Shown here one piece after another: positions 1 through 64,000 of a DNA stretch of 64,000 nucleotides. Within the stretch, counting starts at the first letter, position 1. Every line of letters begins with the position of its first letter. Under the pieces are notes generated by a model that saw only the letters and a list, made by a program, of their open reading frames with translations, was not told the DNA's origin and ran no database searches. The translations under genes and the position numbers were made by a program. This stretch comes from a candidate division WOR-1 bacterium RIFOXYB2_FULL_37_13 (GTDB taxonomy: Bacteria > Margulisbacteria > WOR-1 > XYC2-FULL-46-14 > XYC2-FULL-37-10): the NCBI GenBank assembly GCA_001771535.1, contig MEUB01000027.1, positions 20,601-84,600 on the forward strand, in the 5' to 3' direction.

Positions 1-320
1 ATGATTGGTCTGGCAAGTTGATACTCGCCATTTATAAAAGTTAAAACAATTAAAATAGAAGAAGCAAACAAAACAGTTAAAAAAACACCTATCAATTCAT
101 CTAAATATAATAAAAAACCCTTTTTGGTTTTATACATTGAAAAAAAATTGAAAGACAAAACATAAACAATAGTTATGGCAAGCAAATAATTGGAATATTG
201 ATGGATAGGTGCGGACAAAAAATTAGACCAAGTTAAGCTGTCAAATCTTATAAGATAAGAAATTATAAAAGATGAAATCACAAAAATAACATCTAAAATT
301 ATTCTAATAATTATAAACAT
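1..320 (-). CDS. Partial CDS (N-terminus only; gene continues beyond window start): polytopic membrane N-terminal region typical of polyprenyl glycosylphosphotransferase (WbaP/WcaJ-like initiating sugar transferase)
   Basis: Manual reverse translation from ATG at 320: MFIIIRIILDVIFVISSFIISYLIRFDSLTWSNFLSAPIHQYSNYLLAITIVYVLSFNFFSMYKTKKGF... Hydrophobic helices separated by an RFD motif, as in Bac_transf N-terminal regions. Overlaps the stop of the preceding gene (ATGTTTATAA). Confidence 0.4.
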   Translation of the reverse strand, partial: MFIIIRIILDVIFVISSFIISYLIRFDSLTWSNFLSAPIHQYSNYLLAITIVYVLSFNFFSMYKTKKGFLLYLDELIGVFLTVLFASSILIVLTFINGEYQLARPI

Positions 321-1276
321 AAATTGTCCCAATATTTTAACACATCTTTTAACGTTTGTTCGAACAAAATAGAAGGCTGCCATCCTATTTCCTTGTTTAT
401 TTTATCGTTTGAACCTATGATAATCTTATAATCATTCGGCCGCAAAAGTTTTTTATCAATTTCTATTGAAATTTCAAGACCAAGCATTTGCGCAAATTTT
501 TCAATAATTTCTCTTAGGGAAATTCCCTTGCCGCTGCATATATTATATATTTCTCCGGGTTTTCCTTTTTCAAACAACTCAAAATAAGCTCTTACAACAT
601 CCCTAACATCCGTAAAATCTCTTACAACGTCAACATTTCCAGTATGAAGTATTGCCTTTTTCAATCCTTGAGCTTTAAATTGAACTAATTGTCTAGCAAA
701 AGATGGAATTACAAAGGTATCTCTTTGGCCTGAGCCCATATGGTTAAAAGATCTCGTCATCATTATGTCAAGATTAAAGCCAGAAACATATATCTTCGAT
801 AAAAGCTCTTGTGATACACGCGCTACAGCATAAGGGCTTGACGGTTTAAGCTCATATGTTTCTTTAAGAGGCAAATCCTTTTCATCAAAATCTCCATATT
901 CTTCTGATGAGCCTATAGATAAAATTCTCGATTTCAACTTTAACTCTCGAACGCTCTCAATAAGATTAAGAAAAATATTCGTGTTATTTTTAAAGCTATC
1001 AACAGGATTTTGCCAGCTGAAAGCTACACTGCTAAAGGATGCTAAATGGAGAATATAATCGGGATTGAATTGGCAGAGGGCAGCTGAAAGATCATCTTTA
1101 TTTAACAAATTCAATTTCTTAAAATCGCATTTTATAGACGGGAATTTTGAAAGATCAAATTGCGGAGCCTGTAGGTCTACACCTAAAACAGATGCGCCAG
1201 GCACTACATTTTCTAAATAATCAAGAAAATGTTTTCCAACAAACCCTGAGAAGCCTGTTATAAGATATTTTTTCAT
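311..1276 (-). CDS. NAD-dependent nucleotide-sugar epimerase/dehydratase/reductase (extended SDR; GDP-6-deoxy-4-keto-hexose reductase-like)
   Basis: N-terminal Rossmann motif ITGFSGFVGKHFLDYL; YxxxK-type SDR architecture; 321 aa. Confidence 0.8.
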   Translation of the reverse strand: MKKYLITGFSGFVGKHFLDYLENVVPGASVLGVDLQAPQFDLSKFPSIKCDFKKLNLLNKDDLSAALCQFNPDYILHLASFSSVAFSWQNPVDSFKNNTNIFLNLIESVRELKLKSRILSIGSSEEYGDFDEKDLPLKETYELKPSSPYAVARVSQELLSKIYVSGFNLDIMMTRSFNHMGSGQRDTFVIPSFARQLVQFKAQGLKKAILHTGNVDVVRDFTDVRDVVRAYFELFEKGKPGEIYNICSGKGISLREIIEKFAQMLGLEISIEIDKKLLRPNDYKIIIGSNDKINKEIGWQPSILFEQTLKDVLKYWDNLCL

Positions 1277-1279
1277 ACA

Positions 1280-2701
1280 TCAAACCAATAGAACATATTG
1301 CCATGGAACTTTTACGATGTTTTGCTCTTTATCAAAATACAGCTCTTCAGAACAAAAAATCACGCCATAATCGCATTTTTTTTTATCCATAGTAAATAGA
1401 GCCTGTTTTATCCCTTTATTGCCGGCTGCAACTTCTATGGCAATCTTTTTCCTTGGGAAACCCAAAATAAAATCAGCCCCTCCATCGGAAGAATCATAAG
1501 ACAAAGAAAAATCTCCATATTTTGGAATAAATCTTTGGAAACAAAGAACTGCTAAATCTTCAAATAAACTTCCTTGATAATCATCGAGCAGTTTAGAGCT
1601 GTCTAATGAATTTAAAAAGAAACTTCTAAATGCCGGAGTTGCAAATAAATATTTAGAAGGTTTTCTTACTTGAGAATAATGAGAGCCATGAGGGGCTACG
1701 CGAATTAATACCCCAGCTTTACATAAAGCCATTAGAACTGAAGAAAGAGTTTCTTTCCTCATCTCAACAGCGCAACTCAAATGAGTTAAGCTAACACTAA
1801 TTGAGTCAGAAATAAGATACAAAATTCTTTCGACTTTACTGATAGTTTCAACTTCAAATCTTCCAAGCAATGGAAGATCAAACGAGATGATTTTATCTAT
1901 CATCTGGCCAATATATTCATTTGAGAGTGCCTCATTTTCAGATTGAATTGTAAAAGGAAGTGTTCCAAATTTCATATATTTTTTTATTTCAAATCGATCA
2001 ATTTGCAACCAATACTTTTTCACCCTGCCCTCTTCCTTTTTAAGTTCTTTGAACAATTTTTCGGCGTTATCAGAAGAAAGCAAAGCATTTGCAATATTTT
2101 CGCTAAGGTTTTCAGGCAGTAAAATATTATCCTTTATCATTTCGTATTCATGGAAATTAATCGGAAAAATATCGACAAGTTTAACTCTTCTTGATAAATC
2201 GGCATTAATTTGATCCTTTAAAAGCAAAGATGCGGAACCAGTGCATAAAACAAAAACATTCTTCGATTTGTCGTATAATGTTTTTAAAAATGCCGACCAT
2301 TTCTTGTCATAGTGTACTTCATCTAAAAACAGGAAAAACGGCTTTTTAAACTCTTCAACCGCAGAGCCCACCAGTTCTTCATAGCATTCAATTGCGTCCC
2401 ATAGCGTAACATCAAATCTTTTCACAATTTCGTCAACTGAAAGATATAGTTTTTCAGCTTGTGCATGAAAATACAGTTGAGCAAGAAGCGTTGTTTTACC
2501 TGTCCCTCTAAGCCCTGGCATTACAATAATTCTTGGTTCGTTTTTACCATTTATAAAGCTATTTATATGATTTTCTAAAACAAAATAGGCACTTCTCTTA
2601 TGAAACACCTTACCATTTACATCCCTTATATATCCCTCCAAACGGTCTTTCGAATGTAAAAGCTGGTTTTGAATATATTTTTTCAATTCCTCATTTTTCA
2701 T
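1280..2701 (-). CDS. AAA+ ATPase of the AAA_14/DUF4143 type (uncharacterised ATPase family)
   Basis: Walker A motif PGLRGTGKTTLL; Walker B-like FLFLDEVHY; long C-terminal DUF4143-like region; 473 aa. Lies between the complete epimerase gene and a partial copy of its 5' end. Confidence 0.7.
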   Translation of the reverse strand: MKNEELKKYIQNQLLHSKDRLEGYIRDVNGKVFHKRSAYFVLENHINSFINGKNEPRIIVMPGLRGTGKTTLLAQLYFHAQAEKLYLSVDEIVKRFDVTLWDAIECYEELVGSAVEEFKKPFFLFLDEVHYDKKWSAFLKTLYDKSKNVFVLCTGSASLLLKDQINADLSRRVKLVDIFPINFHEYEMIKDNILLPENLSENIANALLSSDNAEKLFKELKKEEGRVKKYWLQIDRFEIKKYMKFGTLPFTIQSENEALSNEYIGQMIDKIISFDLPLLGRFEVETISKVERILYLISDSISVSLTHLSCAVEMRKETLSSVLMALCKAGVLIRVAPHGSHYSQVRKPSKYLFATPAFRSFFLNSLDSSKLLDDYQGSLFEDLAVLCFQRFIPKYGDFSLSYDSSDGGADFILGFPRKKIAIEVAAGNKGIKQALFTMDKKKCDYGVIFCSEELYFDKEQNIVKVPWQYVLLV

Positions 2702-2785
2702 AGTTTAAAAGCCTCCAGAAATACATGCTACTGCAATAGTCCAGAAATGTCAATGCCTGGCCTATTAGTATAGTACAGCAACAAA

Positions 2786-2893
2786 TTATGGCGCCTGTAT
2801 ATCTACGGCTAACACAGATACTCCGGATTCAACATTTTCTAAATAATCAAGAAAATGCTTGCCAACAAATCCAGAAAACCCTGTTATAAGATA
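2786..2893 (-). pseudogene. Remnant of the 5' end (35 codons) of a paralogous NAD-dependent epimerase gene, followed by a stop codon
   Basis: Reverse translation gives MKKYLITGFSGFVGKHFLDYLENVESGVSVLAVDIQAP*, versus MKKYLITGFSGFVGKHFLDYLENVVPGASVLGVDLQAPQ at the start of gene 311..1276. Nucleotide similarity is about 85–90% over ~110 bp (1162–1276 versus 2782–2893). Confidence 0.65.
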
Positions 2894-2958
2894 TTTTTTC
2901 ATTTTTTACATTTTAGCGCGAACAGGAACAACCTACAAGCAAAGAGACCTTTAGAGAA

Positions 2959-4110
2959 TCAAATAAACTTATACAATTTCTTACAAATGTCACCCCAATT
3001 AAAATTGGAATTAACGAAATCAAAAGCTTCTTTTGCTAATTCTCGATTAAATTCCGGTTTCTGCAATAAAGACACAACAGCATTTGCGAATTCCTCTGGC
3101 TTATCTGCAATTAAAATATGTTTATTAGGTAAACAATTTATCCCTGAAAGTACACAATTTGTAGCAACCACAGGAACCTTGCAAGCCATCGCTTCTAAAA
3201 TTTTATTTTGAATACCTGTCCCAGATAACATAGGAGCTACCGCGCATGAGGCAGACGCAATATGCTCATAAATATTTTCGACATACCCTATCACAAAAAT
3301 ATCCACGCCATTGTCTAAATTTTTTATTTTCTTTGCTGGATTTGCGCCAACAACAAAAAACTTCGCATCGAGCATTTTAGCCTTAATCAATGGGAATACT
3401 TCTTTGACAAAAAACAATACAGCATCAACATTTGGGAAATAACCTAAATTCCCTGTAAAGATTATCTTGTTTGGTGTTTTTACAATATTATTTATTCCAC
3501 AAACATTTACACCATTTTGAACAACTTCAATTTTCTTGCTATCAGATATGGCCTTTTTTTCAGAGATAGAAACGACTAAAAAGCTACAATTAAGATTTGT
3601 TATTGTTTTTTCGTATCTTTCCATGGATTTCCATTCATAATAAAAAATTGGTTTCACCCAAAATCTTTCTCTTTTAAATCTTTTTTTCATATTTAATGCA
3701 AGGGAATCCACAAGATCAACAATAATTCTAAATCCTTTAAATTCTTGAATATATTGCGCCATTCTAATCAATTCAATCTGAACAATATCAAATTCATGCT
3801 TTGATTTAAGTTCTGTTATTTTGTTTTTTATCAGAGAAGAATATGAGGAAAAATTCTGGAGAGGAAGCCCCAAAAAAATCATTTTAAAAAAGTTAAATAT
3901 TTTTTCGAACAACCCAATCTTAATGCAATAAATCTCTTCACAATATTTTTCAAGCTCTTTTTTATTGATAAAATCTTTTTTCGAACAAATAGAAAGCAAA
4001 GTTACCTTATGACCATGCCTAGATAAATATTTAATAAAATTATAAACCCTTACCTGCTCACCTTTCAAGGGAGGATAAGGAAAGCGTGGCGTTAGAAATA
4101 AAATTTTCAT
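2959..4110 (-). CDS. Glycosyltransferase family 4 (GT-B)
   Basis: C-terminal motif APMLSGTGIQNKILEAMACKVPVVATN (E-x7-E-like GT4 signature). Confidence 0.8.
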   Translation of the reverse strand: MKILFLTPRFPYPPLKGEQVRVYNFIKYLSRHGHKVTLLSICSKKDFINKKELEKYCEEIYCIKIGLFEKIFNFFKMIFLGLPLQNFSSYSSLIKNKITELKSKHEFDIVQIELIRMAQYIQEFKGFRIIVDLVDSLALNMKKRFKRERFWVKPIFYYEWKSMERYEKTITNLNCSFLVVSISEKKAISDSKKIEVVQNGVNVCGINNIVKTPNKIIFTGNLGYFPNVDAVLFFVKEVFPLIKAKMLDAKFFVVGANPAKKIKNLDNGVDIFVIGYVENIYEHIASASCAVAPMLSGTGIQNKILEAMACKVPVVATNCVLSGINCLPNKHILIADKPEEFANAVVSLLQKPEFNRELAKEAFDFVNSNFNWGDICKKLYKFI

Positions 4111-5267
4111 TTTTTGCCTGCTATTTCATAAATTGAAAGAATACGACTTGCCATTTTCATCCAAGAAAACGCCTTAGTCCGTTCTAATCCTTTTATTCTC
4201 ATGTCATCTTTCATTTGTTTATTATTAACTACATTTATAATTGCATTTTTAAAGTCTTCATTACTAGTTGGATCTACTAAAACAGCTGCACCGCCTGATA
4301 TCTCAGGCAAACAAGATTTATTTGAGGTAATAACAGGAACCCCACAAGCCATAGCTTCTAATACAGGCAATCCAAATCCTTCATATAAGGAAGGATAAAC
4401 AAATAATTCCGCACAATTATACAAAGCGACAATATCATCATCTTCAACAAAACCCACAACAATAACATCTTTTATGTTTGGATGCCTTGAGATCAATTCA
4501 AATAATTTTGTTTTTTTCCAGTTCTTAATACCAAGGACAACTAAGCTTTCCTTAATCTTTTCATCCTTTTTTATCTCTAAATAAGATTTTATGATAAATT
4601 CTGTGTTTTTCCTGGGATCTGTTGCCCCCAATGCTAATATATATTTATTTTTTATATTAAAGGAGCTTTTAACTTTATCACACAATTCTTTATTTTTATC
4701 AACAATATGAAATCGAGTATCCATCCCTGCATAAACAACCAATATATTATTAGGAGCAATTTTTGGGAAGTGATGCAATATATCAATCTTTGAAAATTCG
4801 GAATCAGTAATTATGCGAAATGTTTTGCTTATAACGCGCCGAACTATATACTTGCGATATATTCTTCCAATTCTTTGATACATTGAAGCAGATTTTGGCA
4901 ATAAAGAGTAATCTTTCAAATACATGACATCATGAATAGTAACTATCAATTTTATTTTTTTGCTAAGAAAAACAGGCGCAGTATTTCCCGTACAATGAAG
5001 GATCTCAATATTGTCAAACCTTGCCACAAATGGCAATAAAATTTGTTCCCAAATAAGATAGTTTGATATTAAAAGCTTTTTTGTCGAAAAATTGCTTTGT
5101 TTTGGTAAAACACCTTCTATATCATCAGAGTCAACATATAAAATATATTGATTCACTTTGTCAATTTCTGCAAGATTTTGAATTAACTTTAAAGTGTAAT
5201 TACCGATTCCTCTTCTATTTTTTATAGCAAAACGGGCATCAATTCCTATTTTCAATTTTTTATTCAT
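4107..5267 (-). CDS. Glycosyltransferase family 4
   Basis: YPSLYEGFGLPVLEAMACGVPVITSN motif. Confidence 0.85.
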   Translation of the reverse strand: MNKKLKIGIDARFAIKNRRGIGNYTLKLIQNLAEIDKVNQYILYVDSDDIEGVLPKQSNFSTKKLLISNYLIWEQILLPFVARFDNIEILHCTGNTAPVFLSKKIKLIVTIHDVMYLKDYSLLPKSASMYQRIGRIYRKYIVRRVISKTFRIITDSEFSKIDILHHFPKIAPNNILVVYAGMDTRFHIVDKNKELCDKVKSSFNIKNKYILALGATDPRKNTEFIIKSYLEIKKDEKIKESLVVLGIKNWKKTKLFELISRHPNIKDVIVVGFVEDDDIVALYNCAELFVYPSLYEGFGLPVLEAMACGVPVITSNKSCLPEISGGAAVLVDPTSNEDFKNAIINVVNNKQMKDDMRIKGLERTKAFSWMKMASRILSIYEIAGKK

Positions 5268-5271
5268 AAAT

Positions 5272-6060
5272 TTAACATTTAATCTGCCTTCTGAGCTTTA
5301 TGCGTTTCTTGAAATTATAAAAACAATAGAACAAAAAAACTCTAACTAAAAATAAATAATTTTCTACCCTAGATGAAATATATCCATATTCATGCATTTT
5401 ATTCCTTATTTTTTTTAAATATCTTAACAATTCAAATATATTCGAAGATTTTCCTCCATCAAGAAAATAAGTTGTGTCAAAAGGCAAAACAGTATATTTT
5501 TCGCTTCCCTTAAATGCTATCCTTAACCAATATTCATAATCCATAGCTTGTTTATAATTTACATCAAACAATCCATGTTTATCAAAAACATCTTTCACCA
5601 AAAAAGTAGATTGATGCGGGATGCAATTCTTCGCAAGCAATGTTTTATAGTCTGGATTAGCTTTATACACGTGAAGTGGCTTACCTGATGCATCTATCAC
5701 AATTGAACCAGCAACTGCCCATCTCCAATTTTTTTCATAGTACGATGCCATAACTTTTGAAATAACATCATTGTTTATATATCTATCTCCAGCATGAAGA
5801 TGGGCAATTAACTCACCATTTGCATATTTAATCCCTTTATTCATGGCGTCGGAAATACCACAATCTGCTTCTGAAACAATTTTTATCGTTCTTAAAGGAT
5901 ATTCAGTAGCAATCAGCTTAATAATCGCCAGAGTATTATCTGTTGATTTACCATCAATAATTATATATTCAAGATCAGGATATGTTTGAGTTAAAACACT
6001 TCTCATCGTTTCAGCAATTATTGCCTCTGAATTTTTACAAATGGTAATAACAGAAATCAT
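5272..6060 (-). CDS. Glycosyltransferase family 2 (GT-A)
   Basis: N-terminal ISVITICKNSE...YIIIDGKSTDNT with a DxD-type GT2 fold. Confidence 0.8.
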   Translation of the reverse strand: MISVITICKNSEAIIAETMRSVLTQTYPDLEYIIIDGKSTDNTLAIIKLIATEYPLRTIKIVSEADCGISDAMNKGIKYANGELIAHLHAGDRYINNDVISKVMASYYEKNWRWAVAGSIVIDASGKPLHVYKANPDYKTLLAKNCIPHQSTFLVKDVFDKHGLFDVNYKQAMDYEYWLRIAFKGSEKYTVLPFDTTYFLDGGKSSNIFELLRYLKKIRNKMHEYGYISSRVENYLFLVRVFLFYCFYNFKKRIKLRRQIKC

Positions 6061-7283
6061 GGCGTAACTCCTTTAAGCTTTAAAACTTTATTTGATTCAT
6101 TTCTACCTTTGCTAAAGTTGTAAACAAACAAATAAATGGCAAACAAAAACAATCCTGAAAAATACATATTAGACAAGCCAAACGTTCCGAGCAAAAAAGC
6201 GAACACTGCGAAGTCAATTGCAAAATATCCTCTATCTTGAGCGTATATTTTTATTAATAAATAAAAAAGAAAAGAATATACAATTATCGAAAGAATTATT
6301 CCTAGGTCATACAGCATAGATACAAATCCCAAATTTGCCTCTTCTCCATAGTTTGTTTTAACGTATTCGTATGATGAATTTAATCCTTTTGGCAATAATG
6401 AAATATCATTCAGCACATACATTGACCCCATAGATCTATGCGCAAAATATTCTCCACCAAAATAAACAATAAATTGGGCTCCTAATAAGAATAAAAAACT
6501 AAAAACAATAATTGCCATTGCCTTTGATCTTAAAAATTTAACAATCGTATATGTCGCTAAAAACATAAAAGCAAGAATCAAGGCGGCCTTAGAAAGGCCA
6601 ATAATTAATCCTAAAATTGTAAGGGAAAAATATTTTATATTAAATTTTTTATTAATAATAGAATAAATAATAAACAAAAACAACAAAAATATGCCCATAG
6701 GGCCAGGTTCTCTGAAAATGGATAAAGGTCGACAATATTGAAAATTATTCAAGAAAGAGAAAATCGATCCCATGAATAAAAAAGGGAACTGCTCATGCCA
6801 TGTAAATCCGGAAATAAGAGGATATAAGCCTTTAATAATTATTTTATTGAAACCCAAAAAATTATACAATATAGTTGAGATTGCAATTTGCCCTATAATG
6901 ATTTTAGAAGTGGCAAAGCATAAATTCGAAAATTTCTGCAATATCCCCTGCGATACTGGGAAAAAAATAAAAAGCAACATTATTTTTACCAATGTTTTAA
7001 TAGTAAAAACAAATGAATTATCAATAGCGGAGCCTCCAAACAATCTCCCTTCTAAACTAACCATCCCCGACTGAAGCATGCTAATTAACGCAACAAATAA
7101 GCCTAACATCAAAATAACTATAATAAATTTTGATTTTACTTTTTTAAGAACAAATATGGGAGAAATAATTATAAAAGGGAACAAAAGCAAAGTAAAAATA
7201 ATATTAAATAAATCGTCAAACATCCCGCCCGTCAAAACAAACAAAAGAAGTAAATAAAAATATGGCTTTAATTTATTAAGCAT
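6057..7283 (-). CDS. Polytopic membrane protein, O-antigen polymerase (Wzy)-like
   Basis: 408 aa with at least 10 predicted hydrophobic helices and a larger loop; sits among glycosyltransferase genes. Confidence 0.5.
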   Translation of the reverse strand: MLNKLKPYFYLLLLFVLTGGMFDDLFNIIFTLLLFPFIIISPIFVLKKVKSKFIIVILMLGLFVALISMLQSGMVSLEGRLFGGSAIDNSFVFTIKTLVKIMLLFIFFPVSQGILQKFSNLCFATSKIIIGQIAISTILYNFLGFNKIIIKGLYPLISGFTWHEQFPFLFMGSIFSFLNNFQYCRPLSIFREPGPMGIFLLFLFIIYSIINKKFNIKYFSLTILGLIIGLSKAALILAFMFLATYTIVKFLRSKAMAIIVFSFLFLLGAQFIVYFGGEYFAHRSMGSMYVLNDISLLPKGLNSSYEYVKTNYGEEANLGFVSMLYDLGIILSIIVYSFLFYLLIKIYAQDRGYFAIDFAVFAFLLGTFGLSNMYFSGLFLFAIYLFVYNFSKGRNESNKVLKLKGVTP

Positions 7284-8397
7284 TAGGCTTTTTATCTCTT
7301 AAAACATTCTCATATGTTTTTTGTGTTTGCTCCGCAGTTTTTGCCCATGTAAAATATTTCATTCGCTGAAACCCTTTTTCTATCAATTGGTTCTTCAAGC
7401 TTTTATTACATATCACTTTCTTAATACTATTCAAAATTGACACCTTATCTGTAGGGTCAAAATATTCCGCTGCGTCTCCTGCAACCTCAGGGAAACAACT
7501 TGTATTACTAATTATCACAGGACACCCACAACTAAAAGCATCCACAATAGGAATTCCAAATCCTTCATACAAGGACGGATAAACAAAGCTCTGCGCATTC
7601 CTATATAAATAGGCTAAAACACCATCAGAAAAATCATAAAAAACTATTTTTTTTTCAATATTTAATTCCTTAAACAAAGTTATCTCTTTTTTTGAAAATT
7701 CCCTGCCGCCAATACATATTAAATATAATTCCTTATCCTGAGCTAATAGAGAAGAAATGCTTTCCAAAAAAAAAGTAAAATTCTTATACAATTTCCTATC
7801 TCCAACATAAAGCAAATATTTCCCAAAAAACTCTAAATCAATTGGTTCGGCCTCAACCTGACCAAAAGAACTTCCATGATAAATTACATCTATTTTCTCA
7901 GGACTTATTGAATATATTGACTCAATATCATGCTTAGTGTTTTCTGAAACAGCTATAATCCTAGAGGCCTTTTCTAATAATATTTTCTTAAATTTAGCTG
8001 CTACATCATTTTTTTTGAACATACTACTGAATTTCTCATGAATTAAATCATGTACAGTCAAAACAAACGGATGATCCCCAATATATTTCAAAAAATAAGC
8101 ATCATAATAAGTAGGGTGAAAAACATCAAACTCTTTTTCTCTCAACTTTTTTTTGCTCATCTGAATATTAATCAAATTCATTAATTGATTTTTTTTCCAC
8201 GATTTTATAGCTTTTAAAAATGGCATATGTCTAGAGAATGGAGCTCCTTGCAAATAATTATTATTTGAAAATAATAAAGGCAAATCAAAATCAATTTGTT
8301 TATCCAAATAGAAAAAATTCATTAATTCAAAAAAATATCTGGAAATACCCCCGTAACACTGGAAAGAGAATATTTGCCCATCATAAAGAATTTTCAT
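7276..8397 (-). CDS. Glycosyltransferase family 4
   Basis: YPSLYEGFGIPIVDAFSCGCPVIISN motif. Confidence 0.8.
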   Translation of the reverse strand: MKILYDGQIFSFQCYGGISRYFFELMNFFYLDKQIDFDLPLLFSNNNYLQGAPFSRHMPFLKAIKSWKKNQLMNLINIQMSKKKLREKEFDVFHPTYYDAYFLKYIGDHPFVLTVHDLIHEKFSSMFKKNDVAAKFKKILLEKASRIIAVSENTKHDIESIYSISPEKIDVIYHGSSFGQVEAEPIDLEFFGKYLLYVGDRKLYKNFTFFLESISSLLAQDKELYLICIGGREFSKKEITLFKELNIEKKIVFYDFSDGVLAYLYRNAQSFVYPSLYEGFGIPIVDAFSCGCPVIISNTSCFPEVAGDAAEYFDPTDKVSILNSIKKVICNKSLKNQLIEKGFQRMKYFTWAKTAEQTQKTYENVLRDKKPNA

Positions 8398-9515
8398 AAC
8401 ATGCCTCGCTCAATAAATTCATTTACGCATTTTTTGATTTCATAAAACATTTTATCTTTTGAAAAACAGCTTAACCCCCTTTTGTGTCCATTAATAGCTA
8501 ATTCCATTGCCTTCTTATTGTCATACAATAAATTTATTATCTCATCCGACAATTTGGCTGCATTATTTGGCGGAACCAATAGTCCGCAATTTTCAATAAT
8601 AACTTCTGGGATACCGCCAACACGAGTCGCAATAATCGGCTTTGTTTGCATCATAGCCTCCAGCACAGCATAAGACAAACTTTCATTAAGAGATGGGACA
8701 ACAACAACATCCGACATTTCAATAAAATTTTGAACATCTTCTCTAAAACCTAAAAATAAAACACTATCGGCAATCATCAATGACAGCGCCAAGGCTCTAA
8801 GGTCATAAAGTAAACTCCCTGCCCCCACAATGATTAGCATTGCATCAGGAATTTTCTCTAACACTTTTTTGAAAGATACTATTAATACTTCTAACCCTTT
8901 TTCTGGCGCTAGCCGGCTTACACAAACAATAATCTTTTTATTATACAAATCATAATCATTTATAAAAGCTTTTATAAACAAAGATGAAAGTGGTTTTTGT
9001 TCAACTCCATGATATATTTTTCTTACTTTATCAGGATTGCACTTATATGTTGAGATTGCAATGTCAGCAACATATTTAGAAGGACAAATCAATCGGCCTA
9101 TCCTACTGAAAAGATTTTGTGCTATAAATCTTCTCAATAAGACACCTATTTTTTCGCATTTGTTAGGAAGTTCTGCTGCATGCAAAAAACCTATAGTCTT
9201 TCTAAAGGCAAAAAAGGCAGCAATTGCGCCATGCTGGCAAGAAAACGTATTTCTAAAGTTTATAAAAACAATGTCTGGAGATATCTTAAGAAAAAAAATC
9301 AATAATTGCAAAAAACTTAAAAAATCAAAAACACTCTTTGGTCGTATCTTAATAATTTCTACGCCTGTTTTTTTTTCTGCTTCACCAAAAGCTTTAAACG
9401 TTGAACAAACTACATACAACTTATTTTTTTCTGAGCAAAAGCCAGAAACAATATCATTGAGATATTTCTCTGCTCCACCATATTCAAGTGAATCACTATA
9501 AAATATTATTTTCAT
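8394..9515 (-). CDS. Glycosyltransferase family 4
   Basis: GT-B layout with C-terminal VVPSLNESLSYAVLEAMMQTKPIIATRVGGIPEV. Confidence 0.75.
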   Translation of the reverse strand: MKIIFYSDSLEYGGAEKYLNDIVSGFCSEKNKLYVVCSTFKAFGEAEKKTGVEIIKIRPKSVFDFLSFLQLLIFFLKISPDIVFINFRNTFSCQHGAIAAFFAFRKTIGFLHAAELPNKCEKIGVLLRRFIAQNLFSRIGRLICPSKYVADIAISTYKCNPDKVRKIYHGVEQKPLSSLFIKAFINDYDLYNKKIIVCVSRLAPEKGLEVLIVSFKKVLEKIPDAMLIIVGAGSLLYDLRALALSLMIADSVLFLGFREDVQNFIEMSDVVVVPSLNESLSYAVLEAMMQTKPIIATRVGGIPEVIIENCGLLVPPNNAAKLSDEIINLLYDNKKAMELAINGHKRGLSCFSKDKMFYEIKKCVNEFIERGML

Positions 9516-10549
9516 GCTTTTATTTGTTTTATTTTATCAAATTTTTTCAACTTAAAACCTTTTAACTTTCTTGCAATCCCCCAAAAAAATAAGCTTGATT
9601 TTGAAATAAATAAAGGCAGCCTGACTAAAAACAGCTTAAATCTCCATTTAGCCAAAATATCTTTCCCCCACAAATGAGCTGCTTTCAACTTAGCAAGTTC
9701 AATGTTTCGTTGTTTTGCTCGAATAAACCCTTTATGATATTTTAAAATTATATTTGAAAGAATAAGACCAAAAAGCATGTTTTTAAATTTCAAAATCATT
9801 TCCTGTAGCCCATTTGCAATAAAAAAGGGTTCTACACATTTATAGAAAGAAATATGCATATCTATAACATTTTTCACACTATCTTGATTTTCATGAACTC
9901 TATACAAATACAATGAATCCTTAGTTATATAAATATATTTATCATGCAAATTCACTTCAAACCAAAAGAAGACGTCACTAACAGGGCCGACTTTTTTCCA
10001 TTTAAAGAACAATTTATTTTTATTTATAAAATCCATTCGAAGCATAACTGTTGGACATGCAATTAGATTTCTCCCTTGGCAAAAATCTTTTATATATTCA
10101 TTTTTTTTATAAACAACATCTTGGTCGAGTAAAAATAAGTTATTGGAAATAATTCCATTGTTAATATCAATAGTATCAATATTTGAAGATACCATCACAA
10201 CATTCTCATTATTGTCCAATATTTCAACTTCCTTTTCTAATAAATTGGGCTTCATAATATCGTCATCGTGTGAAATAATAAAATAAGGAGATTTATTGAG
10301 CCTCAAAGCTATATTCAAGTTTGCTGCCCCAACGTTCCTTCTATGCTTAATATATATAATCCGTGGATCAGCAAAACCACGCACAACCTCTTCTGTCTTA
10401 TCAGTAGAAGCATTATCTAAAATCATCAGCTCAAAATCTTTATATGTTTGATTCAATATTCCATCAATCGCATATTTCAAGAAATGTGCCCTATTATATG
10501 TAAGCAATGCAACAGTAAGTTTAGGTTTGGCGGATTTCATAATATTCAT
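9512..10549 (-). CDS. Glycosyltransferase family 2
   Basis: LTVALLTYNRAHFLKYAIDGILNQTYKDFELMILDNASTD. Confidence 0.8.
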   Translation of the reverse strand: MNIMKSAKPKLTVALLTYNRAHFLKYAIDGILNQTYKDFELMILDNASTDKTEEVVRGFADPRIIYIKHRRNVGAANLNIALRLNKSPYFIISHDDDIMKPNLLEKEVEILDNNENVVMVSSNIDTIDINNGIISNNLFLLDQDVVYKKNEYIKDFCQGRNLIACPTVMLRMDFINKNKLFFKWKKVGPVSDVFFWFEVNLHDKYIYITKDSLYLYRVHENQDSVKNVIDMHISFYKCVEPFFIANGLQEMILKFKNMLFGLILSNIILKYHKGFIRAKQRNIELAKLKAAHLWGKDILAKWRFKLFLVRLPLFISKSSLFFWGIARKLKGFKLKKFDKIKQIKA

Positions 10550-11559
10550 CTATTCGCTATCTCTTTTATTAATGTTTTAACAAAATACTCATTAGAGAAC
10601 TGGTAAGCCGCATTGCTATTAAGAAATTTTTCTATACTATTTAAATAATTGACATATTTATCATCCCTTATATTGCTAATAAAAGCATATAAACTATCAT
10701 AACTATTAAATTTTCTTTTATCAATAAAACATTCTGATGGAATATATTCTGTTACATTATCTGCCCCTAAGTAAATTGGAACACAAGCTGAAAAGAAACA
10801 ATCAAAAATCTTTTCCGTTATATATCCTGATATATCTCTGGCATTCTCATAACAGATAGAAAACTTATATTTCAATAGAACATCATTTTTCCTTTTTACT
10901 GTGCCTTTATAACTAGGGAACGGGGGCATAATTTTTTTGCGCATCTTATTGAATAGCTTTACGAATAAAGAATTGGAAGACGGATAGTCATCCCAACCAA
11001 AACCATACAAATCAAAATCCTTAGGATGATTTTTTCCAAACCATCGGATCGCCTTAATTCGTTCGGAATATAATTCCAAAGCAGATTTTAAGCTTTTATT
11101 CCCAGCTATCATAGTACAAAGTTTTTCCTTCACTGAAATATCTTTATTTATCTGACTTGGCAGTTTAAAAGAATAATTTATCTTAAAATATTTATTATTA
11201 TCAATATAGTCGTCGTAATAGGTGAATATTTTTTTAAAATATTTATGTTTTGATAGATCAAAATTGCCAGAGTGTATCAAGCCATTTTCAACAATTAATA
11301 AATATATGGATTTATTATTATTAATAGCAAACTTAAAATATTTATTATTTAAATCAGGCATATCTATAAAAAAGAAAGCATCCACAGAAGCCATGTCAAC
11401 TAAATCTGGAGTGCTTACCTTTATACCATGACCTTCAGCATAAGCCTTTAAATCAATCCAAGGCTGAAGCAAGTTATCTCCTATCGAAACGTTTGGATTG
11501 TTAAACAAATAGTTATTTTTTGTGATTTCCTCATAAACATTACAAAATACAATTATCAT
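10546..11559 (-). CDS. GT10-family alpha-1,3/4-fucosyltransferase-like glycosyltransferase
   Basis: YKFSICYENARDISGYITEKIFDCFFSACVPIYLG closely matches the conserved GT10 motif (Helicobacter FucT: YKFNLCFEN..GYVTEKI.DAYFS..IPIYWG). Confidence 0.7.
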   Translation of the reverse strand: MIIVFCNVYEEITKNNYLFNNPNVSIGDNLLQPWIDLKAYAEGHGIKVSTPDLVDMASVDAFFFIDMPDLNNKYFKFAINNNKSIYLLIVENGLIHSGNFDLSKHKYFKKIFTYYDDYIDNNKYFKINYSFKLPSQINKDISVKEKLCTMIAGNKSLKSALELYSERIKAIRWFGKNHPKDFDLYGFGWDDYPSSNSLFVKLFNKMRKKIMPPFPSYKGTVKRKNDVLLKYKFSICYENARDISGYITEKIFDCFFSACVPIYLGADNVTEYIPSECFIDKRKFNSYDSLYAFISNIRDDKYVNYLNSIEKFLNSNAAYQFSNEYFVKTLIKEIANR

Positions 11560-11587
11560 AAAACAATATTCTCCTAAAACATTCTTT

Positions 11588-12313
11588 CTATACCTTATAA
11601 AAATTAAATTTAGATAAAATATTTCTAAAAAAAAGAGACTTCTTGCTCAATTCATAAGGCGCTCTCGTGGTAGCAGATACACCAATTATATCAGGATAAA
11701 TTAAAAAATTAGGCATATCTAAATCCTTTAAAGAATTATAAAACAAATTTTCCAAGGATTTCCCATTGAAATCATCGACATCCATATATAAATTAAAAAG
11801 ATATTTCTTATAAAAATCCATGCTAAACTTAAAAAATCTCGTATCAACCTGATCCTTAATATTATGACAAAGCTTATTAAATATGTTTTTCACGCTTTCA
11901 TGTTTTTGGAAAATTAGGTTAAAATTCCTTATAAATAAACGTCCAGTTATTTTATAAATAGATACATCCTGAGTTATGATCTTGCTATTATCCAAAGCGT
12001 ATTTTATTATTTCCCCTTCTCCATATCCTTTCCCTCTTACAAAAGAACCCTTGTTGCCATCAAAAACTAAAATCTCTAAAGTCTTATTTAGATATTGTGC
12101 TAAATCATGTAAAAAATCATAGTCATACTTAAAATTACTATTTTCACAAAAAATAATGTTTTTGATATTTGTATTAACCATCCAACAAATAATAGAATAT
12201 ATATATTGCTGCAATCGTTCTTTGGGAGAAGTTATTTTAACAAATGGTGTTCCCCCAGGGGCTATGCATCCTGTCATTAACAGAAAAGTTTTATGGCGTG
12301 AGGGGTTTAACAT
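11588..12313 (-). CDS. Hypothetical protein with no motif I can recognise; true start may be the internal Met near 12277
   Basis: 241 aa ORF in the operon frame with a tight gene junction. Confidence 0.35.
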   Translation of the reverse strand: MLNPSRHKTFLLMTGCIAPGGTPFVKITSPKERLQQYIYSIICWMVNTNIKNIIFCENSNFKYDYDFLHDLAQYLNKTLEILVFDGNKGSFVRGKGYGEGEIIKYALDNSKIITQDVSIYKITGRLFIRNFNLIFQKHESVKNIFNKLCHNIKDQVDTRFFKFSMDFYKKYLFNLYMDVDDFNGKSLENLFYNSLKDLDMPNFLIYPDIIGVSATTRAPYELSKKSLFFRNILSKFNFYKV

Positions 12314-13253
12314 GTTTTTTGATTTTTTTTAACCCTGCTTTAATAAAACGAAATATTGAATAATTAAAAAATAAAAATGGCAACAAAAAAACAAAAACTT
12401 TAAATTTAAACCCGTAGCTGCAAATAATTGCACGAGATTGCCTAAAAACATGATAGTATGCACCGTTTCTGTGAGCAAAAAGCATGATCCAACAATGCTT
12501 TAGCCAACCCCACAAAAATATTTTTGATTTTTTAAAAGGCATTAAATCCGAAAGCAATGGCATCCCAAGATGAGAAAGAGAGTAATCAGAAACTGAAAAT
12601 ATTGATAAAAAAGATTCTTCAATAATAAAAGAATGTCTTGACAATAAATGAAATTTCAAGGCTCCTTTATCTTTTGCAGCAGCTAACAAAACTGCCAAAT
12701 GAGGAAATGAGGAATTATGAAAATAAAAGGCTGTTGCAATATATGGAGAAAAAGTTTTCATGTTGTATAGGCAAGCCGAGATAAGCCCTATTCCTTCGGA
12801 AACAGGTAAAACCCATCCATCAATCCATTCATAAACCATAGCACTATCTTTTTTTGTTTTCTTATATACATTACTAAAATCAAGCCCCATATCCAAGTTT
12901 AAAGAAATAAAATCAATATTCTCATCCAATTCATGCAATAAAGTTTCAACAGCATTTTCGGTCACAAGGTCATTGTCGCTTAATAGCCAAAGAAATTCGT
13001 CAGCTCTAGCAAAAACAAACCCTAATAAAATATTGCCATTCCCTCCAATATTCCCACAATTCTTCATAAATATAATATTTTCTGAAGAATATAAGAAGGG
13101 TAGTTCATCATTTATTCCATTTGGCGAAGCATTATCATTGACAATCAATCTAACCCTATCTTTATGTTTATTAACTTGAGGAATAAGAACTTCTAATTGC
13201 CTTCTTATTTCTTTTGGCCTATTGTAAGTTGGAATATAAATAAATAATTTCAT
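12291..13253 (-). CDS. Glycosyltransferase family 2
   Basis: MKLFIYIPTYNRPKEIRRQLEVL...LIVNDNAS; typical GT2 N-terminus. Confidence 0.7.
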   Translation of the reverse strand: MKLFIYIPTYNRPKEIRRQLEVLIPQVNKHKDRVRLIVNDNASPNGINDELPFLYSSENIIFMKNCGNIGGNGNILLGFVFARADEFLWLLSDNDLVTENAVETLLHELDENIDFISLNLDMGLDFSNVYKKTKKDSAMVYEWIDGWVLPVSEGIGLISACLYNMKTFSPYIATAFYFHNSSFPHLAVLLAAAKDKGALKFHLLSRHSFIIEESFLSIFSVSDYSLSHLGMPLLSDLMPFKKSKIFLWGWLKHCWIMLFAHRNGAYYHVFRQSRAIICSYGFKFKVFVFLLPFLFFNYSIFRFIKAGLKKIKKHVKPLTP

Positions 13254-13254
13254 A

Positions 13255-14565
13255 CTAATTAATTTTCCATTTCAATGTAGGCGCTAACATTCCTAATCGT
13301 GATTCATTAGCATAAGGATTTAAGTCCATATCTCTAAAAACCTCAAACCTTAATCTGGAGTCATTGTCAGGCGGTAAAACCCAGCCTAAATGATGAAAAC
13401 AGCATAAAAGTTCTACTGAATACATCCGACTCAAAAATAAATCTATTGGCATATCAACAGATATTTTTATATGACCAGTTTTTAACGCACTAAAATCCAT
13501 ACCGCCTGAATCATGGATGTCTGATGTGAATATTAAGTTTCTTTCTCCATCATAAAAAGCCATACTAAAAATCAACCGCGAATCAGCCTGCAATAAATGC
13601 GCATCAATATTTATTGTATATTTTTTGCTATTATAAAGCATGCCTCTTGGAATATTGCCTGCTTCATCTGTTATGTAAAATCTTTTTATTTGTACAATTT
13701 CTGAAAAAGGATAACTCTTTTTGGGAGTCCAATCCAATAGAGAAATTTTTACCATAGATTCAGTTTCACTCATATATTTTTTTATAACTTCATCAACTTC
13801 ACCAATAAAACCAATTCTCCCCTTATCCAATAAAATTGCCTTATTGCATATATTTTGAATCGCACACATATCATGACTTACAAATAACACAGTCTTATCC
13901 TCTCCCATTGATACATCTTTCATCTTTTTTAAACATTTTTTCCTGAATTGGAAATCTCCTACTGCTAAAACTTCATCTACTAAAAGCATTTCAGACTCTA
14001 AATGCGCCGCAACAGCAAAAGCAAGCCGCACATACATTCCTGAAGAATACCTTTTAACAGGAGTATCCAAAAACTTTTCAACTTCAGCAAATGCAACAAT
14101 TTCATCAAATTTTCGTTTTATTTCTGCTTTTGTCATTCCTAAGATTGCCCCATTTAAGTAAATGTTTTCACGCCCAGTTAATTCCGGATGAAACCCTGTT
14201 CCAACCTCCAATAAGCTAGCAACTCGACCTTTTATAGATACACTTCCAGTTGTCGGCTCGGTAATCCTACTTAATATTTTAAGGAGCGTAGATTTTCCTG
14301 CCCCATTTCTACCGATTATTCCAACCCTGTCACCTTGTTTAATTTCAAAACTTATATCTTTGAGTGCCCAGAATTCTTCAAGATGTGAATCGTGAGTTGT
14401 GAAACGTGAATCGGGAGATGCAAAATGGAAAAAGGCATTTTTTAGCCAAAGCACTTTTTCTGCAATAACATCACGCAAAGCAACATACTTGCCATGCCCT
14501 TCCTGCTGATGTCCTATTATGTATTTTTTGCCTAGATTTTCTACTTTAATTACAGGGTAACTCAT
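13255..14565 (-). CDS. wzt: O-antigen/teichoic-acid-type ABC exporter ATP-binding protein (Wzt) with C-terminal extension (putative glycan-binding domain)
   Basis: Walker A GRNGAGKSTLLKIL; ABC signature YSSGMYVRLAFA; Walker B LLVDEVLAVGD; about 180 aa C-terminal extension typical of Wzt. Confidence 0.85.
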   Translation of the reverse strand: MSYPVIKVENLGKKYIIGHQQEGHGKYVALRDVIAEKVLWLKNAFFHFASPDSRFTTHDSHLEEFWALKDISFEIKQGDRVGIIGRNGAGKSTLLKILSRITEPTTGSVSIKGRVASLLEVGTGFHPELTGRENIYLNGAILGMTKAEIKRKFDEIVAFAEVEKFLDTPVKRYSSGMYVRLAFAVAAHLESEMLLVDEVLAVGDFQFRKKCLKKMKDVSMGEDKTVLFVSHDMCAIQNICNKAILLDKGRIGFIGEVDEVIKKYMSETESMVKISLLDWTPKKSYPFSEIVQIKRFYITDEAGNIPRGMLYNSKKYTINIDAHLLQADSRLIFSMAFYDGERNLIFTSDIHDSGGMDFSALKTGHIKISVDMPIDLFLSRMYSVELLCCFHHLGWVLPPDNDSRLRFEVFRDMDLNPYANESRLGMLAPTLKWKIN

Positions 14566-14603
14566 TTTTTCTCCATATCTTACGTTAAAACAAATCTATC
14601 CCA

Positions 14604-14638
14604 TGCGTCGCATTTGCGTCGCATTTGCGTCGCATTTA
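14604..14638. repeat. Perfect 11-bp direct repeat x3 (tgcgtcgcatt) in the 75-bp gap upstream of the wzt start codon
   Basis: Read directly: ...ccatgcgtcgcatttgcgtcgcatttgcgtcgcatttacg... Confidence 0.85.
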
Positions 14639-14640
14639 CG

Positions 14641-15996
14641 TTATGCTAAATAATAATAAACGTTTTTACCTTTTCCATTCCGCATAATAAGACTTTTTTC
14701 TTGTAAAGATACAAGTTCTCTAACGGCAGTATCTTTAGATGTATTTAATAATCCCATACAGGTTCTTCTATTTATCTTTTTGTTTTCTCTTAAATAATCC
14801 ACAATCTTTTTCTGCCTTTCATTTAATTCTTTAAAAGACTCCTCACTAATGCGATATTTTCTAAACGTAACAAGGAAGTCTCCAGAGGTTTCTTCAAAGA
14901 TCGGCTCAGGTAAACCTTCTTTTAAACAAGTTTTAACCATTCTGTTTGTTCCAGTACCCCACTCTTCAATATACTTCATTAAAAAGAAACATTTTCCAAT
15001 CAATGGATTTCTTAAAATAGATTTGTGCTTTTTCTTAAGATCCTCTGGGATAAGAGGATTTGGCAGATGTCCGCAACCCCATATTTCCATTCTATCATCA
15101 AAAACCCTAATTTGTATATTGCTTGCAATGCCATAATCTCTATGGCAAATCGCATTCGTAATTGCTTCTCTTATCGCCTCAATCGGATATTCCCATTTTT
15201 CAATCCTCTCGGTTCCTTTAATTTCAGCATGAAGCTTAATATGCTCCTTTATAAACTCTAAAGCATCATCTCGTTGTTGAAAAAGATTTCCTCCGAAAAC
15301 TTTCATATCAATGAATTCTATTGGACTAATTCCTTTAAACCTTGCGCATTTTAATTTTGCCTGTGAAAAGAATTTTTGAGTATTTTTACCAAATAAAAGC
15401 ATTGCGGCATTTGTTAATTTATTATTTACAATCAAATCTAGCCTCTTTAAAACATCTTTTGCTGATATTTTTAGATCAAGATATAGCCTTCTCTCAAAAA
15501 CTATCTTTTTAAGAAAGTTTTTTACTTGCGCAACATCAACATCCTTTAATGTAGCCCCTTTACAGCTTTGCTTATCAAACTGGAGCTTGTCTTTATGCTT
15601 TTCCAAAATCAAAAATTCATATTCATCCTTGCTCATTTTAAATGAGGATTTTCCGACTCTCTTGTATGGCCGCCCAAAAGCCAGCACACTTTTATCTGGA
15701 GATGGCATTACTTGAATTACAATAATTGTTTTACCATCAATCTTTTTCATCGTTATGCTGGGATAAACTTTAGGATCAGTTTCCTGTTGAATTTTATTAG
15801 CAAGACGCTCAAGAGTCCCTTTGCCAATTGATATCCCAATAATATTGCCAGAATCAGAAACGCCAACTAAAATTTTACCGCCTACCGTATTAGAAAAAGC
15901 TGAAATTGTCTCTATAGCTTCATTATCAAAACTCTTCTTAAATTCAACAAGTTCTGATTCGCCTTTTTTTATCAGTTTTTTAATATCTTTATCCAT
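14641..15996 (-). CDS. AlbA_2 (divergent AAA / Schlafen-like) + HATPase_c_4-like + C-terminal winged-helix protein; putative DNA-binding regulator of unknown mechanism
   Basis: N-terminal ESELVEFKKSF...AFSNTVGGKILVGV, typical of the AlbA_2 domain; central AIREAITNAICHRDY motif; C-terminal helix-turn-helix (HTH)-like region. Paralogue of 30305..31672. Confidence 0.65.
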   Translation of the reverse strand: MDKDIKKLIKKGESELVEFKKSFDNEAIETISAFSNTVGGKILVGVSDSGNIIGISIGKGTLERLANKIQQETDPKVYPSITMKKIDGKTIIVIQVMPSPDKSVLAFGRPYKRVGKSSFKMSKDEYEFLILEKHKDKLQFDKQSCKGATLKDVDVAQVKNFLKKIVFERRLYLDLKISAKDVLKRLDLIVNNKLTNAAMLLFGKNTQKFFSQAKLKCARFKGISPIEFIDMKVFGGNLFQQRDDALEFIKEHIKLHAEIKGTERIEKWEYPIEAIREAITNAICHRDYGIASNIQIRVFDDRMEIWGCGHLPNPLIPEDLKKKHKSILRNPLIGKCFFLMKYIEEWGTGTNRMVKTCLKEGLPEPIFEETSGDFLVTFRKYRISEESFKELNERQKKIVDYLRENKKINRRTCMGLLNTSKDTAVRELVSLQEKSLIMRNGKGKNVYYYLA

Positions 15997-16018
15997 AATA
16001 AATTATTTCCTATCCATC

Positions 16019-16939
16019 TTAGATCCCCAACTTTTTTAATATTTTATTAGATATAGAATCAGAATCTAAACCTATTTTTCTCCTGACAAAATCCTGATCC
16101 CCGACATATTTTACGAAACAATCATTCACTCCAAAACATTTAATTCTAGCCATTATGCTTAATTTTGATAATGCTTCTAAAACAGCGGAACCAAACCCTC
16201 CAACAATTGAATGTTCTTCTATTGTAAAAATACACTTTGTTTTAGAGGCTGCAAAAGATATCGCTTTATAATCTATGGGTTTAACTGATGGCATGCTTAT
16301 TAAGTTAACGCTAATTCCCTTATCTTTTAAAATTTTAGCAGTATCCATTGCTGTTTTAAGCATATTACCGGTAGAAAAAATTGAAATATCATTGCCTTTA
16401 AAAATATGAATCGATTTGCCAAAAGAAAATTTTGGTTTTTTATCATGTAAGCGAGGTTCCCCGCTTTTCCCAATTCTTATGTAAGTGGGCCCTTTTTTCT
16501 TATATGCTTCAACAATACAAATTTCAGCTTCAATAGGATCTGCCGGACAAAAAACCTTCATATTTGGTATCGCCCTCATAATGGCAATATCCTCTACTGA
16601 TTGGTGAGTCGATCCTTCTTTTGCATAAGTAAGCCCTCCTCCTAAACCTATAAGAACAACATCCAGATTCTGATAGCACAAATCTATTCGTATTTGCTCA
16701 AAACATCTCATCGAAACAAATGGGGCAAAGGTATAAAGAAAACATCTTTTGCCCGATAATGCCATGCCGGCTGAAACACCTACCATATTTGCCTCAGAAA
16801 TTCCGACATTCAAAAATTGTTTTGGCAATTCCTTTTCAAAATCTTCGAAAACTGAAAAGCCCATATCAGCAGATAAGAGCATAACATTTTTATCTTTCAG
16901 CGCTATTTTCTTAATTGAAGTTACAACTGAGTTTCTCAC
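16019..16939 (-). CDS. Transketolase, C-terminal (pyrimidine-binding + C-terminal domain) subunit of a split transketolase
   Basis: 306 aa; GISEANMVGVSAGMALSGKR...; pairs with the N-terminal subunit with a 4-bp overlap. Confidence 0.8.
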   Translation of the reverse strand: MRNSVVTSIKKIALKDKNVMLLSADMGFSVFEDFEKELPKQFLNVGISEANMVGVSAGMALSGKRCFLYTFAPFVSMRCFEQIRIDLCYQNLDVVLIGLGGGLTYAKEGSTHQSVEDIAIMRAIPNMKVFCPADPIEAEICIVEAYKKKGPTYIRIGKSGEPRLHDKKPKFSFGKSIHIFKGNDISIFSTGNMLKTAMDTAKILKDKGISVNLISMPSVKPIDYKAISFAASKTKCIFTIEEHSIVGGFGSAVLEALSKLSIMARIKCFGVNDCFVKYVGDQDFVRRKIGLDSDSISNKILKKLGI

Positions 16940-17790
16940 TTAATTTTATCTCCAAAGTTACAAAGAGCTTTTTTGAATTCATCCTCTTTTGGTGATCTGT
17001 AATGCCACATCAATGAATCTTCCATAAAAGGAATACCCTTACAATGCACAGTCTTTGCAATGATCAATAAAGGTTTTTTTGATTTTATATTTGCTAAAGA
17101 ATTATATATTTGCAATATATTATGTCCGTCTATTTCTTTTACATTCCAATTGAATGCTTCCCATTTCCGTCTTAAAGGTTCAAGGCTTAAAACATCACTT
17201 GTCCGTCCATATCCTTGGAAACCATTCTTATCTAAAATAACGGTTAAATTATTCAATTTATGATGTGTTGCAAAAAGCGCTGCCTCCCAAATAGAACCTT
17301 CATCACATTCTCCGTCTCCAATAATCGTGTAAACAGAATATTTTTTATTATCTAATTTTGCGCTCAACGCCATGCCAGCCGCAATAGATAGCCCATGGCC
17401 TAAAGATCCCGTAGATGCCTCAATTCCAGGAACACTCCCAAAAACCGGATGTCCTGCCAGTCTCCCATTATTAGAATAATAAGTATTGAGAATTTTTTTA
17501 TTGAAAAATCCTAATTTAGACAAAATAACATATAGGGCAACACAAGCATGCCCCTTGCTTAAAACAAACCTATCCCTATCAGGAGAAACAGATTTTATCT
17601 TATTAACATTTAAAATCTCATAAAACAAAACAATTAAGATATCAACCAATGAATATGCACAACCAATATGCGAACTTTTAGATTTTGTTATAAGCTCTAA
17701 TATTTTCTTCCTCACTTCCATTGAAGTAAACGTAAGTTTATTGATTTTATTTTTCATATAATTCTTTTTTATTTTTTCTAAACCATTCAA
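16936..17790 (-). CDS. Transketolase, N-terminal TPP-binding subunit
   Basis: GHPVFGSVPGIEASTGSLGHGLSIAAGMA...IIGDGECDEGSIWEA is a TPP-binding signature. Confidence 0.8.
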   Translation of the reverse strand: MNGLEKIKKNYMKNKINKLTFTSMEVRKKILELITKSKSSHIGCAYSLVDILIVLFYEILNVNKIKSVSPDRDRFVLSKGHACVALYVILSKLGFFNKKILNTYYSNNGRLAGHPVFGSVPGIEASTGSLGHGLSIAAGMALSAKLDNKKYSVYTIIGDGECDEGSIWEAALFATHHKLNNLTVILDKNGFQGYGRTSDVLSLEPLRRKWEAFNWNVKEIDGHNILQIYNSLANIKSKKPLLIIAKTVHCKGIPFMEDSLMWHYRSPKEDEFKKALCNFGDKIK

Positions 17791-18730
17791 TATAAAGTTT
17801 TAATCCTTCATTTAAATCTATCGTGGGCTCCCAACCTAAAGTTTTCTTTATTTTATCAATATTAGCCTGCCAAAAAGCAGGTTCGCTTTCTCTTGAAGCT
17901 ACCTTGCCCCACAAACATTCATTGCGTTTCCCCATAATACTGCAAATTACATTTAAAATATATTGAACGGAATACTGCCTCCCACTAGAAATATTAAAAA
18001 TTTCACCATTAAGCTTTTTAGCCCCCAGAGAGTTAATTATCTTTAAATATGCATTAACAATATCATCTATAAAACAAAAATCTCTGACAGAAGATGGGTT
18101 TGCCAAATTTGGAATTTTATCCTCTAATAAAGGTTTAATAATTGAAGGAAAAAGTCTCCCTGGATCCTCAAAGTAACCATAAGCAGAAAACAATCTTATA
18201 GTTATAATATTTCTATCTGTTTTTTTAGCTGTTTTTTGGCAAAATAATGTAGTTGCTGCTTTTGAAAGACCATAATCATTAACAGGTTCTAGATAATCTG
18301 TCTCACGCATAGGCTTATTTTTAATTCCATATTCCGAAGAAGACCCTGTATTTATAAATAGTTTTCCATCTGTTTTCAAAAAAGCTTCTAAAAGATTAAT
18401 TGTGCCAAACAGATTAACTTGAAACATTCGTTGTAAATCTTGTTGATAATGATAGCCTCCATATACAGCAAGATGAATTATTATGTCAGGATTAATATCA
18501 CTTAAAACACTCGAAATTTTTTCTTTATCACTTAAATCAGCTTCATAAAACTTTATTTCATCAAATATTCCCCTCAATCTCCACAAATCAGAATCATTTT
18601 TTTTAATTGCATAAACTTTTGCTCCAAGATTTACCAATACACGAGCAATATTTGCGCCAACAAAGCCAGTCACTCCCGTTATTAATATCTTTTCTTTTCC
18701 AATAAAATTATTTTTTTCTGCCTCTTTCAT
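17747..18730 (-). CDS. NAD-dependent epimerase/dehydratase (extended SDR)
   Basis: ILITGVTGFVGANIARVL Rossmann motif; 327 aa. Confidence 0.8.
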   Translation of the reverse strand: MKEAEKNNFIGKEKILITGVTGFVGANIARVLVNLGAKVYAIKKNDSDLWRLRGIFDEIKFYEADLSDKEKISSVLSDINPDIIIHLAVYGGYHYQQDLQRMFQVNLFGTINLLEAFLKTDGKLFINTGSSSEYGIKNKPMRETDYLEPVNDYGLSKAATTLFCQKTAKKTDRNIITIRLFSAYGYFEDPGRLFPSIIKPLLEDKIPNLANPSSVRDFCFIDDIVNAYLKIINSLGAKKLNGEIFNISSGRQYSVQYILNVICSIMGKRNECLWGKVASRESEPAFWQANIDKIKKTLGWEPTIDLNEGLKLYIEWFRKNKKELYEK

Positions 18731-18748
18731 ATAATAATTATTCGAATA

Positions 18749-20086
18749 TTATTTATTAGCATTAGTTTTCATAAACTCATTTACCATTTTAACAATATAT
18801 TCCAACTTCTCTTTTGTCATCCCCGGATAAACCCCAACCCAAAAAGTATTATTCATAATTAAATCCGTATTTGTAAGTTTACCTACAACCCTATATCCCT
18901 TTTTAACCTTTCTCATTTCATCAAATGCCGGATGGCGAAGCATGTTGCCGGCAAAAAGCATTCGCGTTTGTATTTTACTATCCTCGAGATAATTGACGAT
19001 TTCTTCACGAGAAAATCCTGCATCAGGTTTTACAGTAATTAAAAACCCAAACCAACTGGGGTCTGAATCTTTCAGAGCTTTAGAAAATATAAGTTTATCG
19101 GAATATTTGCTTAATGCATCAAGTAAATATCTGTAATTTTTCTTTCTCGCCTCAATAAAGCCTAGAAGTTTATCTAATTGCGCACAGCCAATCGCAGCCT
19201 GCATATCGGTTACCTTTAAATTGTATCCAAAATGAGAATAGATATATTTATGGTCATAGCCATAAGGCAACTCTCCCAACTGCCATTTAAATCTTTTCTT
19301 GCAAGTATCATCCTTTCCACTCGGACACCAGCAATCACGACCCCAATCTCTAAAAGATTCAATAATACGCTTTAACTGAAGATTATTAGTTAAAAGAGCT
19401 CCGCCCTCTCCCATTGTTATGTGGTGAGGCGGATAAAAGCTGCAAGTGGCAATATCACCAAAAGTTCCCGTATATTTGCCTTTATATGTTGAGCCAAGAG
19501 AATCACAATTGTCTTCAATCAGCCATAAATTATGTTTCTTGCAATAGTTCTTAACTTTATCAATATCAAAAGGATTCCCTAAAGTATGAGCAATCATTAC
19601 AGCTTTTGTTTTTTTAGATAAAGCCTTTTCTAGCTTATCACAATCGATATTATAAGAAGGCAAAGTTACGTCAACAAAGACAGGAATAGCTCCAAATTGG
19701 ATAATAGGAGCAATTGTTGTTGGAAACCCTGCGGCAACTGTTATGACCTCATCTCCTCGCTTAATTTTTTTATTGCCAAGCTTAGGAGATGTTAAGGCCA
19801 TAAAAGCCAGAAGATTAGCAGAAGATCCAGAATTTGTTAAACTGCAATGCTTAACGCCAATGAAATCTGCCAATCTTTTTTCAAATTCCGCGGCATAACG
19901 GCCGGAAGTTAGCCAAAATTCAAGAGAGGAATCAACAAGATTGACAAGCTCTTTTTCATCATAAACGCGCCCGCCATAATTAACACGGGTTTCGCCTGGG
20001 ATAAAATCGGATTTTGATTGTGAAGCTTTATAATAATCTTTAACTTTGTTTAAAATTTCTTGTTTGAGTTTATTTTTTTTGTTCAT
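18749..20086 (-). CDS. ddhC: CDP-6-deoxy-D-xylo-4-hexulose-3-dehydrase (E1; DdhC/RfbH), PMP-dependent, with [2Fe-2S]-binding Cys motif
   Basis: Extensive collinear similarity to RfbH: FWLTSGRYAAEFEKRLADFIGVKHCSLTNSGSSANLLA, GDEVITVAAGFPTT, HNLWLIEDNCDSLGSTY, SFYPPHHITMGEGGA, ESFRDWGRDCWCPSGKDDTCKKRF, GYDHKYIYSHFGYNLKVTDMQAA. Confidence 0.85.
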   Translation of the reverse strand: MNKKNKLKQEILNKVKDYYKASQSKSDFIPGETRVNYGGRVYDEKELVNLVDSSLEFWLTSGRYAAEFEKRLADFIGVKHCSLTNSGSSANLLAFMALTSPKLGNKKIKRGDEVITVAAGFPTTIAPIIQFGAIPVFVDVTLPSYNIDCDKLEKALSKKTKAVMIAHTLGNPFDIDKVKNYCKKHNLWLIEDNCDSLGSTYKGKYTGTFGDIATCSFYPPHHITMGEGGALLTNNLQLKRIIESFRDWGRDCWCPSGKDDTCKKRFKWQLGELPYGYDHKYIYSHFGYNLKVTDMQAAIGCAQLDKLLGFIEARKKNYRYLLDALSKYSDKLIFSKALKDSDPSWFGFLITVKPDAGFSREEIVNYLEDSKIQTRMLFAGNMLRHPAFDEMRKVKKGYRVVGKLTNTDLIMNNTFWVGVYPGMTKEKLEYIVKMVNEFMKTNANK

Positions 20087-20152
20087 AATTATCTCCCAAG
20101 TTGTCCTGATTTACCAGGCTAATATTTTGTTTTTATCCTTTTTCTGAATAAT

Positions 20153-21250
20153 TCAAGGCTTATAAAGTTGCCGTTGATCCGGAGTTATAAAATCTTCTTT
20201 TGTAAATACTTCTGAATATGGCACCGGTATTGGTTTGCCATATATTCTTTTTGCTATATATTTATCAATAAAGTTTCTATCTTCAGCAATCCAACATGTA
20301 TCACAATATTGTCCAAACTGTTTAATATTTAAGCCCCGGTCAATAATATCTTTTAAGGGTTCCTCAAAAAAGTTTCCAAGAGAAGTATGAATGTATGGGC
20401 ATGGCATTACATCTCCGTATTTTGTAATTGAAACCATTCTTTTGACAGCAATACAGCCCAACTCAACACCGTAAGAGGGAGTTAAATGTGTAAACACATT
20501 ATGTTTTTTCTCCAATTCTCTCATGTAATCCATATCCGCTCTATCAACCAGACTGCTAAAATTCCCCTCCCAAGCCCCAACTGGCTTTGCATATGATACA
20601 AAAACCCCAACCCCCTTATCATTAAAAAACTTTAAAAATTCAATAAATTCTTGCGATCTGACTCTCTGCTTTGTAACTACAGTTTGTATAATAATCTTTA
20701 ACCCGGCATTCAAGGCCGCATCAACCGCCCTTAACGCCTTTTCATGAGATTTTGCTTTTCGCCTGAACTGATCATGTTCATCAGCTGAAAGACTGTCAAT
20801 ACTAAGTTGGATTTTATCAACTCCTATACTTTTTAAATGTTCTGCTCTCTTTTCATCTAACAACCAACCATTCGTATCAGAAGTTATGTAAAATTTTTGT
20901 GGATCAATAGCATTCACCAACTCATCAAAATCAGGAAAAACCAAAGGTTCTCCACCTGTAATAACAAGGTGTGCAAGCCCCATTTCATCTGCCTGCCGCG
21001 AAAGCTCCTTAACATCATTAATGGTAAAAACCCTGCCATCTTTTCTACCCTGGAACCTTTTTATGCAACAATGTTCACAGACAAAATTACATGTATAATC
21101 ATACTGAAATTGAATTATTGCGATACTTTCCTTGTTTTTAATTTTCTCATCATATTTCAGGATTTTTTCATACACCTGTGGTTTTTCTTTTTTTAGCAAA
21201 AACCTGCCTGCCTCTTCTTGAGAATTCAATTGCCCTTTTTGATTCGACAT
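20153..21250 (-). CDS. Radical SAM enzyme with C-terminal SPASM/twitch-like Cys-rich domain
   Basis: CNFVCEHC (CxxxCxxC) at about residue 55; C-terminal GCIAVKRMVSITKYGDVMPCPY and CDTC motifs. Confidence 0.75.
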   Translation of the reverse strand: MSNQKGQLNSQEEAGRFLLKKEKPQVYEKILKYDEKIKNKESIAIIQFQYDYTCNFVCEHCCIKRFQGRKDGRVFTINDVKELSRQADEMGLAHLVITGGEPLVFPDFDELVNAIDPQKFYITSDTNGWLLDEKRAEHLKSIGVDKIQLSIDSLSADEHDQFRRKAKSHEKALRAVDAALNAGLKIIIQTVVTKQRVRSQEFIEFLKFFNDKGVGVFVSYAKPVGAWEGNFSSLVDRADMDYMRELEKKHNVFTHLTPSYGVELGCIAVKRMVSITKYGDVMPCPYIHTSLGNFFEEPLKDIIDRGLNIKQFGQYCDTCWIAEDRNFIDKYIAKRIYGKPIPVPYSEVFTKEDFITPDQRQLYKP

Positions 21251-21297
21251 AATATTTTCCTCCTAATAATAATTTTATTTTAATCTATTCTTCAACG

Positions 21298-22437
21298 TTA
21301 AACAATCTCTAACCCAAAATCTCTCAATATAGAAACATTAATATTTTTATCAAATTTCTGCCTTACAATTCTTGCCACCTCATCGGAATAACTAGCTGCC
21401 ATAATAATTATTGCATCAACAGGATCAATATTGAGCATGACAGGAGCAACAATAGGGATATGCGTAGCTGAAGTGTATTTCCCCTGTTTAAATGGGGCAG
21501 AATCAACGACATATCTAATTTTATTTGATAAATCTGCCAAAGAAATAATTGCCAAAGCTTGATGGCTAGCCCCCCAAACAGCCACGCTCTTCTGCTTAAA
21601 TTGGCTGATATATCTGTCCATTTCATCTTTAATTTTAGTTTGATGCTGATAAAAAGAAGAAAGATCCATTCTTCTTCCTTTTTTTACAGTGGCAGAAATA
21701 ATAAAATCATGCCAAATCTCACTGCAATCAATAATGTCAAAACCATTCAAATGCAATGTTGTCGTTAATGTTTTTTTTGTAAAATAAAAAATATGATCAG
21801 GAATAAACTCAGAAAAAAGTTTATTGCGTAAAATCATATCAAAATTAGGCACTTCAACTATTCCAATTGCATTAGGTGCCAAATTATTGTAAATTCCTTT
21901 TAATGCGGAATTTGGATCAGGAAAATGCTCAAAAAAGTTTAAAATAAAAAAAGCAGCAAACGGCGCTTGTTTTAATGTATAAGAACCATTGTCAATATAA
22001 CCCTGTTCTACCTTCAGCCCTTGGTTGATGCATTGCGCTACGGATTCGCTCAAATGTTCCAAACCATAAGCCTCTGCTCCACATTGTTGCATAATAGAAA
22101 GATATTCTCCCTTGCCACACCCAATTTCAATTATTTTTTGACCCTTAAGTGAATATTTTTTAAAAAAATCGCTGAATTGTTTTATTCTGAATTTTTCCAT
22201 GTCTTCAGAAAAAGCAGCAGCACGTATAACATCTTTATAATAAGCAACTGGCTCACTGTTTAGCTGTACTAACCTGCATCCCATGCATTCACAAATTTCC
22301 AAATCAATACCTTTTTCAGAGGAAAGTGCTGCTAAATCCGGTAAAAATTGAGCCGATTTAGGCATATTTTTATAATGCAATATAGGTTCTGCAAAAAAAT
22401 CATTCCCGCAGACTCTACAGCATTTGTTTTTTTTCAT
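21298..22437 (-). CDS. SAM-dependent methyltransferase with N-terminal Zn-ribbon, TylC3-like NDP-hexose C-methyltransferase architecture
   Basis: Probable start MKKNKCCRVCGNDF at 22437 (the ORF-track start at 22533 overlaps the upstream gene); central class I MT fold IIEIGCGKGEYL; roughly 100 aa C-terminal domain. Confidence 0.55.
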   Translation of the reverse strand: MKKNKCCRVCGNDFFAEPILHYKNMPKSAQFLPDLAALSSEKGIDLEICECMGCRLVQLNSEPVAYYKDVIRAAAFSEDMEKFRIKQFSDFFKKYSLKGQKIIEIGCGKGEYLSIMQQCGAEAYGLEHLSESVAQCINQGLKVEQGYIDNGSYTLKQAPFAAFFILNFFEHFPDPNSALKGIYNNLAPNAIGIVEVPNFDMILRNKLFSEFIPDHIFYFTKKTLTTTLHLNGFDIIDCSEIWHDFIISATVKKGRRMDLSSFYQHQTKIKDEMDRYISQFKQKSVAVWGASHQALAIISLADLSNKIRYVVDSAPFKQGKYTSATHIPIVAPVMLNIDPVDAIIIMAASYSDEVARIVRQKFDKNINVSILRDFGLEIV

Positions 22438-22438
22438 A

Positions 22439-22948
22439 TTAAATAAATTCCCTATACATTTCATTGTGAGCAGAAATAATGTTGCAAGGACAATTGCTGT
22501 GCCATAACCACTGGTTTGCATGAGGAGCCTCACTATTATATTTCAAGCTTTCATCAAGCTTATCAATTAAACGACATTGATATAAGAACGAAATAAAATG
22601 ACCCCTGACTTGCCTATCTTTTATAAGACACTCTTTTGTTGCCAAAGGAACAGGATTATAATCTACTAAAGCCCTAAGCTCATTTTTGGCTACTGCTTTT
22701 ATTCTATCAGCCAGAGTTTCCTTATATCGGATTATACCGCCAGGCAAATGCCATCCGGCAGAAGCAAATCCGTCATCACGCCAGGTTAAAAGTGTTCTAT
22801 TCTGCTCGTCTTTTATCAACAAATCTACATTAACAAGAGGTGTGATTTTACTTATAAAAAGAAATATTTCTTCAGGCAACCCTTTTGATGGGTTTCCAAT
22901 AAAAGATGACAAGAGTTCTATTGCCTGCGTAATTTCCATTGATTTCAT
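22439..22948 (-). CDS. NUDIX hydrolase (GDP-mannose mannosyl hydrolase / WcaH-like)
   Basis: WHLPGGIIRYKETLADRIKAVAKNELRA resembles a Nudix box; 169 aa. Confidence 0.5.
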   Translation of the reverse strand: MKSMEITQAIELLSSFIGNPSKGLPEEIFLFISKITPLVNVDLLIKDEQNRTLLTWRDDGFASAGWHLPGGIIRYKETLADRIKAVAKNELRALVDYNPVPLATKECLIKDRQVRGHFISFLYQCRLIDKLDESLKYNSEAPHANQWLWHSNCPCNIISAHNEMYREFI

Positions 22949-23817
22949 ATTAGTTCACTTTTTTCAATAACATGCTGATTTGCGCTATACCATTGATATA
23001 AAGAATTTATCGATTCGTCGATAGGACTGAATTTAAAATCTTTCAATTCAGCCATAAGCCGCGAATTATCTCCACTATATTCTCTAGTAGTTTCGGATTT
23101 AATTATTATCTTTAGTTTTTTCCCGGATATCCCGACAACTTTTTCAGCCAGAGTTTTAAAATCAAGAGCCTGCCCTGAACAAACGTTATAAGCCTGTTCA
23201 CGCATCTTATTTTCAATAAACCATTTAACAATTCTCGCCAAATCATCTATATATAAAAAATCATAAACAACATTCTGATTAATAATAATTGGAAGATCCA
23301 TAATTGCACAGCAACAGGCTTTGGAAATAAAACGATACCGCCAATCTTCATATTTGCCAAATACTGAAAATACTCTAAGATTGTATATGTTACTGTTTAA
23401 CTGCGCGTATTTGTTCATTAAATATTTTGAAAATCCATATTGGTCGGAAGGAACATATTTATCAAAATACTCTTCTTTCATTCTAGGAATCCATTTTTCA
23501 CGCCCAAACTCCGCCCCCGAACCAAAATAAATCATTTTGCCAAAAAAGTCTTTGCAACGCGCTAGGTTAAAAAACATTCTAAGATTGTTTTCCAAAACCT
23601 TGGCTGGATCTTTGGTTGAATATTTTGGCGCAGGGTCATACGTGGATGAATGGAGAACAATATCAAATTGGTTTTTCTTAATATATTCAAAAACATTTAA
23701 ATAATCCAAAAGGTCAAGCTCATTACTGCTGCAAGAGATAATTGTATAATCATCCTTTAATTGCTCAAATAGATTTCTTGCAATAAACCCATTACCGCCG
23801 GTTATCAATATTTTCAC
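22945..23817 (-). CDS. NAD-dependent epimerase/dehydratase/reductase (SDR)
   Basis: MKILITGGNGFIARNLFEQL Rossmann motif. Confidence 0.75.
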   Translation of the reverse strand: MKILITGGNGFIARNLFEQLKDDYTIISCSSNELDLLDYLNVFEYIKKNQFDIVLHSSTYDPAPKYSTKDPAKVLENNLRMFFNLARCKDFFGKMIYFGSGAEFGREKWIPRMKEEYFDKYVPSDQYGFSKYLMNKYAQLNSNIYNLRVFSVFGKYEDWRYRFISKACCCAIMDLPIIINQNVVYDFLYIDDLARIVKWFIENKMREQAYNVCSGQALDFKTLAEKVVGISGKKLKIIIKSETTREYSGDNSRLMAELKDFKFSPIDESINSLYQWYSANQHVIEKSELI

Positions 23818-23838
23818 AATATCATTTCCTTTTGATAT

Positions 23839-24900
23839 TCATCCTTTTAAATATTCACCCGCTAAGTGCATATCACACTCTTTTGTACACTTAATCCCTT
23901 TTGCCAAATCATAGTGATTTTTTCTGAATTCATTATATTTTTCTCCGTTCCAGATATCATATAAACTATTTTCTTTCGCATTGCCTAAAATTATTTCATT
24001 ATTATAATCTTCCATACACATAACAACATCAGCATTGGATTTTATAGTCATTGACATCCATGGGTGCTTGCAAATTTCAGACCAATGGACAGAATTTGTG
24101 CCATGAAAATCCTTTCGATACCATTGTTGATCCTCACTCTTCAAATAAACATAAACATCTAAACCACAAAAAGCATCTTTAAGTTTTTGATATTCTTCTT
24201 TCTGCCAAGAATTATTTAAATCGAGCATTGTAATAATAATAGTTGTTTTATAGCCTTTTTGCTTTTTTATATTAATTAATTGCAAAATTTTATTATAACT
24301 ATCTGTAAAATTTGAGGCTTCACCCCTAATTTCTTTATGCTTTTCATCATCAACACTCTCGATTGAATATTTTATATAACTTAAGCCATTTTCAAACATC
24401 TTAATAGTGTTTTCAATATTGATGTTGGCAGGATTACAACTAAAATAGGAATAAAACCCCTTTTCAGTAAGCAACTTTACATATTCTCCCATATTCTTAT
24501 CTAATAAAGGATCTCCATATCCATGAAGTTGGATAACTTTCGGTATTATGTACAAAAAGAAATTGTTTTCGCTTTGTTCATCTTTCTCGATATTGTAGTT
24601 TTCTTTTACAAATCTCTCCCAATCTGACCATTCTTCTTTGGACCATGGACGCAATTGATTCAATATATTTATAAACACTTCCCTATTGATAGTTTCAATT
24701 TTTCTCGTCATTCTGGTTGTTCGAGGGCACATTTTGCATTTCATATTGCAAGCATTCGTTGTTTCAATGTTATAAACAACAGGATCCTTACTTCGGAATT
24801 GCTCAAATTGATCAATGATGTAATTTTTATCGAATTTTTCCCCATTCAACATTTCCTTGGAAAATTTATAAGCTTTCATAAAAAAATTAATATCAAACAT
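23839..24900 (-). CDS. Radical SAM enzyme (second copy) with C-terminal Cys-rich SPASM-like region
   Basis: CNMKCKMC (CxxxCxxC); C-terminal ICKHPW...VVMCMEDY...KCTKECD. Confidence 0.7.
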   Translation of the reverse strand: MFDINFFMKAYKFSKEMLNGEKFDKNYIIDQFEQFRSKDPVVYNIETTNACNMKCKMCPRTTRMTRKIETINREVFINILNQLRPWSKEEWSDWERFVKENYNIEKDEQSENNFFLYIIPKVIQLHGYGDPLLDKNMGEYVKLLTEKGFYSYFSCNPANINIENTIKMFENGLSYIKYSIESVDDEKHKEIRGEASNFTDSYNKILQLINIKKQKGYKTTIIITMLDLNNSWQKEEYQKLKDAFCGLDVYVYLKSEDQQWYRKDFHGTNSVHWSEICKHPWMSMTIKSNADVVMCMEDYNNEIILGNAKENSLYDIWNGEKYNEFRKNHYDLAKGIKCTKECDMHLAGEYLKG

Positions 24901-24936
24901 TTTTTACCTCCAATAATTTCGATTTATTGTATTTTC

Positions 24937-25914
24937 TTAGCACGATTTGTCTACCTTAAATGAAAGCGTCTGTAATGCAATTTCAAGCGCATTTATCCCA
25001 TCATCAAGCGTACAAATCGGCTCGGTTTCACGGCGAATCACAGATAAGAAATGGCGCATTTCATCAATAAACAATGAATTCCTTTCGAAATATTTTGGCG
25101 CTTCAATAAATTCCCAAGCAGAATGATTCGGTCTATAAATTGATAACTGGCCATCTGCATTATTCCAACGGATTGTGCCATTTGTTCCAATAACTTCCAA
25201 GTGGTGAGTTGTTGGCCTTTGTATATAATCAAGATGCACAGATCCAAATGCTCCATTAGGAAATTTCAAGTATACATCCGCAACATCTTCAACATTGATA
25301 CCTAGATCTCCTACTGTATCTGTATGCGCCCACATGAATTCAGGTTTTCCAAATAACCAGCTTAAATAATCAAATGGATGGCAAAGGGTTAAAACAACTC
25401 CACCGCCCAAGTCTGGACGAGCTGCATAACTGTTCCGAAAATCTTCCCATGGATGCCAGTCAGGCAAATATTCTCCCCAATGAACATTAATAGAAACTAT
25501 TCTACCAATTTCTCCTTGGGAAATCATATTAGAAGCAATCTTAAGTGTAGGATGAAATCGATACTGAAAGCCAACTAAAAATTGTCCTCCACCATGCTTC
25601 AAGGCTGCTTTTAATTTATCTATCCCTGCTAATGAATCAGAAATAGGCTTTTCGATTAAAATATGGCAACCAGCTTCTGCAGCCGGAATTGCAATATCAA
25701 AATGTAATGAAGTCGGATTTGATATTATTACAGCATCTGGTTCATGCTTTAAAGCCGAATAAATATTAGTTTCAATTGGAAATTCTTTGAATTCATCATC
25801 AATTGGAGAGGCAACCTTATTACGGCATAAAACAATATCTTTTTCTCCAAGAGAAATTAAATTCTTCAAATGCCTGCGCCCAATAGATCCAAGCCCAACA
25901 ACAACAAATTTCAT
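24937..25914 (-). CDS. Gfo/Idh/MocA family NAD(P)-dependent oxidoreductase
   Basis: MKFVVVGLGSIGRRHLKNL N-terminal Rossmann motif; EKPIS motif. Confidence 0.8.
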   Translation of the reverse strand: MKFVVVGLGSIGRRHLKNLISLGEKDIVLCRNKVASPIDDEFKEFPIETNIYSALKHEPDAVIISNPTSLHFDIAIPAAEAGCHILIEKPISDSLAGIDKLKAALKHGGGQFLVGFQYRFHPTLKIASNMISQGEIGRIVSINVHWGEYLPDWHPWEDFRNSYAARPDLGGGVVLTLCHPFDYLSWLFGKPEFMWAHTDTVGDLGINVEDVADVYLKFPNGAFGSVHLDYIQRPTTHHLEVIGTNGTIRWNNADGQLSIYRPNHSAWEFIEAPKYFERNSLFIDEMRHFLSVIRRETEPICTLDDGINALEIALQTLSFKVDKSC

Positions 25915-25941
25915 TTTATATTTTTTCCTTATTTAAAAACC

Positions 25942-27747
25942 CTATTCTTCAAGCGGAGGAATAATCATATTTTCAAGAAATTCCTTTCTATCCAAAAAAG
26001 GCCATAAATCTTCTAATGGTTTTGAAACCATTGTTCCATCCTGTTTTTGAATAGTACTCATGCTGGGAGCCCTTGGTTCATCTGGAGGAGTAAGAATTTC
26101 GCAAACTACGGTTCCCGCCATATTCAAAACTTCCCGAAGTTTGTCAGCCAGCTTTTCTTGGCTGGTTATTTTTTTGATTTTAAGTCCATATGCTTGCGCA
26201 ACTTTACAAATATCCGGAAGTTCAAGCCCGCTGGTAGAATCAGCCCCTGTCAACCTATTAAAATATCTCATTTGTGAAGTGCGTATAGATGAATATCCCT
26301 GATTATTTAATACAAATATTTTTATTGGCAAGTTAAGTCTGGCTAAAGTTTCAAACTCTTGAATATTAAATTGAATGCCACCATCACCATCTACACAAAT
26401 AGTCCGTTTTTTATCACTTGCAAGACATCCTCCAATACTGGCCGGTAACCCATTCCCCATCGAACCTAATGCTGTTGTATTCAAAACTCTTTGACCCTTT
26501 TTTGCTTTAAAAGCAAGTAAAAATATCTCAATACCAGCACCAGAACTGCAGGGGATCACAATATCATCGCTATTTAGCTCATCTGAAAGAACCTCAGTAA
26601 AAACATATGTACTGACAAGTTTCTCTTCTCTATATTCTAGCAATACAACCGGATATTTCTTCTTCCATTCTTTACATCTAATAAGCCAATTTGAACGGTT
26701 CTTTGGCAGAATGCTATTTAGCTGTTTTATCATTTCTTGAATAAATATTTTAACATCAGAACAAATTGGAACATCTATTTTAGTCTGCATTTTATTAATT
26801 TCTGCCGGATCTATGTCTATCATGATTTTTTTGGCTGCTCGCGCAAATTTTTCATGGGAATACCCCGTTACAACGGTATCCAACCTGGCGCCAATGCTAA
26901 TTAAACAATCTGAATTTTGAAGGGCGAAGTTTGCGCCGCGTGGAGCTACAGGGCCTGGCCGGCCAACCAATAAATCATATGAATCTGATAAAATATCAAG
27001 GGCAGGCCATGTTAACAATACTGGTATTTTTAATTGCTCAATCAAAAAAAGTGCATCCTTTATTGCCCCTGATAAGCGCGTTCCATTCCCTAACAATAGT
27101 ATAGGCCTTTCAGACTTATTTAATAATTCAATTGTTTTTGAAACTAGATCAGATATATTATTTCCCTGCGATTGGTTGATAATATTTTTTTCATCAAAGC
27201 CTTCTAGTTGATCAATATCAATTATTGAAGCTTGAACATCTAAAGGGATATCAATCCATACAGGCCCTGGCCTGCCTGATTTTGTCAGATAAACCGCTTT
27301 TTCTAAATGAAAGCGGATGCTACTAGGATCCATAATAGTAACAGAATATTTGGTAATAGATTTTACAATCGGAACAATATTAACTTCTTGTACGCCGTTT
27401 TGCCTTACACCCAAATTGCCAATAAGATCAGACCTTTTAACCTGTCCTGAAATAAACATACACGGGGTAGAATCCAACCATGCCCCTGCTACTCCGGTAA
27501 TAGCATTGGTTCCCCCAGGACCAGTTGTTACTAATGCTACGCCCATGTTATTTTTTGCAATTCTTGCATAAGTTTCTGCTGCCATTGCGCTAGCCTGTTC
27601 ATGTTGATTGCAAACAAATTCAATATTTTTATTGTGGCCAATAGAATCATTCAAGTGCATAGCACCCCCACCCGGAACCATAAACACATGCTTAACTCCC
27701 TGGTCAACTAAAAATTTAACAACATAATCAGATAATTTGATTTTCAT
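25942..27747 (-). CDS. TPP-dependent enzyme of the acetolactate-synthase large-subunit family (YerE-like branched-sugar C-C ligase candidate)
   Basis: 601 aa; N-terminal pyrimidine-binding domain with VFMVPGGGAMHLND; C-terminal TPP-binding GSMGNGLPASIGG...DGDGGIQFNIQE. Confidence 0.8.
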   Translation of the reverse strand: MKIKLSDYVVKFLVDQGVKHVFMVPGGGAMHLNDSIGHNKNIEFVCNQHEQASAMAAETYARIAKNNMGVALVTTGPGGTNAITGVAGAWLDSTPCMFISGQVKRSDLIGNLGVRQNGVQEVNIVPIVKSITKYSVTIMDPSSIRFHLEKAVYLTKSGRPGPVWIDIPLDVQASIIDIDQLEGFDEKNIINQSQGNNISDLVSKTIELLNKSERPILLLGNGTRLSGAIKDALFLIEQLKIPVLLTWPALDILSDSYDLLVGRPGPVAPRGANFALQNSDCLISIGARLDTVVTGYSHEKFARAAKKIMIDIDPAEINKMQTKIDVPICSDVKIFIQEMIKQLNSILPKNRSNWLIRCKEWKKKYPVVLLEYREEKLVSTYVFTEVLSDELNSDDIVIPCSSGAGIEIFLLAFKAKKGQRVLNTTALGSMGNGLPASIGGCLASDKKRTICVDGDGGIQFNIQEFETLARLNLPIKIFVLNNQGYSSIRTSQMRYFNRLTGADSTSGLELPDICKVAQAYGLKIKKITSQEKLADKLREVLNMAGTVVCEILTPPDEPRAPSMSTIQKQDGTMVSKPLEDLWPFLDRKEFLENMIIPPLEE

Positions 27748-28304
27748 TAAACACCTATAGTTATAGTTTCTTTTGCTTTCATTTTTTGTTCCAATAGCAT
27801 ATCTAAGAATTCACGAACAGCCCCATCTCCACCCCTATGTCGAGTTATAAAGTCAACACTTTTTAAAACTGAGGGATGCGCATTAGGAGGGGCAACTGAC
27901 AAGCCAACAATTTTCATTGCAGGCAAATCATTGACGTCATCACCAATAAAGCATATTTCCGATAAATCAAAGTTATTCCTTTTGGCAAATTCAATAATCG
28001 ATTTTGCCTTATCTTTACAGCCTTTATATATTTCTTCAATCTTAAGTTTTTGTGCATATCTCTCCACAATTGCCATGCCTGAGACACTGCTTTCACCCGA
28101 CATTAGAGCAATTTTTATGCCTGCTTTTTGGGCAAAAGGAATCCCTGTTATATCTGCAAAACAAAAACGTTTTAGTTCAACATTATTTGAGTCCCACCAA
28201 AATGTTCCATCTGTCAAAACACCATCAACATCCATAACAACCGCTTTTATTTGATCAATTTTTATATTTTCAAGCATTTTATATCCCCCAAAGCTATCAG
28301 ACAT
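27747..28304 (-). CDS. HAD-IIIA phosphatase, KdsC family (3-deoxy-ulosonate-phosphate phosphatase-like)
   Basis: VVMDVDGVLTDG (HAD motif I) and FIGDDVNDLPAM (motif IV); 185 aa. Confidence 0.75.
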   Translation of the reverse strand: MSDSFGGYKMLENIKIDQIKAVVMDVDGVLTDGTFWWDSNNVELKRFCFADITGIPFAQKAGIKIALMSGESSVSGMAIVERYAQKLKIEEIYKGCKDKAKSIIEFAKRNNFDLSEICFIGDDVNDLPAMKIVGLSVAPPNAHPSVLKSVDFITRHRGGDGAVREFLDMLLEQKMKAKETITIGV

Positions 28305-29166
28305 TTCTAAGTCTTTTTATAATGGCTTCTTCCTTTGGTACAATCCTTTTTATGCCATCTCCCATAGACTTTTCAACCAATCGAATATCTCTCATTAAAC
28401 GATTTAATCCGTTTGGTTCCAAAGATGCCGCATGGTCAGATCCCCACATGGCTCTATCAAGAGTAATATGGCGCTCTATAACACAAGCTCCCATAACAGA
28501 AGCCGCCACAGATGTAGCCAGCCCTGTTTCATGCCCTGAATACCCAACAGGAACTTGATATCTATCTTTTAAAAAAGGTATTACCCTAAGATTCAAGTCT
28601 TCATAGCTTGCAGGATAAGCACTGCAACAATGGAGCAAGATTAAATCATTCTTCTGCAATATATCGACAGCATGATCAAGTTGTTCTAATGAAGACATGC
28701 CAGTTGATAGGATTATAGATCTTCCTTGTTTTCTTACATGTTTCAACAAAGCATCATCGGTTAATTTGGCAGCAGGAATTTTGTAACATGGGATATTGTA
28801 TTTCTCAAGAAAATCAACTGAATCCATATCCCAGGCAGATGCAAACCATGTTATCCCTATCTCTTTGCAAAATCTCTCAATTTCATCATATTCATTCTTT
28901 TCAAATTCAACCCTTTTGCGATATTCAAAATATGTCATATTGCCCCATGGGGTTTCACGAACAATATCTCGCTGACTAACTGGAACACATAATTCTGGAT
29001 TGCGTTTCTGGAATTTTACAGCATTACATCCTGATGCAGCCGCAACAGTGATTAATTTTTTTGCAATATTCACATCCCCGTTATGATTTATGCCAATTTC
29101 TGAAATAAAATAAGCAGGCTGTCCATCTCCAACTTTTGTATTTCTAATATTTACCGTATTATCCAT
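28297..29166 (-). CDS. NeuB-family PEP-dependent sugar synthase (N-acetylneuraminate / ulosonic acid synthase-like), TIM-barrel only; no SAF/antifreeze C-terminal domain
   Basis: YFISEIGINHNGDVNIAKKLITVAAASGCNAVKFQKR matches the NeuB N-terminal signature; 289 aa versus about 340 aa for canonical NeuB/PseI. Confidence 0.7.
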   Translation of the reverse strand: MDNTVNIRNTKVGDGQPAYFISEIGINHNGDVNIAKKLITVAAASGCNAVKFQKRNPELCVPVSQRDIVRETPWGNMTYFEYRKRVEFEKNEYDEIERFCKEIGITWFASAWDMDSVDFLEKYNIPCYKIPAAKLTDDALLKHVRKQGRSIILSTGMSSLEQLDHAVDILQKNDLILLHCCSAYPASYEDLNLRVIPFLKDRYQVPVGYSGHETGLATSVAASVMGACVIERHITLDRAMWGSDHAASLEPNGLNRLMRDIRLVEKSMGDGIKRIVPKEEAIIKRLRNV

Positions 29167-29219
29167 TTTTTTCTCCTTTTAAATTTTTACTGATGATTTG
29201 GTAAAATAATTTATTGTTT

Positions 29220-30308
29220 TCATGTTTTATTTACCTTTATGCCTTTAGAATATAATTCTATTTGATTATAACAAACTCTCCTCAGGTCTTTTCTTTCTTT
29301 ATAAGCTCTAGTCCACTCAACAATCTTATCAAGTGCTTTTTCCAAATCCCATTTAGGATTCCAATCTAATCTTTTTTTAACCTTAGTACAATCTAATTTT
29401 AAATAATGCGCCTCATGAGGATGCATCCCTTTATCAATTTCATAAGAAGCAGCTTCTCCCCATTTAAAGCATAATTTCTTAACAATCCATAAAACGGATC
29501 TTGAATCTTTCTCATCAGAACCAAAGTTCCAAGCTTGTGAATATTTAGCTCCATTTTCATATAATTTTTCAGCCAAAAGAAGATATCCGAAAAGTGGTTC
29601 CAAAACATGTTGCCATGGTCGTATTGCTTTTGGGTTTCTAATTGTAATTTTTTTATTGCTTAAAATTGCTCTCACAAAATCAGGGATTAGACGATCTTGC
29701 GCCCAATCCCCACCACCGACAACATTCCCCGCCCTAGCAGTCGCAATTCCAACTCCATGAGCAGAATATTCTTTTGGGTTAAAAAATGAATTTCTATAAG
29801 CGGCTGTTACAATTTCAGAGCATGCTTTGCTGCTGGAATAAGGATCATATCCCCCTAAAGGTTCGTCTTCGCAATAGCCTGCAGCTCTTTCTTTGTTTTC
29901 ATAACATTTATCTGTAGTTACATTTATAAAAGCTCGAACAGTTTTACAGATTCTTACGGCTTCCAATAAATTTACTGTTCCCATTACATTTGTAGAATAA
30001 GTATCTACTGGATTTTTATAAGAATCACGAACCAAAGGTTGCGCCGCCATATGAATCACAATATCAGGTTTTGCCTTAAACAAAGCTTTTTGAAGATTTT
30101 CTAAATCCCTTATATCTCCGATAACAGAAGTTACAAGTTCTTCTATCTTGCATAATTTAAATAAACTGGGATTTGTAGGTGGATTTAATGCATAACCTGT
30201 AACTTTTGCTCCAAGCAAGTTAAGCCATAAAGAAAGCCATGCGCCTTTAAAGCCTGTATGGCCCGTTAAGAAGACTCTTTTATCTTTCCAGAAATTTTTA
30301 TTAATCAT
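29220..30308 (-). CDS. ddhB: CDP-glucose 4,6-dehydratase
   Basis: NFWKDKRVFLTGHTGFKGAWLSLWL is the RfbG/DdhB signature; probable start at the internal Met (30308), overlapping the upstream gene by 4 bp. Confidence 0.85.
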   Translation of the reverse strand: MINKNFWKDKRVFLTGHTGFKGAWLSLWLNLLGAKVTGYALNPPTNPSLFKLCKIEELVTSVIGDIRDLENLQKALFKAKPDIVIHMAAQPLVRDSYKNPVDTYSTNVMGTVNLLEAVRICKTVRAFINVTTDKCYENKERAAGYCEDEPLGGYDPYSSSKACSEIVTAAYRNSFFNPKEYSAHGVGIATARAGNVVGGGDWAQDRLIPDFVRAILSNKKITIRNPKAIRPWQHVLEPLFGYLLLAEKLYENGAKYSQAWNFGSDEKDSRSVLWIVKKLCFKWGEAASYEIDKGMHPHEAHYLKLDCTKVKKRLDWNPKWDLEKALDKIVEWTRAYKERKDLRRVCYNQIELYSKGIKVNKT

Positions 30309-31672
30309 TTTTTTTCTTGCTTGCTCGTTATTAATATCTTCCAAAATCCACCTTTATCAGGACCAATTCTCTTAATAATCCCCTTACTCTTGAGCTTCAT
30401 TAAATTCTCCTCGGTTTTACGCAAAGAAATCCCAATGGCATTTGCAATTTTTACGGCAGAAATATTGGACTCTTTATAAATCAGATTGACTATTTTTTTC
30501 TGATTTGGTGTTAATCTTTCACCGACCTTTTCACCGACCTTTTCACCGACCTTTTCACCGACCTTTTCACCGACCTTACTAAAAAATGTTACAGAAAAGA
30601 TTCCCGATTCTTCAAGAAACTCGGGTTCCGGTAGTCCCTGTTTCTTACAACCAGCAATTATCTTAAGCGTTCCGCTCCCCCAACTTTCAATAAAACCAGC
30701 TTTATAAAATATGTCAGCCAACAGTACATTTCTTGGCTTCGATATGTGTTTTTGCTTCAATTTGATGATTGGAAGCTCTTTTGGCATTTTGCCTTCATTC
30801 ATAATAATAAGCTTTTCATCATATATTCTTATTTGCACCGCGGAAGTTCCGGTATAATCCCTATGAACAAGAGAATTTAAGACCGCTTCTCTAAGCGCAT
30901 TATATGGATATTCAAGCTTTTCTCTTCGATGGATGCCTTCATAGGAAATTCGACTTACCAAATACTTTGTCTTTAACATATTCATAACAACTTCAACTTG
31001 ATTAAATAGGTTTCCTTCAACAACATCGCTGGTTAATATTTCGCTATCAGACTTGAATTTCCCTATTTTTACATGGGCTTGCGGATAAAAGGCCTGAACT
31101 TGCCTGCCAAATAAGAGAAGAGCAGCTCTTTTGAAACGTTTATTTTTCAATAAGTTTAATTTATTAAGTATATCTACAGGAGCCTTTTCGTTTTCAATAT
31201 ATGGAAGCCTATCTAATGATAATTTTTTAAAATCTTTAATTGTTTTATCGTCTATATCAGTCATCTTTGCGCCTTCTTCAATAACTTCGTCCCATGTTTG
31301 ACCTGATTTTTTCAAAAGAAAATTTGCTAATTCATTTCCGGAAAGCTCTAGAACAACGCTTCCGCTCCTAATGTAATATTTGCCTTCATAAGAGATAGGA
31401 ACGGACACAGGTTTTATCTTTAATACAATATAATATTTTTTTGATTTTTGTCTAATTAAAATATCAGGTATTATCCCCAATTTATTATTTACTTTATTAG
31501 GAACAATTTCCAATATTTTTTTTGGATCAGGAACTCCAACAATAACACCCTTGTCATCTATTCCAATAAATACCTCTCCTCCATTAGTATTAGCAAAAGC
31601 ACATACTACTCTCAAGATCGAATCATTCCATTCTCTTTTAAATTCTATATTTTGTTTTTCAATGTTTTTCAT
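30305..31672 (-). CDS. AlbA_2 (Schlafen-like) + HATPase_c_4-like + winged-helix protein, paralogue of 14641..15996; contains a (GEKV)5 tandem peptide repeat linker
   Basis: IEFKREWNDSILRVVCAFANTNGGEVFIGI; LREAVLNSLVHRDY; C-terminal wHTH; repeat KVGEKVGEKVGEKVGEKVGER. Confidence 0.65.
   Translation of the reverse strand: MKNIEKQNIEFKREWNDSILRVVCAFANTNGGEVFIGIDDKGVIVGVPDPKKILEIVPNKVNNKLGIIPDILIRQKSKKYYIVLKIKPVSVPISYEGKYYIRSGSVVLELSGNELANFLLKKSGQTWDEVIEEGAKMTDIDDKTIKDFKKLSLDRLPYIENEKAPVDILNKLNLLKNKRFKRAALLLFGRQVQAFYPQAHVKIGKFKSDSEILTSDVVEGNLFNQVEVVMNMLKTKYLVSRISYEGIHRREKLEYPYNALREAVLNSLVHRDYTGTSAVQIRIYDEKLIIMNEGKMPKELPIIKLKQKHISKPRNVLLADIFYKAGFIESWGSGTLKIIAGCKKQGLPEPEFLEESGIFSVTFFSKVGEKVGEKVGEKVGEKVGERLTPNQKKIVNLIYKESNISAVKIANAIGISLRKTEENLMKLKSKGIIKRIGPDKGGFWKILITSKQEKK
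30515..30578. repeat. 12-bp tandem repeat x5 (ttttcaccgacc) inside CDS 30305..31672, encoding a (GEKV)n linker
   Basis: Read directly: tttcaccgaccttttcaccgaccttttcaccgaccttttcaccgaccttttcaccgacctt. Confidence 0.9.
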
Positions 31673-31697
31673 TTATATCAAACACCAATTGGAACCA

Positions 31698-32483
31698 TTA
31701 TTCCCAAACCTTCCACGGCGCATTCCCTTTATTCCACATTTCATTTAGAAGGACAGAGTCGCGATAGGTATCCATACATTGCCAAAAGTCAGAATGGGGA
31801 TACATCATAAGCTCCTCTTTCTTAACCAGGTTTTCCAGCGGTTTTTTTTCAAGAATACAATCATCATCAGTTGAAAGAAAATCAAATAATTCCCTTTTAA
31901 AAACAAAAAAGCCGCCATTTATATGTCCTTCAGAAACCGTCGGCTTTTCATTAAAGCTTAAAACTTTATTGTCTTTTGACGATATTTCACCAAATCTTGA
32001 TGGGGGTCTGACCGCTGTAATCGTAGCTGTTTTCCCATGTTCATGATGAAACTCTAAAAGTTTACTAATATCAACATTCGCTAAGCCATCTCCATAGGTA
32101 AGAAAAAATTCTTTGTCACTCCCAATAAAATCCTTAATTTTCGCAACACGGCTGCCTGTTTGAGAAAGTTGCCCAGTATTTACAAAAGTGATATTCCAAT
32201 CTTCTAAGGTGGAGCTGTTATGATGAATTACTCTTTCCTCTTTTGACCTTAAATTCAAAGTAAAGTCATTCATTAACTCTTCAAATTTTAAAAAATAGTC
32301 TTTTATCATATCCCCTTTATAACCCAAGCACAAAATAAAATTTTTATATCCATAGTGAGAATATGTCTTCATAATGTGCCATAAAATCGGCATTTCTCCA
32401 ATTGGCACTAAAGGTTTTGGCCGATATTCTGTTTCCTCGCGTAAACGAGTTCCCTGTCCGCCGCAAAGAATAACTACTTTCAT
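31698..32483 (-). CDS. ddhA: Glucose-1-phosphate cytidylyltransferase
   Basis: MKVVILCGGQGTRLREETEYRPKPLVPIGEMPILWHIMKTYSHYGYKNFILCLGYKGDMIKDYFL closely matches RfbF. Confidence 0.85.
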   Translation of the reverse strand: MKVVILCGGQGTRLREETEYRPKPLVPIGEMPILWHIMKTYSHYGYKNFILCLGYKGDMIKDYFLKFEELMNDFTLNLRSKEERVIHHNSSTLEDWNITFVNTGQLSQTGSRVAKIKDFIGSDKEFFLTYGDGLANVDISKLLEFHHEHGKTATITAVRPPSRFGEISSKDNKVLSFNEKPTVSEGHINGGFFVFKRELFDFLSTDDDCILEKKPLENLVKKEELMMYPHSDFWQCMDTYRDSVLLNEMWNKGNAPWKVWE

Positions 32484-32505
32484 GTTTTACCTCCGTATTT
32501 ATTCC

Positions 32506-34280
<1,775 letters not shown>

Positions 34281-35333
34281 CTACCCGATAGTTACCTTAT
34301 TTTTTGTCCAATCTATTCCTTTAGAGTCCAAAATTTTAGCTCCATCGCCAATTGGCTTAAGCCCGAGCATTTCCATATCGGCATCAACCATAATTTTTAC
34401 AAGCTCATGGACTTTTACTTTTGGTTCCCAATTAAGAACCTTTTTGGCTTTTGAAATATCGGCACAAAGAAAATCAACTTCAGTCGGCCTAAAATATTTG
34501 GGGTCTATCTCAACATATTCCTTCCAATCTAAATTAACATAAGAAAAAGCCTCTCTTACAAAATCTTCAACAGTAACACTCTCTCCCGTCCCTATGACAT
34601 AATCATCGGGCTTATCCTGCTGAAGCATCAACCATTGGCATACAACATACTCCGGCGCGTATCCCCAATCTCTTTTGGCCTTTAAATTGCCAAGATATAA
34701 TTTCTTCTGTTTTCCGGCAACAATATTCGCGACTGCTCTGGTAATTTTTCTCGAGACAAAGGTTTCTCCGCGGCGAGGGCTTTCGTGATTAAACAAGATT
34801 CCATTACAGGCAAACATATCGTATCCTTCTCTGTAATTAACAACCATCCAATAAGAATAAACCTTAGCAACAGCATAGGGGCTGCGGGGATAAAAAAGAG
34901 TCTTTTCATTTTGAGGGGGCTTTGATGCTCCAAACATTTCAGAACTTGAAGCTTGATAAAATTTTGTTTTAATGCCGCTGCATTTAATTGCCTCAAGCAA
35001 TCTGGTTGTTCCCAAGCCTGTAATATCTCCGGTATATTCAGGGGTATCAAAACTGACTCTTACATGGCTTTGAGCTCCCAAATTATAGATTTCGTCAGGC
35101 TCAATCTCATAAATTAAATTGATTAATTGGCTAGAATCAGAAAGGTCTCCATAATGCAGAAAAAATTTAGCGTTTGAAGAATGGGGATCTACATAAATAT
35201 GATCAATTCTATTAGTATTAAATGTGCTTGCTCTACGAATTAAGCCGTGAACCTCATACCCTTTGGATAAAAGGAATTCAGCTAAATAGCTGCCATCTTG
35301 TCCAGTTATGCCTGTTATTAAAGCTTTTTTCAT
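34281..35333 (-). CDS. gmd: GDP-mannose 4,6-dehydratase
   Basis: [47 protein letters not shown] is the canonical Gmd N-terminus; YGDLSDSS; 350 aa. Confidence 0.9.
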
Positions 35334-35348
35334 GTTATTCCCCCATCT

Positions 35349-35570
35349 TTACAACTTTTCAACGACTTTTTCATAGGCTTTGCGGACTTTTTGAGGTAAA
35401 TCAGGGCTTAAAAGTAAAAGAATATGCCTTCCCAAAACTCTATACTGACCGCCAATTTTAGCGGCACGAAGAACACCCCTTTTAATTAAACGGCGAAACG
35501 TAGAATCGCTTATTTTTAAAAGTTTCTGGGCTTCCTCGGAAGTATAAATTTCAGATTCATTTAGCTGCAT
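35349..35570 (-). CDS. Small helix-turn-helix DNA-binding protein (excisionase/MerR-like HTH_17 family)
   Basis: 73 aa; SEEAQKLLKISDSTFRRLIKRGVLRAAKIGGQYRV is a typical HTH. Sits immediately upstream of gmd, after a 63-bp intergenic gap. Confidence 0.5.
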   Translation of the reverse strand: MQLNESEIYTSEEAQKLLKISDSTFRRLIKRGVLRAAKIGGQYRVLGRHILLLLSPDLPQKVRKAYEKVVEKL

Positions 35571-35633
35571 AAGACTATATATAAGTATAACAAAATATAA
35601 AACTTATTCAATAGCAGTCAAAAGTTGTCAAAA

Positions 35634-36284
35634 TCAGAGGTTTGCTTTTATTTCAGACCAACTATTTTTTAGATAATCAAAAATAAAAGACAAAACGCTT
35701 CCCAGTATAAGAGATATAAAAAATGCAACCATTAAATTTTTCTTCAAAGGAGTTACTGAAAAAGCTTCGCCAGGACCTGCAGCATCCATTTTTTGAAAAT
35801 TAACGCCTAGAGACCTATTATTTAAAAAATCACCTAATTTATCAACATAAGTGTTAGCAACTTTTACTGCAAAATTAGGTTTATATAAAATAACATTTAT
35901 TTCAAAAACTCCATCAGATTTTCTGGTTGCTCCATCGACATTCCCAGACAAAAAAGCTGCCGCATCTTCTATTGTCTGGTTTTTTTCAAAAAGAACCGGA
36001 AGTAAATTTAATTCATTAATAACACTCTTTGCCAATACCTTGCTTTTAAGTATCGCCTTAATTTTAGATTCACTACCACTACCACCACCAAAAGACAAGC
36101 CTGGAAGTAAGCTTCCTCCGCTGCTGTCTAAAATAAGAATAGTAGCAGAAGCTTGATATTGTTTTGGCGCTTTGGACGCAGTAATATAAGAAAAAGTAAT
36201 GGCTATAAATACAACAACAAAAATAAACCATTTATATTTATTCAATATTTTTATAATATCAATTAAGTTAATTTCATTTTCCAT
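35634..36284 (-). CDS. Short Wzz-like polysaccharide co-polymerase (chain-length determinant) protein
   Basis: 216 aa with N- and C-terminal TM helices; the N-terminal Wzz-like region follows the first helix; adjacent to the Wza-like gene. Confidence 0.5.
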   Translation of the reverse strand: MENEINLIDIIKILNKYKWFIFVVVFIAITFSYITASKAPKQYQASATILILDSSGGSLLPGLSFGGGSGSESKIKAILKSKVLAKSVINELNLLPVLFEKNQTIEDAAAFLSGNVDGATRKSDGVFEINVILYKPNFAVKVANTYVDKLGDFLNNRSLGVNFQKMDAAGPGEAFSVTPLKKNLMVAFFISLILGSVLSFIFDYLKNSWSEIKANL

Positions 36285-36304
36285 ATTAAAGCCCTCAAGT
36301 CTTA

Positions 36305-38365
36305 CTATTTAAAAATCGTAACCAGCACGGCAGAAGTAACGGCTACTTGATATATCCAATTTGTAAATTCTTTAAATGAAAGCAGGAAGTTTTCTTCCTT
36401 AATTTTTTCAGGAACAAATATCACATCTCCAGGCATTAAAGTTTTTGACATAAGGCTGGCATCCTGAGATCTCCCCATTATTGAACCATCAGCTTTTAAA
36501 ACCTGTAGATTATCCCTGTCCGCATATTTTGTAAATCCACCCATTTTTTTTACATAATCCGAAACTTTTGCCTTATCAACATAAACAACATTTCCTTCGC
36601 CATAAGTTGAACCAACTATGCTTATAGTTTCCGGCATCTTTGGAACAAAAAGAGTATCTCCATCTTCTATGGCAATATCGTCTGTCGAATTTTTAAAATT
36701 ATCCAATTGAGTAAGTTTAATAATAACCCTGCCATCAAATTCCTTCTGTAAAATTTGGTTGGAAATTTCTTTCCCTCGTTGAAGTTGTTCCTTTGTTGCC
36801 GATAAATTCTCATCTGACAAAGAAGAAGCTGCCGCACTTTTTTCTTCGCGTAAAAGTAATAAATTAAACTCTTCAAAGAATCTTTTGCTTGCTTTTGACT
36901 GCCTCTCCTTCGCTGAAACTCTTGTAAAAACAGCACCATACAAATAAGCATCAGAAGTAAAACCTTGAGCACGTGCTAAAACAGAACTCAACGTTTCGCC
37001 TGGAACAACATAATAATCGCCAGGAAGAACTACTTCTCCATTAAGAGTTATTTTGGGTATCTCAGTATTTTTTTCTACAACAACAATCCGATCTTCCTCT
37101 TTCAACACAAAATTCTGGCTCTGATCCTGTGAAAACAGTTTTTCAAGGCTAAATGGCATGATTTTAACTTCCAGAGTATTTTTATCAACCCTTATAACCT
37201 CACCTTGTGTCAACTGGGGGGAACCAAGCAATAAACTAGGCTTTAAAATTATATCTTTTAGCCGCATTCCTTCTTTAAATTCGTATTGGCCCGGATATTT
37301 TACTGCTCCTTCCAAATTTACAAAATTAGTAACAACCGCGTAAATAGCTCCAATCGTAACAATATCCATATTTTTAAGCGGAATGCCAAAATGTTTGCTC
37401 TCGGATAAAGAAAGCTTCTTATCTATAAGAATTTTTCGTTTATAGTTGTCAACCCTTTCCAATTGCACTCTTGAAAGATTGGCAGTAGGAATAAAACCTC
37501 CAGCAGTATCAATCGCGGAACCTAAGTCTGTTGCCCCTTTTATTTCATATATTGCCGGCCGGCGAACATCCCCTTTTACAACAACAACATCAGAAAGTAA
37601 AGGAATAAAAATTGTATCCCCGTCTCTTAAAGGAATATCCTGAGTCTTATCGCCCGATAAAAGAAATTTATATAAATCTATTATAGCCACCGTTTTCCCA
37701 TAACGGATAAGCTTGATATTTCTTAAACTTCCGCTTTTTTTAGGCCCGCCCCCCAAAAATAAAGCGTTAAAAGTTGTTGTCAGCGAACTTATAGAATAAG
37801 ACCCTGGAGCATTTATCTCCCCAACCAAATAAATCGTTATATTGCGAAGCCTCTTTACACTGACACTAACATTTACTTTTTCATAATAACTGGAAAGTCT
37901 TTGTTTTATAACCTCTTCCAACTCACCATAACGCACACCCGCAACATTCACAACCCCAACCTTTGGCAAAGTTATATTCCCTTCTTGATCAACAACAGCC
38001 TCAATTACCCCTTCTGTTATTCCCCATAATGTTATACTAAAAGCATCTCCCGGGCCAAGCATATAATCGCCGCCGACAGGCGCATCAGAAAGAAGTGTCC
38101 TTGAAGAAGCAAAAATATCATAGCCAAATTGGTTCAATCCAAAAGATTTTTCTATTGAGGAAAGTTCCATTAATGGCCTACCAGCAGATAAATTAATATT
38201 TTCTTGCGGGTTAGAATAAGAACTGTTGTTTTGCCCTTGCGTACCAATAAGCCCTTTAACTTTATCTATTTCTGCCTGAGTATAAGCAGCAAAAGAGAGG
38301 CTTGCCAAACATATAACGATGATAAAAGAGATGCTAAATAATCGAGTAATTTTCATGTTTTGCAC
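36305..38365 (-). CDS. Outer-membrane polysaccharide export protein (Wza/OPX-like with repeated SLBB-type domains)
   Basis: 686 aa; signal-peptide-like N-terminus; repeated roughly 80 aa beta-rich modules (..PGDY.V.PG.TL.. / ..GDVIFVP..); polysaccharide-export-like region near the N-terminus. Confidence 0.55.
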   Translation of the reverse strand: MQNMKITRLFSISFIIVICLASLSFAAYTQAEIDKVKGLIGTQGQNNSSYSNPQENINLSAGRPLMELSSIEKSFGLNQFGYDIFASSRTLLSDAPVGGDYMLGPGDAFSITLWGITEGVIEAVVDQEGNITLPKVGVVNVAGVRYGELEEVIKQRLSSYYEKVNVSVSVKRLRNITIYLVGEINAPGSYSISSLTTTFNALFLGGGPKKSGSLRNIKLIRYGKTVAIIDLYKFLLSGDKTQDIPLRDGDTIFIPLLSDVVVVKGDVRRPAIYEIKGATDLGSAIDTAGGFIPTANLSRVQLERVDNYKRKILIDKKLSLSESKHFGIPLKNMDIVTIGAIYAVVTNFVNLEGAVKYPGQYEFKEGMRLKDIILKPSLLLGSPQLTQGEVIRVDKNTLEVKIMPFSLEKLFSQDQSQNFVLKEEDRIVVVEKNTEIPKITLNGEVVLPGDYYVVPGETLSSVLARAQGFTSDAYLYGAVFTRVSAKERQSKASKRFFEEFNLLLLREEKSAAASSLSDENLSATKEQLQRGKEISNQILQKEFDGRVIIKLTQLDNFKNSTDDIAIEDGDTLFVPKMPETISIVGSTYGEGNVVYVDKAKVSDYVKKMGGFTKYADRDNLQVLKADGSIMGRSQDASLMSKTLMPGDVIFVPEKIKEENFLLSFKEFTNWIYQVAVTSAVLVTIFK

Positions 38366-38382
38366 TAACTCCTTAAAATAAA

Positions 38383-39435
38383 CTATTCTTTAACAACTAT
38401 TGATCTTACCGCCGATGAAACGCCCGGGCCAAAACTTGCGGCTGATTCGATTTTATCCCAGTTATCTTTAAACCATTTAATAGCCGCTTGCAGTCCATCC
38501 TCAAATTTTGTATTAGGATCATATCCTATAAGTCCTTGTGCTTTATCAATAGAGGCTCTAAGCCTTTTTTTGGTATCCCATTTTCTAACTTCTGAAAATT
38601 TAATCTCAGCTTTATTGCCTACAATCGAATTCACAAGTTTAGCCAAATCTCCTATTTTTGTCTCAACTCCGGAGGCAAGATTAAACTCCTCTCCAATAGC
38701 AGCGTCAACAACTCCGGCACGCAACAAACCATCAACAATATCTCCGACGTAAGTAAAATCTCTTGTTTCTTCACCTGTTCCTGTTATAGGCAAAGGCATC
38801 CCCTTAAGCGCCCAATAAATAAAATTGGGGATAACATTCCTATACTGTCCCGGAATTTCACCCGGGCCATAAGAATTAAAAAAACGGGCTTTAACAACCG
38901 GAACATTGTAGTGATGATGAAAGAAATTACAGTATAATTCCCCTAACATCTTTGTTATTTGATACGGCGTTGTCAGATGCATGGACATAAATTCTTCCTT
39001 TAACGGGAGAGGCGCATTTGAACCATAAATTGAACAACCAGAAGAGGCGTATACAAATCTTTTAATGTTATCTTTTGCAATAGTCGCATATTCTAAAAGT
39101 TTTAAAGTTCCCATTCCATTGACCGCTAAATCTTTTTCAGGATGGTCAACTGAATTTTGATTGGCAAAAAAAGCCGCCAAATGAAAAATATATTCCGGCT
39201 CTTCAAAAAATACTCTTTTTAATTTTATTTCATCAAGGATATCACCTTCAACAAATAAAACATTGGGAAGAGATGGAATATTCCAACGTTCAGCAGAAAC
39301 AAGATTATCCAAAACTATTACCTTTGCAGCTCCCGCTTGAGCCAAAGCTCTTGTTAAATTGCTTCCTATTGCCCCAGCCCCTCCCGTTACTAAAACAGTC
39401 TTATTTTTATATTGGGCTAAATGCTCTAAGCTCAT
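38383..39435 (-). CDS. NAD-dependent nucleotide-sugar epimerase/dehydratase (extended SDR)
   Basis: KTVLVTGGAGAIGSNLTRAL; 350 aa. Confidence 0.75.
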   Translation of the reverse strand: MSLEHLAQYKNKTVLVTGGAGAIGSNLTRALAQAGAAKVIVLDNLVSAERWNIPSLPNVLFVEGDILDEIKLKRVFFEEPEYIFHLAAFFANQNSVDHPEKDLAVNGMGTLKLLEYATIAKDNIKRFVYASSGCSIYGSNAPLPLKEEFMSMHLTTPYQITKMLGELYCNFFHHHYNVPVVKARFFNSYGPGEIPGQYRNVIPNFIYWALKGMPLPITGTGEETRDFTYVGDIVDGLLRAGVVDAAIGEEFNLASGVETKIGDLAKLVNSIVGNKAEIKFSEVRKWDTKKRLRASIDKAQGLIGYDPNTKFEDGLQAAIKWFKDNWDKIESAASFGPGVSSAVRSIVVKE

Positions 39436-40659
39436 TTATGATAAAACCTTAATTCCCTTCATTATATTTTCATACTCATCAACACAACTTTTTCTTGAAA
39501 AGAACTTTTCAGCAGCAATTCGGCCATTTCTTCCCATCTTCTCAAGCAAATTATGATCATTATATAATTTCAAGACCGCCTTAGCAAGTTCTTTTGGACT
39601 ATCAGGCTCTACGCATAATCCACAAATATTTTTTTCAACAATTTTGGGAGCATCTCCGGCCAAAGGAAGGCTTGCAATAACTGGTCTGCCGGCAGCCATA
39701 ATACTCAAAAGCTTTCCTGGAACCACAGGTGTTGCCAAATCTTTCTTTAAAGTCACAAGGCAAATATCAGATGAATGCAAAATGTCGGGATATATTTCTC
39801 TTTTTTGCGTAGGAATAAAAACAAGATTTTTCAGATTTAATCGCTTGGTTTCTTTTTCTAACCAGCTTTTCTTAACCCCGTCTCCAACTAAAACAAACCT
39901 GATATTATTCTTATCTTTTAAAATCTCCGCCGCGTAAATCACAACCTCCAAACCTTGCGCAAATCCCATAACACCTGCAAAAGATACAACAAATTTATCG
40001 GTTAATTTATACTTTTCACTAAATTCATTTTTCTTCTCTCCTGGTCTTATTAAATCTATATCAACCCAATTATGCACAACATAAACAGATTCAGTTTTGG
40101 CTCCATTATTAACAACATAATCTTTATTCCCTTCAGAATGAACCGTAATAAAATCTGATTTTCTATAGACAAATAATTCCATCCATTTGGAAACTTTAAT
40201 TAAGAATTTATTCTTTAATAATCCCAGATCTATTACCGTTTTAGGATAAAGATCCTGAATATTGGAAATAAGTTTTTTCTTTCTTATCAAACCAAGCAAA
40301 TAACCTGATATTCCAAGAGTAAGCGGCGGTGAATAGATCAAAACAGCGTCAAAATCTTTAATTCTTAACCCGCCATAAAAAAAGATAAAAGCCAACAAGA
40401 AGTGTTCAAATCCTCTCACAATTGGAACATTTCTTAAAAGAGGAGGAATGCTTAACCTATAAACCTTAACTCCAGAAATAATCTCTTTTTTTAAAATTTT
40501 TTTACAGTCCACACCATCTGCCACATTATAGCGCGGCATTCGAGTTATAACTGAAACTTCATGTCCTCTTTTAACAAGAGACTCCGCAAGTTCAAAAAAA
40601 AGAGTAGAACAAGATTTTGTTTCTGGGGGGAACGCTTCAGAGAGAATTAGCAAGTGCAT
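39436..40659 (-). CDS. Glycosyltransferase family 4 (WbuB/WcaI-like)
   Basis: MHLLILSEAFPPETKSCSTLFFELAESLVKRGHEVSVITRMPRYN N-terminus typical of the WbuB-like GT4 subfamily; GT-B C-terminus. Confidence 0.7.
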   Translation of the reverse strand: MHLLILSEAFPPETKSCSTLFFELAESLVKRGHEVSVITRMPRYNVADGVDCKKILKKEIISGVKVYRLSIPPLLRNVPIVRGFEHFLLAFIFFYGGLRIKDFDAVLIYSPPLTLGISGYLLGLIRKKKLISNIQDLYPKTVIDLGLLKNKFLIKVSKWMELFVYRKSDFITVHSEGNKDYVVNNGAKTESVYVVHNWVDIDLIRPGEKKNEFSEKYKLTDKFVVSFAGVMGFAQGLEVVIYAAEILKDKNNIRFVLVGDGVKKSWLEKETKRLNLKNLVFIPTQKREIYPDILHSSDICLVTLKKDLATPVVPGKLLSIMAAGRPVIASLPLAGDAPKIVEKNICGLCVEPDSPKELAKAVLKLYNDHNLLEKMGRNGRIAAEKFFSRKSCVDEYENIMKGIKVLS

Positions 40660-42841
40660 CTATTTCTATTGGTCTCCTTGTTTTTATTGACTCTATAATC
40701 GCAAAAGTTGTCAAAGTAGTATAAACGTATTCTTTAAAATCAACAACCGGTTTTCCTTCTTTTAAAGAGACAAAAAACGCTTTAAACTCATCATTAAATC
40801 CCCGATCTAGGCTAAAAGAGCTCTTCTTTTTTATTTTTCCATCTTTCGCAAAAAAGAGCGATTTAAAATTATCTATAACACAAACAGATTTTCCACTAAA
40901 AATTTCAAATCTCTCCCGAGGAAGCATTTTATCTCCTTGAGAAGAATAGAGAATTGTTCCTATTGATCCGTTTTTAAACTTTAGGGATATTAGAACATTA
41001 TCTTCCCCTTTGATATCTGTAGCTTCAGCATAGACACTAATAGGCAAAGAACCGGTTAAATACTGCATTAAATCAACAAAATGACATACTTCCCCTATTA
41101 CGCGCCCCCCACCCTCTGTTGAATCATGGATCCAACTATCAGCAGGAACAAATCCGGCATTTACCCTACAGTTAATAACCATATCAGAAGCATTTCCCAA
41201 TAATTGCTTTGCCAATGTGGAATAAGGAGCAAATCGCCTATTAAACCCGACCATAAGCTGCAAACCCTCTTCTTTATGTTTTAAATCATAAAGAGCAATA
41301 ATATTTTTTAACTCTTCATAATTAACACAAAGTGGCTTCTCAACAAAAACATGCTTACCTGAATTTAGTGAATCCACTATCATTTGCGCATGAAGATTAT
41401 GGCGGGTAGAAATTATAATTGCATTTATATTTTTATCATTTAGAAGCTCATGATAATCAGAAACAGCGTATTCAAACCCATATTTCAATCCAGCATGCCT
41501 GCCTTTATAGCCTGAAGTATTTGCTATCCCTATAAGCCTTGCTTCTTTTTTGAATTTCTTAAGCGCAGGAAGCAGTGACGTATTAGCATGAAGTCCTGCA
41601 CCAATAAACCCAATTCCAAATTTGGACATTGGCCATTCGACATTCGACATTTTCTCCTCTGTTCTGTGTTCCGTGTTCTGTGCTCTAAGTTCTATTCTCT
41701 TCTTACTCTCCTGCACCTCCCCATATTCAAGCAGCACACCTAAATATGGCTCTTTCCCACTCAAAATCATCTCATATCCTTTTAGCGCATCATCGATTTT
41801 GAATCGATGAGTTATTAATTTTTGAACATTAACTTTGCCTTGAGATATTAAATCCAAAAAACAAGCCATGTTGCGCTGTGTTGTCCAGCGTACATAAGGC
41901 AACGGATAATCAATGCCTTTATTTTCATAAAGAGGATCAAATTTGCCTGGGCCTGTTGCGCGAGAAACTACAACTTTTAATTCTTTTTTGAAAAATTCCT
42001 GTCTTGGCAAATCAAGCGATATCATTCCACAAGCAACAATTCTTCCTTGATCACGAGAAATTTCAGATGCCATTTCAATAGGCTTATTATCTTGAGACCC
42101 TGCCATTATAATAACAGCATCAACCCCTACCCCTTTTGTGAAATCAAGTGAAGCTTGTAAAATATCATCGCGGCCAATTAACGCGCAGGTATCTGCGCCA
42201 AAATTTTTCGCCATATCAAGCTTGTTATTTGAAATATCAATGCCCAAAACCTTGCAACCAAAAGCTTTAAGCATTTGTACCGTTAATTGGCCAAGAAGAC
42301 CCAAGCCAATTACGGCAACATTTTCTCCAAATGTTAGATTTGCAATTCTTATGGCATTAAGAGCAATAGCACCAAGTCCAACAAACGAAGCATCTTCAAA
42401 AGATAAATTATCAGGAATCTTAACAAACATATTTTTGGGAACATAACTTAATTCAGAATGAGTCGCAAACAAATCGCCAAAACAAGCAATTCTGTCACCT
42501 ACATTGGACATTCGACATTCGACATTCGACATTTCTTTAATAATTCCGGCAGAACTATAGCCTAGTGGCACAGGCATATCTAACCGACTCATTACGGCTT
42601 TATAAGCGTCAAAAAAGCCATCTACTTGAATTTTGCTTATAACTTGCTTAACTAAATCGGGACGGGCCAAAGCTTTGCCAAGATAACTTTTTTGGGCAAG
42701 GCTTATCATAAGTTTTTCCGTACCAACGCTTACAAGAGAATTTTTTGTTTGCAGAATAACACCTTGTGATTTTAATAAAGGGTCGGAAACTTCAATTAGT
42801 TGAAGTTCTCCTGTTTTATAATTTTGGATAAGCTGTTTCAT
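40637..42841 (-). CDS. Bi-domain oxidoreductase: N-terminal zinc-type alcohol-dehydrogenase-like (MDR) domain fused to a C-terminal Gfo/Idh/MocA domain; contains two in-frame heptamer-repeat insertions
   Basis: N-terminal MDR fold (GVGVDAVI, Rossmann AVIGLGLLGQ); C-terminal domain begins MSKFGIGFIGAG (Gfo/Idh/MocA N-terminus) with EKPL motif; 734 aa. Confidence 0.8.
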   Translation of the reverse strand: MKQLIQNYKTGELQLIEVSDPLLKSQGVILQTKNSLVSVGTEKLMISLAQKSYLGKALARPDLVKQVISKIQVDGFFDAYKAVMSRLDMPVPLGYSSAGIIKEMSNVECRMSNVGDRIACFGDLFATHSELSYVPKNMFVKIPDNLSFEDASFVGLGAIALNAIRIANLTFGENVAVIGLGLLGQLTVQMLKAFGCKVLGIDISNNKLDMAKNFGADTCALIGRDDILQASLDFTKGVGVDAVIIMAGSQDNKPIEMASEISRDQGRIVACGMISLDLPRQEFFKKELKVVVSRATGPGKFDPLYENKGIDYPLPYVRWTTQRNMACFLDLISQGKVNVQKLITHRFKIDDALKGYEMILSGKEPYLGVLLEYGEVQESKKRIELRAQNTEHRTEEKMSNVEWPMSKFGIGFIGAGLHANTSLLPALKKFKKEARLIGIANTSGYKGRHAGLKYGFEYAVSDYHELLNDKNINAIIISTRHNLHAQMIVDSLNSGKHVFVEKPLCVNYEELKNIIALYDLKHKEEGLQLMVGFNRRFAPYSTLAKQLLGNASDMVINCRVNAGFVPADSWIHDSTEGGGRVIGEVCHFVDLMQYLTGSLPISVYAEATDIKGEDNVLISLKFKNGSIGTILYSSQGDKMLPRERFEIFSGKSVCVIDNFKSLFFAKDGKIKKKSSFSLDRGFNDEFKAFFVSLKEGKPVVDFKEYVYTTLTTFAIIESIKTRRPIEIDALANSL
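41625..41688. repeat. Compound heptanucleotide repeat tract forming the inter-domain linker of the bi-domain oxidoreductase (minus strand ACAGAAC ACGGAAC ACAGAAC ... ATGTCGA ATGTCGA ATGGCCA ATGTCCA)
   Basis: Read directly; encodes RAQNTEHRTEEKMSNVEWPMSKFG. The units carry four ATG codons in frames 0, 1, 2 and 0. Confidence 0.85.
42501..42535. repeat. Heptanucleotide tandem tract (acattgg acattcg x3 acatttc; minus strand ATGTCGA x3 ATGTCCA) inside the MDR domain coding region; encodes MSNVECRMSNV
   Basis: Read directly at 42501–42535. Confidence 0.9.
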
Positions 42842-42880
42842 AAAACTAAAGCAAATTATACCATGAATAGATATATGTTT

Positions 42881-44428
42881 TCATAATGGGGCATTGGCTG
42901 CTTGCTTCTTCCTTATAATAAACAATTTTATATGATTTAAAATATATATTATTGGTCCTTTTTCTTCGGCATTCAAACCTATCAGATAAGTCAAGAAAAT
43001 TCCAACAGATGTAAATACAAAAGCGCCAGCAGTTGTTATCAAATTAAAAGAATCAACATTAAAAAACCAGAAATGTATTACCAAAACAATAATAACTGGG
43101 AAATATATTGGGAATAAAATCCTTTTGAAATATTCTGACCATTTAATTTTTAAATGTCTTAACATACTGCCCAATAAATAGCATTCAAATAGTACAAAAG
43201 GAACAGTAGTTCCTAAAGCCACTCCAACCAAACCATATTTTTTTATCAGAAAGAAACTCAGTGCGACATTTATTATTGAACACAGCCAAGAATATATGAG
43301 CAGTTCTTTGATACGACCTAATCCTTTCATTACATGCAGGCCGGCGGAATGATTAATATTGAACCATTGGTGAAAAAGTAAAATACTTAGAACAATTGCC
43401 CCTGAACTTGCAAATTCCTTTCCAAACCAACTGTTCAAAATAGGAAAAGTATAAATAAATAAAGGCAAGCCAAGAGAAAAATAAATTATCATTGTATATT
43501 TAGTTGTTTTTAAAAATAGTTCTTTGATAGATTTAAGGGCTCCTTGTCCATGAAAATAGGATGTTGCTGGCAAGAGGCCAGTGGTAATCCTTAAGGATAA
43601 TTCCATGGGAAAATTATAAATTTTTTGACAAATCCCATATATGGCAACTAAAGAAGCAGGGAGAAAAAATGCAATTAATATAATATCCACCTGAAATAGC
43701 AATATTCCACTAACGCTTAACAAGAGGAGGTAGAAAGAAAAAGCAAATTGTTCTTTGAATGATTTCATATCGGGGAGGATAAATCTTTCTTCTGTTTTAT
43801 ACTTTAATATGCTTCTTTTAAGTACAATATATACAATAAAAATCATTATCTGAACAAAAGTGAAAATGATTACGATCCAAATAAGACGGGGATAAACAAA
43901 TACAACCAAGATACTTAATGTAGTAGTTAAAATTGCTTGGAATGCTTCGATAAAATGCACGATTTCATTCCTTTGCATAGCCGCCATTAAAGACTGCAAC
44001 GGAACAGTAAGACTCGCGAAAAAAACATATACAGCAATTGCATTAAATATTATATGATACTGCAACAGATATTTATCTGTGAAAGCAAAATGATTAATTA
44101 AAAAATAATTGAATAAAAACAATATTAAGGCAGATATTAGTCCAACTAAACACATAATAATAAAACCACCATTTAAATCTTTTTTCAACTCTAATAAATT
44201 GTTTTTTGAATATTCACTTGCCATCTTTTTTGTAAAGCTTTGGCCTAATGCATCCCAACCATATTTAAAATAACCGACAATCGCAAGGATAAAAAACCAT
44301 TCACCCAAAAATTCTTTTCCAACATTATAAAATGCAATAGTAATAAATAAGAAACCAAGCAATCGCACCAAAACAAAAGATGCATAACTAAATCCCATAA
44401 TTTTTATTAATTTATTTTTTATTTCCAT
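42881..44428 (-). CDS. Polysaccharide/O-unit flippase, MOP superfamily (Wzx-like)
   Basis: 515 aa, about 12–14 hydrophobic helices, typical Wzx size and topology. Confidence 0.55.
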   Translation of the reverse strand: MEIKNKLIKIMGFSYASFVLVRLLGFLFITIAFYNVGKEFLGEWFFILAIVGYFKYGWDALGQSFTKKMASEYSKNNLLELKKDLNGGFIIMCLVGLISALILFLFNYFLINHFAFTDKYLLQYHIIFNAIAVYVFFASLTVPLQSLMAAMQRNEIVHFIEAFQAILTTTLSILVVFVYPRLIWIVIIFTFVQIMIFIVYIVLKRSILKYKTEERFILPDMKSFKEQFAFSFYLLLLSVSGILLFQVDIILIAFFLPASLVAIYGICQKIYNFPMELSLRITTGLLPATSYFHGQGALKSIKELFLKTTKYTMIIYFSLGLPLFIYTFPILNSWFGKEFASSGAIVLSILLFHQWFNINHSAGLHVMKGLGRIKELLIYSWLCSIINVALSFFLIKKYGLVGVALGTTVPFVLFECYLLGSMLRHLKIKWSEYFKRILFPIYFPVIIVLVIHFWFFNVDSFNLITTAGAFVFTSVGIFLTYLIGLNAEEKGPIIYILNHIKLFIIRKKQAANAPL

Positions 44429-44457
44429 TAAGATAATCCTACCCTTTATTTTTAGAT

Positions 44458-45807
44458 TTATTTAGCATGATGCTCTTCAATTATCTGATTAAACAAACAA
44501 CACAATTTTTCAACAGACTCTGCAGCATTATATTTTTTGATTTTATCAAAATTAGGTTCAATTTTTGGTTTGTTTAATTTGTTCTCTGAATAAAATGCCA
44601 ATACAGCTGCCTTTATTTTATCGACATCAAAGATATCAACAATTCTAACGGTATTAATGTCTTCAATTATGGATGACGCTCCTCCATTTTTGGGTAATAA
44701 TGCTAAAATTGGTTTTCCTGTACGTAGATAATCAAAGATTTTCGTTCCCAGTCTTAAATTAACATGTTCAGATGGTGGTTGTGAAAATAGCAATAAATCC
44801 GAATTTTTAATTGCTTCTATATAATAGGAAAAAGCCACATAAGGCAATAAAATAATTATTTTTTGTAAATTATATTTAACAATAGCTTGAGCCCGATATG
44901 AGGAATATGCTAAATTACTATAAAAATATATTTTCAGTTTGCTTGCAAATTGTCGATTTTCATCTATAGCATTTCTTACAGCTTCGCAAAATGGTTCTAA
45001 TTGCTCGTTTGAATAAATAGTTCCGGCATAAGTAACTATAAAATCATCATCTTTTCGCACAAGCTTAGCTGCCCCTCTGAAATCATTTTCGTCATATCCA
45101 CATATAATTGTATATATTTTATGAGCAAAATTTTTATACGCCTTCTTTAAATGTTCACCAATTTGAGGCGTAACAACTACAAATTTTTGACTTTTACTAA
45201 TCGATAAATAAAATATTAACTTATTAAAAATTTTACTTGTAAAAATACTATAAATATCTGATTTTTTATCTAAAAGCCAAATTCCACCACCCTCTGCAAC
45301 CCAAGGAACTTTTGTTATTCGGCTTAAAATATAACCCACTAAATTTGAAGAATATGGCAAAGGACTGGAGTAAATCACATCAATGTTTTCTTTTTTTATG
45401 ATTTCTATGCCTTTTATTATACTTAATAAAATCCAACCAATTTTATTTTTATCATCAAGAAGCAATAATCTAATTATTTTTTTAGCTATTAAATCAAAGA
45501 GTGAAAAGGAATTATTTGTTTTTTTTCTATCACTGTCCGACAATCGTTCGTAATTAACAAACAAGTTTCTTTTAAAAAAACTAAAGCTAAAAATATCCCT
45601 ACTTTTATAAATTTTGACTTTATCTTTTATGTCGTTATAAAAAGAAATATCAGTTTCGGGCATGTCCGGATTTTTTACTGTTAATATTATTGGTTGCCAA
45701 CCATATTCATTAAAATATTTTGAAAATTTCCCTATCCGCCTTGATAAAACAGTTAACTGCGGGGGGAAATAATAACTAATTATTAATGCTTTTTTAGTTT
45801 TTACCAT
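44458..45807 (-). CDS. Putative glycosyltransferase (GT-B, GT4-like, divergent)
   Basis: N-terminal KKALIISYYFPPQ as in GT4 N-terminal domains; C-terminal GKPILALLPKNGGASSII. Confidence 0.45.
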   Translation of the reverse strand: MVKTKKALIISYYFPPQLTVLSRRIGKFSKYFNEYGWQPIILTVKNPDMPETDISFYNDIKDKVKIYKSRDIFSFSFFKRNLFVNYERLSDSDRKKTNNSFSLFDLIAKKIIRLLLLDDKNKIGWILLSIIKGIEIIKKENIDVIYSSPLPYSSNLVGYILSRITKVPWVAEGGGIWLLDKKSDIYSIFTSKIFNKLIFYLSISKSQKFVVVTPQIGEHLKKAYKNFAHKIYTIICGYDENDFRGAAKLVRKDDDFIVTYAGTIYSNEQLEPFCEAVRNAIDENRQFASKLKIYFYSNLAYSSYRAQAIVKYNLQKIIILLPYVAFSYYIEAIKNSDLLLFSQPPSEHVNLRLGTKIFDYLRTGKPILALLPKNGGASSIIEDINTVRIVDIFDVDKIKAAVLAFYSENKLNKPKIEPNFDKIKKYNAAESVEKLCCLFNQIIEEHHAK

Positions 45808-46729
45808 TTGTTTTTTGTGTTTTTTTCTTAAATCGCAGATATTTTATCTTTATATATGCCCTTTCAACAATTACAAAGAACCATAGAAGATAGTTTAAAA
45901 AAATATTAGTTTTGAAGTGATTTATAGAATACAAGAAATTCATATAAGATCTTAAGTAAAAATCGGAATATTGTGATATAAAAATTAAAACATCATGTTT
46001 TATTGAAATTAAACTATTGCGATTTGTCCGAACTCCCAAATATCCAGAACATTTTATATTATCAAGCATTTCATTACTCATTCCACGACTATAAGGCAAA
46101 GCAAAATACAATGTTTCTTGATTCAAATTGTTATCTAATTTTGTTTTACTTGCCAATAATTCATCATTTATTCTATTGGAGAAAGTTTTGAAATCTTCAC
46201 TTTTTAGAGGCATAAACGAGGTGTGTTTATCAGAATGACTTTGTATGTCAAATAGTTGGGTTCCTGCATTGTTTTTATATTCTTTAATTCCTTGAAAATC
46301 TTGCCAAGTAATACTGCCTGGAGTATTAACCCAACTTGTTATCACAAAAAATGTAGCCTTGATATCATGTTCTTTCAATATAGGACAAACATAATTAAAC
46401 CAACTAATATAGGGGCCATCAAAAGTAATAACAACTGTTTTCTTATGCAAAGGGATATTATTAATTATTTTATTGTATAACTCGCTAAGAGTTAAAAACT
46501 CGTAATTATTTTTTTTGAAATACATAATTTGTTTAATGAATTTATCTGGTTTGGTGTAATAAAATTTGTTATCTGAATTTGTTAGAACATCATGATATGT
46601 TATGATAATTGCATTGCCTTGCTGACTTATAGTTTTAGATATAATCAACTGTTCCCTCATGTAAATGAAAAATGACAATAAAAATAAAACAAAAAATATT
46701 AATGTAATAAATATCATAGCCATACTCAA
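45794..46729 (-). CDS. Polysaccharide deacetylase family protein (NodB / CE4 homology domain) with N-terminal TM anchor
   Basis: VVITFDGPYISWFNYVCPILKEHDIKATFFVI resembles NodB motifs 1–2; ITYHDV. Confidence 0.65.
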   Translation of the reverse strand: MSMAMIFITLIFFVLFLLSFFIYMREQLIISKTISQQGNAIIITYHDVLTNSDNKFYYTKPDKFIKQIMYFKKNNYEFLTLSELYNKIINNIPLHKKTVVITFDGPYISWFNYVCPILKEHDIKATFFVITSWVNTPGSITWQDFQGIKEYKNNAGTQLFDIQSHSDKHTSFMPLKSEDFKTFSNRINDELLASKTKLDNNLNQETLYFALPYSRGMSNEMLDNIKCSGYLGVRTNRNSLISIKHDVLIFISQYSDFYLRSYMNFLYSINHFKTNIFLNYLLWFFVIVERAYIKIKYLRFKKKTQKTNGKN

Positions 46730-46742
46730 TTTCTAAGCTTTT

Positions 46743-47810
46743 TCATTTTGCCATAATTTTTTGCAAAGAATCAAGAAATTCTTTGTTTCTGTAATCAAAT
46801 TTTTGGGGGATATAAATCTCATGACATTTTGTGCTTTTTAATAGCCCCAATAAATTATTTTTAAACTCTTCCCAATGAGAAAAAACACCTTTTTGAGGAT
46901 TGCCATATGAATATGCCTCTATGAAATTCAAAAATGAATTAAACTCAAATTTATTTATCCACATTAATCCAGGAATCAAAACACTGCCTTCAACATCTTC
47001 TTTTATAAAAAAGTTATTATTTGTAGTTGTTTTTAAAAGAAAAATAGCAGATAAAGGCTTACTGTTCCCAATCTGAATTTCAGGAAAAACGCTATCCAAA
47101 TTTGCAAATAACGGAGGTTTAGCAAACCCAGCAGATAATTTGTAAATCCAAGAATTTCTTGCAATAAGAATTCGCTCCCAAGCAGTCAATCTTTTCTTTA
47201 TAAAAGGACACTTCGCAACATTATAATCAAAAAGGCTTATTGGCGTAGGATAATTATAGACAATACCTTCCTTTGAAAAAATCGTAAAATCATCTGAAAA
47301 ATATTCTTTCATTCCATGTTCAAGCAAAAGCAACAAAAGAGATGTTTTACCGGTACCAAGCAAAGCAGGAAAAGCAAAAGCCCTTTCCCCATCGCCCACA
47401 CAGGAAGAATGCAAAAGAATGTATCCTTTCAAAGACAATTTATAGTAAAATAATGGTTCGATTACTTGATAGAACAAGTACTTACAAGAAAGATCATTTC
47501 CATCAAAAAAAATAGTTGTTTTTTTCTCATTTAAACCCTTAATTGCAATTTTCCACTTTCCAAATTTTCGGCTATCCTCCCAATAAATTATTCCTTCTTT
47601 AACAAGGTATTTTCCAACTTTAAGGGTGTCAGTTTTTAAGGAGATAGGCATTTCTCCCAAGCGAAACTCAAAATCCATATCATCTTCTTTATCAATATCA
47701 ATGCTAAAATATTTAAATTGGCGATCTAAAAATTCCAGCCAATTTTCTTTTTCACTTACCAGCTTAAATTTTAAAATATTATGAATATTATAATATGATT
47801 CTTTAATCAT
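46743..47810 (-). CDS. HprK-related kinase-like P-loop protein (putative)
   Basis: LHSSCVGDGERAFAFPALLGTGKTSLLLLLLEHGMKEYFSDDFTIF resembles the HPr-kinase C-terminal P-loop region. Confidence 0.35.
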   Translation of the reverse strand: MIKESYYNIHNILKFKLVSEKENWLEFLDRQFKYFSIDIDKEDDMDFEFRLGEMPISLKTDTLKVGKYLVKEGIIYWEDSRKFGKWKIAIKGLNEKKTTIFFDGNDLSCKYLFYQVIEPLFYYKLSLKGYILLHSSCVGDGERAFAFPALLGTGKTSLLLLLLEHGMKEYFSDDFTIFSKEGIVYNYPTPISLFDYNVAKCPFIKKRLTAWERILIARNSWIYKLSAGFAKPPLFANLDSVFPEIQIGNSKPLSAIFLLKTTTNNNFFIKEDVEGSVLIPGLMWINKFEFNSFLNFIEAYSYGNPQKGVFSHWEEFKNNLLGLLKSTKCHEIYIPQKFDYRNKEFLDSLQKIMAK

Positions 47811-48784
47811 TATAGCTTTCTAGCTTGATTCAACCATTTTATTGTTCGTGAAACGCCTTCTTTTAAAGTAAATGGCTGATCACCAACAATTTCCCTTAAA
47901 TGACCCATGTCAAAAACATATTCAGTTAAAATATTTTTAAGCCTGAAGCTTTGCAAAGGGATATTTTCCCAACCACGCTTTTTTAATATATCACCAATTC
48001 TAGCTATGATCTTTACAGGAATTAAAGGCAAATGAAATATCCTATGTGCTTTAAGCTGATTTTTGATCTCTAGCGCCATATCATATAAATCTGCAGGCAT
48101 ATAATCTGCTATGTAAAACGTTTTTCCTGATACTTTTTCTTTTGGAGCAGATAGCAGCTTATATATGGAATAGACCGCGTTTTCAACATACCCCAAAGAT
48201 CTTTTATAATGTCCACTGCCAATGTGGAAATACCAACCACGTTTTATTGATCTGAAAAAATTAATGTATGGCTCTTCACCCCATGGCCCCCATATAGAGA
48301 TCGGCCTTATTATTGTCCAAGAAAATTCCAAATCTTTCTGTTCACGAACAATTTTCTCCCCTATCATTTTGCTTTCACCATAAAGAGTAGACGGTTTATA
48401 ATCCGTGTCATGTTTGGGTATATAGCCCATCTCACAAACAAGTAAAGTCGATGTAAATATTGCCCTTTGAACAGATGGAGTAGCCTTTAGCGCTTCTATC
48501 ATATTCCTAACCCCTGTGGTATTTTCCGCGTAACAAGCAATATTGGCTCGCGTTAAACCGGTTTTTGCAGCTAAATGGACTACAAGTCCGGGCTTGAATT
48601 CTTGAATTTCTTTTTTCAAATTTTCGACATCTAAAATATCACATTTGTGCCAGTACTTATTATGAGCGATCTCCTTAGGCTCTTTGATGTCTAAATTTAA
48701 AATATCAGTATAGCCTTCTTTAATAAGAAGGTTCAACATGTTTGTGCCAATAAAACCAGAGCCGCCTGTAACTAAAACTTTCAT
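47810..48784 (-). CDS. NAD-dependent epimerase/dehydratase (SDR)
   Basis: MKVLVTGGSGFIGTNMLNLL. Confidence 0.75.
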   Translation of the reverse strand: MKVLVTGGSGFIGTNMLNLLIKEGYTDILNLDIKEPKEIAHNKYWHKCDILDVENLKKEIQEFKPGLVVHLAAKTGLTRANIACYAENTTGVRNMIEALKATPSVQRAIFTSTLLVCEMGYIPKHDTDYKPSTLYGESKMIGEKIVREQKDLEFSWTIIRPISIWGPWGEEPYINFFRSIKRGWYFHIGSGHYKRSLGYVENAVYSIYKLLSAPKEKVSGKTFYIADYMPADLYDMALEIKNQLKAHRIFHLPLIPVKIIARIGDILKKRGWENIPLQSFRLKNILTEYVFDMGHLREIVGDQPFTLKEGVSRTIKWLNQARKL

Positions 48785-49938
48785 GATAAGCTCCTTCTGT
48801 TTTTTGCTGTATTATTGCATGTTTCCTCAAATACTTTTAATGTTTGCCTTGCGGTTTCTTCCCAATTAAAGAATTTTACTCTTTCCTTTCCCTTCTCAAT
48901 TAATTCATTTTTTATCTCATCAGAACTCAATACTATTGATATTTTTTCTGCAATATCATTAACATTTAAAGGATCAAAACATAAAACCGCATCCCCTCCA
49001 ATTTCTGGTAATGCTGTTATATTAGAACAAACTACAGGAATACCAAATGACATTGCTTCCAAAAGGGGCAAGCCAAAACCCTCATAAGTTGAAGGAAAAA
49101 CGAACAATTCAGCCTTTTTGTATAGATGATAAAGATCATGATTGTCAACCCAGCCCGTAAGAAATATTTCTGATTCCAGATTCTCAGATTTAATTTTTGC
49201 CATTAATTCATTATGCTGTCTTCCAGGTATGCCTGAAATTACAAGTTTACAACTAAAACCCTTATTCTTTCTCAATATCTTAAATGCAGCTATAAGATTT
49301 ATATAGTTTTTGTGCTGATGTGTCCTTCCAACCGTCAATATATACTTACCCTCTATTTTCTTTAGAAGAGGATATTCCTTGCCATTAAAATCAACATTTA
49401 AATCTAATATATTCCCTCTCCCCAAATATACAGCTTTTATCTTTGCACTACTGGCTTTGGTATATTTTACGATTTCTGTTTTTGTGTATTCAGAAATTGA
49501 AATAATTTTATCCGCTTTAATAGCAGATAATAAGATGAGGTATTTCAGGAACAAATATTCAATCCTTGAAAAACATTCACCAAAATGAGCCCAATATATA
49601 TCACAGATATTTAAAACCAACTTACTTGGAAGCCATAATACTGGAGAAATATTTGTCGGGGAAAACAATAAGTCAATTTTATGTTTCTTAACATAAAATG
49701 GTAAAAATAGCTGCTCCCATATTATTCTAAATAATAAGCGTTTTTTTGATGCTGGACAAAATATTTTTATAAAATTATTGTCACCAGGGAATAAGTGGTG
49801 GTTGGTGTCATTTACAAATAAAAAATATTGATTCTTTTTATCAATGATGCTTAAATGCTTTATTAAATTTACTAAATATGTTTCTCCCCCACCGCTTACT
49901 CCAGGGAAAATACTCAAAGCATTTATGCCAATAATCAT
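48781..49938 (-). CDS. Glycosyltransferase family 4
   Basis: FPSTYEGFGLPLLEAMSFGIPVVCSN. Confidence 0.8.
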   Translation of the reverse strand: MIIGINALSIFPGVSGGGETYLVNLIKHLSIIDKKNQYFLFVNDTNHHLFPGDNNFIKIFCPASKKRLLFRIIWEQLFLPFYVKKHKIDLLFSPTNISPVLWLPSKLVLNICDIYWAHFGECFSRIEYLFLKYLILLSAIKADKIISISEYTKTEIVKYTKASSAKIKAVYLGRGNILDLNVDFNGKEYPLLKKIEGKYILTVGRTHQHKNYINLIAAFKILRKNKGFSCKLVISGIPGRQHNELMAKIKSENLESEIFLTGWVDNHDLYHLYKKAELFVFPSTYEGFGLPLLEAMSFGIPVVCSNITALPEIGGDAVLCFDPLNVNDIAEKISIVLSSDEIKNELIEKGKERVKFFNWEETARQTLKVFEETCNNTAKNRRSLS

Positions 49939-49941
49939 ATA

Positions 49942-50712
49942 TTATGCCTTTCTTTTAAGATTATTATTGTTGCCATTTAAAATAGCAAACCAATACCAAT
50001 GCAAATATTTTGGAAGCCATGCCCATAGCTTGAATCGAGACTTTTTTTCGCCAGTATCCCTCCATATGCAAGGAACTTCAATTATTTTATAACCGAAAAC
50101 GAATGCCTTAACAATCAACTCAAGCCCCAATTCAAATCCACCTATACTCTCTATCATTATTTCATTTAAATATTTTTTCCTATACATTTTAAAACTATTG
50201 GTAACATCATGGGTAGGAACGCCAGTTAAATAATGGAGAGAAACTCCAGCAGCCCGTGAAAGGAGTTTTTTAAACCATGAACCCCCTATTTGTTTTCCCC
50301 CTTTCATGTATCTTGATCCACAAACAAGGTCGTAACCGCTATTAATCAATCGAAACATTTCATCAACATTAGTAAGGTCATCGGAAGAATCCGCCATCAC
50401 AATAAGAATTGCTTCACTTTCAGAGTTTTCAAATCCAGTCCTAATAGCATTAATAAATCCGGATCTATATTTATTTTTTAATAAATGTATTTTTGTATTA
50501 TTACTTATTAATTTCTTAACAGCAGGTATCGTATTATCTTTTTCATCGTCATAAACCACATAAACATTATTTGGCGTTTTAATCTTTTCCTTAATTTCAC
50601 AGACAACATTTTTTATATTTTCGCCTTCATTATAAACTGGTATAACAATGCTCAACAAATCATCCATAATTTCTTTATTTACCTTCATATTTATAAATAT
50701 CACAAGAGTCAT
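49942..50712 (-). CDS. GT2 polyprenol-phosphate glycosyltransferase (Dpm1/ArnC-like, soluble); probable true start at an internal Met near 50667–50688
   Basis: LSIVIPVYNEGENI...VVYDDEKDNT...MADSSDD; overlaps the upstream gene if the ORF-track start is used. Confidence 0.7.
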   Translation of the reverse strand: MTLVIFINMKVNKEIMDDLLSIVIPVYNEGENIKNVVCEIKEKIKTPNNVYVVYDDEKDNTIPAVKKLISNNTKIHLLKNKYRSGFINAIRTGFENSESEAILIVMADSSDDLTNVDEMFRLINSGYDLVCGSRYMKGGKQIGGSWFKKLLSRAAGVSLHYLTGVPTHDVTNSFKMYRKKYLNEIMIESIGGFELGLELIVKAFVFGYKIIEVPCIWRDTGEKKSRFKLWAWLPKYLHWYWFAILNGNNNNLKRKA

Positions 50713-51040
50713 TATCCATTTTTTTGGACATCACATTAATCCACTTGCAATCACTATTACATGTAAAAGTATGAACTTCATAAGGCTCAACAAGGAAAAT
50801 TGATCCCTTATTAGCAAGAAACTCTTTAATGAGTTCTCCTTTTAGATCAACTACTTTAATACTGATATTTCCCTCTATAATGTAAAACAATTCCATAGCT
50901 TCTTTGTGATAATGGCCCCCTCGAATTTGCCCAGCCTGTGTTTCTATATAATTTACTTCTTGCCAATTACCAAAATTTACAATACCTAAAAACAAACCTC
51001 TGATACTTGCATTTTTTTTATATGCTTCAAAAATCTTCAC
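50675..51040 (-). CDS. Cupin, WxcM/FdtA-like domain (NDP-4-keto-6-deoxyhexose 3,4-ketoisomerase-like)
   Basis: 121 aa; RGLFLGIVNFGNWQEVNYIETQAGQIRGGHYHKEAMELFYIIEG matches the FdtA/WxcM-type cupin signature. Confidence 0.55.
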   Translation of the reverse strand: MKIFEAYKKNASIRGLFLGIVNFGNWQEVNYIETQAGQIRGGHYHKEAMELFYIIEGNISIKVVDLKGELIKEFLANKGSIFLVEPYEVHTFTCNSDCKWINVMSKKMDNDSCDIYKYEGK

Positions 51041-51894
51041 AGGTTAAGCCTTTTCTTTATCTCTAGCAAAGCCTCTTCAGTTTTTGTCATTTCTATGCCA
51101 AACAATTCACATGTTCGTTTGTTAGATAACGACAAATCAGGGAAAAGAAATAAGTTCTCATCCTTGGTGTAAAGTTGTTTTTTTAACAATCCGGAATCAA
51201 AGCCAAAGACTTTAGCAAAAAACAACGCAAATTCATATCTGGAAAGAGCCTTACCACAAGCATGAAAAACATTTGTTCCATCATTGGAAAGTATTACTTT
51301 TTCAAGGATTTTCAGAAAATCATCCACATATGTTGGAGAATATCTTATATTTGAAAAACATTCAACGACTTGTCCTGAAGAAAGTTTTTGGCGCAAATAA
51401 CAAAGAAAAGTTGCATTTGGGTCATATAATGCACTTAAGCGAACCGTAATGAATGATTCTTTAGCATTTTTTGCGCCTTCTATCTCTCCACTTAACTTGC
51501 TTTTACCATATACTGTCTTGGGGTTTGGCACATCATTTTCTGCATACCCTCCACACATTCCATCAAAAACATAATCTGTTGATATATATATGATTTTTGC
51601 CTTTCCAGCGAATACAGATGCAACATTTTTTATCGTATCACAATTAATCTGATAAGCTTCTTTAGGATTTGTTTCACAAAAGCTGATGTTTTTATTTCCA
51701 ACCGCATGGATGACAATCTCGGGGTTAATGTTTTTTGATACATGCAAAAGCTCTTCATGATTTTTAAGATCACATTGAATCTGTCCATCTTCTTTGGGCA
51801 ATAAATCTAAAGAGATTAATTCATCTCTTTCACAAAAATGATCTTTTATAATGTTTCCAACATATCCTGCAGCACCAGTTAATAATATTTTCAT
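51037..51894 (-). CDS. RmlD-like NAD(P)-dependent reductase (dTDP-4-dehydrorhamnose reductase family)
   Basis: MKILLTGAAGYVGNII; 285 aa; RmlD-substrate-binding-like layout. Confidence 0.55.
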   Translation of the reverse strand: MKILLTGAAGYVGNIIKDHFCERDELISLDLLPKEDGQIQCDLKNHEELLHVSKNINPEIVIHAVGNKNISFCETNPKEAYQINCDTIKNVASVFAGKAKIIYISTDYVFDGMCGGYAENDVPNPKTVYGKSKLSGEIEGAKNAKESFITVRLSALYDPNATFLCYLRQKLSSGQVVECFSNIRYSPTYVDDFLKILEKVILSNDGTNVFHACGKALSRYEFALFFAKVFGFDSGLLKKQLYTKDENLFLFPDLSLSNKRTCELFGIEMTKTEEALLEIKKRLNL

Positions 51895-51902
51895 GATTTC
51901 CT

Positions 51903-53417
51903 CTATTGCAATTTCATTACAGCATAATTTCTTTCAAGATAAACAGATTTATATTTTTCTTCTAAAAATAGATACAATTCTCTTCCGTTTATCCTTGGAT
52001 CGCGTCTCAAACTTTTAGGTGTATAAGGCGCAAACCAAGGTTCCAAATCAGAAGTATACCATGTTACAGCCAACCATTTCGCCCCCTTATTTTTCAGATA
52101 GACAATTTGCTTTAACATATCTTCATGATTATTATAATCCCCCCAGATTGCCCATCCTTTTCTATTCGCAAGATAAAATAAAGATGTATTATTGGAGCCT
52201 ATGGCAACACCTCGATCATGGATATTTATTGAAATGATAAATTCTGAGGGAGCACTATTTTTTTCAACTGCCTTAGCCACTGACATCATTACATCATCAT
52301 GTCTTAAAACAAAACCAGTTGCAAGCAAAAAACTAAATATAAATAGCGACATAAAAGTATAAAATACCATCTGTTTTCTATTAGAAACACAATATCCATA
52401 AAACAATATAAAACCGCGCGCCATAAATAAGGCGGTAATTGGCAAAAGCGCATAATAATAATAATATTGATCACTCACAGTAGGCACAATTATAAAATAA
52501 AACGGAATACCTGACAACAAAACAACATCTAAAAAAGTTGACTTTCTTAATCCTAATATAAAATATAGCAGCCCAGTTCCACACCATAAAAAACTTATGA
52601 TTGTAAAAAATGGTTTGATGTAATAATCCAAATGAACAAAACGCGATAAATCTCCAATTAGAAACTTCGCATCATCAGCTCTTTGTGCAAAATCTGTAAT
52701 CTTAAGCCTATAGAAATACCAGGCTATTAACGGGACAATCACAAAAATAAAAAATATTATCATTTCCTTTAATTTTGGAATTCTTATTTTCCCTTGGTCA
52801 TAAGATAAGGCAAGAATCATAACAGGCAAATATGGGACAATAAGTGGTATTTTCAATAGACTAGCAAAAGAAAGATTTATAGAGAATAAAACAAAATATT
52901 TCATAAGTTTTTGTTTTCTCCATTCTAAAAGGCAATAAACAGAAATCAATAGGAACATCAAGCATAAGGCATCTGGCTGAAAGGCTGTTCTCATTAACAT
53001 GCCTACAGGCGAAAATATAAAAAACATTGCACCAAGCAATGCGACAGAGCTTCCAAACAATTTATTTGATATCTTAAATAAATAGATTAAGCTTATAATG
53101 GAAGCAAGTAAACTAATAAATTTTCCCCAAAATATATTATGGTTAAATAATAGGAAAAATATTCCCACAATAAAATTGTATAAAGGAAATTCATTAACAG
53201 TCATAAGCTTATCTTTGCCTTGTAAATTAATATATAACCCATTAATTGCAAAATGGTTGTTTACATAATTATCCGTGAGCATGGCAGTTTGTGTTTGGCG
53301 CCACATAGTTCGAGTAATTGGAGGGGAAAACAAATCGTACAAAGAAATAAATATAAGAATCCCAATTAATGCGCATAAAACATACTTCGAATTAAATATT
53401 TCATATTTTTTAATCAT
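51903..53417 (-). CDS. Polytopic GT-C fold membrane glycosyltransferase (ArnT/PMT/GT39-83-like) with C-terminal periplasmic domain; start probably the internal Met (MMIKKYEIF)
   Basis: More than 10 TM helices followed by a roughly 130 aa soluble C-terminal domain; downstream of a Dpm1-like GT2. Confidence 0.45.
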   Translation of the reverse strand: MIKKYEIFNSKYVLCALIGILIFISLYDLFSPPITRTMWRQTQTAMLTDNYVNNHFAINGLYINLQGKDKLMTVNEFPLYNFIVGIFFLLFNHNIFWGKFISLLASIISLIYLFKISNKLFGSSVALLGAMFFIFSPVGMLMRTAFQPDALCLMFLLISVYCLLEWRKQKLMKYFVLFSINLSFASLLKIPLIVPYLPVMILALSYDQGKIRIPKLKEMIIFFIFVIVPLIAWYFYRLKITDFAQRADDAKFLIGDLSRFVHLDYYIKPFFTIISFLWCGTGLLYFILGLRKSTFLDVVLLSGIPFYFIIVPTVSDQYYYYYALLPITALFMARGFILFYGYCVSNRKQMVFYTFMSLFIFSFLLATGFVLRHDDVMMSVAKAVEKNSAPSEFIISINIHDRGVAIGSNNTSLFYLANRKGWAIWGDYNNHEDMLKQIVYLKNKGAKWLAVTWYTSDLEPWFAPYTPKSLRRDPRINGRELYLFLEEKYKSVYLERNYAVMKLQ

Positions 53418-54721
53418 CATAATTCTAATTCTTGATCTAACATAATTTGCTTGCTTCTGACAAACAAGTTCTTTTTTGAAAAGTAATACATCCAAAAAAA
53501 GAAGAAAAGACCCTCCTCAAAATAATGCCCAACTCGCATTAAATGAAGCAAGAATAGAACCAATATACCATTGTTGATTGCCCATGAATAGTTATCGTTA
53601 TCCTTGTTCTTTGATATATAAAACCTAATAAGAAATATAAAAACCAGAGAAATCCCAAGTAAGCCAGTTTCAGATAATAACCGCAAAAACAATGAATTAG
53701 CATCCTCTACGCTAACCTCACTAATAATACTATCTCCGCCTATAATATTCCCAATATATTTATGGTAAGACAACTCATGCGATCCAAGTCCGGAACCAAA
53801 TATTGGATTCACACTAAAACTTTTAAATGCAACCATAGCATTGCTAAAGAAGGCAAACGAGCTTACATTGATTGCGCCAACGCTTAAAGACCTTTGCCCA
53901 GAAATAAAACCAATAGAATCATCTATACGCCTTTTTACTTCAGAAATACTATTATAAATTAAAAAGCTAGAAACTAAGATAATTACAATGCTTATAAATA
54001 AATATTTAACATTTCTATTATTAATTAACAATAATAAGAAGGAAATCCCCACCCCAAAAAAGCCAACTGTAGAAAAAGTTAAAATCACGGACAAAATAAT
54101 AGCTAAGCTTTTCCAATTACTTATAAATCGCACACTATTCCCAAATATACTTGTTAAAGAAACAAAAAATGCTGGCATCATGAGAACTGCATAACCTGAT
54201 GGCTCACGCATGATAGAGTTAGTACGCAATAAGAATGAATTCCCTGTCGCTAATCGCCAACCCGGTATAATGCCGTTAAAAAAATCATATCCTCTTTCAA
54301 AATGAATTAAAAAACTTACTTCTTGAAATATGCCAATCGCTCCCACGACTAAAGCAATATTCAAATATATGTTAAACAACTTTCCAACCTCAAATTTATT
54401 AAATTTTAATAAAAGATAAAAAACTACCGCATTAAGCAGTATCCCCATCATTTGTTTGCTAACAAGCACAGCAGTATCATTCCCTTGAAAAACATTATAG
54501 AAGGAGGTTAGAATGATGATGAAAAAAATGAAAATAAAAACATTGTTAATGGAAATCATTTTTGATTTCATTAACCAATAAAGCAATACAATTAAAATAG
54601 CTATATAAGAAAATCTGAGTTCAAACATTGTATTGGCAGAATAAATCCATCCGCTCATAAAAGCCGTAAATATTAAAAGATAGTTTATTGAGTTCTGTGC
54701 GGATATTTTTAAATTATTCAT
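53417..54721 (-). CDS. O-antigen ligase (WaaL) / Wzy_C family membrane protein
   Basis: 434 aa, about 10–12 TM helices with a large periplasmic loop near the C-terminus; adjacent to the heptosyltransferase gene. Confidence 0.5.
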   Translation of the reverse strand: MNNLKISAQNSINYLLIFTAFMSGWIYSANTMFELRFSYIAILIVLLYWLMKSKMISINNVFIFIFFIIILTSFYNVFQGNDTAVLVSKQMMGILLNAVVFYLLLKFNKFEVGKLFNIYLNIALVVGAIGIFQEVSFLIHFERGYDFFNGIIPGWRLATGNSFLLRTNSIMREPSGYAVLMMPAFFVSLTSIFGNSVRFISNWKSLAIILSVILTFSTVGFFGVGISFLLLLINNRNVKYLFISIVIILVSSFLIYNSISEVKRRIDDSIGFISGQRSLSVGAINVSSFAFFSNAMVAFKSFSVNPIFGSGLGSHELSYHKYIGNIIGGDSIISEVSVEDANSLFLRLLSETGLLGISLVFIFLIRFYISKNKDNDNYSWAINNGILVLFLLHLMRVGHYFEEGLFFFFWMYYFSKKNLFVRSKQIMLDQELEL

Positions 54722-55881
54722 TACTTCTTAGATTTTTTTACAATATCAGAAAAAGGCAAACAAGAAATCACGTTCATAACTTCTTCAATCGAAATAGTCT
54801 CCATACAATTTATATGCGGACATCCACAGATGTTCCCTTGCAATTTGCAAGGAGAACAAGCAACTTTCACTCTTATGATCATATTTGGTTTAGGCGAACC
54901 CCATTTTTTATAATTGCCCGAACTGAAAAGTGCAACCGTTCGCACGCCTAAAGCTACGGCTAAGTGCATAGGGCCGGTATCATTAGAAATAAAGCAATTG
55001 CACTGTGATATTTTGCCAACCAATTCAATAATATCATTTCCTATCCATACTTTCGCTGTCTTTTTCATAAAACTAACCACATTATTAACAACAACAGCAT
55101 CTTTTTCTCCACCCAAAATAATTGGATCTCCTAAGTTATTTTCAATAATTGCATCTGCTAATTCCGCATATTTTTGTGCGGGCCATCTTCTCTGTCTTTG
55201 TGGGGCGCCAGGGAAGATGCCTATCATATGAATATTTTTATCTTCATCATGTTTTTGCTTATTATCTATGCTGTTAAATCCGGGATCAATTATGCTATAT
55301 CCTAATATATCTAGAAGCCGAAGAAGCCTATCTTTTTCATAAACGTCAAAACGGATATCCCAGCGTTGAACTATTCTCTTATCAAGAAAGATTCCATTCC
55401 CTGCATAATTAAATCCTATAATCATTCTTGCTCCTGATGCATAAAGCAAATACAAAGAATCGATGTGCCCTTTTAGGTCAATAGCAAGATCAAATTTTTC
55501 ATGCCTAATTATTTTAATTACTTTTAGGCATTCCTTTAAGAATTTTAGAAATTGATTGTTTGCATAACGAGCATATATGAAATGGTCGTGGAAAATAACA
55601 TTATCAATGAATGGAATGATCTTTAGTATCTCGCTGTTTTCATTTAAAGTTATCAACGTAATTTCTGAATTTGGATTGTTCAATTTTAAGTTTTTCAAAA
55701 GCGGTATCATATGAATTAAATCGCCAAAATGGCCAAATTGGAAAATGGCTATTTTATTGTAGTGTTTACTATTTTTCGTATTGAATATTGTCCTAAACAA
55801 TTTTCTAAATAAGCCATAAAACATCGCAGGGATGCAAACAACCGCATAAAACATTAATTTTAATATTATATTTTTTTTCAT
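54721..55881 (-). CDS. Glycosyltransferase family 9 (LPS heptosyltransferase family)
   Basis: GIFPGAPQRQRRWPAQKYAELADAI and ISNDTGPMHLAVALGVRTVALFS (the GT9 NDSGPMHLAAA motif). Confidence 0.8.
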   Translation of the reverse strand: MKKNIILKLMFYAVVCIPAMFYGLFRKLFRTIFNTKNSKHYNKIAIFQFGHFGDLIHMIPLLKNLKLNNPNSEITLITLNENSEILKIIPFIDNVIFHDHFIYARYANNQFLKFLKECLKVIKIIRHEKFDLAIDLKGHIDSLYLLYASGARMIIGFNYAGNGIFLDKRIVQRWDIRFDVYEKDRLLRLLDILGYSIIDPGFNSIDNKQKHDEDKNIHMIGIFPGAPQRQRRWPAQKYAELADAIIENNLGDPIILGGEKDAVVVNNVVSFMKKTAKVWIGNDIIELVGKISQCNCFISNDTGPMHLAVALGVRTVALFSSGNYKKWGSPKPNMIIRVKVACSPCKLQGNICGCPHINCMETISIEEVMNVISCLPFSDIVKKSKK

Positions 55882-56082
55882 TACACTATTGTGGCACGAG
55901 GTCGAAAAATTTTATACCTTATCTTTATATTTTACTAAATACTTTTCTATTGATTCCCTCAATCTTATAACAAGCCCATTATTATTTACCAAACTTGAAT
56001 CGCCATTTAAGATTTCATCCAATGAACTGATTAATTAATTAATTAATTGATTGATTGATTGTTCTTATTTAAATGTTCATTA
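55882..56082 (-). promoter_or_regulatory. Largest intergenic gap of the array (201 bp); probably holds the terminator/promoter junction for the heptosyltransferase–ligase sub-operon; contains a tetranucleotide repeat tract
   Basis: Non-coding in all frames; AT-rich with several TATAAT-like hexamers on the minus strand. I identified no clear -35 box. Confidence 0.3.
56028..56063. repeat. Tetranucleotide repeat tract (TGAT)(TAAT)4(TGAT)3(TGTT), which is (CAAT)4(TAAT)4 on the coding strand
   Basis: Read directly: tgattaattaattaattaattgattgattgattgtt. Confidence 0.9.
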
Positions 56083-57405
56083 TCAAAGCTTAATTATATT
56101 CTTATATTTATTCAAATATTTCGCAGCATTTATCATATCAATAAGCACCTTTGAATTATCCGCTATCATTTTCAAATTAAATTTGTCATGATTGACTAAT
56201 ATCGCAACGGCATCAGCTTTTTTTAGATTTGCTTTAGTTAATGGAATAAAATGAATATCCCCTTTTAAATCATACTCCTTTGCTGCTGCCTCATAGTGAT
56301 TAACATATGGGTCAAAGCCCCACACCTTTGCCCCTTTATTTAAAAGAAGTTTAATTATTTCAAAAGAAGGAGAATTCCTAATATCATCTATATTTTTTTT
56401 GAAAGTTAATCCAAGAATAAAGACAGTTGCGTTCTTAAGTGATTTGTTTTGTAAATTTAATGCCTCTCCAATTTTTTCAACAGCATAATACGGCATATTT
56501 TGATTCACTTCGGCCGCTAGTTCTATGAAATTTGCAAAGAAGTTATATTCTCTTGCCTTCCAAGATAAATAGTATGGATCAACAGGAATACAATGTCCAC
56601 CAACTCCAGGTCCTGGATAAAATGGGAGGAAGCCAAAAGGTTTTGTTGCCGCAGCGTCAATTACTTCCCAAAAATCTATTCCCATCCTATTAGATAAGAT
56701 CAGCAACTCATTAACCAACGCAATGTTTACACTCCGAAAAATATTTTCAAGCAGTTTGCACATTTCCGCAGATCTTGGGCACGAAACAACATGAATATTT
56801 TTCTCATCTATTATCAAAGAAAATACTCTTTTTGTTAAATCCGCGCACTTTAAAGTTAACCCTCCCACAATTTTAGGAGTATTTTTAACATTAAACTTCT
56901 TATTGCCAGGATCAATTCTTTCTGGGGAAAATGCAATATAAAAATCCTTTCCAGCTTTCAATCCGCTTTGTTCAAGAATAGGAATAATATCCTCATCTGT
57001 TGTCCCTGGGTATGTTGTGCTTTGCAATACTATAAGTTTTTCCTTGCTCAAATAGCTTGAAATGGATTTAGCCGCATTTATCATAAAAGAAATGTCAGGA
57101 GCTTTTGCTTTATTAAACGGAGTGGGCACACAAACAAAAACCACATCTATGCTCGCAATAGCCTTAAAATCATTTGTAGCAGTAAATTTACTTTTTTCCA
57201 CTAAATGCTTAATCAATTGGCTGTCAATATCTTGGATGTAACTTTTACCAGCATTTAACATTGATACTTTTTGACCATTGATATCTATTCCTATGGTTTC
57301 AATTCCTGATTTTGCAAACTCAATTGCGAGAGGCAATCCAACATAACCCAAGCCAATTATTCCAACTTTTAGCCTTTTATTCTTGATTTTATCTAATAAT
57401 TTCAT
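56083..57405 (-). CDS. UDP-sugar 6-dehydrogenase (UDP-glucose/GDP-mannose dehydrogenase family; TviB/WbpO-like UDP-GlcNAc dehydrogenase)
   Basis: KVGIIGLGYVGLPLAIEFAKSG N-terminal NAD motif; catalytic Cys region GGHCIPVDP; 440 aa. Confidence 0.8.
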   Translation of the reverse strand: MKLLDKIKNKRLKVGIIGLGYVGLPLAIEFAKSGIETIGIDINGQKVSMLNAGKSYIQDIDSQLIKHLVEKSKFTATNDFKAIASIDVVFVCVPTPFNKAKAPDISFMINAAKSISSYLSKEKLIVLQSTTYPGTTDEDIIPILEQSGLKAGKDFYIAFSPERIDPGNKKFNVKNTPKIVGGLTLKCADLTKRVFSLIIDEKNIHVVSCPRSAEMCKLLENIFRSVNIALVNELLILSNRMGIDFWEVIDAAATKPFGFLPFYPGPGVGGHCIPVDPYYLSWKAREYNFFANFIELAAEVNQNMPYYAVEKIGEALNLQNKSLKNATVFILGLTFKKNIDDIRNSPSFEIIKLLLNKGAKVWGFDPYVNHYEAAAKEYDLKGDIHFIPLTKANLKKADAVAILVNHDKFNLKMIADNSKVLIDMINAAKYLNKYKNIIKL

Positions 57406-58387
57406 TTTTTTCTGCCTTTCTATAATTATTTTTACACCATATTATGGTATTATTTAACCCTTCTTCAAGTGATACCTTGGGATAAAACCCCAACATATTT
57501 CTTGCTTTATCTATACTTGGCTTTCTATGCTTAGTATCTTCAAAATTCTTGCCATAATACGCTTGAGGATCAATACAAGCAATCTCTGAATTAGATTTTA
57601 ACTTTTTTTTGATCAATTTTGCTAATTCTAATATAGATAATTCCACATCATTTCCAATATTAAACACTTCTCCAATAGCTTCATTTTTTTCCATTGCAGC
57701 AATAGTTCCTGAAATTGTATCTGCAATATAAGTAAAACAACGTGTTTGATCTCCACTCCCATGTACCGTTATAGGTGCTCCTTTTAACCCCTGTCTTATA
57801 AATTGTGCAATAACGCTACCATAACCTTTTGAGTCTATCCTTGAACCATATGAATTAAAATAGCGAACGATAGAAACTTGGAGCCCTTTATCGAAATAGG
57901 CAAAAGCTAAATGTTCATCAATTGCTTTGGCTGTGGAATAGCTCCACCTATGGATTTTGGTGGAACCCAAGATTCTGTCATCATCTTCAGAAAATGGTGT
58001 CTTGGCAGATTTTCCATATATTTCAGATGTAGAAGCAATTACAATTCTTTTGTTATATTTAAAAGCATGTTTTAAAAGGTTCTCCGTACCTTTTACATTT
58101 GTCAAAATCCCCTCAAGGGGATTTTGAAGAATATTTTTTACTCCGACAGCAGCCGCAAGATGATAAACTCGTTCGCTTTCCTTTACTAATTTCTCAACCA
58201 ATTCTTCATTTAATATGTCGCCTTTTATAAATTTAAAATTACTATTATCTAAGTTATGATTTATATTTTCCATTTTACCAGTGGAAAGATTATCAATAAC
58301 AGTTACAAAATCGCCAGAATTAAGCAAAAAATCAACAAGATTAGAACCAATATAGCCAGCCCCTCCTGTCACTAAAATATTTTTCAT
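57389..58387 (-). CDS. NAD-dependent nucleotide-sugar epimerase (TviC/WbpP-like) or decarboxylase (extended SDR)
   Basis: MKNILVTGGAGYIGSNLVDFLL; 332 aa; coupled to the dehydrogenase with a 17-bp overlap. Confidence 0.7.
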   Translation of the reverse strand: MKNILVTGGAGYIGSNLVDFLLNSGDFVTVIDNLSTGKMENINHNLDNSNFKFIKGDILNEELVEKLVKESERVYHLAAAVGVKNILQNPLEGILTNVKGTENLLKHAFKYNKRIVIASTSEIYGKSAKTPFSEDDDRILGSTKIHRWSYSTAKAIDEHLAFAYFDKGLQVSIVRYFNSYGSRIDSKGYGSVIAQFIRQGLKGAPITVHGSGDQTRCFTYIADTISGTIAAMEKNEAIGEVFNIGNDVELSILELAKLIKKKLKSNSEIACIDPQAYYGKNFEDTKHRKPSIDKARNMLGFYPKVSLEEGLNNTIIWCKNNYRKAEKNEIIR

Positions 58388-59292
58388 CTTTTCTCCTTAA
58401 ACATTGGTTTAATCTTTTCATTGTGTATATATTCAATAAACCCTTTAATTATACCCCTAAAAACAGCAGCATACTGGAATCTTTTATTCTTATTCATTAA
58501 TGATTTTGGGGAAATAATATTTTGTAAAGATCGAATAAAGCTTTTCAATACTGTTCTAGAAAAAAAGAATAAATAGACAATTGAATAAGCTTTATCTGAA
58601 AATATTTGCTTTGCAAACATTGCACCTGAAGCATAAGCATATCTAAAAACCTTATTAGGGGCAGTTTCTATTAAAACAGGATGAAAAACAACTAAATCCG
58701 GCAAATACAATATCTTCTCGCCAGATTGTATCAGTCTAAAAAATAGATCGCTTTCTTCTGCGGTAAAATATTGAGCTCCAGGTCCAAACTTTTCATCAAA
58801 TAAACCAATTTTCTCGAAAATTTCTTTTTTTATCACAACGGCGCTAGCCATGAAGTAATAATAATCCATTCGTTTCAAATATTTTTTATTATTATCACGA
58901 AAAACATCAGTATACGGAGTTTGATCCAAAATATTTAAAATTTTCCCACAAAAAACTTGCGCCAAACTATCAGAAAGATGAGTCAAAAGTATTGCCAAAA
59001 AGTCATATTTTATGACTGCATCATCATCTACAAAAATCAAATAATCTCCCGTACTTTTTTGGCATCCATAATTTCTCGCCTTGGAAGCTCCCATTTCTTT
59101 GATAGTATGAAAGAATACCAATTCAGAAAATTCTGTCTTAATATGCTGACTTCCATCCACGCCGCCATTAAATACTACCACTATTTCAATCTCGATAGAT
59201 TTCACATATTTATGAGCTTTTTCGATTGAAACAATACAGCTTTGTAAATCACTAATTCTATCAGTACATGGGACTACAAACGAATATTTCAT
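58384..59292 (-). CDS. Glycosyltransferase family 2
   Basis: MKYSFVVPCTDRISDLQSCI...FVDDD. Confidence 0.65.
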   Translation of the reverse strand: MKYSFVVPCTDRISDLQSCIVSIEKAHKYVKSIEIEIVVVFNGGVDGSQHIKTEFSELVFFHTIKEMGASKARNYGCQKSTGDYLIFVDDDAVIKYDFLAILLTHLSDSLAQVFCGKILNILDQTPYTDVFRDNNKKYLKRMDYYYFMASAVVIKKEIFEKIGLFDEKFGPGAQYFTAEESDLFFRLIQSGEKILYLPDLVVFHPVLIETAPNKVFRYAYASGAMFAKQIFSDKAYSIVYLFFFSRTVLKSFIRSLQNIISPKSLMNKNKRFQYAAVFRGIIKGFIEYIHNEKIKPMFKEKR

Positions 59293-61040
59293 AACTTAGG
59301 CTCCTCATTCTTTTGTTTTGCATACATTTCCACTCCAAAATATTTCCTATAATAAATAGTTTCATTTTCTTTATTTGCAAAATTATTATAATTGTTTATT
59401 GTGAACCTATTTGAGCAAATTTCTTCATATGAAGGGACTTGAACCTTTGATCGCTTTTCTTTTATAGCCTTACTTATTAAGTGATGACGCTCAATTGTAG
59501 TTTTTGCCATTGAGCGCATCCAGTTAAAGTTTACAATAGTTAGCATTAATATTATAAATACTATTAAAAATGCTCCTATATAGCTATTTTCTATCCTTAG
59601 TAATAAATTTTTATCTTTATCTATCCAATAAATAAGAACATTTTTAAAAATGACTATGGTAAACCATAAAACAAAAAGCAAGGTTCCCCATACTCCCATA
59701 TAAGGAAATACGCTCCAGATAAAGATAAGAAATAACAAGAAAAATATATCTATAGCATTATTTTTCATAAAAAAATCGAACCGAAAACTATTGCCATCAA
59801 TATAACGATATGAAAAATAGATGAAAAATAAAACAACCAATATTAACAAAAAGGAAATATATTCTACCCCTGCCAACATCCTAAAATTAGTTGCTATATT
59901 CCCATATAATTTGTTTGAAAAAGAATTTGCCATTGGAACACTATCATGAGAATTAATTAATCTAATGAAATTCCCAGGAGCAGTGATACAAGCAATAGTT
60001 CCAAATAACAATCCCGTATGGCAAAAAATGCGATTTAATGGGAGCTTACTTTGTATTATTTCTTTTAAAGTTAAAAATACAACTAAAGTTAAAAATACAA
60101 AACTATACACTTCATGGGTAAATCCAGCAAAAAATCCCAAAATATTAAAGACTATTACGATAAGAATATTAATTTTAATTTTATTTTTACCAAATTGAAA
60201 TACTTTTTGAAACATAAAATAATAAGCAATTAACAATATTAAGGATATTACATAAATCGAAGTCATTGTCCACATTAGTAAAAAAGAAATGCTAGGATTA
60301 AAATAAAATATTATTAGAAATAACAGCAATAGAATCATTGGGTGGTTTAACGCCTCACGAAAACTGCCAGATATAATAGCCATTGTTAATACTATTAGAA
60401 ACATGAAGCATAATCCAGCAATGCTCGCAATAAATACTTGGCCAAAAATACTTAATAAAGGTATTAATGCAAACCCCATAATTCGCCCGCCATTAAAGTT
60501 ATAAATACCCTTCATGCTTTCAATTAATAATGGGACATTTGTTACTTGTTTCCCAATTTCACCATTATTATCATCAAGGTAAAGTTTATGGCCATTTGTA
60601 AATTGATAAAGCACATCATCTCCAAGAGGTTGCCTGTAATAACTAATAAAAAGAACAAATGCAAATATAAATATTAATACTGTTAAGCTTAATATGTATT
60701 TTATAGCTAGAGGCTGGGGAGTAAAGATTCTATTCAATAATAATTTATTTATTTTACTCTTATCAAACCATGCAGTAAGAATACAGAATATTAAACCGAA
60801 TATTCCAATTGCGATAAATTTTTGAGCGTATCCCTTTATTTTAACACTCCAAGGTTGCTCTTTTGAAATGCCATTGACTATCGTTTCCAACGGAATATTT
60901 TTTATTTCCGAAATGCGCTGCAATGCGCCGTTTAACATTGCTTGGCTAGCTAGCAATAAAATCCCCATCATCATTACAGATAAAAACAATAGGCATAAAA
61001 ACGATAAAATTACTTTTGCCTTTGAATTGAAAAATTTCAT
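59289..61040 (-). CDS. Large polytopic membrane protein of unknown function (possible GT-C-like periplasmic glycan-modifying transferase)
   Basis: 583 aa with about 14 hydrophobic helices; sits two genes downstream of a GtrB-like GT2. Confidence 0.4.
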   Translation of the reverse strand: MKFFNSKAKVILSFLCLLFLSVMMMGILLLASQAMLNGALQRISEIKNIPLETIVNGISKEQPWSVKIKGYAQKFIAIGIFGLIFCILTAWFDKSKINKLLLNRIFTPQPLAIKYILSLTVLIFIFAFVLFISYYRQPLGDDVLYQFTNGHKLYLDDNNGEIGKQVTNVPLLIESMKGIYNFNGGRIMGFALIPLLSIFGQVFIASIAGLCFMFLIVLTMAIISGSFREALNHPMILLLLFLIIFYFNPSISFLLMWTMTSIYVISLILLIAYYFMFQKVFQFGKNKIKINILIVIVFNILGFFAGFTHEVYSFVFLTLVVFLTLKEIIQSKLPLNRIFCHTGLLFGTIACITAPGNFIRLINSHDSVPMANSFSNKLYGNIATNFRMLAGVEYISFLLILVVLFFIYFSYRYIDGNSFRFDFFMKNNAIDIFFLLFLIFIWSVFPYMGVWGTLLFVLWFTIVIFKNVLIYWIDKDKNLLLRIENSYIGAFLIVFIILMLTIVNFNWMRSMAKTTIERHHLISKAIKEKRSKVQVPSYEEICSNRFTINNYNNFANKENETIYYRKYFGVEMYAKQKNEEPKL

Positions 61041-61089
61041 TTGCTATCATTCTCAATATTTAAAACATTATAAGCACACAAACTATACG

Positions 61090-61821
61090 TCATATTTTCT
61101 TCCTACATATTGCCAAGATAGATAAACCTGGCAAGAAAACTGAAAATCTACTTAAAATTTTATTAACTGAAAAATCAATATTAAGAATAATATTGATTGA
61201 ACGAGTAATAAAAGAGCTTTCATTATAACGCCATAAGCCTATTCCAGTACTTTTTTTGTTTTTCATGAAAATTCTTTCAAGCAAGCAATAAATACCTTTC
61301 AATATAAACAATATACTATAAAAATAGTAGCTATTTTCAACAAGAATCCCATTATTTTCCAACAACATAAGTAATTGTTTTTTGCTATAACGCCTATAAT
61401 GTTTTAAAAATACATCATGAGATGAAAATAAGAATTGCATTGCGGGAACTGTTATCACCAATTTTCCATTTGACTTTAATTTTCCAAGTGCTATTTCTAA
61501 AAAACTCTTTTCATCTTCAATATGCTCAAGAACATCCATCATTATTAAACAATCAACGCTATTATTTTCAAGCAAAGAAATATCATTTAAGCAAATAATT
61601 CCATCTTTTTCTGATTTTTTATTTTCATATTTATTATCAATTGCAAATACTATTCCGTTAGTAATTGTAGGCAATTTTGAAGTGAAAAATTCATCCCCAG
61701 AGCCAATATCTGCATAAATGGCATCTTTATCATTATTCTTTAATAATTTCAATATATTTTGACATCTGGATAACTCCCAAGGATGTCTCATTGGATTATC
61801 TGTTTTTTCTATTAGATCCAC
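61090..61821 (-). CDS. Class I SAM-dependent methyltransferase
   Basis: IYADIGSGDEFF (motif I) and DCLIMMDVLEHIED (motif II/post I). Confidence 0.7.
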   Translation of the reverse strand: MDLIEKTDNPMRHPWELSRCQNILKLLKNNDKDAIYADIGSGDEFFTSKLPTITNGIVFAIDNKYENKKSEKDGIICLNDISLLENNSVDCLIMMDVLEHIEDEKSFLEIALGKLKSNGKLVITVPAMQFLFSSHDVFLKHYRRYSKKQLLMLLENNGILVENSYYFYSILFILKGIYCLLERIFMKNKKSTGIGLWRYNESSFITRSINIILNIDFSVNKILSRFSVFLPGLSILAICRKKI

Positions 61822-62786
61822 TATGATTTCCCTTTTTCAATATTATTATCAAATGACTTCTCTTTTGCCAAATATATAGGTCGTTTTTTTACTTCCGCAT
61901 AAGTTTTTGACATATACTCACCAAGAAGACCTATGCTTAAAAGTTGAATGCCACCCATAAACAATATAATTGCTATTGTCGATGGCCAGCCAGAGACAGG
62001 ATCTCCAAAAGCAATTGTGCGTACAATAATAGTAATTATGAATATAAATGAAAAAAATGATGCTACAAGCCCCAACCATGAAGAAATTAATAAAGGCTTA
62101 GATGAAAAAGAAGTAATTCCAGAAATTGAATATACAAATAATTGCCACAGAGACCACTTTGTTTGCCCTGCCGCCCGTTCCACATTTTCATACGATATAT
62201 ATTTAGTTTTAAAACCAACCCAGGAAAAAATACCTTTTGAAAATCTATTATACTCTGACATTTGTAAAACTGCATTTACTACCTGCCTAGTCATTAGCCT
62301 GAAATCTCTCACCCCATCAATAATCGGGACATCAGAAAGCTTATTCATAAGGCGATAAAACATTTTTGTAAAAAAAGACCTCAAAATTGGCTCTTTTTTT
62401 CTGGTCGCTCTTCTTGCAATAACAACATCATATCCGTCTTCCATAATATTTTTATACATTATTTTTAATAATTCAGGAGGATCCTGCAAATCAACATCAA
62501 TAACCGCAATAAAATCGCCCTTTGCATTTTGCAAGCCTGCAAAAATAGCAGCTTCTTTGCCAAAGTTTCTTGAAAAAGAAATATAATTTACCCGATCATC
62601 ATATTTTTTCATGCTTTTTAGCAATTGCAACGTATTATCTTGCGACCCATCATCAATAAACAAAAAAATACAATGAAGATCAATCAATTGCTTTGTAACT
62701 CTATTTATTTCACTATAAAAATGCGATAAAACCTCTTGCTCATTGTAGCATGGAACTATTATTACTAATTCTTGCCTGATAGACAT
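61821..62786 (-). CDS. GT2 polyprenol-phosphate glycosyltransferase with C-terminal TM helices (GtrB/ArnC-like)
   Basis: LVIIVPCYNEQEVL...FIDDGSQDNT...VIDVDLQDPPE; two C-terminal hydrophobic helices. Confidence 0.8.
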   Translation of the reverse strand: MSIRQELVIIVPCYNEQEVLSHFYSEINRVTKQLIDLHCIFLFIDDGSQDNTLQLLKSMKKYDDRVNYISFSRNFGKEAAIFAGLQNAKGDFIAVIDVDLQDPPELLKIMYKNIMEDGYDVVIARRATRKKEPILRSFFTKMFYRLMNKLSDVPIIDGVRDFRLMTRQVVNAVLQMSEYNRFSKGIFSWVGFKTKYISYENVERAAGQTKWSLWQLFVYSISGITSFSSKPLLISSWLGLVASFFSFIFIITIIVRTIAFGDPVSGWPSTIAIILFMGGIQLLSIGLLGEYMSKTYAEVKKRPIYLAKEKSFDNNIEKGKS

Positions 62787-63716
62787 CTAAATCTCCTTTT
62801 TAGCAAACAAATTCCTTCTTAATTGATAAAACCCAAATGAAACTTTTCTAGGCAACAAAAAAAACAGGAGAAGTAATAAATTGGAAATATTATTTTTCAA
62901 TTGAAAAGCTTTTTTTGCGTTTTCCAAATATATTTCATTTCCAGCTACAAATTGAAGACAAGATAAATGATGCAATATGCTTGACAACTTTTGCCTATTA
63001 ACCTTATCAGAAAACCCATAAGACAAGAAATATTTATTATAATGATCCAATGATTTTTCAACATAAGCCAATTCATTCCCTGAAGTAGAAGAATCATATT
63101 TACGGTAATAGGCTAAACATTCTTCTATGTAATAACATGAATATTTTGGATACATTCTTAACCATAAATCATAATCTTCACGTGCTTTTAAATCTATATC
63201 TTCTTTAAACCCTCCCATACTTACAAAAACAGATCTTTTCATTAATACAGTCGACTGAATAACTTTAATTTCTGGTAAAAAATCTCTATCATTAAAATAT
63301 CCACTTTTCAGTTTCTTTATAAGAGGTGTGTTTGTTTTTTTATCATTCAATATAAAAATTGCATTAGTTGAAACTAATGCAATTTTGGAATCTTTTTTAA
63401 TAACTGCAATTTGTTTTTCTAGTTTGTTTTTAATCCACAAATCATCATGATCTAAAAAAGCAATATATTCTCCATTTGATAATTCAACGCCTTTATTTCT
63501 TGGCTTAGCCGGCAATCCAGAGTTAGTTTGATAATAATATTTCAAACGATTATCTTTTATTGATTTTACAATCTCAGAAGTATTATCAGTGGAACCATCA
63601 TCAACAAATATTATCTCAAAATTGGAATAAGTTTGGGCAATAACTGATTCAATTGTCTCTCTAATTAAATCCGCTTTATTATAAGCAGGAATAACAACGC
63701 TTATTAAAGGCTTCAT
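62787..63716 (-). CDS. Glycosyltransferase family 2
   Basis: LISVVIPAYNKADLIRETIESVIAQTYSNFEIIFVDDGSTDNT. Confidence 0.8.
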   Translation of the reverse strand: MKPLISVVIPAYNKADLIRETIESVIAQTYSNFEIIFVDDGSTDNTSEIVKSIKDNRLKYYYQTNSGLPAKPRNKGVELSNGEYIAFLDHDDLWIKNKLEKQIAVIKKDSKIALVSTNAIFILNDKKTNTPLIKKLKSGYFNDRDFLPEIKVIQSTVLMKRSVFVSMGGFKEDIDLKAREDYDLWLRMYPKYSCYYIEECLAYYRKYDSSTSGNELAYVEKSLDHYNKYFLSYGFSDKVNRQKLSSILHHLSCLQFVAGNEIYLENAKKAFQLKNNISNLLLLLFFLLPRKVSFGFYQLRRNLFAKKEI

Positions 63717-64000
63717 TTCTGAGTTGACCTCATTTTTTCAAGGCCTTCAAACAATGTCAATGGCTTTATTTTTAATATTTTTTCCATTTTTGCGGTATTA
63801 TAAGATGTGTCCTTTGGCCTTGGCACCAATTCATTGAAATATCCTTGCTTAACAGGAATAACAAGCTCTTTATTAAGATTGAATATTTCAGCAACTGCTA
63901 CAACAAGCTCATAAATACTGACTCTTTCTCTACCAGCAAGATTAAAAATGCCATATTGATTGCTATTAATCATCTTCCATATTGCGTTGGCACAACTACC
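63713..64000 (-). CDS. Partial CDS (C-terminal part; gene continues beyond window end): RmlD-like/SDR nucleotide-sugar reductase C-terminal region
   Basis: The minus-strand frame stays open to the window edge (...GSCANAIWKMINSNQYGIFNLAGRERVSIYELV...). The C-terminal substrate-binding region resembles dTDP-4-dehydrorhamnose reductase. Confidence 0.45.
   Translation of the reverse strand, partial: GSCANAIWKMINSNQYGIFNLAGRERVSIYELVVAVAEIFNLNKELVIPVKQGYFNELVPRPKDTSYNTAKMEKILKIKPLTLFEGLEKMRSTQK

Follow-up and report, generated by a model that had tools for sequence, protein, structure and literature searches.

An AAA_14 ATPase gene in a polysaccharide locus of a WOR-1 (Saganbacteria) bacterium probably stands where recombination joined two diverged versions of an epimerase gene. 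One version is the complete gene immediately downstream of the ATPase, and the other would be the displaced one, of which a 5' stump remains upstream. The window analysed here is a contiguous stretch of 64,000 nt (64 kb), and all positions refer to it. The features of the locus are listed in the table.

Table. Features at the epimerase-ATPase locus, in window positions
Feature	Positions	Strand	Basis
Full-length SDR sugar-nucleotide enzyme gene, 321 aa	311..1276	-	ORF list; Pfam
Downstream repeat copy, first 121 nt of the functional gene	1156..1276	-	Repeat search and alignment
Gap of 3 nt (TGT) between ATPase stop TGA and epimerase ATG	1277..1279	-	Sequence
AAA_14 ATPase gene, 473 aa	1280..2701	-	Pfam, PADLOC, alignment, AF2 model
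ATPase leader, 80 nt	2702..2781	-	Promoter scan and sequence
Upstream repeat copy, probable displaced epimerase 5' end	2782..2902	-	ORF, repeat search, alignment, Pfam
Intergenic region between glycosyltransferase gene and stump, 56 nt	2903..2958	-	Sequence
GT4 glycosyltransferase gene, 383 aa	2959..4110	-	Pfam Glyco_trans_1_4, Glycos_transf_1

The two copies of the epimerase 5' end form a direct repeat of 121 nt with 83% identity and a spacing of 1626; repeat search and pairwise alignment concur. No other direct repeat of at least 40 nt exists in the whole window, and this one stands far above shuffle controls (z about 50). The duplication of the epimerase 5' end described in the original prediction is thus real, with two amendments. 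The repeat had been placed correctly, but its limits (about 1162-1276 and 2782-2893) were slightly short, as the upstream copy reaches its ATG at 2902; and the proposed identity of 85-90% does not hold, being lower overall and about 91% across the first 76 nt alone. The ATPase gene lies between the copies as stated there, 80 nt past the upstream copy and 3 nt ahead of the ATG of the full gene, and the upstream copy encodes exactly the quoted peptide followed by a stop codon, TAA standing where the full gene has CAA.

The 1,505-nt insert contains a single ORF, the ATPase. As had been noted earlier, it has no terminal inverted repeats (repeat search) and encodes no transposase; Pfam and further profile searches found neither transposase nor recombinase domains in it. 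No site-specific recombinase is encoded between the repeats or by the neighbouring genes of locus L001. A unit of 1,805 nt is the same, base for base, in 15 independent contigs or loci drawn from ENA, JGI, NCBI and Logan assemblies, with different samples and assemblers. The gene order is the same in all 19-21 contigs that contain the ATPase and epimerase proteins (exact-protein look-ups).

The downstream gene is the functional epimerase copy. Its product matches the Pfam families GDP_Man_Dehyd (191.7 bits) and Epimerase (155.1 bits), carries the N-terminal GxxGxxG motif, and belongs to the GDP-mannose dehydratase/reductase-type epimerase family. Named homologues are GDP-4-dehydro-6-deoxy-D-mannose reductases or GDP-mannose 4,6-dehydratases, with the best identity 62%; scores against all NCBIfam equivalogs are under their cut-offs. 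The stump ORF (2786-2902, minus strand) consists of 38 codons followed by TAA, and homology to the full gene stops at 2782. It is indeed a truncated epimerase remnant, as first proposed: it aligns with the full gene, its peptide is recognised by the Pfam Epimerase model (E = 7e-4), and both copies contain TGFSGFVG. The stump peptide agrees with the resident epimerase in 33 of 38 residues and with the best other protein in 27 of 38 (71%), and its variant residues, e.g. E-S-G at positions 25-27, are present in functional homologues. A phmmer search of 1.84 billion representatives yielded no source of the stump above 71% identity, and a word-based search with a 40-aa reconstruction of the stump matched only the stump ORF. 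The databases searched contained no empty site, no donor, and no relative of the epimerase above 62% protein identity.

The 56 nt ahead of the stump presumably lay upstream of the displaced gene version from the start; alignment revealed no homology with the region upstream of the functional copy. The glycosyltransferase gene closes a low-GC block of glycosyltransferase genes upstream of the joint (GC 0.28-0.31 at 4-14 kb, against 0.33-0.38 beyond). The GC content of the ATPase gene (0.31-0.37) does not contrast with its surroundings, which counts against the preferred explanation.

The two 5' ends differ mainly at synonymous positions. The 38 shared codons contain 15 synonymous and 5 non-synonymous differences (pS 0.57, pN 0.06, pN/pS 0.10 by the Nei-Gojobori method), and in the first 24 codons there are seven synonymous changes and no non-synonymous ones. 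Duplication in place followed by neutral decay of the stump would be expected to produce at least 62% non-synonymous differences; the observed fraction is 25%, and this model is rejected (P = 0.0007). Thus the copies diverged as working genes. Judged by its substitutions, the stump was once part of a working gene distinct from the present epimerase. Since the versions diverged in this manner before being joined, the 121-nt repeat would not be a target-site duplication.

The product of the inserted gene belongs to the family of AAA+ proteins with a winged helix and a C-terminal DUF4143-like (PD-(D/E)XK) domain. It matches AAA_14 (PF13173) at residues 57-186 with 93.1 bits (cut-off 27). Walker A (G63-T71), Walker B (D127-E128) and the residues D410, E423 and K429 are invariant in an alignment of 24 sequences. 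The initial description as a DUF4143-type AAA ATPase is correct as regards AAA_14 and agrees with homologues 48-51% identical to this protein, in which DUF4143 is matched (P0059, 28.6 bits with a cut-off of 28.1). However, AAA_14 is the only Pfam family found in the window protein, which does not match DUF4143 (PF13635) even at E<=1. DUF4143 has been classed as a PD-(D/E)XK nuclease domain, with function unassigned (PMC3424549); our literature search found no functional or mobility study on DUF4143, COG1373 or AAA_14.

In the AF2 model of the protein (mean pLDDT 71.6), the ATPase domain and a C-terminal alpha/beta domain are confident. Foldseek matches of this model are RuvB, the clamp loader, ORC and Avs AAA+ proteins, and a sequence search of solved structures gave marginal P-loop matches only. 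Six PADLOC PDC-S01 models match the protein, the best with E = 1.5e-29, PADLOC having no curated cut-off here. The protein is thus a candidate single-gene anti-phage (PDC-S01) protein and would have a role in defence.

The subfamily (472-480 aa) occurs chiefly in Patescibacteria, and the window protein is at most 54% identical to its known members; the closest relatives, 51-54% identical, are in other phyla. ATPases 94-99% identical to each other occur in unrelated flanks. The DNA common to such near-identical genes starts 41-338 nt before the ATG and ends at -2 to +86 nt relative to the stop, the shared extent past the stop being mostly at most 12 nt. The window insert, made of the 80-nt leader, the ORF and 3 nt, has the same extents. 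These comparisons show that the ATPase gene and its leader behave as a compact, horizontally mobile cassette, and the arrival of the gene postulated in the original prediction agrees with its own leader, with the distant phyla of its nearest relatives, and with near-identical family members in unrelated contexts. Fixed element termini were considered and rejected, as both the left and the right ends vary. No short target duplications occur at the cassette boundaries of 22 loci, the only matches being chance words of 4-7 nt. A putative second insertion site, P0075, joins the IlvC N-terminus to the C-terminal half of the ATPase. It comes from one 2.3-kb scaffold with the join at a low-complexity 20-mer, and was treated as an assembly chimera.

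The leader contains a promoter-like site (10 of 12 matches in the promoter scan) formed by TTGACA at 2753..2748 and TAGCAT at 2730..2725 with a 17-nt spacer, and GGAGG is found at 2716..2712, 10 nt ahead of the ATPase ATG. A promoter of its own, a point raised when the locus was first described, is therefore predicted for the ATPase. Two ATTTCTGGA repeats in the leader, at 2748..2740 and 2722..2714, may serve as operators. Folding of the 89-nt leader is no better than that of shuffled sequences (z = -0.26), and no unusual RNA structure was observed. Among the ATPase loci, the median distance from the previous gene is 227 nt, and a gap of at most 16 nt occurs in 1% of cases, against 36% of background gene pairs. 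The long upstream gaps, the promoter-like site and GGAGG fit a self-contained ATPase transcription unit.

No Shine-Dalgarno sequence is visible before the epimerase ATG in the 3-nt gap, which suggests expression by read-through with translational coupling: the epimerase gene is presumably now transcribed from the ATPase promoter or the operon promoter, and translated by coupling to the preceding ORF. Such short gaps are common in these genomes, occurring in 36% of same-strand gene pairs. The ATPase stop is followed this closely by the next ATG in 29% of cases, no more often than in these background pairs, and special targeting of start codons was therefore dropped.

Similar structures recur at loci of homologous ATPases. 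Flanking direct repeats, counted at a score of at least 18, were found for 21 of 143 ATPase genes and for 8 of 268 other ORFs at the same loci (Fisher test, 2e-5). In at least nine loci, the repeated stretch is the 5' end of the following gene. Where a same-strand ORF begins right after the ATPase stop (43 loci), eight upstream regions contain a copy of its N-terminus starting from residue 1. The scarred genes vary, including hsdR, a MNESETR-type restriction enzyme gene, a DUF488-like gene, pilin-like genes and another SDR gene, and the repeats measure 23-366 nt, depending on the locus. No other locus has this ATPase beside this epimerase subfamily. Integration into RNA genes was also considered and rejected: Rfam and ARAGORN found no tRNA, tmRNA or other RNA in the repeats of 11-14 repeat-bearing loci.

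At about 71% nucleotide identity, the unit of leader, ATPase and hsdR at L150 is collinear with that of seven other loci. The hsdR stump upstream of it (74 nt) shares 92% identity with the 5' end of hsdR from L147, and thus the origin of the stump differs from that of the unit. The L150 pair has the same synonymous bias (P = 0.0008). This pattern points to a resident orthologue displaced at a recombination joint. The retained fragment and the functional gene are of different lineages both in the window, by pN/pS, and at L150, by the two identity values. At L139, a longer native N-terminus, MSKDKKSSSGV-KILVTGGAG, encloses the stump, and in the downstream copy an ATG of its own directly precedes KILVTGGAG. 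As their N-terminal contexts differ, the L139 copies are different gene versions and not an in-place copy.

At L114 (96 nt with two mismatches), L099 (39 nt), L138 (366 nt), L110 and L151, the flanking repeats (39-366 nt) are nearly identical and resemble recent duplications. The stumps of L029 and L098 have a decay-like, neutral substitution pattern, and between L029 and L122 the stumps differ and the functional copies are identical. Taken together, the fresh-looking repeats and the decay at L029 and L098 suggest that more than one process may operate. At L110, three different cassettes are set apart by four in-register repeats of 184 nt; repeated integration at one sequence by single crossover accounts for such an array more readily than independent illegitimate joins would. 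Schlafen/AlbA_2, Fic and classic AAA_14-DUF4143 genes at L110 and L016 are flanked by like repeats. Two full gene copies flanking the ATPase were found at none of the 160 loci examined.

The following scenario seems the best. The epimerase versions would have diverged as working genes in separate lineages and been united later, most likely by homology-anchored recombination inside the conserved epimerase 5' end. In one form, the incoming DNA would have carried the cassette adjoining an orthologous epimerase 5' end; one crossover would have occurred in or beyond the conserved gene, with an illegitimate join at the other end, that is, homology-facilitated illegitimate recombination. In an equivalent form, a small circle containing the cassette and the gene start would have integrated via a single crossover. 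In either form, the intact gene 3 nt past the ATPase stop would be the other version, and the 38-codon ORF the displaced 5' end. Since a complete gene is reconstituted, the insertion would be tolerated. On the other hand, 83% identity over 121 nt with a pS of 0.57 would make RecA-type recombination inefficient, and any homologous anchor may be located outside the 121-nt repeat. The scenario is further weakened by the failure to find an empty site or donor in the databases searched, by the absence of another locus with this ATPase-epimerase pairing, by the signs of more than one process, and by the L110 array.

One possibility, which we consider rather unlikely, is that the ATPase gene is a self-mobilising one-gene element, the AAA+/winged-helix/PD-(D/E)XK protein driving excision and integration of its own gene. 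An example would be a 1.6-kb circle that combines promoter and ORF with a single copy of the start of the target, and restores that target like the tRNA- or icd-targeting integrative elements, without an integrase. The observed structure is exactly as expected of a single crossover with such a circle. The compact ends of near-identical cassettes in unrelated contexts, with no mobility gene near, would also fit, as would the enrichment of flanking direct repeats, the near-identical repeats at L114, L138 and L099, the array of cassettes split by one repeat at L110, and the intact Walker motifs and invariant D410, E423 and K429. However, the cassette ends are not fixed, there are no terminal repeats or short target duplications, and 85% of loci have no flanking repeat. 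Further, like repeats around unrelated genes at L110 and L016 mean that the ATPase is not required in cis, and repeated transfer with trimming of flanks would also yield compact shared segments. It is doubtful that the subfamily is an unrecognised one-gene mobile element of about 1.5 kb, promoter plus ORF, crossing genomes and phyla without a transposase or integrase. We are as hesitant about its integrating beside or inside gene starts, with the target regenerated via a long variable repeat and the element's own nuclease-ATPase possibly promoting the process.

It is unlikely that two tandem paralogues were present and the cassette landed in the first, deleting it from codon 40 to its end. Paralogues would have diverged under purifying selection, as these 5' ends did, the stump resembles the resident gene more than any other known, and several SDR genes are common in polysaccharide loci. 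Such a deletion, however, would have to stop at precisely 3 nt from the ATG of the second gene, and the L150 stump is from a different lineage than the gene downstream. One would not expect tandem paralogues of hsdR, restriction-enzyme, DUF488-like and other genes, yet the same succession of stump, cassette and gene is seen there, and none of the 160 loci examined has two full copies around the ATPase. Nothing demonstrates the second resident paralogue that had been suggested for this locus; tandem paralogues would be implausible for the scarred hsdR, DUF488-like and pilin-like genes, and L150 points to displacement.

A 121-nt duplication of the target-site type, made in place at insertion and followed by neutral decay of the upstream copy, is very improbable. 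It would account for a direct repeat immediately bracketing the insert, for the near-identical repeats at some homologous loci, and for the decay-like stumps of L029 and L098 and the L029/L122 pair. Against it stand the pN/pS of the window pair, the absence of non-synonymous changes in the first 24 codons, repeat lengths unlike any duplication set by a transposase, and the lack of a transposase and of terminal inverted repeats. Chance similarity or an assembly artefact, which might be suspected from the metagenomic origin of the sequence and from one chimeric contig with this ATPase (L176), can practically be dismissed given that the repeat is unique in the window, far exceeds shuffle controls and belongs to a unit identical in 15 contigs from four sources.

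Little is understood, to our knowledge, of how solitary defence-type genes spread in the absence of recognisable mobility genes, above all in uncultivated lineages, among them Patescibacteria, DPANN archaea and Saganbacteria. The window locus and about 20 parallel cases provide a readable scar: a cassette in a gene start, with the gene regenerated from a diverged 5' copy. If homology-anchored capture is the correct explanation, conserved gene starts, such as those encoding Rossmann-fold and HsdR N-termini, would be landing pads, through which foreign genes could come into operons and leave them functional. Should the ATPase-nuclease itself drive the process, it would represent a new class of minimal mobile element. 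For annotation, short N-terminal ORFs upstream of AAA_14 genes may be displaced gene starts rather than new genes.

Among known systems, transposons and insertion sequences are likewise bracketed by a direct repeat of the target sequence. However, the window repeat is 121 nt long, 17% diverged and has a signature of coding selection, repeat length varies widely across loci, and neither a transposase nor a terminal inverted repeat is present. The protein resembles the AAA_14/DUF4143 ATPases (COG1373, PDC-S01) in scoring well over the AAA_14 threshold and in matching six PDC-S01 models, but falls short of the DUF4143 model.

In prophage e14 of E. coli, the element carries a gene end and leaves a displaced pseudogene, icdC; as in the window, two diverged copies of a gene end flank the element, one of which restores the functional gene (icd), and most differences between the copies are conservative or synonymous (PMC13626634). 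Unlike e14, which is 15 kb long, has its own site-specific recombinase and uses the 3' end of the gene, the window insert is 1.5 kb long, encodes no integrase and involves the 5' end.

A further parallel is provided by the displacement scars that homology-facilitated illegitimate recombination leaves in T6SS and Rhs loci (PMC5361080). There the anchor is the 3' end of the upstream gene and the cargo a toxin tip with an immunity gene, whereas here the anchor would be the 5' end of the downstream gene and the cargo one promoter-bearing ATPase gene. As in the T6SS arrays of Vibrio cholerae and in Rhs/CDI displacement, a module without a recombinase gene would be anchored by homology in a conserved neighbour gene, a fragment of the displaced resident gene is kept as a direct repeat, and repeated events can build arrays (PMC5361080), the mechanism in our case being read from sequence alone. 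The L110 array, with its repeated 3' gene end, looks just like the arrays of the T6SS/Rhs/CDI systems.

The window ATPase gene is probably an acquired, self-contained candidate defence cassette, consisting of the gene and its own promoter leader. It appears to sit at the joint of two diverged versions of an epimerase gene, and the 38-codon ORF upstream (the stump) would be the start of the displaced version. The original prediction of a disrupted epimerase remnant was right in this respect. Every gene of the region around the ATPase is carried by the minus strand; indeed, all ORFs of at least 120 aa in window positions 1-64000 that are not nested in longer ones are on this strand.

Features of the ATPase locus in the window
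Feature	Coordinates	Strand
GT4 glycosyltransferase gene	4110..2959	minus
Spacer, 56 nt	2958..2903	minus
Stump ORF, 38 codons followed by TAA	2902..2786	minus
Last 4 nt of the upstream repeat copy, between stump ORF and leader	2785..2782	minus
ATPase leader, 80 nt	2781..2702	minus
ATPase gene, 473 aa	2701..1280	minus
Gap between ATPase and epimerase, 3 nt	1279..1277	minus
SDR "epimerase" gene, 321 aa	1276..311	minus

The repeat search found a single direct repeat at the locus (1156-1276 and 2782-2902; 121 nt, 83% identity, spacing 1626), which is also the only one of at least 40 nt in the entire 64-kb window. When aligned, the two copies score some 50 standard deviations higher than shuffled sequences. 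The repeated epimerase 5' end around the ATPase gene had been noticed before as a copy of about 110 nt with 85-90% identity; that description holds, with the extent corrected to position 2902 and the identity to 83%. The 1,805-nt unit is identical in 15 loci from several samples (ENA, JGI, NCBI and Logan assemblies). It is thus no artefact of assembly but a fixed feature of this population; the host belongs to candidate division WOR-1 (Saganbacteria) and comes from groundwater at Rifle. Each repeat copy contains a palindrome-like 27-nt stretch ACATTTTCT-N9-AGAAAATGT (1207-1233 and 2831-2857), which encodes HFLDYLEN and lies inside the longest block (26 nt) in which the copies agree perfectly. 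The stretch may be a chance outcome of the codons or a favoured crossover point. In one 3-kb contig of one sample the epimerase is called as 288 aa (P0243, L010:1867-2733) followed by a separate ORF, which indicates that in this assembly the 3' part of the gene carries either a sequencing error or a truncating variant.

The newcomer could equally be the upstream glycosyltransferase block together with the stump, as the GC content of this block is lower. The run of glycosyltransferase genes at 4-14 kb has GC 0.28-0.31, compared with 0.33-0.38 further on, and includes two tandem 373-aa GT4 genes (7276-8397 and 8394-9515).

The 38 shared codons contain 12 synonymous and five non-synonymous differences, plus the change of CAA to TAA; codons 1-24 have seven synonymous changes and no non-synonymous ones. 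By the Nei-Gojobori method, pS is 0.57, pN 0.06 and pN/pS 0.10. Replacements in the stump, such as E-S-G at residues 25-27, are also found in functional homologues. Among the best 120 homologues, the protein closest to the stump is the resident epimerase (33/38 residues; next best 27/38), and a scan of 1.84 billion representatives gave at best 71% identity to other proteins. Given the synonymous bias and this proximity to the resident gene, the two 5' ends are versions of one working gene, derived from distinct though fairly close lineages, or copies, of it. It is possible that the stump was a resident second epimerase paralogue of the same genome, as originally proposed, yet the parallel loci described below count against this. 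A transposon-like duplication of the 121 nt in place is rejected, since the observed non-synonymous share is 25%, whereas at least 62% is expected if the stump drifts and the functional copy changes only synonymously (P=0.0007).

Similar scars recur in this family. We fetched 160 loci with ATPase homologues and compared 600 nt upstream of each ATPase with 600 nt downstream. Flanking direct repeats with a score of at least 18 were observed in 21 of the 143 testable loci, compared with 8/268 for controls (Fisher test, 2e-5). The controls were other ORFs of at least 300 aa in the same loci, and neighbouring cassettes account for several of the control matches. Nine or more independent cases have a repeat that duplicates the 5' end of the gene starting just past the ATPase stop codon, with the upstream copy 170-320 nt before the ATPase ATG. 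The duplicated genes encode an SDR epimerase (window, 121 nt), a pilin-like protein (L114, 96 nt), a secreted protein (L098, 82 nt), HsdR (L150, 74 nt; L037, 33 nt), a DUF488-like protein (L029/L122, 69-79 nt), another SDR protein (L139, 49 nt) and a MNESETR-type restriction enzyme (L016, 23 nt); L099 has a 39-nt repeat. In L138, L110, L151, L036 and L039 the repeated DNA is non-coding or belongs to the 3' end of the preceding gene. The longest of the repeats described here, 366 nt and about 99% identical, is in L138 (2024-2389 and 4185-4550, either side of the ATPase). It ends 8 nt inside a RhuM-like gene, whose ATG is ATA in the upstream copy, and the gene on the opposite side is Schlafen/AlbA_2-like by eye. 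L138 resembles a further cluster of solitary genes of the defence type.

The ATPase recurs 3-6 nt upstream of restriction-enzyme genes (L035, L037, L143, L145, L147, L150, L153, L154; also L016, L021, L028, L105, L106, L107), encoding HsdR of about 1,040-1,150 aa or a 774-795-aa protein beginning with MNESETRAEYIDPKL. This suggests either that the two are linked in function or that the ATPase gene lands preferentially within restriction-modification operons.

The parallel loci are informative about the mechanism. The leader-ATPase-hsdR unit of L150 is collinear with seven other loci (about 71% nucleotide identity). Its 74-nt hsdR stump matches the hsdR start of L147 at 92% identity but its own downstream copy at only 72% (50/69 compared nt), so stump and unit differ in origin; the pair has the same synonymous bias as in the window. 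The L139 stump lies inside a longer native N-terminus, and the downstream copy has its own ATG directly ahead of the shared segment; these are again two gene versions and not an in-place copy. L029 and L122 have a common arrangement with identical functional copies and different stumps, showing that the stump decays after the event. MNESETR gene-start fragments of 20-70 nt accompany the cassette into unrelated contexts (L016, L017, L096, L100). All these features fit a scheme in which the transferred DNA would carry the cassette and a piece of the following gene, integration would be anchored at this gene in a recipient having an orthologue, and the start of the resident gene would remain as the stump. 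Alternatively, a single crossover between a gene start and a small circle with the cassette and a gene start would give an equal product. This variant is favoured by L110 (247-5677). Here a 184-nt repeat, which corresponds to the 3' end of a TPR-like gene, occurs four times in register (92-96% identical, the fourth copy 64%). Between the copies lie three single-gene cassettes in a row, encoding a classic AAA_14+DUF4143 ATPase, a Schlafen/AlbA_2+HATPase_c_4 protein and a member of the ATPase subfamily of this study. The arrangement looks like an integron-style array with no integrase in view. In L016 (3290-4870), a Fic-family gene beside the ATPase lies between direct repeats of 88 nt with 93% identity, and a 29-nt unit AGAAATACAAGGGCAGCCCTTTAGAGAAA holding a small hairpin AAGGGC-A-GCCCTT flanks it as well, in seven copies. 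As unrelated genes are flanked by repeats of this kind in L110 and L016, the ATPase is probably not required in cis.

The window ATPase has an AAA_14 domain (93 bits) with intact Walker A and B motifs, and D410, E423 and K429 are invariant in its C-terminal alpha/beta domain. Foldseek neighbours of the N-terminal part are RuvB, clamp-loader, ORC and Avs AAA+ proteins. The label "DUF4143-type" fits the homologues, which match this domain, but in the window protein Pfam finds AAA_14 only. A published classification (PMC3424549) places DUF4143, whose function is unknown, among the PD-(D/E)XK domains. The protein matches six PADLOC models of PDC-S01, a candidate single-gene defence system; a literature search found no experimental studies of the family. 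The nearest relatives (51-54% identity) are mostly from Patescibacteria, with patchy occurrence in Omnitrophota, Elusimicrobia, DPANN and Methanobacteria.

The 80-nt leader contains a promoter-like TTGACA-17-TAGCAT (10/12 matches), GGAGG 10 nt ahead of the ATG and two ATTTCTGGA repeats. Taken together, promoter-like matches do not exceed chance in this AT-rich region (24 found, 18.6 expected). In 155 homologous loci the median gap to the upstream gene is 227 nt, with hardly any short gaps, and the gap to the next gene resembles background. Members of the family act like self-contained transcription units set before whichever gene comes next. HsdR-linked ATPases have a conserved leader of about 140 nt (L150:3610-3790, aligned with L037, L143, L147, L153, L035) in which several TATACAAGA / TCTTGTA motifs, facing either way, surround a TTGACA box; L153 and L035 have a second, partial copy farther upstream. 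The repeated motifs differ in other subfamilies (TACTAACCC...GGGTATAG; ATTTCTGGA in the window). This may point to autoregulation via the winged-helix domain.

Many ATPase pairs 94-99% identical have no detectable flank similarity on either side (e.g. L020/L108, L054/L056, L114/L026, L016/L017; protein identity 96-99% for these and others). The common DNA, which includes the promoter region in every case, starts 41-338 nt ahead of the ATG and ends between -2 and +86 nt past the stop codon, mostly within 12 nt. The unique insert of the window (80 nt, ORF, 3 nt) has matching extents. Repeated transfer and flank trimming, with selection for a working gene, would produce such compact segments; the cassette may also have an active mobility mechanism. 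Fixed termini, terminal repeats and short target duplications are all absent. A database search found no empty site or donor for the window joint. In a 2.3-kb scaffold (L176:134-1135, P0075), the first 97 codons of ketol-acid reductoisomerase are fused to the C-terminal half of the window ATPase at a low-complexity word AAATAAAAAAATATATGAAA; this single contig is most likely an assembly chimera.

There are precedents for both forms of the proposed mechanism. T6SS/Rhs arrays have been explained, as a proposal, by homology-facilitated illegitimate recombination and displacement (PMC5361080), and prophage e14 brings a replacement icd end, leaving the icdC pseudogene (PMC13626634). Unlike these displacement scars, the one in the window involves the 5' end of a gene, and the cargo is a promoter-bearing single gene. 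The recurrence of the scar in this family of ATPases appears to be new to the literature.

Follow-up and report, generated by a model that had tools for sequence, protein, structure and literature searches.

The window, a 64 kb stretch of DNA from an uncultured groundwater bacterium, contains an operon-like block of ~18 kb that separates wzm from wzt, with all genes on the minus strand (Table 1). The genes are tightly packed, with intergenic gaps of −95 to +75 bp. Profile searches recovered each enzyme named in a preliminary description of this DNA, in the position given there and on the minus strand. That description overlooked two genes within the block that encode AlbA_2/HATPase_c_4/HTH proteins and together take up ~2.7 of the 18 kb. 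The two copies share 32% identity. Copy 1, a putative DNA-binding regulator or selfish insert, is missing from all related loci. Five tandem copies of a 12-nt repeat lie within its gene (30517–30577). Both genes probably lie outside the sugar pathway.

The C-terminal part of Wzt scores 26.2 bits with Wzt_C, under the 30.4 cut-off. The closest wzm homologues (49–67% identity) directly adjoin wzt in all four comparator loci that carry both genes (L025, L043, L155, L159); the separation seen here is genuine and unusual, as had been proposed. The block is not chimeric, since the gene order is identical in six independent assemblies from different samples. GC content had been put forward as a check for horizontal acquisition; it is 0.34 in the block and 0.31 and 0.32 in the flanks, and thus composition gives no hint of foreign origin.

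Table 1. Features of the wzm–wzt interval, in order of decreasing coordinates.
Feature	Coordinates	Strand	Supporting match or motif
wzm, ABC-2 permease of glycan exporter	32506..33339	-	PF01061 (ABC2_membrane) 64.5 bits
ddhA, glucose-1-phosphate cytidylyltransferase	31698..32483	-	TIGR02623 335.8 bits, cut-off 300
AlbA_2/HATPase_c_4/wHTH protein, copy 1	30305..31672	-	Pfam matches
ddhB, CDP-glucose 4,6-dehydratase	29220..30344	-	TIGR02622 504 bits, cut-off 278
NeuB-family PEP-condensing synthase, short form, 289 aa	28297..29166	-	PF03102 274 bits
KdsC/YrbI-family HAD phosphatase	27747..28304	-	TIGR01670 138 bits, cut-off 107
ALS-superfamily ThDP enzyme, 601 aa	25942..27747	-	all three TPP_enzyme domains
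Gfo/Idh/MocA oxidoreductase	24937..25914	-	Pfam matches
Radical SAM/SPASM enzyme 1, BtrN-like auxiliary-cluster domain	23839..24900	-	Pfam; CNMKCKMC
SDR, 290 aa	22945..23817	-	distant likeness to ADP-heptose 6-epimerase
Nudix hydrolase, weakly GDP-mannose mannosyl hydrolase (Gmm)-like	22439..22948	-	PF00293 20.8 bits
TylC3/TcaB9-type sugar C-methyltransferase	21298..22437	-	Methyltransf_13, _23, _14 domains
Radical SAM/SPASM enzyme 2, MoaA/BlsE-like core	20153..21250	-	profile matches; CNFVCEHC
ddhC/rfbH, CDP-6-deoxy-4-hexulose 3-dehydrase (E1)	18749..20086	-	NF011936 763 bits, cut-off 423
Extended SDR, 327 aa, NDP-4-ketosugar reductase/epimerase-like	17747..18730	-	PDB matches
Split transketolase, N-terminal (ThDP-binding) subunit	16936..17790	-	PF00456; GDG-X26-N
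Split transketolase, C-terminal (pyrimidine-binding) subunit	16019..16939	-	PF02779, PF02780
AlbA_2/HATPase_c_4/HTH protein, copy 2	14641..15996	-	Pfam matches
wzt, ABC ATPase with C-terminal extension	13255..14565	-	PF00005 (ABC_tran) 81.9 bits

CDP-sugar genes and putative tailoring enzymes

The assignment of ddhC as an E1 dehydrase is borne out by its residues: RfbH carries the Fe-S motif C194-X57-C252-X-C254-X7-C262 and a His-His pair at the position of the PLP lysine of aminotransferases. Profile searches found no ddhD/E3 reductase anywhere in the 64 kb window.

Both radical SAM/SPASM enzymes contain a CX3CX2C motif. The sole PDB match of enzyme 1 is the BtrN twitch domain. The Nudix hydrolase falls just below the PF00293 cut-off of 21.1 bits and scores 29 bits with NF011963; it is found together with radical SAM enzyme 2 in five related loci (L010, L064, L066, L073, L081). 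PDB matches of the C-methyltransferase are mycarose 3-C-methyltransferase and TcaB9 (E ~1e-21). Gene calls for this protein differ in length (379 and 388 aa), and translation probably begins inside the ORF that ends at 22533. The Gfo/Idh/MocA protein is a candidate side-chain reductase or dehydrogenase.

The 327-aa SDR, with PDB matches to UDP-glucose 4-epimerase and GDP-6-deoxy-4-hexulose reductase, and the two transketolase subunits form a trio that recurs in four other loci (L090, L099, L101, L167). It is accompanied in L090 and L099 by ddhA and rfbH, without NeuB or the ThDP enzyme. As a negative control, 39 loci that were anchored on the split transketolase and spanned at least 5 kb were compared; NeuB, HAD and the ThDP enzyme are absent from all of them, including those bearing ddhA/rfbH. 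Only 2 of 80 loci have a transketolase in the region of the ThDP enzyme, and it is not close in either. The block combines two modules that can be separated, the NeuB/ThDP set and the SDR with the split transketolase.

The ThDP enzyme and its conserved partners

The ThDP enzyme misses all acetolactate synthase equivalog cut-offs (391 versus 538; NCBIfam), and its top PDB match is JanthE, a YerE-like carboligase of Janthinobacterium sp. HH01 (8rph; 395 bits, full length), indicating that it is not an acetolactate synthase. It shares with JanthE a C-terminal PLEDL tail not found in PpYerE or plant AHAS, but its ThDP motif is the canonical GDG, compared to CDG in JanthE. Sequence identities to JanthE, PpYerE and plant AHAS are 35%, 34% and 32%, respectively, so that sequence alone leaves its placement among ketone-accepting enzymes not firm. 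The earlier label "YerE-like" thus describes a likely function and does not extend to orthology. The α-keto acids that JanthE couples include 4-hydroxy-2-oxovalerate, and ketones are among its acceptors; its physiological substrates are not established (PMC12188165).

The neighboring NeuB-like synthase lacks a SAF domain and misses both the NeuB and PseI equivalog cut-offs (TIGR03569, 263 bits versus 400), but retains the metal-ligand histidine motifs SGHE and ERH. It is proposed to make a phospho-3-deoxy-2-ulosonic acid. The KdsC-like HAD protein, which scores 134 bits with the KDN-9-P phosphatase model (cut-off 180), is the proposed ulosonate-phosphate phosphatase. A CMP-ulosonate synthetase (CTP_transf_3) is missing from the 64 kb window and from six related loci with Pfam annotation (L007-L009, L170-L172).

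The ThDP enzyme family is present in at least 537 species genomes, and its context was surveyed in 80 species-level loci anchored on this enzyme. A NeuB homologue occurs in 70 of the 80, within 1.5 kb in 61 and on the same strand in 69. RfbH and ddhA were counted in the 43 loci flanked by at least 8 kb on each side, and are present in 41 and 35 of them, respectively. The KdsC-like HAD accompanies short NeuB proteins (46/50 loci) and never long or fused ones (0/20). NeuB, with or without HAD, is the most constant partner of the ThDP enzyme across phyla, rather than the side item that it had been taken for. In a reciprocal check, the order rfbH-SDR-NeuB-HAD-ThDP was found in all three NeuB-anchored loci, and the remaining CDP-sugar genes precede it to the extent that the flank covers them.

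The set from NeuB to radical SAM enzyme 2 is near-completely syntenic in loci of Margulisiibacteriota (L010) and Elusimicrobia (L008). A Gfo/Idh/MocA homologue adjoins the ThDP enzyme in 35 of the 80 loci. The common version of the cluster places Gfo/Idh/MocA, an AP_endonuc_2 TIM barrel and the ThDP enzyme side by side, and a fusion of AP_endonuc_2 with NeuB occurs in Nostoc and Kiritimatiellia. Radical SAM enzyme 1 is found only in the closest relatives (5/80 loci) and never alongside AP_endonuc_2, of which the window has no gene. Most related loci share an SDR of ~355 aa, a GT2 and methyltransferases for which the window has no orthologues; therefore, the chemistry of this lineage may differ from that of the common version.

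Proposed pathway and alternatives

With moderate confidence, we read the block as an operon that makes one or two 3,6-dideoxyhexoses, CDP-activated and branched at C-4, for a surface glycan exported by Wzm/Wzt. Their curated family assignments indicate that DdhA, DdhB and DdhC, an Fe-S/PMP dehydrase, would convert glucose-1-phosphate into CDP-4-keto-3,6-dideoxy-D-glucose; the electron donor, which is E3 in Yersinia, would have to come from outside the window. The family and context of the SAF-less NeuB-type synthase suggest that it condenses PEP with a phosphorylated aldose, and the KdsC-like phosphatase would strip the phosphate to leave a free 3-deoxy-2-ulosonic acid, which is a γ-hydroxy α-keto acid. 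The ThDP enzyme, a proposed carboligase, would decarboxylate this acid and join the acyl-anion equivalent so formed to the CDP-sugar at its C-4 ketone, giving a tertiary alcohol with a long polyhydroxyalkyl branch. This step is suggested by gene context and by the chemistry of JanthE, ErwE and MMAR_2332. On general grounds, the branch carbonyl may then be reduced by the Gfo/Idh/MocA protein and/or the 290-aa SDR, while further tailoring, such as methylation beside a ketone, deoxygenation or epimerization, may fall to the C-methyltransferase, the Nudix hydrolase and both radical SAM enzymes. The separately recurring module of the 327-aa SDR and split transketolase could draw on the same CDP-ketosugar pool, most plausibly by transfer of a hydroxyacetyl unit of two carbons, so that a second sugar with a short branch would result. 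The same sugar genes adjoin wzm-wzt in three other phyla-level lineages, and the product probably ends up in a Wzm/Wzt-exported glycan, as suggested earlier.

A yersiniose-type pathway is essentially what the preliminary description had proposed. In such a pathway, the ThDP enzyme would add a C2 acetyl unit from pyruvate, and a Kdo-, KDN- or sialic-like sugar of the same glycan would arise independently through NeuB and the phosphatase. The core of that description, a CDP-3,6-dideoxy-4-ketohexose pathway feeding an ALS-family ThDP enzyme, is retained here. We consider the C2 branch unlikely, even though YpYerE favors pyruvate and JanthE accepts it (PMC12247030), and NeuB with a KdsC-like protein resembles the known KDN-9-P synthase/phosphatase pairing. 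NeuB lies directly beside the ThDP enzyme in many phyla and is lacking from other ddhA/rfbH loci, and the synthase is atypical in its domain content and profile scores. The constant NeuB(+HAD) partner, combined with the missing CMP-ulosonate synthetase, makes a long polyhydroxyalkyl branch likelier than yersiniose, with a length set by the aldose substrate of NeuB. Somewhat less probable still is a reading in which the ThDP enzyme simply turns the NeuB product into a 2-deoxy-aldose by decarboxylation, or cleaves, in the manner of IolD, a cyclic dione, and the CDP-dideoxyhexose is an unrelated sugar encoded nearby. The adjacency of Gfo/Idh/MocA, AP_endonuc_2 and ThDP enzyme in the common cluster echoes IolG/IolE/IolD, and the AP_endonuc_2-NeuB fusion also speaks for this reading. 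However, the near-constancy of RfbH points to a functional tie with the 3,6-dideoxy-4-ketosugar, and a free 2-deoxy-aldose would find neither a kinase nor a second nucleotidyltransferase for its activation. In addition, the best 25 of 54 NCBIfam matches do not include IolD, and the window itself lacks AP_endonuc_2.

It is improbable that the split transketolase supplies the aldose-phosphate of NeuB rather than branching a ketosugar, leaving the block with a single product. Transketolases normally interconvert sugar phosphates, NeuB and the phosphatase need a phosphorylated aldose, and transketolase-mediated branching of a ketosugar has never been demonstrated in vitro (PMC12247030); however, the transketolase is a rare and distant neighbor of the ThDP enzyme, and the trio recurs with ddhA and rfbH without NeuB. 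An artifact, either a chimeric assembly or a housekeeping acetolactate synthase, is exceedingly improbable. The automatic annotation does read "acetolactate synthase large subunit", but the six assemblies agree, the ALS cut-offs are all missed, no ilvN, ilvC or ilvD genes are adjacent, and the sugar context is conserved across phyla; both versions are rejected.

Relation to known systems

Among the closest known systems is the synthesis of erwiniose, caryophyllose and gastriose, where ErwE, MMAR_2332 and MyGE add γ-hydroxy α-keto acids, made by the aldolases ErwI, MMAR_2331 and MygI, to CDP-4-keto-3,6-dideoxyglucose (PMC9306805). Both types of loci combine genes for this CDP-sugar with an ALS-superfamily ThDP enzyme and a maker of γ-hydroxy α-keto acids, and the predicted product is likewise a long-branched 3,6-dideoxyhexose of a surface glycan. 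In contrast, the block would rely on NeuB and the KdsC-like phosphatase for an irreversible synthesis of the donor from PEP, instead of on a pyruvate aldolase. The block also lacks E3 and a recognizable YerF orthologue; its two radical SAM enzymes, Nudix hydrolase and TylC3-type C-methyltransferase are additions to the scheme. The proposed NeuB/phosphatase donor supply would be new relative to erwiniose and caryophyllose synthesis.

The yersiniose A pathway of Yersinia pseudotuberculosis (DdhA-D, YerE, YerF) similarly unites DdhA/B/C and an ALS-like ThDP enzyme in one operon, but includes ddhD and attaches a C2 branch from pyruvate, whereas NeuB/HAD points to a much longer donor. The KDN-9-phosphate synthase/phosphatase of Bacteroides thetaiotaomicron and the Kdo-8-P/KdsC system also pair a PEP-condensing synthase acting on a phosphorylated aldose with a YrbI-family phosphatase. 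The genes in the block differ in being embedded in a CDP-sugar/ThDP operon without a CMP-activating enzyme, and both proteins fall under the equivalog cut-offs. The split transketolases of miharamycin and amipurimycin, proposed to perform hydroxyacetyl branching (PMC12247030), are also encoded by two genes beside an oxidoreductase and nucleotide-ketosugar genes; they belong to Streptomyces secondary-metabolite clusters, while the module described here lies in surface-glycan loci of uncultured bacteria, with a putative function in both cases.

We found no published description of a NeuB-fed CDP-sugar branching route in the accessible literature. The proposed route recurs across hundreds of mostly uncultured bacterial species.

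Integrity of the block and its CDP-sugar core

The DNA comes from a groundwater metagenome and belongs to candidate division WOR-1 (Saganbacteria). The exporter genes wzm and wzt both retain their core domains (ABC-2 permease and ATPase, respectively; the Wzt_C domain of wzt, which some export systems of this kind have, scores 26.2 bits, under the cut-off of 30.4), but they are not adjacent. Seventeen genes, with intergenic gaps of −95 to +75 bp, form the block between them. The separation, pointed out in the preliminary description together with the possibility of an assembly chimera, is real: the block has an identical gene order in six assemblies from different samples, which excludes a chimera. 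Since wzm and wzt adjoin each other in all four comparator loci that hold both, the separation is a real peculiarity of this lineage. A comparison of GC content had been proposed as a test for horizontal acquisition; there is no break between the block (0.34) and its flanks (0.31 and 0.32), and no boundary or flanking repeats were found at its edges, so that composition does not point to acquisition of the block from elsewhere. Every ORF of at least 110 residues with a family match in the window lies on the minus strand, and the GC skew is uniformly negative.

All of the enzymes that had been listed for the block were confirmed with Pfam and NCBIfam. Two genes inside it had been overlooked, however, which encode AlbA_2 (Schlafen-like)/HATPase_c_4/winged-HTH proteins and are absent from all related loci. 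The two proteins are only 32% identical to each other, and the pair was therefore rejected as recombination flanks. The first contains a perfect 12-nt tandem repeat (five copies, 30517–30577), encoding a (GEKV)n linker. This protein has 447 residues in one other assembly (L003), compared to 455 here; the difference amounts to two repeat units and would be consistent with a copy number that varies within the population. An AAA_14-domain ATPase gene amid the glycosyltransferases is another orphan ATPase-type gene, similar in placement to the AlbA_2 genes.

The gene set for CDP-4-keto-3,6-dideoxyglucose is complete by curated equivalog cut-offs: DdhA (TIGR02623, 336 bits, cut-off 300), DdhB (TIGR02622, 504 bits, cut-off 278) and DdhC/RfbH (E1; NF011936, 763 bits, cut-off 423). 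RfbH contains the cysteine motif C194-X57-C252-X-C254-X7-C262, and a His-His pair occupies the position of the aminotransferase lysine. Known from the work of the Liu laboratory, these two features are the E1 signature, whose absence had been considered beforehand as evidence against the pathway. No ORF in the 64 kb window encodes a flavodoxin-reductase or 2Fe-2S ferredoxin-type protein that could represent the NADH-dependent reductase DdhD (E3), nor was a DdhD-type gene found in six comparator loci (L007–L009 and L170–L172).

All 64 kb belong to a single surface-glycan superlocus. Upstream of the block are gmd/fcl and genes of the Wza-like and Wzz types; GT2, GT10 fucosyltransferase-like and GT4 genes follow downstream. 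Given gmd/fcl on one side and the GT10 gene on the other, fucose or a different 6-deoxyhexose is probably a further constituent of the exported glycan. The same sugar genes directly follow wzm-wzt in Isosphaeraceae, Acidobacteriota and Terriglobia loci, which supports a predicted incorporation of the product into an ABC-transporter-dependent glycan. A GT2 gene is conserved in 50 of 80 related loci; its relative in the window is only 29% identical and lies far from the block, and it was thus not accepted as a dedicated glycosyltransferase. For the glycosyltransferases that the window does encode, the related loci show no conserved equivalents.

Features of the window outside the sugar-pathway genes of the block
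Feature	Position	Strand
AAA_14-domain ATPase	1280–2701	
GT10 fucosyltransferase-like, downstream of wzt	10546–11559	−
wzt	13255–14565	−
AlbA_2/HATPase_c_4/winged-HTH, second, at wzt junction	14641–15996	−
AlbA_2/HATPase_c_4/winged-HTH, first, between ddhA and ddhB	30305–31672	−
wzm	32506–33339	−
gmd and fcl-like SDR, directly upstream of wzm	33336–35333	−
Zinc-type alcohol dehydrogenase domain fused to Gfo/Idh/MocA oxidoreductase, 734 aa	40637–42841	−
Wzx-type flippase	42881–44428	−
PMT_2	51903–53495	−
GT9 heptosyltransferase-like	54721–55881	−
UDP-glucose dehydrogenase	56083–57405	−
DUF6056	59289–61040	−
Relative (29% identical) of the conserved GT2	61821–62786	

The ThDP enzyme and its linkage to NeuB and a KdsC-like phosphatase

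A YerE-type pathway requires a co-located ThDP enzyme of the ALS superfamily other than an acetohydroxyacid synthase (AHAS), and the block encodes one. A biosynthetic AHAS identity was rejected because every ALS equivalog cut-off is missed: the best of these models, TIGR00118, gives 391 bits (cut-off 538), and the remaining ones are all well under their cut-offs. The closest solved structure, at 395 bits, is the YerE-like carboligase JanthE (PDB 8rph); next come 5ahk (274 bits), which we take to be PpYerE, and plant AHAS (257 bits). The JanthE alignment is end to end and includes the C-terminal tail "DGT.VS.PLEDL.P", whereas those of 5ahk and plant AHAS end short of it. Since the identities are modest (35% to JanthE, 34% to 5ahk and 32% to AtAHAS, the three enzymes compared), the term "YerE-like" denotes a functional hypothesis and not a demonstrated orthology. 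JanthE can couple ketones, among other acceptors, with α-keto acids such as 4-hydroxy-2-oxovalerate (PMC12188165). Its residues Y297 and K567 are reported to be important for tertiary-alcohol formation; by alignment alone, they correspond to a conserved tyrosine (residue about 296) and a serine (residue about 562) in the ThDP enzyme. K567S is named as a single point mutation in the conclusion of the JanthE engineering paper.

Conservation in the family of the ThDP enzyme is striking, with 55–76% identity across phyla. A relative is encoded in no fewer than 537 species genomes of GTDB; these are nearly all MAGs, with Nostoc and Dolichospermum in addition. One contig labelled "uncultured archaeon" (CABMIH010000015.1) encodes a ThDP enzyme with 59% identity, as well as homologues of the Nudix protein, radical SAM 2 and RfbH; either inter-domain transfer or a binning error may explain this occurrence.

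The 289-residue NeuB homologue of the block does not qualify for a sialic or other nonulosonic acid pathway (NeuB/PseI/LegI): both equivalog scores fall short (TIGR03569, 263 bits vs 400; TIGR03586, 217 bits vs 340), the SAF domain is absent, and no CMP-ulosonate synthetase (CTP_transf_3) is encoded anywhere in the 64 kb window. The adjoining KdsC-like phosphatase passes the cut-off of the KdsC/YrbI subfamily (TIGR01670, 138 bits, cut-off 107) and misses that of the KDN-9-P phosphatase equivalog (134 bits vs 180). The block holds no pyruvate aldolase of the kind that supplies the keto-acid donor in the long-branch subtype, and NeuB and the phosphatase stand there instead.

The best 80 ThDP-enzyme loci were searched with all proteins of the block. 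Seventy of these loci have a NeuB homologue, which shares the strand of the ThDP gene in 69 cases and lies no more than 1.5 kb from it in 61. Where both flanks extend for at least 8 kb (43 loci), RfbH occurs in 41 loci and ddhA in 35. The KdsC-like phosphatase accompanies 46 of the 50 short NeuB proteins and none of the 20 long or fused ones; the fusion partner is AP_endonuc_2 in Nostoc and Kiritimatiellia, the two long or fused cases with domain calls. Reciprocally, all three loci picked via NeuB show the order rfbH-SDR-NeuB-phosphatase-ThDP enzyme, with the other CDP-sugar genes in front of it to the extent that the flank allows. NeuB, the phosphatase and the ThDP enzyme are missing from all 39 control loci (of at least 5 kb), which were chosen by their split transketolase, even where ddhA and rfbH are present.

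Tailoring genes and the split transketolase

The common version of the cluster contains an SDR of ∼355 residues, AP_endonuc_2, a Gfo/Idh/MocA oxidoreductase (Gfo), adh_short, two methyltransferases and GT2. In the window's lineage, as in a Margulisiibacteriota, a WOR-1 and an Elusimicrobia locus (L010, L011 and L008), Gfo is retained, while radical SAM 1, a short-chain dehydrogenase (SDR290), the Nudix protein, the C-methyltransferase and radical SAM 2 take the place of all the others. The ∼355-residue SDR was not found in the window. AP_endonuc_2 (26 loci) and radical SAM 1 (5 loci) are mutually exclusive among the 80 ThDP loci; we speculate that either could do the work of its counterpart, for instance that of a dehydratase during deoxygenation. 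The AP_endonuc_2 TIM barrel and the Gfo gene on either side of the ThDP enzyme in the common version echo IolE, IolG and IolD. This arrangement and the NeuB fusion are located at 11860–13841 in L017, 11853–14105 in L007 and 7688–9985 in L009.

Both radical SAM proteins have the CX3CX2C motif and SPASM-type domains, with only distant matches (BtrN auxiliary domain, MoaA and BlsE). The C-methyltransferase has the TylC3/TcaB9 architecture (a Zn-binding N-domain, a SAM domain and a C-terminal Methyltransf_14): Methyltransf_23 and Methyltransf_14 are over cut-off, Methyltransf_13 is weak (25.6 vs 31.3) with a CxxC...CxxC pattern present, and the PDB matches are TylC3-type enzymes and TcaB9. Gfo, SDR290 and a second SDR (SDR327) are three candidates for a YerF-like reductase of the branch carbonyl.

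SDR327 and the two transketolase halves recur with ddhA, ddhB and rfbH in two metagenomic loci (L090 and L099) that lack NeuB and the ThDP enzyme, and a split transketolase is found near the ThDP enzyme in only two of the 80 loci. From this distribution, we conclude that the block is a fusion of two modules with DdhABC in common. The two-gene transketolase carries a ThDP motif and adjoins oxidoreductase and NDP-ketosugar genes, the pattern of putative ketosugar-branching split transketolases. For split transketolases, hydroxyacetyl transfer to ketosugars has been proposed and never shown (PMC12247030).

Proposed route to a long-branched sugar

Steitz et al. (PMC9306805) showed that ErwE, MMAR_2332 and MyGE use γ-hydroxy α-keto acids from neighbouring pyruvate aldolases, and proposed CDP-4-keto-3,6-dideoxyglucose as the acceptor of these acids on the way to erwiniose, caryophyllose and gastriose. 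A NeuB-type enzyme condenses PEP with an aldose to a 3-deoxy-2-ulosonic acid, which belongs to the same class of acids, and a YrbI-family phosphatase implies that the aldose is phosphorylated. For these reasons, we propose that NeuB and the phosphatase take over the donor supply from the aldolase of the published scheme, and that the ThDP enzyme would attach the chain, once decarboxylated, to the CDP-sugar at C-4. Comparative genomics gives this proposed NeuB-fed model good support. In a more radical reading, the CDP-ketosugar would receive the entire C7–C9 ulosonic acid that NeuB produces, for a sugar of 12–14 carbons. The two radical SAM/SPASM enzymes of this lineage would then remove oxygen from the side chain or close it into a ring through a C-C bond, and a carbocyclic or bicyclic monosaccharide would result, as with caryose or bradyrhizose. 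We consider this improbable; if true, higher-carbon sugars would be made by a new biosynthetic logic in many uncultured phyla.

A literature search found no paper linking NeuB with YerE-like enzymes, although the link may be noted in the survey of Krug et al. 2024, which was outside the reach of the search and is said to describe more than 200 YerE-like clusters in silico. The search returned nothing relevant on the combination of rfbH, transketolase, neuB and ALS, or on radical SAM enzymes with CDP-sugars.

The NeuB-fed model is open to direct test, as the core genes are present in Nostoc strains and all enzymes are ordinary soluble proteins, and it points to new ThDP carboligases that would make tertiary alcohols from polyhydroxylated donors. 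It adds an irreversible, PEP-driven donor supply to the published aldolase/YerE scheme and predicts glycan structures for organisms that are not yet culturable. If it is right, NeuB-family proteins labelled "N-acetylneuraminate synthase" across metagenomes, as well as ThDP enzymes labelled "acetolactate synthase", are mislabelled, and would instead belong to a pathway for long-branched surface sugars that is widespread, with at least 537 species-level genomes across many phyla.

Follow-up and report, generated by a model that had tools for sequence, protein, structure and literature searches.

Two mobile Schlafen-ATPase-wHTH genes of a glycan locus and the 11-bp repeat array of their family

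The SLFN_AlbA_2 and GHKL (PF13749) domains together constitute the Schlatpase supradomain, which is present in 60,692 prokaryotic proteins and in over 90% of these is accompanied by an HTH (bioRxiv 10.64898/2026.05.29.728809). In the SLFN-pAgo protein of Runella zeae (RzAgo), tetramers formed under the action of ATP switch on tRNA cleavage and defence (bioRxiv 10.64898/2026.05.29.728809). Among pSlfn genes, 69.6% of which are located within 10 kb of defence genes, HisKinase-HTH represents the second most frequent architecture (19.2%), the SLFN domain being the predicted effector and the fused domains the predicted sensors (Nat Microbiol 2026, PMC13056530). Defence and tRNA cleavage were demonstrated for Ig-like and DUF262 fusions only, and the HisKinase-type fusions tested provided no defence in E. 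coli against the phage panel used (PMC13056530). A further description, covering at least 1017 taxa, presents SLFN-HK-wHTH proteins as "backup suicidal effectors" of BREX and BREX-related systems (NAR 2026, PMC12839542). A preliminary description of the locus studied here, which treated the family as one without characterised role, is outdated in this respect by these papers from 2025-2026. Assignment to a characterised, unrelated function, which that description regarded as evidence against its own interpretation, applies only partly: tRNase activity in phage defence has been shown for relatives with other sensor domains, but the HisKinase-type fusions tested had no phenotype in E. coli.

Genes A and B and their surroundings

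Genes A and B are located on the minus strand of a 64-kb stretch of DNA (the window) and are members of this very large family, known as "Schlatpase-HTH" or pSlfn HisKinase-HTH. Gene A (14641-15996) encodes a class-I Schlatpase-wHTH protein of 451 aa, in which Pfam places the SLFN_AlbA_2 domain at aa 13-121 (nt 15634-15960), the GHKL/HATPase_c_4 region at approximately aa 265-378 (nt 14863-15204) and the wHTH at aa 392-451 (nt 14644-14823). Gene B (30305-31672) encodes a class-II protein of 455 aa with the SLFN domain at aa 5-105 (nt 31358-31660), the GHKL domain at aa 278-363 (nt 30584-30841) and a wHTH at aa 388-447 (nt 30332-30511), the HTH ending in GGFW. The Pfam matches exceed the gathering scores for both SLFN_AlbA_2 (PF04326; 82 bits in A, 63.5 bits in B) and HATPase_c_4 (PF13749; 79 and 76 bits), and the C-terminal HTH is assigned to HTH_DeoR in A and to HTH_24 in B. 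Both proteins contain the HRDY motif (CHRDYG in A, VHRDYT in B), and BLASTP aligns them over 448 aa with 32% identity (E 2e-69). These data bear out the preliminary description, which had presented the two ORFs as paralogues of common domain architecture with about 30% identity. A and B belong to different subclasses and therefore represent independent acquisitions.

A and B retain an intact nuclease motif (Ex4ExK, SAF[AS]N) and an intact ATPase N-box. Across 32 sequences, E13/E18/K20, the SAF[SA]N box (SAFSN in A), the GHKL N-box residues E277/N281 and the GxG motif (G347xG349 in A) are invariant. The AF2 model of A (pLDDT 87.1) matches DIP2311 (3LMM, E 3e-25) and the nuclease domains of human SLFN11/12/13/14 in Foldseek searches, and PADLOC aligns A and B to the N-terminal ~400 residues, i.e. 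the Schlatpase part, of its SLFN-pAgo model. NCBI lists a hypothetical protein with 100% identity to A from candidate division WOR-1 bacterium RIFOXYC2_FULL_37_10.

Both genes reside in a CDP-sugar block of ~18 kb between wzm (32506-33339) and wzt (13255-14565, minus strand), with B close to its wzm-side end and A at its wzt-side end. As the preliminary description had placed them, B lies between ddhA and ddhB and A just upstream of wzt, which encodes an O-antigen/teichoic-type ABC exporter ATPase and starts 75 nt downstream of A. The glucose-1-phosphate cytidylyltransferase gene ddhA (31698-32483, minus strand; TIGR02623, 336 bits versus a cutoff of 300) is found 25 nt upstream of B. On the other side, the ATG of the CDP-glucose 4,6-dehydratase gene ddhB (29220-30308, minus strand; TIGR02622, 504 versus a cutoff of 278) overlaps the TGA stop codon of B at 30308 (ATGA); an alternative ddhB start at TTG 30344 was rejected. 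Independent assemblies of the same population yielded 16 contigs that reproduce the surroundings of A and of B, and the arrangement is therefore no assembly artefact. Near A and B, the window shows neither a recognised defence gene nor a BREX or R-M gene, the hosts being glycan-biosynthesis operons. The window likewise yielded neither an integrase or transposase nor terminal repeats. It includes an ORF for an excisionase-family HTH protein (35349-35570).

Repeat arrays and their relation to the wHTH

Gene A is followed by three tandem 11-bp direct repeats (14604-14638, minus strand; AAATGCGACGC x3 at 14605-14637), which begin 3 nt past its stop codon and end ~40 nt ahead of the wzt start. TRF reports them as 14604-14641 with period 11 and 3.5 copies, and their match count was reached in 0/100 shuffles, confirming that the repeats noted previously at this position are real. 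Three copies are present in 9/9 assemblies of this population, and no RNA structure is detectable at the array (z = -0.75). The window contains no second array of this unit; its sole other match is a single copy with 1 mismatch at 14000-14010, which is within chance expectation.

Unexpectedly, the 11-bp array turned out to be a family-wide feature. A tandem repeat is present within 90 nt downstream in 57/143 genes as compared to 0/143 upstream, and 54 of these 57 repeats have period 11. When 3 x 11-bp arrays were called at no more than four mismatches, they followed the stop codon in 55/129 genes as compared to 0/122 upstream controls, with exactly three copies in 50/55 and a start 0 nt after the stop in 33/55. 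By the criteria used, a clean 3 x 11 array is missing from about half of the genes examined, some of which have just two or degenerate copies, and none was detected in genes embedded in R-M operons with overlapping ORFs. Where present, the array accompanies the Schlafen gene whatever is encoded downstream, be it methylase, Fic, toxin-antitoxin or sugar genes.

The sequence of the unit follows the identity of the wHTH (Spearman 0.53, OLS coefficient 0.91) and does not track the N-terminal domains (Spearman 0.16, OLS coefficient -0.12). Accordingly graded are the pairwise data: 61 pairs similar in both N-terminus and HTH have a unit similarity of 0.94, and in 110 pairs with similar N-terminus and different HTH it is 0.49, which equals background. 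In addition, residues 420-423, with which the predicted recognition helix begins, change along with the core triplet of the unit, SKDT occurring with TGCGACG, SK(S/N)T with TGGGACG, SRAT with TGAGACG and SP(T/A)T with TGAAACG. Conservation of the unit amounts to 0.91, as compared to 0.49 at third codon positions and 0.58 in the 40 nt beyond the array (background 0.56), both of which are saturated. Array A is thus probably the cognate site of A's wHTH, as predicted from these comparisons: the earlier suggestion that the wHTH might act on the repeats is strongly supported by comparison, since conservation of the array extends throughout the family and the array co-varies with the HTH. Two confounders accompany the covariation. 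The HTH-coding segment physically adjoins the array, so both could be swapped jointly, and the sequences share a phylogeny.

Gene B, in common with other B-type genes, contains instead an in-frame 12-bp tandem array (30517-30577, minus strand; AAGGTCGGTGAA x5.1 by TRF), which at the codon level encodes (KVGE)5 and separates the GHKL-coding from the wHTH-coding part. The array is polymorphic, as assemblies of this population differ in copy number (3, 4 or 5). Equivalent in-frame arrays are present at loci L005, L085, L133, L185, L186 and L187, and period-4 peptide repeats occur in 10 proteins of the GG[YFH]W type or closely related to it. With lower confidence, we conjecture that array B may be the intragenic equivalent of array A; alternatively, it could be a slippage-prone flexible linker.

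Mobility, neighbourhoods and possible functions

The SLFN gene together with its array is a mobile one-gene unit. Between loci with unrelated flanks, nucleotide identities of 80-94% are limited to the ORF, from about -14 to about +60-70 nt, and SLFN genes that are 61-66% identical to A or B are flanked by sugar genes with only 25-37% identity. The location inside sugar loci differs each time. The family moves readily by horizontal transfer and is found on plasmids, phages and satellites. Inspection of 146 immediate neighbours, drawn from 80 GTDB loci and the first six context loci, revealed mostly R-M/BREX-like helicases and methylases, Fic and DUF1016 (ResIII 11, Helicase_C 11, SNF2 6, N6_Mtase 5, Methylase_S 4, Fic 4, PLDc_2 4), including embedded arrangements of the types helicase-SLFN-MTase and Mod-SLFN-Res. 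A-like genes reside in glycan loci in 12/22 de-duplicated metagenome loci (55%), 6/55 GTDB loci and 17/69 loci when pooled (approximately a quarter), an enrichment that shows no trend with similarity to A (p = 0.38). For instance, Parabacteroides distasonis carries two paralogues among glycosyltransferase genes, T. forsythia has one family gene near neuB/neuC, and the closest homologue of B (P0121, 65%) is likewise found inside a sugar locus, between pglD and neuB. This recurrent residence in glycan loci is left unexplained by a pure defence model.

The explanation we favour, to which we would give about an even chance, is that A and B are mobile one-gene latent RNases switched by ATP, whose wHTH binds the gene's own array, rather than dedicated glycan regulators or leftovers of a delivery element. 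That is, each would be a compact, horizontally mobile gene that brings its own cis DNA element beside the wHTH-encoding end: in A the three 11-bp repeats straight after the stop codon, which would lie on the same face of the DNA since 11 bp is about one helical turn, and in B probably the 12-bp in-frame repeats immediately ahead of the sequence for the wHTH. Binding of the wHTH to the array is most likely, and the protein would thereby be held or assembled in cis at its own gene. SLFN domains brought together could then form an active tRNA-cleaving nuclease. As latent toxic RNases, such units may serve "backup" defence or be selfish modules, which would ride in a co-directional glycan operon and be expressed by read-through. 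Hence, of the earlier interpretation, the architecture, paralogy, positions and the repeats as wHTH target are retained, whereas its two functional readings, as regulators or as delivery remnants, are not.

An unlikely and purely inferential alternative is addiction to a cis DNA element, by which the locus would be guarded. Here, the protein would be inactive only while tethered to its own three-site array, and loss or replacement of the locus would free a stable RNase causing death or arrest, thereby stabilising the host operon. The strict linkage of gene and array, with exactly three copies starting at the stop codon, the single-gene nature of the mobile unit and its residence in frequently replaced loci (R-M or glycan) are consistent with this scenario, as is the inactive state of RzAgo, a nucleic-acid-bound filament. 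However, it would not account for genes in which no array is detectable.

It is somewhat less likely still that A and B are dedicated transcriptional regulators of the polysaccharide block, as proposed previously. In this case, the wHTH would bind the array before wzt and perhaps further sites, with the SLFN/GHKL part as a ligand- or ATP-sensing module that tunes glycan expression. Array A indeed follows the stop codon of A and precedes the ribosome-binding site of wzt, and the substantial minority of A-like genes in glycan loci, including the closest homologue of B and the P. distasonis and T. forsythia genes, would fit. However, the array is tied to the SLFN gene irrespective of the gene downstream, and the window offers just one extra near-match of the unit. 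Moreover, the residues for nuclease and ATPase activity are invariant, R-M/BREX-like contexts dominate the family, the sugar-locus positions and flanks are unrelated from case to case, and the enrichment does not rise with similarity to A. Finally, A and B are internal, co-directional and translationally coupled rather than located at the operon start. They are probably not sugar-pathway regulators.

That the two genes are remnants of a mobile element which delivered the ~18-kb block, the other earlier proposal, appears very improbable. The adjacency of wzm and wzt in another locus (L059), here split by the block with B and A towards its ends, the excisionase-family HTH ORF and the ready horizontal transfer of the family are compatible with such a history, but both ORFs are intact with all catalytic residues, A and B are of different subclasses with 32% identity, and B lies within the ddhA-ddhB pair, away from the block edge. 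Furthermore, the hallmarks of such an element (integrase, transposase, terminal repeats) were not seen in the window, and elsewhere the unit moves as a single gene without cargo. Least probable of all is that the arrays are non-functional slippage products hitch-hiking with the 3' end of the gene: adjacency to the HTH-coding end could by linkage alone give co-swapping and the copy number of array B varies, but period and copy number are nearly uniform among the arrays of the family and constant for array A, upstream controls are blank, and the unit is conserved while synonymous sites and neighbouring non-coding DNA are saturated.

Comparison with known systems

The only solved full-length relative by sequence (E 1.7e-8) and fold (E 3e-25) is DIP2311 of Corynebacterium diphtheriae (PDB 3LMM), which stems from structural genomics and has no assigned function; it is longer (583 aa) and only 17-20% identical. 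With RzAgo, A and B share the two N-terminal domains, the Ex4(D/E)xK and SAFAN motifs and the GHKL catalytic Glu/Asn. However, they are stand-alone proteins of ~450 aa whose sensor is a wHTH of ~60 aa instead of an Argonaute core with RNA guide, and the cis repeat array of their family has no counterpart in the work on RzAgo (bioRxiv 10.64898/2026.05.29.728809). The architecture of the pSlfn HisKinase-HTH proteins is identical to that of A and B, which differ in being among the ~30% of pSlfn genes away from known defence genes; the repeats or operators present with their family are unmentioned there (PMC13056530). The "backup" effectors of BREX belong to the same protein family as A and B. Their PLD/HKD-SNF2 helicase-SLFN-methylase arrangement is reproduced among our GTDB and metagenome loci in L001, L006 and L088, in a different gene order in L080, and as the helicase-SLFN part only in L037 and L038. 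In contrast, A and B occupy glycan-biosynthesis operons, with no BREX or R-M gene nearby in the window.

PrrC and RloC are anticodon nucleases of type I R-M loci, i.e. latent ATPase-coupled tRNases thought to fire when the host system is compromised. The family contexts Mod-SLFN-Res and helicase-SLFN-MTase fit this pattern, whereas the fold of PrrC/RloC is unrelated to A and B (an ABC-type ATPase and another nuclease), and neither a wHTH nor a cis DNA array is known from them. Cooperative binding to phased direct repeats is known from ParR-parC of plasmid R1 (11-bp iterons), the centromere binder AspA of pNOB8 and the cis-acting RepA of R1. As in these systems, short direct repeats spaced by about one helical turn lie beside the gene of the binding protein, which in the case of A is a predicted binder, and A's wHTH resembles winged helices of the AspA, PagR and MecI type in Foldseek searches. 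Apart from lacking a partition or replication context, the family of A differs in having no more than three repeats, which immediately follow the stop codon, and in the fusion of its predicted binder to a nuclease and an ATPase.

Two intact Schlatpase–wHTH genes in a glycan locus

Genes A (positions 14641–15996, minus strand, 451 aa) and B (30305–31672, minus strand, 455 aa) belong to the single long minus-strand run formed by the genes of the window, whose GC content is ~0.26–0.39 in 1-kb windows. Alignment of the two proteins, as proposed in the preliminary description, yielded 32% identity over the full length (E 2e-69); the ORFs, their architecture, paralogy and placement are as reported there. 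SLFN_AlbA_2 (PF04326) scores 82.1 bits in A and 63.5 bits in B (gathering cutoff 25.3), the GHKL domain (PF13749, HATPase_c_4) 78.9 and 75.9 bits (cutoff 26), and the C-terminal HTH matches HTH_DeoR in A (22.2 bits, cutoff 21) and HTH_24 in B (30.1 bits, cutoff 21.9). The nuclease motif Ex4(E/D)xK and the SAFAN (Schlafen) box, as defined in the preprint on Schlatpases, that is proteins with a SLFN_AlbA_2 plus GHKL supradomain (bioRxiv 10.64898/2026.05.29.728809), and in a study of prokaryotic Schlafens or pSlfns (PMC13056530), are present in both proteins, as E13-x4-E18-F-K20 and SAFSN in A and as E5-x4-E10-F-K12 and CAFAN in B. Across 32 sequences (A, B and 30 homologues), E13, E18, K20, N36, the GHKL N-box residues E277/N281 and the glycine lid G347xG349 are invariant, and the SAF(S/A)N box is conserved.

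In the AlphaFold2 model of A (pLDDT 87.1), three modules can be distinguished, the last of which consists of three helices and a beta-hairpin forming a winged helix (aa 393–450). Foldseek matched the model to the structural-genomics protein DIP2311 (3LMM, E 3e-25), which is also the sole match by sequence in the PDB, as well as to the nuclease domains of human SLFN14/11/12/13/5 and the SAMD9 tRNase (E 6e-5 to 2e-3); the C-terminus resembles the small winged-helix DNA binders AspA, PagR and MecI. PADLOC aligns both proteins with the N-terminal part of its Schlafen-Argonaute model, and NCBIfam returned weak HTH matches only, with no family name for either. A and B are thus members, with intact active sites, of the known and partly characterised family described as Schlatpase–wHTH or as pSlfn HisKinase-HTH. 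Schlatpases comprise 60,692 prokaryotic proteins, more than 90% of which carry a C-terminal HTH (bioRxiv 10.64898/2026.05.29.728809), and HisKinase-HTH is the second commonest pSlfn type at 19.2% (Nature Microbiology 2026, PMC13056530). The earlier view that such proteins lack a characterised role is outdated in so far as papers of 2026 name the family; what stands is that the stand-alone HTH form is without demonstrated activity.

In the direction of transcription, B is preceded by wzx, a glycosyltransferase gene, a wza-like gene, wzz, a gene for an excisionase-family HTH, gmd and an fcl-like gene, followed by wzm (32506–33339, minus strand) and, directly ahead of B, ddhA (31698–32483, minus strand; TIGR02623 above cutoff). 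The TGA stop codon of B overlaps the ATG of ddhB (29220–30308, minus strand; TIGR02622) in an ATGA arrangement. Genes for a NeuB-like protein, a HAD protein, an acetolactate-synthase-like ThDP enzyme, a GFO protein, two radical-SAM proteins, a C-methyltransferase, RfbH, epimerases and a split transketolase follow. A begins 22 nt past the transketolase gene and ends 75 nt ahead of wzt (13255–14565, minus strand), after which glycosyltransferase genes resume. All these neighbours have sugar-nucleotide, glycosyltransferase or export functions, and no known defence gene is found within ~10 kb of A or B in the window. Consensus scans of the window list no promoter or terminator site adjoining either gene; overall, promoter-like sites (87 vs 82.8 ± 8.9) and terminator-like sites (15 vs 10.3 ± 3.0) are at chance level.

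The same arrangement of A and B was found again in 16 contigs from independent assemblies. The window comes from an uncultured bacterium of candidate division WOR-1, and a hypothetical protein of the WOR-1 bacterium RIFOXYC2_FULL_37_10 matches protein A at 100% identity. Neither the exact protein B nor any protein more than 65% identical to it turned up in a large protein search (best match 65%). All assemblies of the population nonetheless include a call for this gene, with an empty precomputed Pfam field, and the lack of a match is probably a database gap.

Several further features of the locus were recorded. Genes wzm and wzt are ~18 kb apart with CDP-sugar biosynthesis genes between them, B lying near one end and A at the other; their homologues are adjacent in a Bdellovibrionales locus (L059; L numbers denote the homologue loci compared here). 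In the block 16019–30308, ddhA, ddhB and RfbH (ddhC) are joined with the ThDP enzyme (25942–27747), the split transketolase (16019–17790), the two radical-SAM enzymes, the C-methyltransferase and a short NeuB-like protein devoid of a SAF domain. Judged by family names, the set resembles a pathway that leads to a C-methylated, branched-chain 3,6-dideoxyhexose of the yersiniose type. Genes without sugar function also occur, namely an AAA_14-family ATPase gene (1280–2701) between glycosyltransferase and epimerase genes, a homologue of which (31% identity) lies near a SLFN gene in an ANME-2 locus (L018), and the 73-aa excisionase-family HTH_17 ORF (35349–35570) between wzz and gmd. The heptanucleotide tracts GACATTC x3.9, TGTTCTG x3.9 and ACATTCG x4.7 (41625–41686 and 42501–42533) fall inside a 734-aa ADH/GFO fusion ORF (40637–42841); since 7-bp coding repeats shift the frame when they slip, they may be a phase-variation tract.

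Repeat arrays and their covariation with the winged helix

Immediately downstream of A lie three tandem 11-bp direct repeats of the unit AAATGCGACGC (14605–14637), present in three copies in 9/9 assemblies of the population. The unit has no counterpart in the 64-kb window apart from a single inverted match with one mismatch (14000–14010), which is within chance expectation. A role at the RNA level finds no support: the fold is not significant (z = -0.75), and Rfam had no match in the window. Comparison with relatives revealed that the array is a recurrent companion of these genes: a tandem repeat occurs within 90 nt downstream of 57/143 near-full-length genes and upstream of none (0/143), with a period of exactly 11 in 54 of the 57 cases. 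Once redundancy is removed, 55/129 genes are followed by a 3 x 11 array having no more than four mismatches, while none of 122 upstream control regions matches such an array even with up to six mismatches. Exactly three copies are present in 50 of these 55 arrays, and 33 of them start at the first base after the stop codon; by eye, arrays of two or of degenerate copies can be recognised after several more genes. As 11 bp correspond to one helical turn, the three sites lie on one face of the DNA.

Exceptions to the three-copy, 11-bp rule among genes of this A type (class I) are L128, L129 and L130 (7 copies), L068 (6.6 copies) and L058 (12-bp period); sister loci L124 and L126 carry three copies of the same unit. 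On the Rhodothermus marinus plasmid pRMAR01 (L184; NC_013502.1, 81156–82492), a homologue broken by stop codons, only the 3' part of which is annotated, is followed by two 11-bp repeats (TTGGGCAAGAA and TTGGGCAAAAC) and adjoins a transposase gene. Additional copies of the units elsewhere in their own loci number 27 versus ~9 naively expected, in AT-rich DNA and at inconsistent positions.

The array sequence varies together with the winged helix. Over 1431 gene pairs, which are phylogenetically non-independent, similarity of the repeat unit correlated with identity over the 62 C-terminal residues (Spearman 0.53, regression coefficient 0.91) and did not follow that over the first 370 residues (0.16 and -0.12). 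Where the N-terminal parts share more than 60% identity and the HTHs less than 35% (110 pairs), the units are at background similarity, 0.49, as compared to 0.94 in the 61 pairs similar in both parts. At 55–70% HTH identity, unit similarity was 0.91, whereas third codon positions of the HTH-coding part reached 0.49 and the 40 nt beyond the array 0.58, against a background of 0.56. Moreover, the start of the predicted recognition helix (aa 420–423 of A) changes together with the central triplet of the unit: SKDT goes with TGCGACG (A and four others), SK(S/N)T with TGGGACG, SRAT with TGAGACG, SP(T/A)T with TGAAACG and SERT with TGGCACG. Further pairings are ISDRTALNDL with TTTCGGATAAA, VSRITATRDL with TGATGCAAAAA and ISNETAR.DL with TATCCCA(A/G)ATT. 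We conclude that selection acts on the array as a component of the gene unit; most probably, the array is the cognate site of the wHTH, which would probably bind it in cis. Since the HTH-coding end adjoins the array, co-exchange by linkage would also produce covariation.

B, which leaves no intergenic space after its stop codon, belongs to a subclass (class II) whose HTH ends in GG(Y/F/H)W. Even where room exists, e.g. in Emticicia (L187), genes of this class have no 3' array; they instead carry an in-frame 12-bp tandem array just ahead of the HTH-coding part. The units are AAGGTCGGTGAA x5.1 in B (30517–30577), A(A/G)GGTCGGT(G/A)AA x4.9 in L005, AAGTTGGGTGAA in L133 and in an Arcobacter plasmid gene upstream of hsdR, ACCGATAAGGTC x4.6 in Tannerella forsythia and AATGAGCGGGTA x4.5 in Parabacteroides distasonis. 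Period-4 peptide repeats occur in ten matches of B, of which eight end in GG[YFH]W and the other two are close relatives; the peptides differ (VGEK, TDQK, SSEK, VVDK, PENV and others), and similar recognition helices share units in class II. We propose that the in-frame array is the intragenic equivalent of the class-I array, as a period of 11 is precluded within a reading frame and 12 is what would be expected of a DNA element forced into it. A slippage-prone flexible linker would be an equally simple reading of these repeats. Copy number of the array in B is 3, 4 or 5 between assemblies of the population, and three contigs break inside it.

Residences and mobility of the relatives

The nearest relatives share at most 67% identity with A and 65% with B, and come from very mixed bacterial and archaeal phyla; homologues are present on 178 plasmid records and 45 phage or satellite records. 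Together, this is the pattern of a horizontally moving gene. Several A-like loci with unrelated flanks are 80–94% identical at the nucleotide level over a stretch that starts ~13 nt before the ATG and stops ~60–70 nt past the stop codon. De-duplication of whole loci proved misleading, because this identity of the SLFN genes merged unrelated loci, which in turn revealed the boundaries of the unit; loci were consequently de-duplicated with the SLFN gene masked. Some pairs are alike over the first ~1.1 kb and unlike over the HTH-coding end, indicating that the C-terminal module has been exchanged between genes. The gene and its private array thus constitute a mobile one-gene unit.

Across the family, known defence genes are usually found nearby. 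Pfam families were tallied for 146 immediate neighbours, drawn from the first six context loci and 80 GTDB species-representative loci; most frequent were ResIII and Helicase_C (11 each), then SNF2 (6), N6_Mtase (5) and Methylase_S, Fic and PLDc_2 (4 each). In individual loci, the SLFN gene is wedged into an operon, either between a PLD-SNF2 helicase gene and an Eco57I/MmeI methylase gene or between the Mod and Res genes of a type III system, or it adjoins GmrSD/DUF1016/Fic or an integrase gene. Tandem SLFN paralogues are common, with up to four in one locus (L080).

A Fic-family gene adjoins the SLFN gene or lies at most two ORFs away in at least ten loci (L003, L012, L017, L021, L085, L087, L136, L141, L145 and L148), and a DUF1016/YhcG nuclease gene is near it in L003, L067, L134, L136 and L162; either association may be a two-gene pairing that recurs. 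A small MarR/HTH_24-like gene (206 aa) in L008 (2087–2707), L108 (1539–2083) and L158 (145–744), with 70–84% nucleotide identity, is downstream of the SLFN gene in one of the three loci and upstream in the other two, as if it travelled with the unit.

Glycan loci harbour a sizeable minority of the SLFN-GHKL-wHTH genes. The best homologue of B lies between pglD and neuB, and close homologues of A are found beside a pse/neu-type cluster, among DegT/epimerase and toxin-antitoxin genes, and inside an lpxI-lpxB-msbA cluster. For counting, the sugar proteins of the window served as phmmer seeds against crude ORF calls in loci de-duplicated by flank similarity, and loci spanning 8 kb or more were scored as sugar loci if at least three flanking genes were sugar-like. 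This applied to 6/55 loci of the GTDB set (4.9% of flank ORFs) and to 12/22 loci of the metagenome set, which had been gathered using peptides specific to A (18% of flank ORFs; Fisher p = 1.3e-4), and to 17/69 A-like loci when pooled. That the association is a trait of A's closest relatives is not supported, as 7/22 loci at 480 bits or more qualify versus 10/47 below (p = 0.38). The excess does not scale with similarity to A; we regard it as a real tendency, though one unquantified against a true background.

Inherited synteny does not account for it: the SLFN genes of L002, L005 and L008 are 61–66% identical to A or B, their flanking sugar genes are 25–37% identical to those of the window, and the order of these genes differs. 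As the flanking sugar genes are unrelated to the window's, these cases represent repeated independent residences. Cultured bacteria provide examples, too: P. distasonis (NZ_OY725760.1, genes at 64274–65605 and 61112–62926) has two Schlatpase paralogues among glycosyltransferase genes, one sharing 47% identity with B (E 1e-153) and the other more distant, and T. forsythia ATCC 43037 has a B-type gene near neuB/neuC (NZ_JUET01000030.1, within ~43.2–44.5 kb). Genes for 23S_rRNA_IVP-family (four-helix-bundle) proteins, PIN/ParE toxins and SSB are interspersed in the SLFN-bearing sugar loci L002, L005, L047, L062 and L108, and it seems that genes of selfish or defence type accumulate in the glycan loci of these uncultured organisms. 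A literature search for a link of these proteins to glycans found none.

Predicted mode of action and comparison with known systems

The account supported best is that of a Schlatpase–wHTH unit whose wHTH would sit on its own array in cis. By analogy with characterised relatives, the ATP-switched SLFN RNase may be a latent defence, backup or selfish effector that is expressed by read-through from the host operon, a plausible but tentative view of its function. More speculative, and in our opinion doubtful, is the idea that every Schlatpase–wHTH gene combines a protein with a private array (3 x 11-bp, or 12-bp in-frame in the B class), which acts as a cis tether and keeps the RNase latent until loss of the locus, or displacement of the protein from the array during infection, sets it free for ATP-driven assembly and tRNA cleavage. 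If true, this would make the unit a one-gene system with a DNA element as antidote or sensor, i.e. a locus-stabilising addiction module, and would explain the persistence of such units in restriction-modification and surface-glycan loci, which are often exchanged.

The preliminary description had offered two explanations for A and B, as dedicated regulators of the polysaccharide block or as remnants of the element that delivered it. Regulation would fit the position of array A in front of wzt and the tendency of the family towards glycan loci. However, the array is indifferent to the gene downstream, it is the only one of its kind in the window and sits at the gene's own 3' end rather than at promoters, the catalytic residues are invariant, and the gene's position relative to the operon varies among unrelated sugar loci. 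Dedicated regulators are therefore unlikely; A and B are probably not glycan regulators and should not be annotated as controlling the sugar pathway. That the genes are remnants of a delivering element, as the splitting of the wzm/wzt pair by a block with B and A near its ends could suggest, is very improbable, because both ORFs are intact and of different classes, the Pfam-scanned ORFs (311–46729) include no recombinase or transposase but only the small excisionase-family HTH (35349–35570), TRF reported no repeats at the block ends, and the unit moves alone elsewhere.

Phage receptors are encoded in surface-glycan loci, where exchange is especially frequent, and since cultivable Parabacteroides and Tannerella carry examples, the relation between receptor variation and embedded nuclease genes is accessible to experiment. 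The gene-private array, which co-varies with the recognition helix, offers a concrete candidate ligand as well as a data set on protein-DNA recognition, and a handle on the question whether these proteins are defence effectors, addiction modules or operon modulators.

Schlafen–GHKL–HTH proteins number in the tens of thousands and represent one of the most frequent architectures among prokaryotic Schlafens; the examples tested so far had no phenotype. Among pSlfn genes, 69.6% lie within 10 kb of defence genes, and only Ig-like and DUF262 fusions protected E. coli (PMC13056530). ATP-dependent oligomerisation and tRNA cleavage are known only for the Runella zeae SLFN-pAgo, RzAgo (bioRxiv 10.64898/2026.05.29.728809), and for Ig-like and DUF262 pSlfns (PMC13056530). 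A further paper (NAR 2026, PMC12839542) lists the Schlafen-minimal-HK-wHTH proteins that occur in BREX and BREX-related loci, in no fewer than 1017 taxa, as "backup suicidal effectors". Neither main paper (PMC13056530; bioRxiv 10.64898/2026.05.29.728809) mentions repeats or operators, and a combined literature search for the family together with these terms found nothing. To these accounts the present analysis adds two points, namely a conserved 3 x 11-bp array that is particular to each HTH variant and was not found described in the papers searched, and the repeated occurrence of such nuclease genes inside surface-glycan operons.
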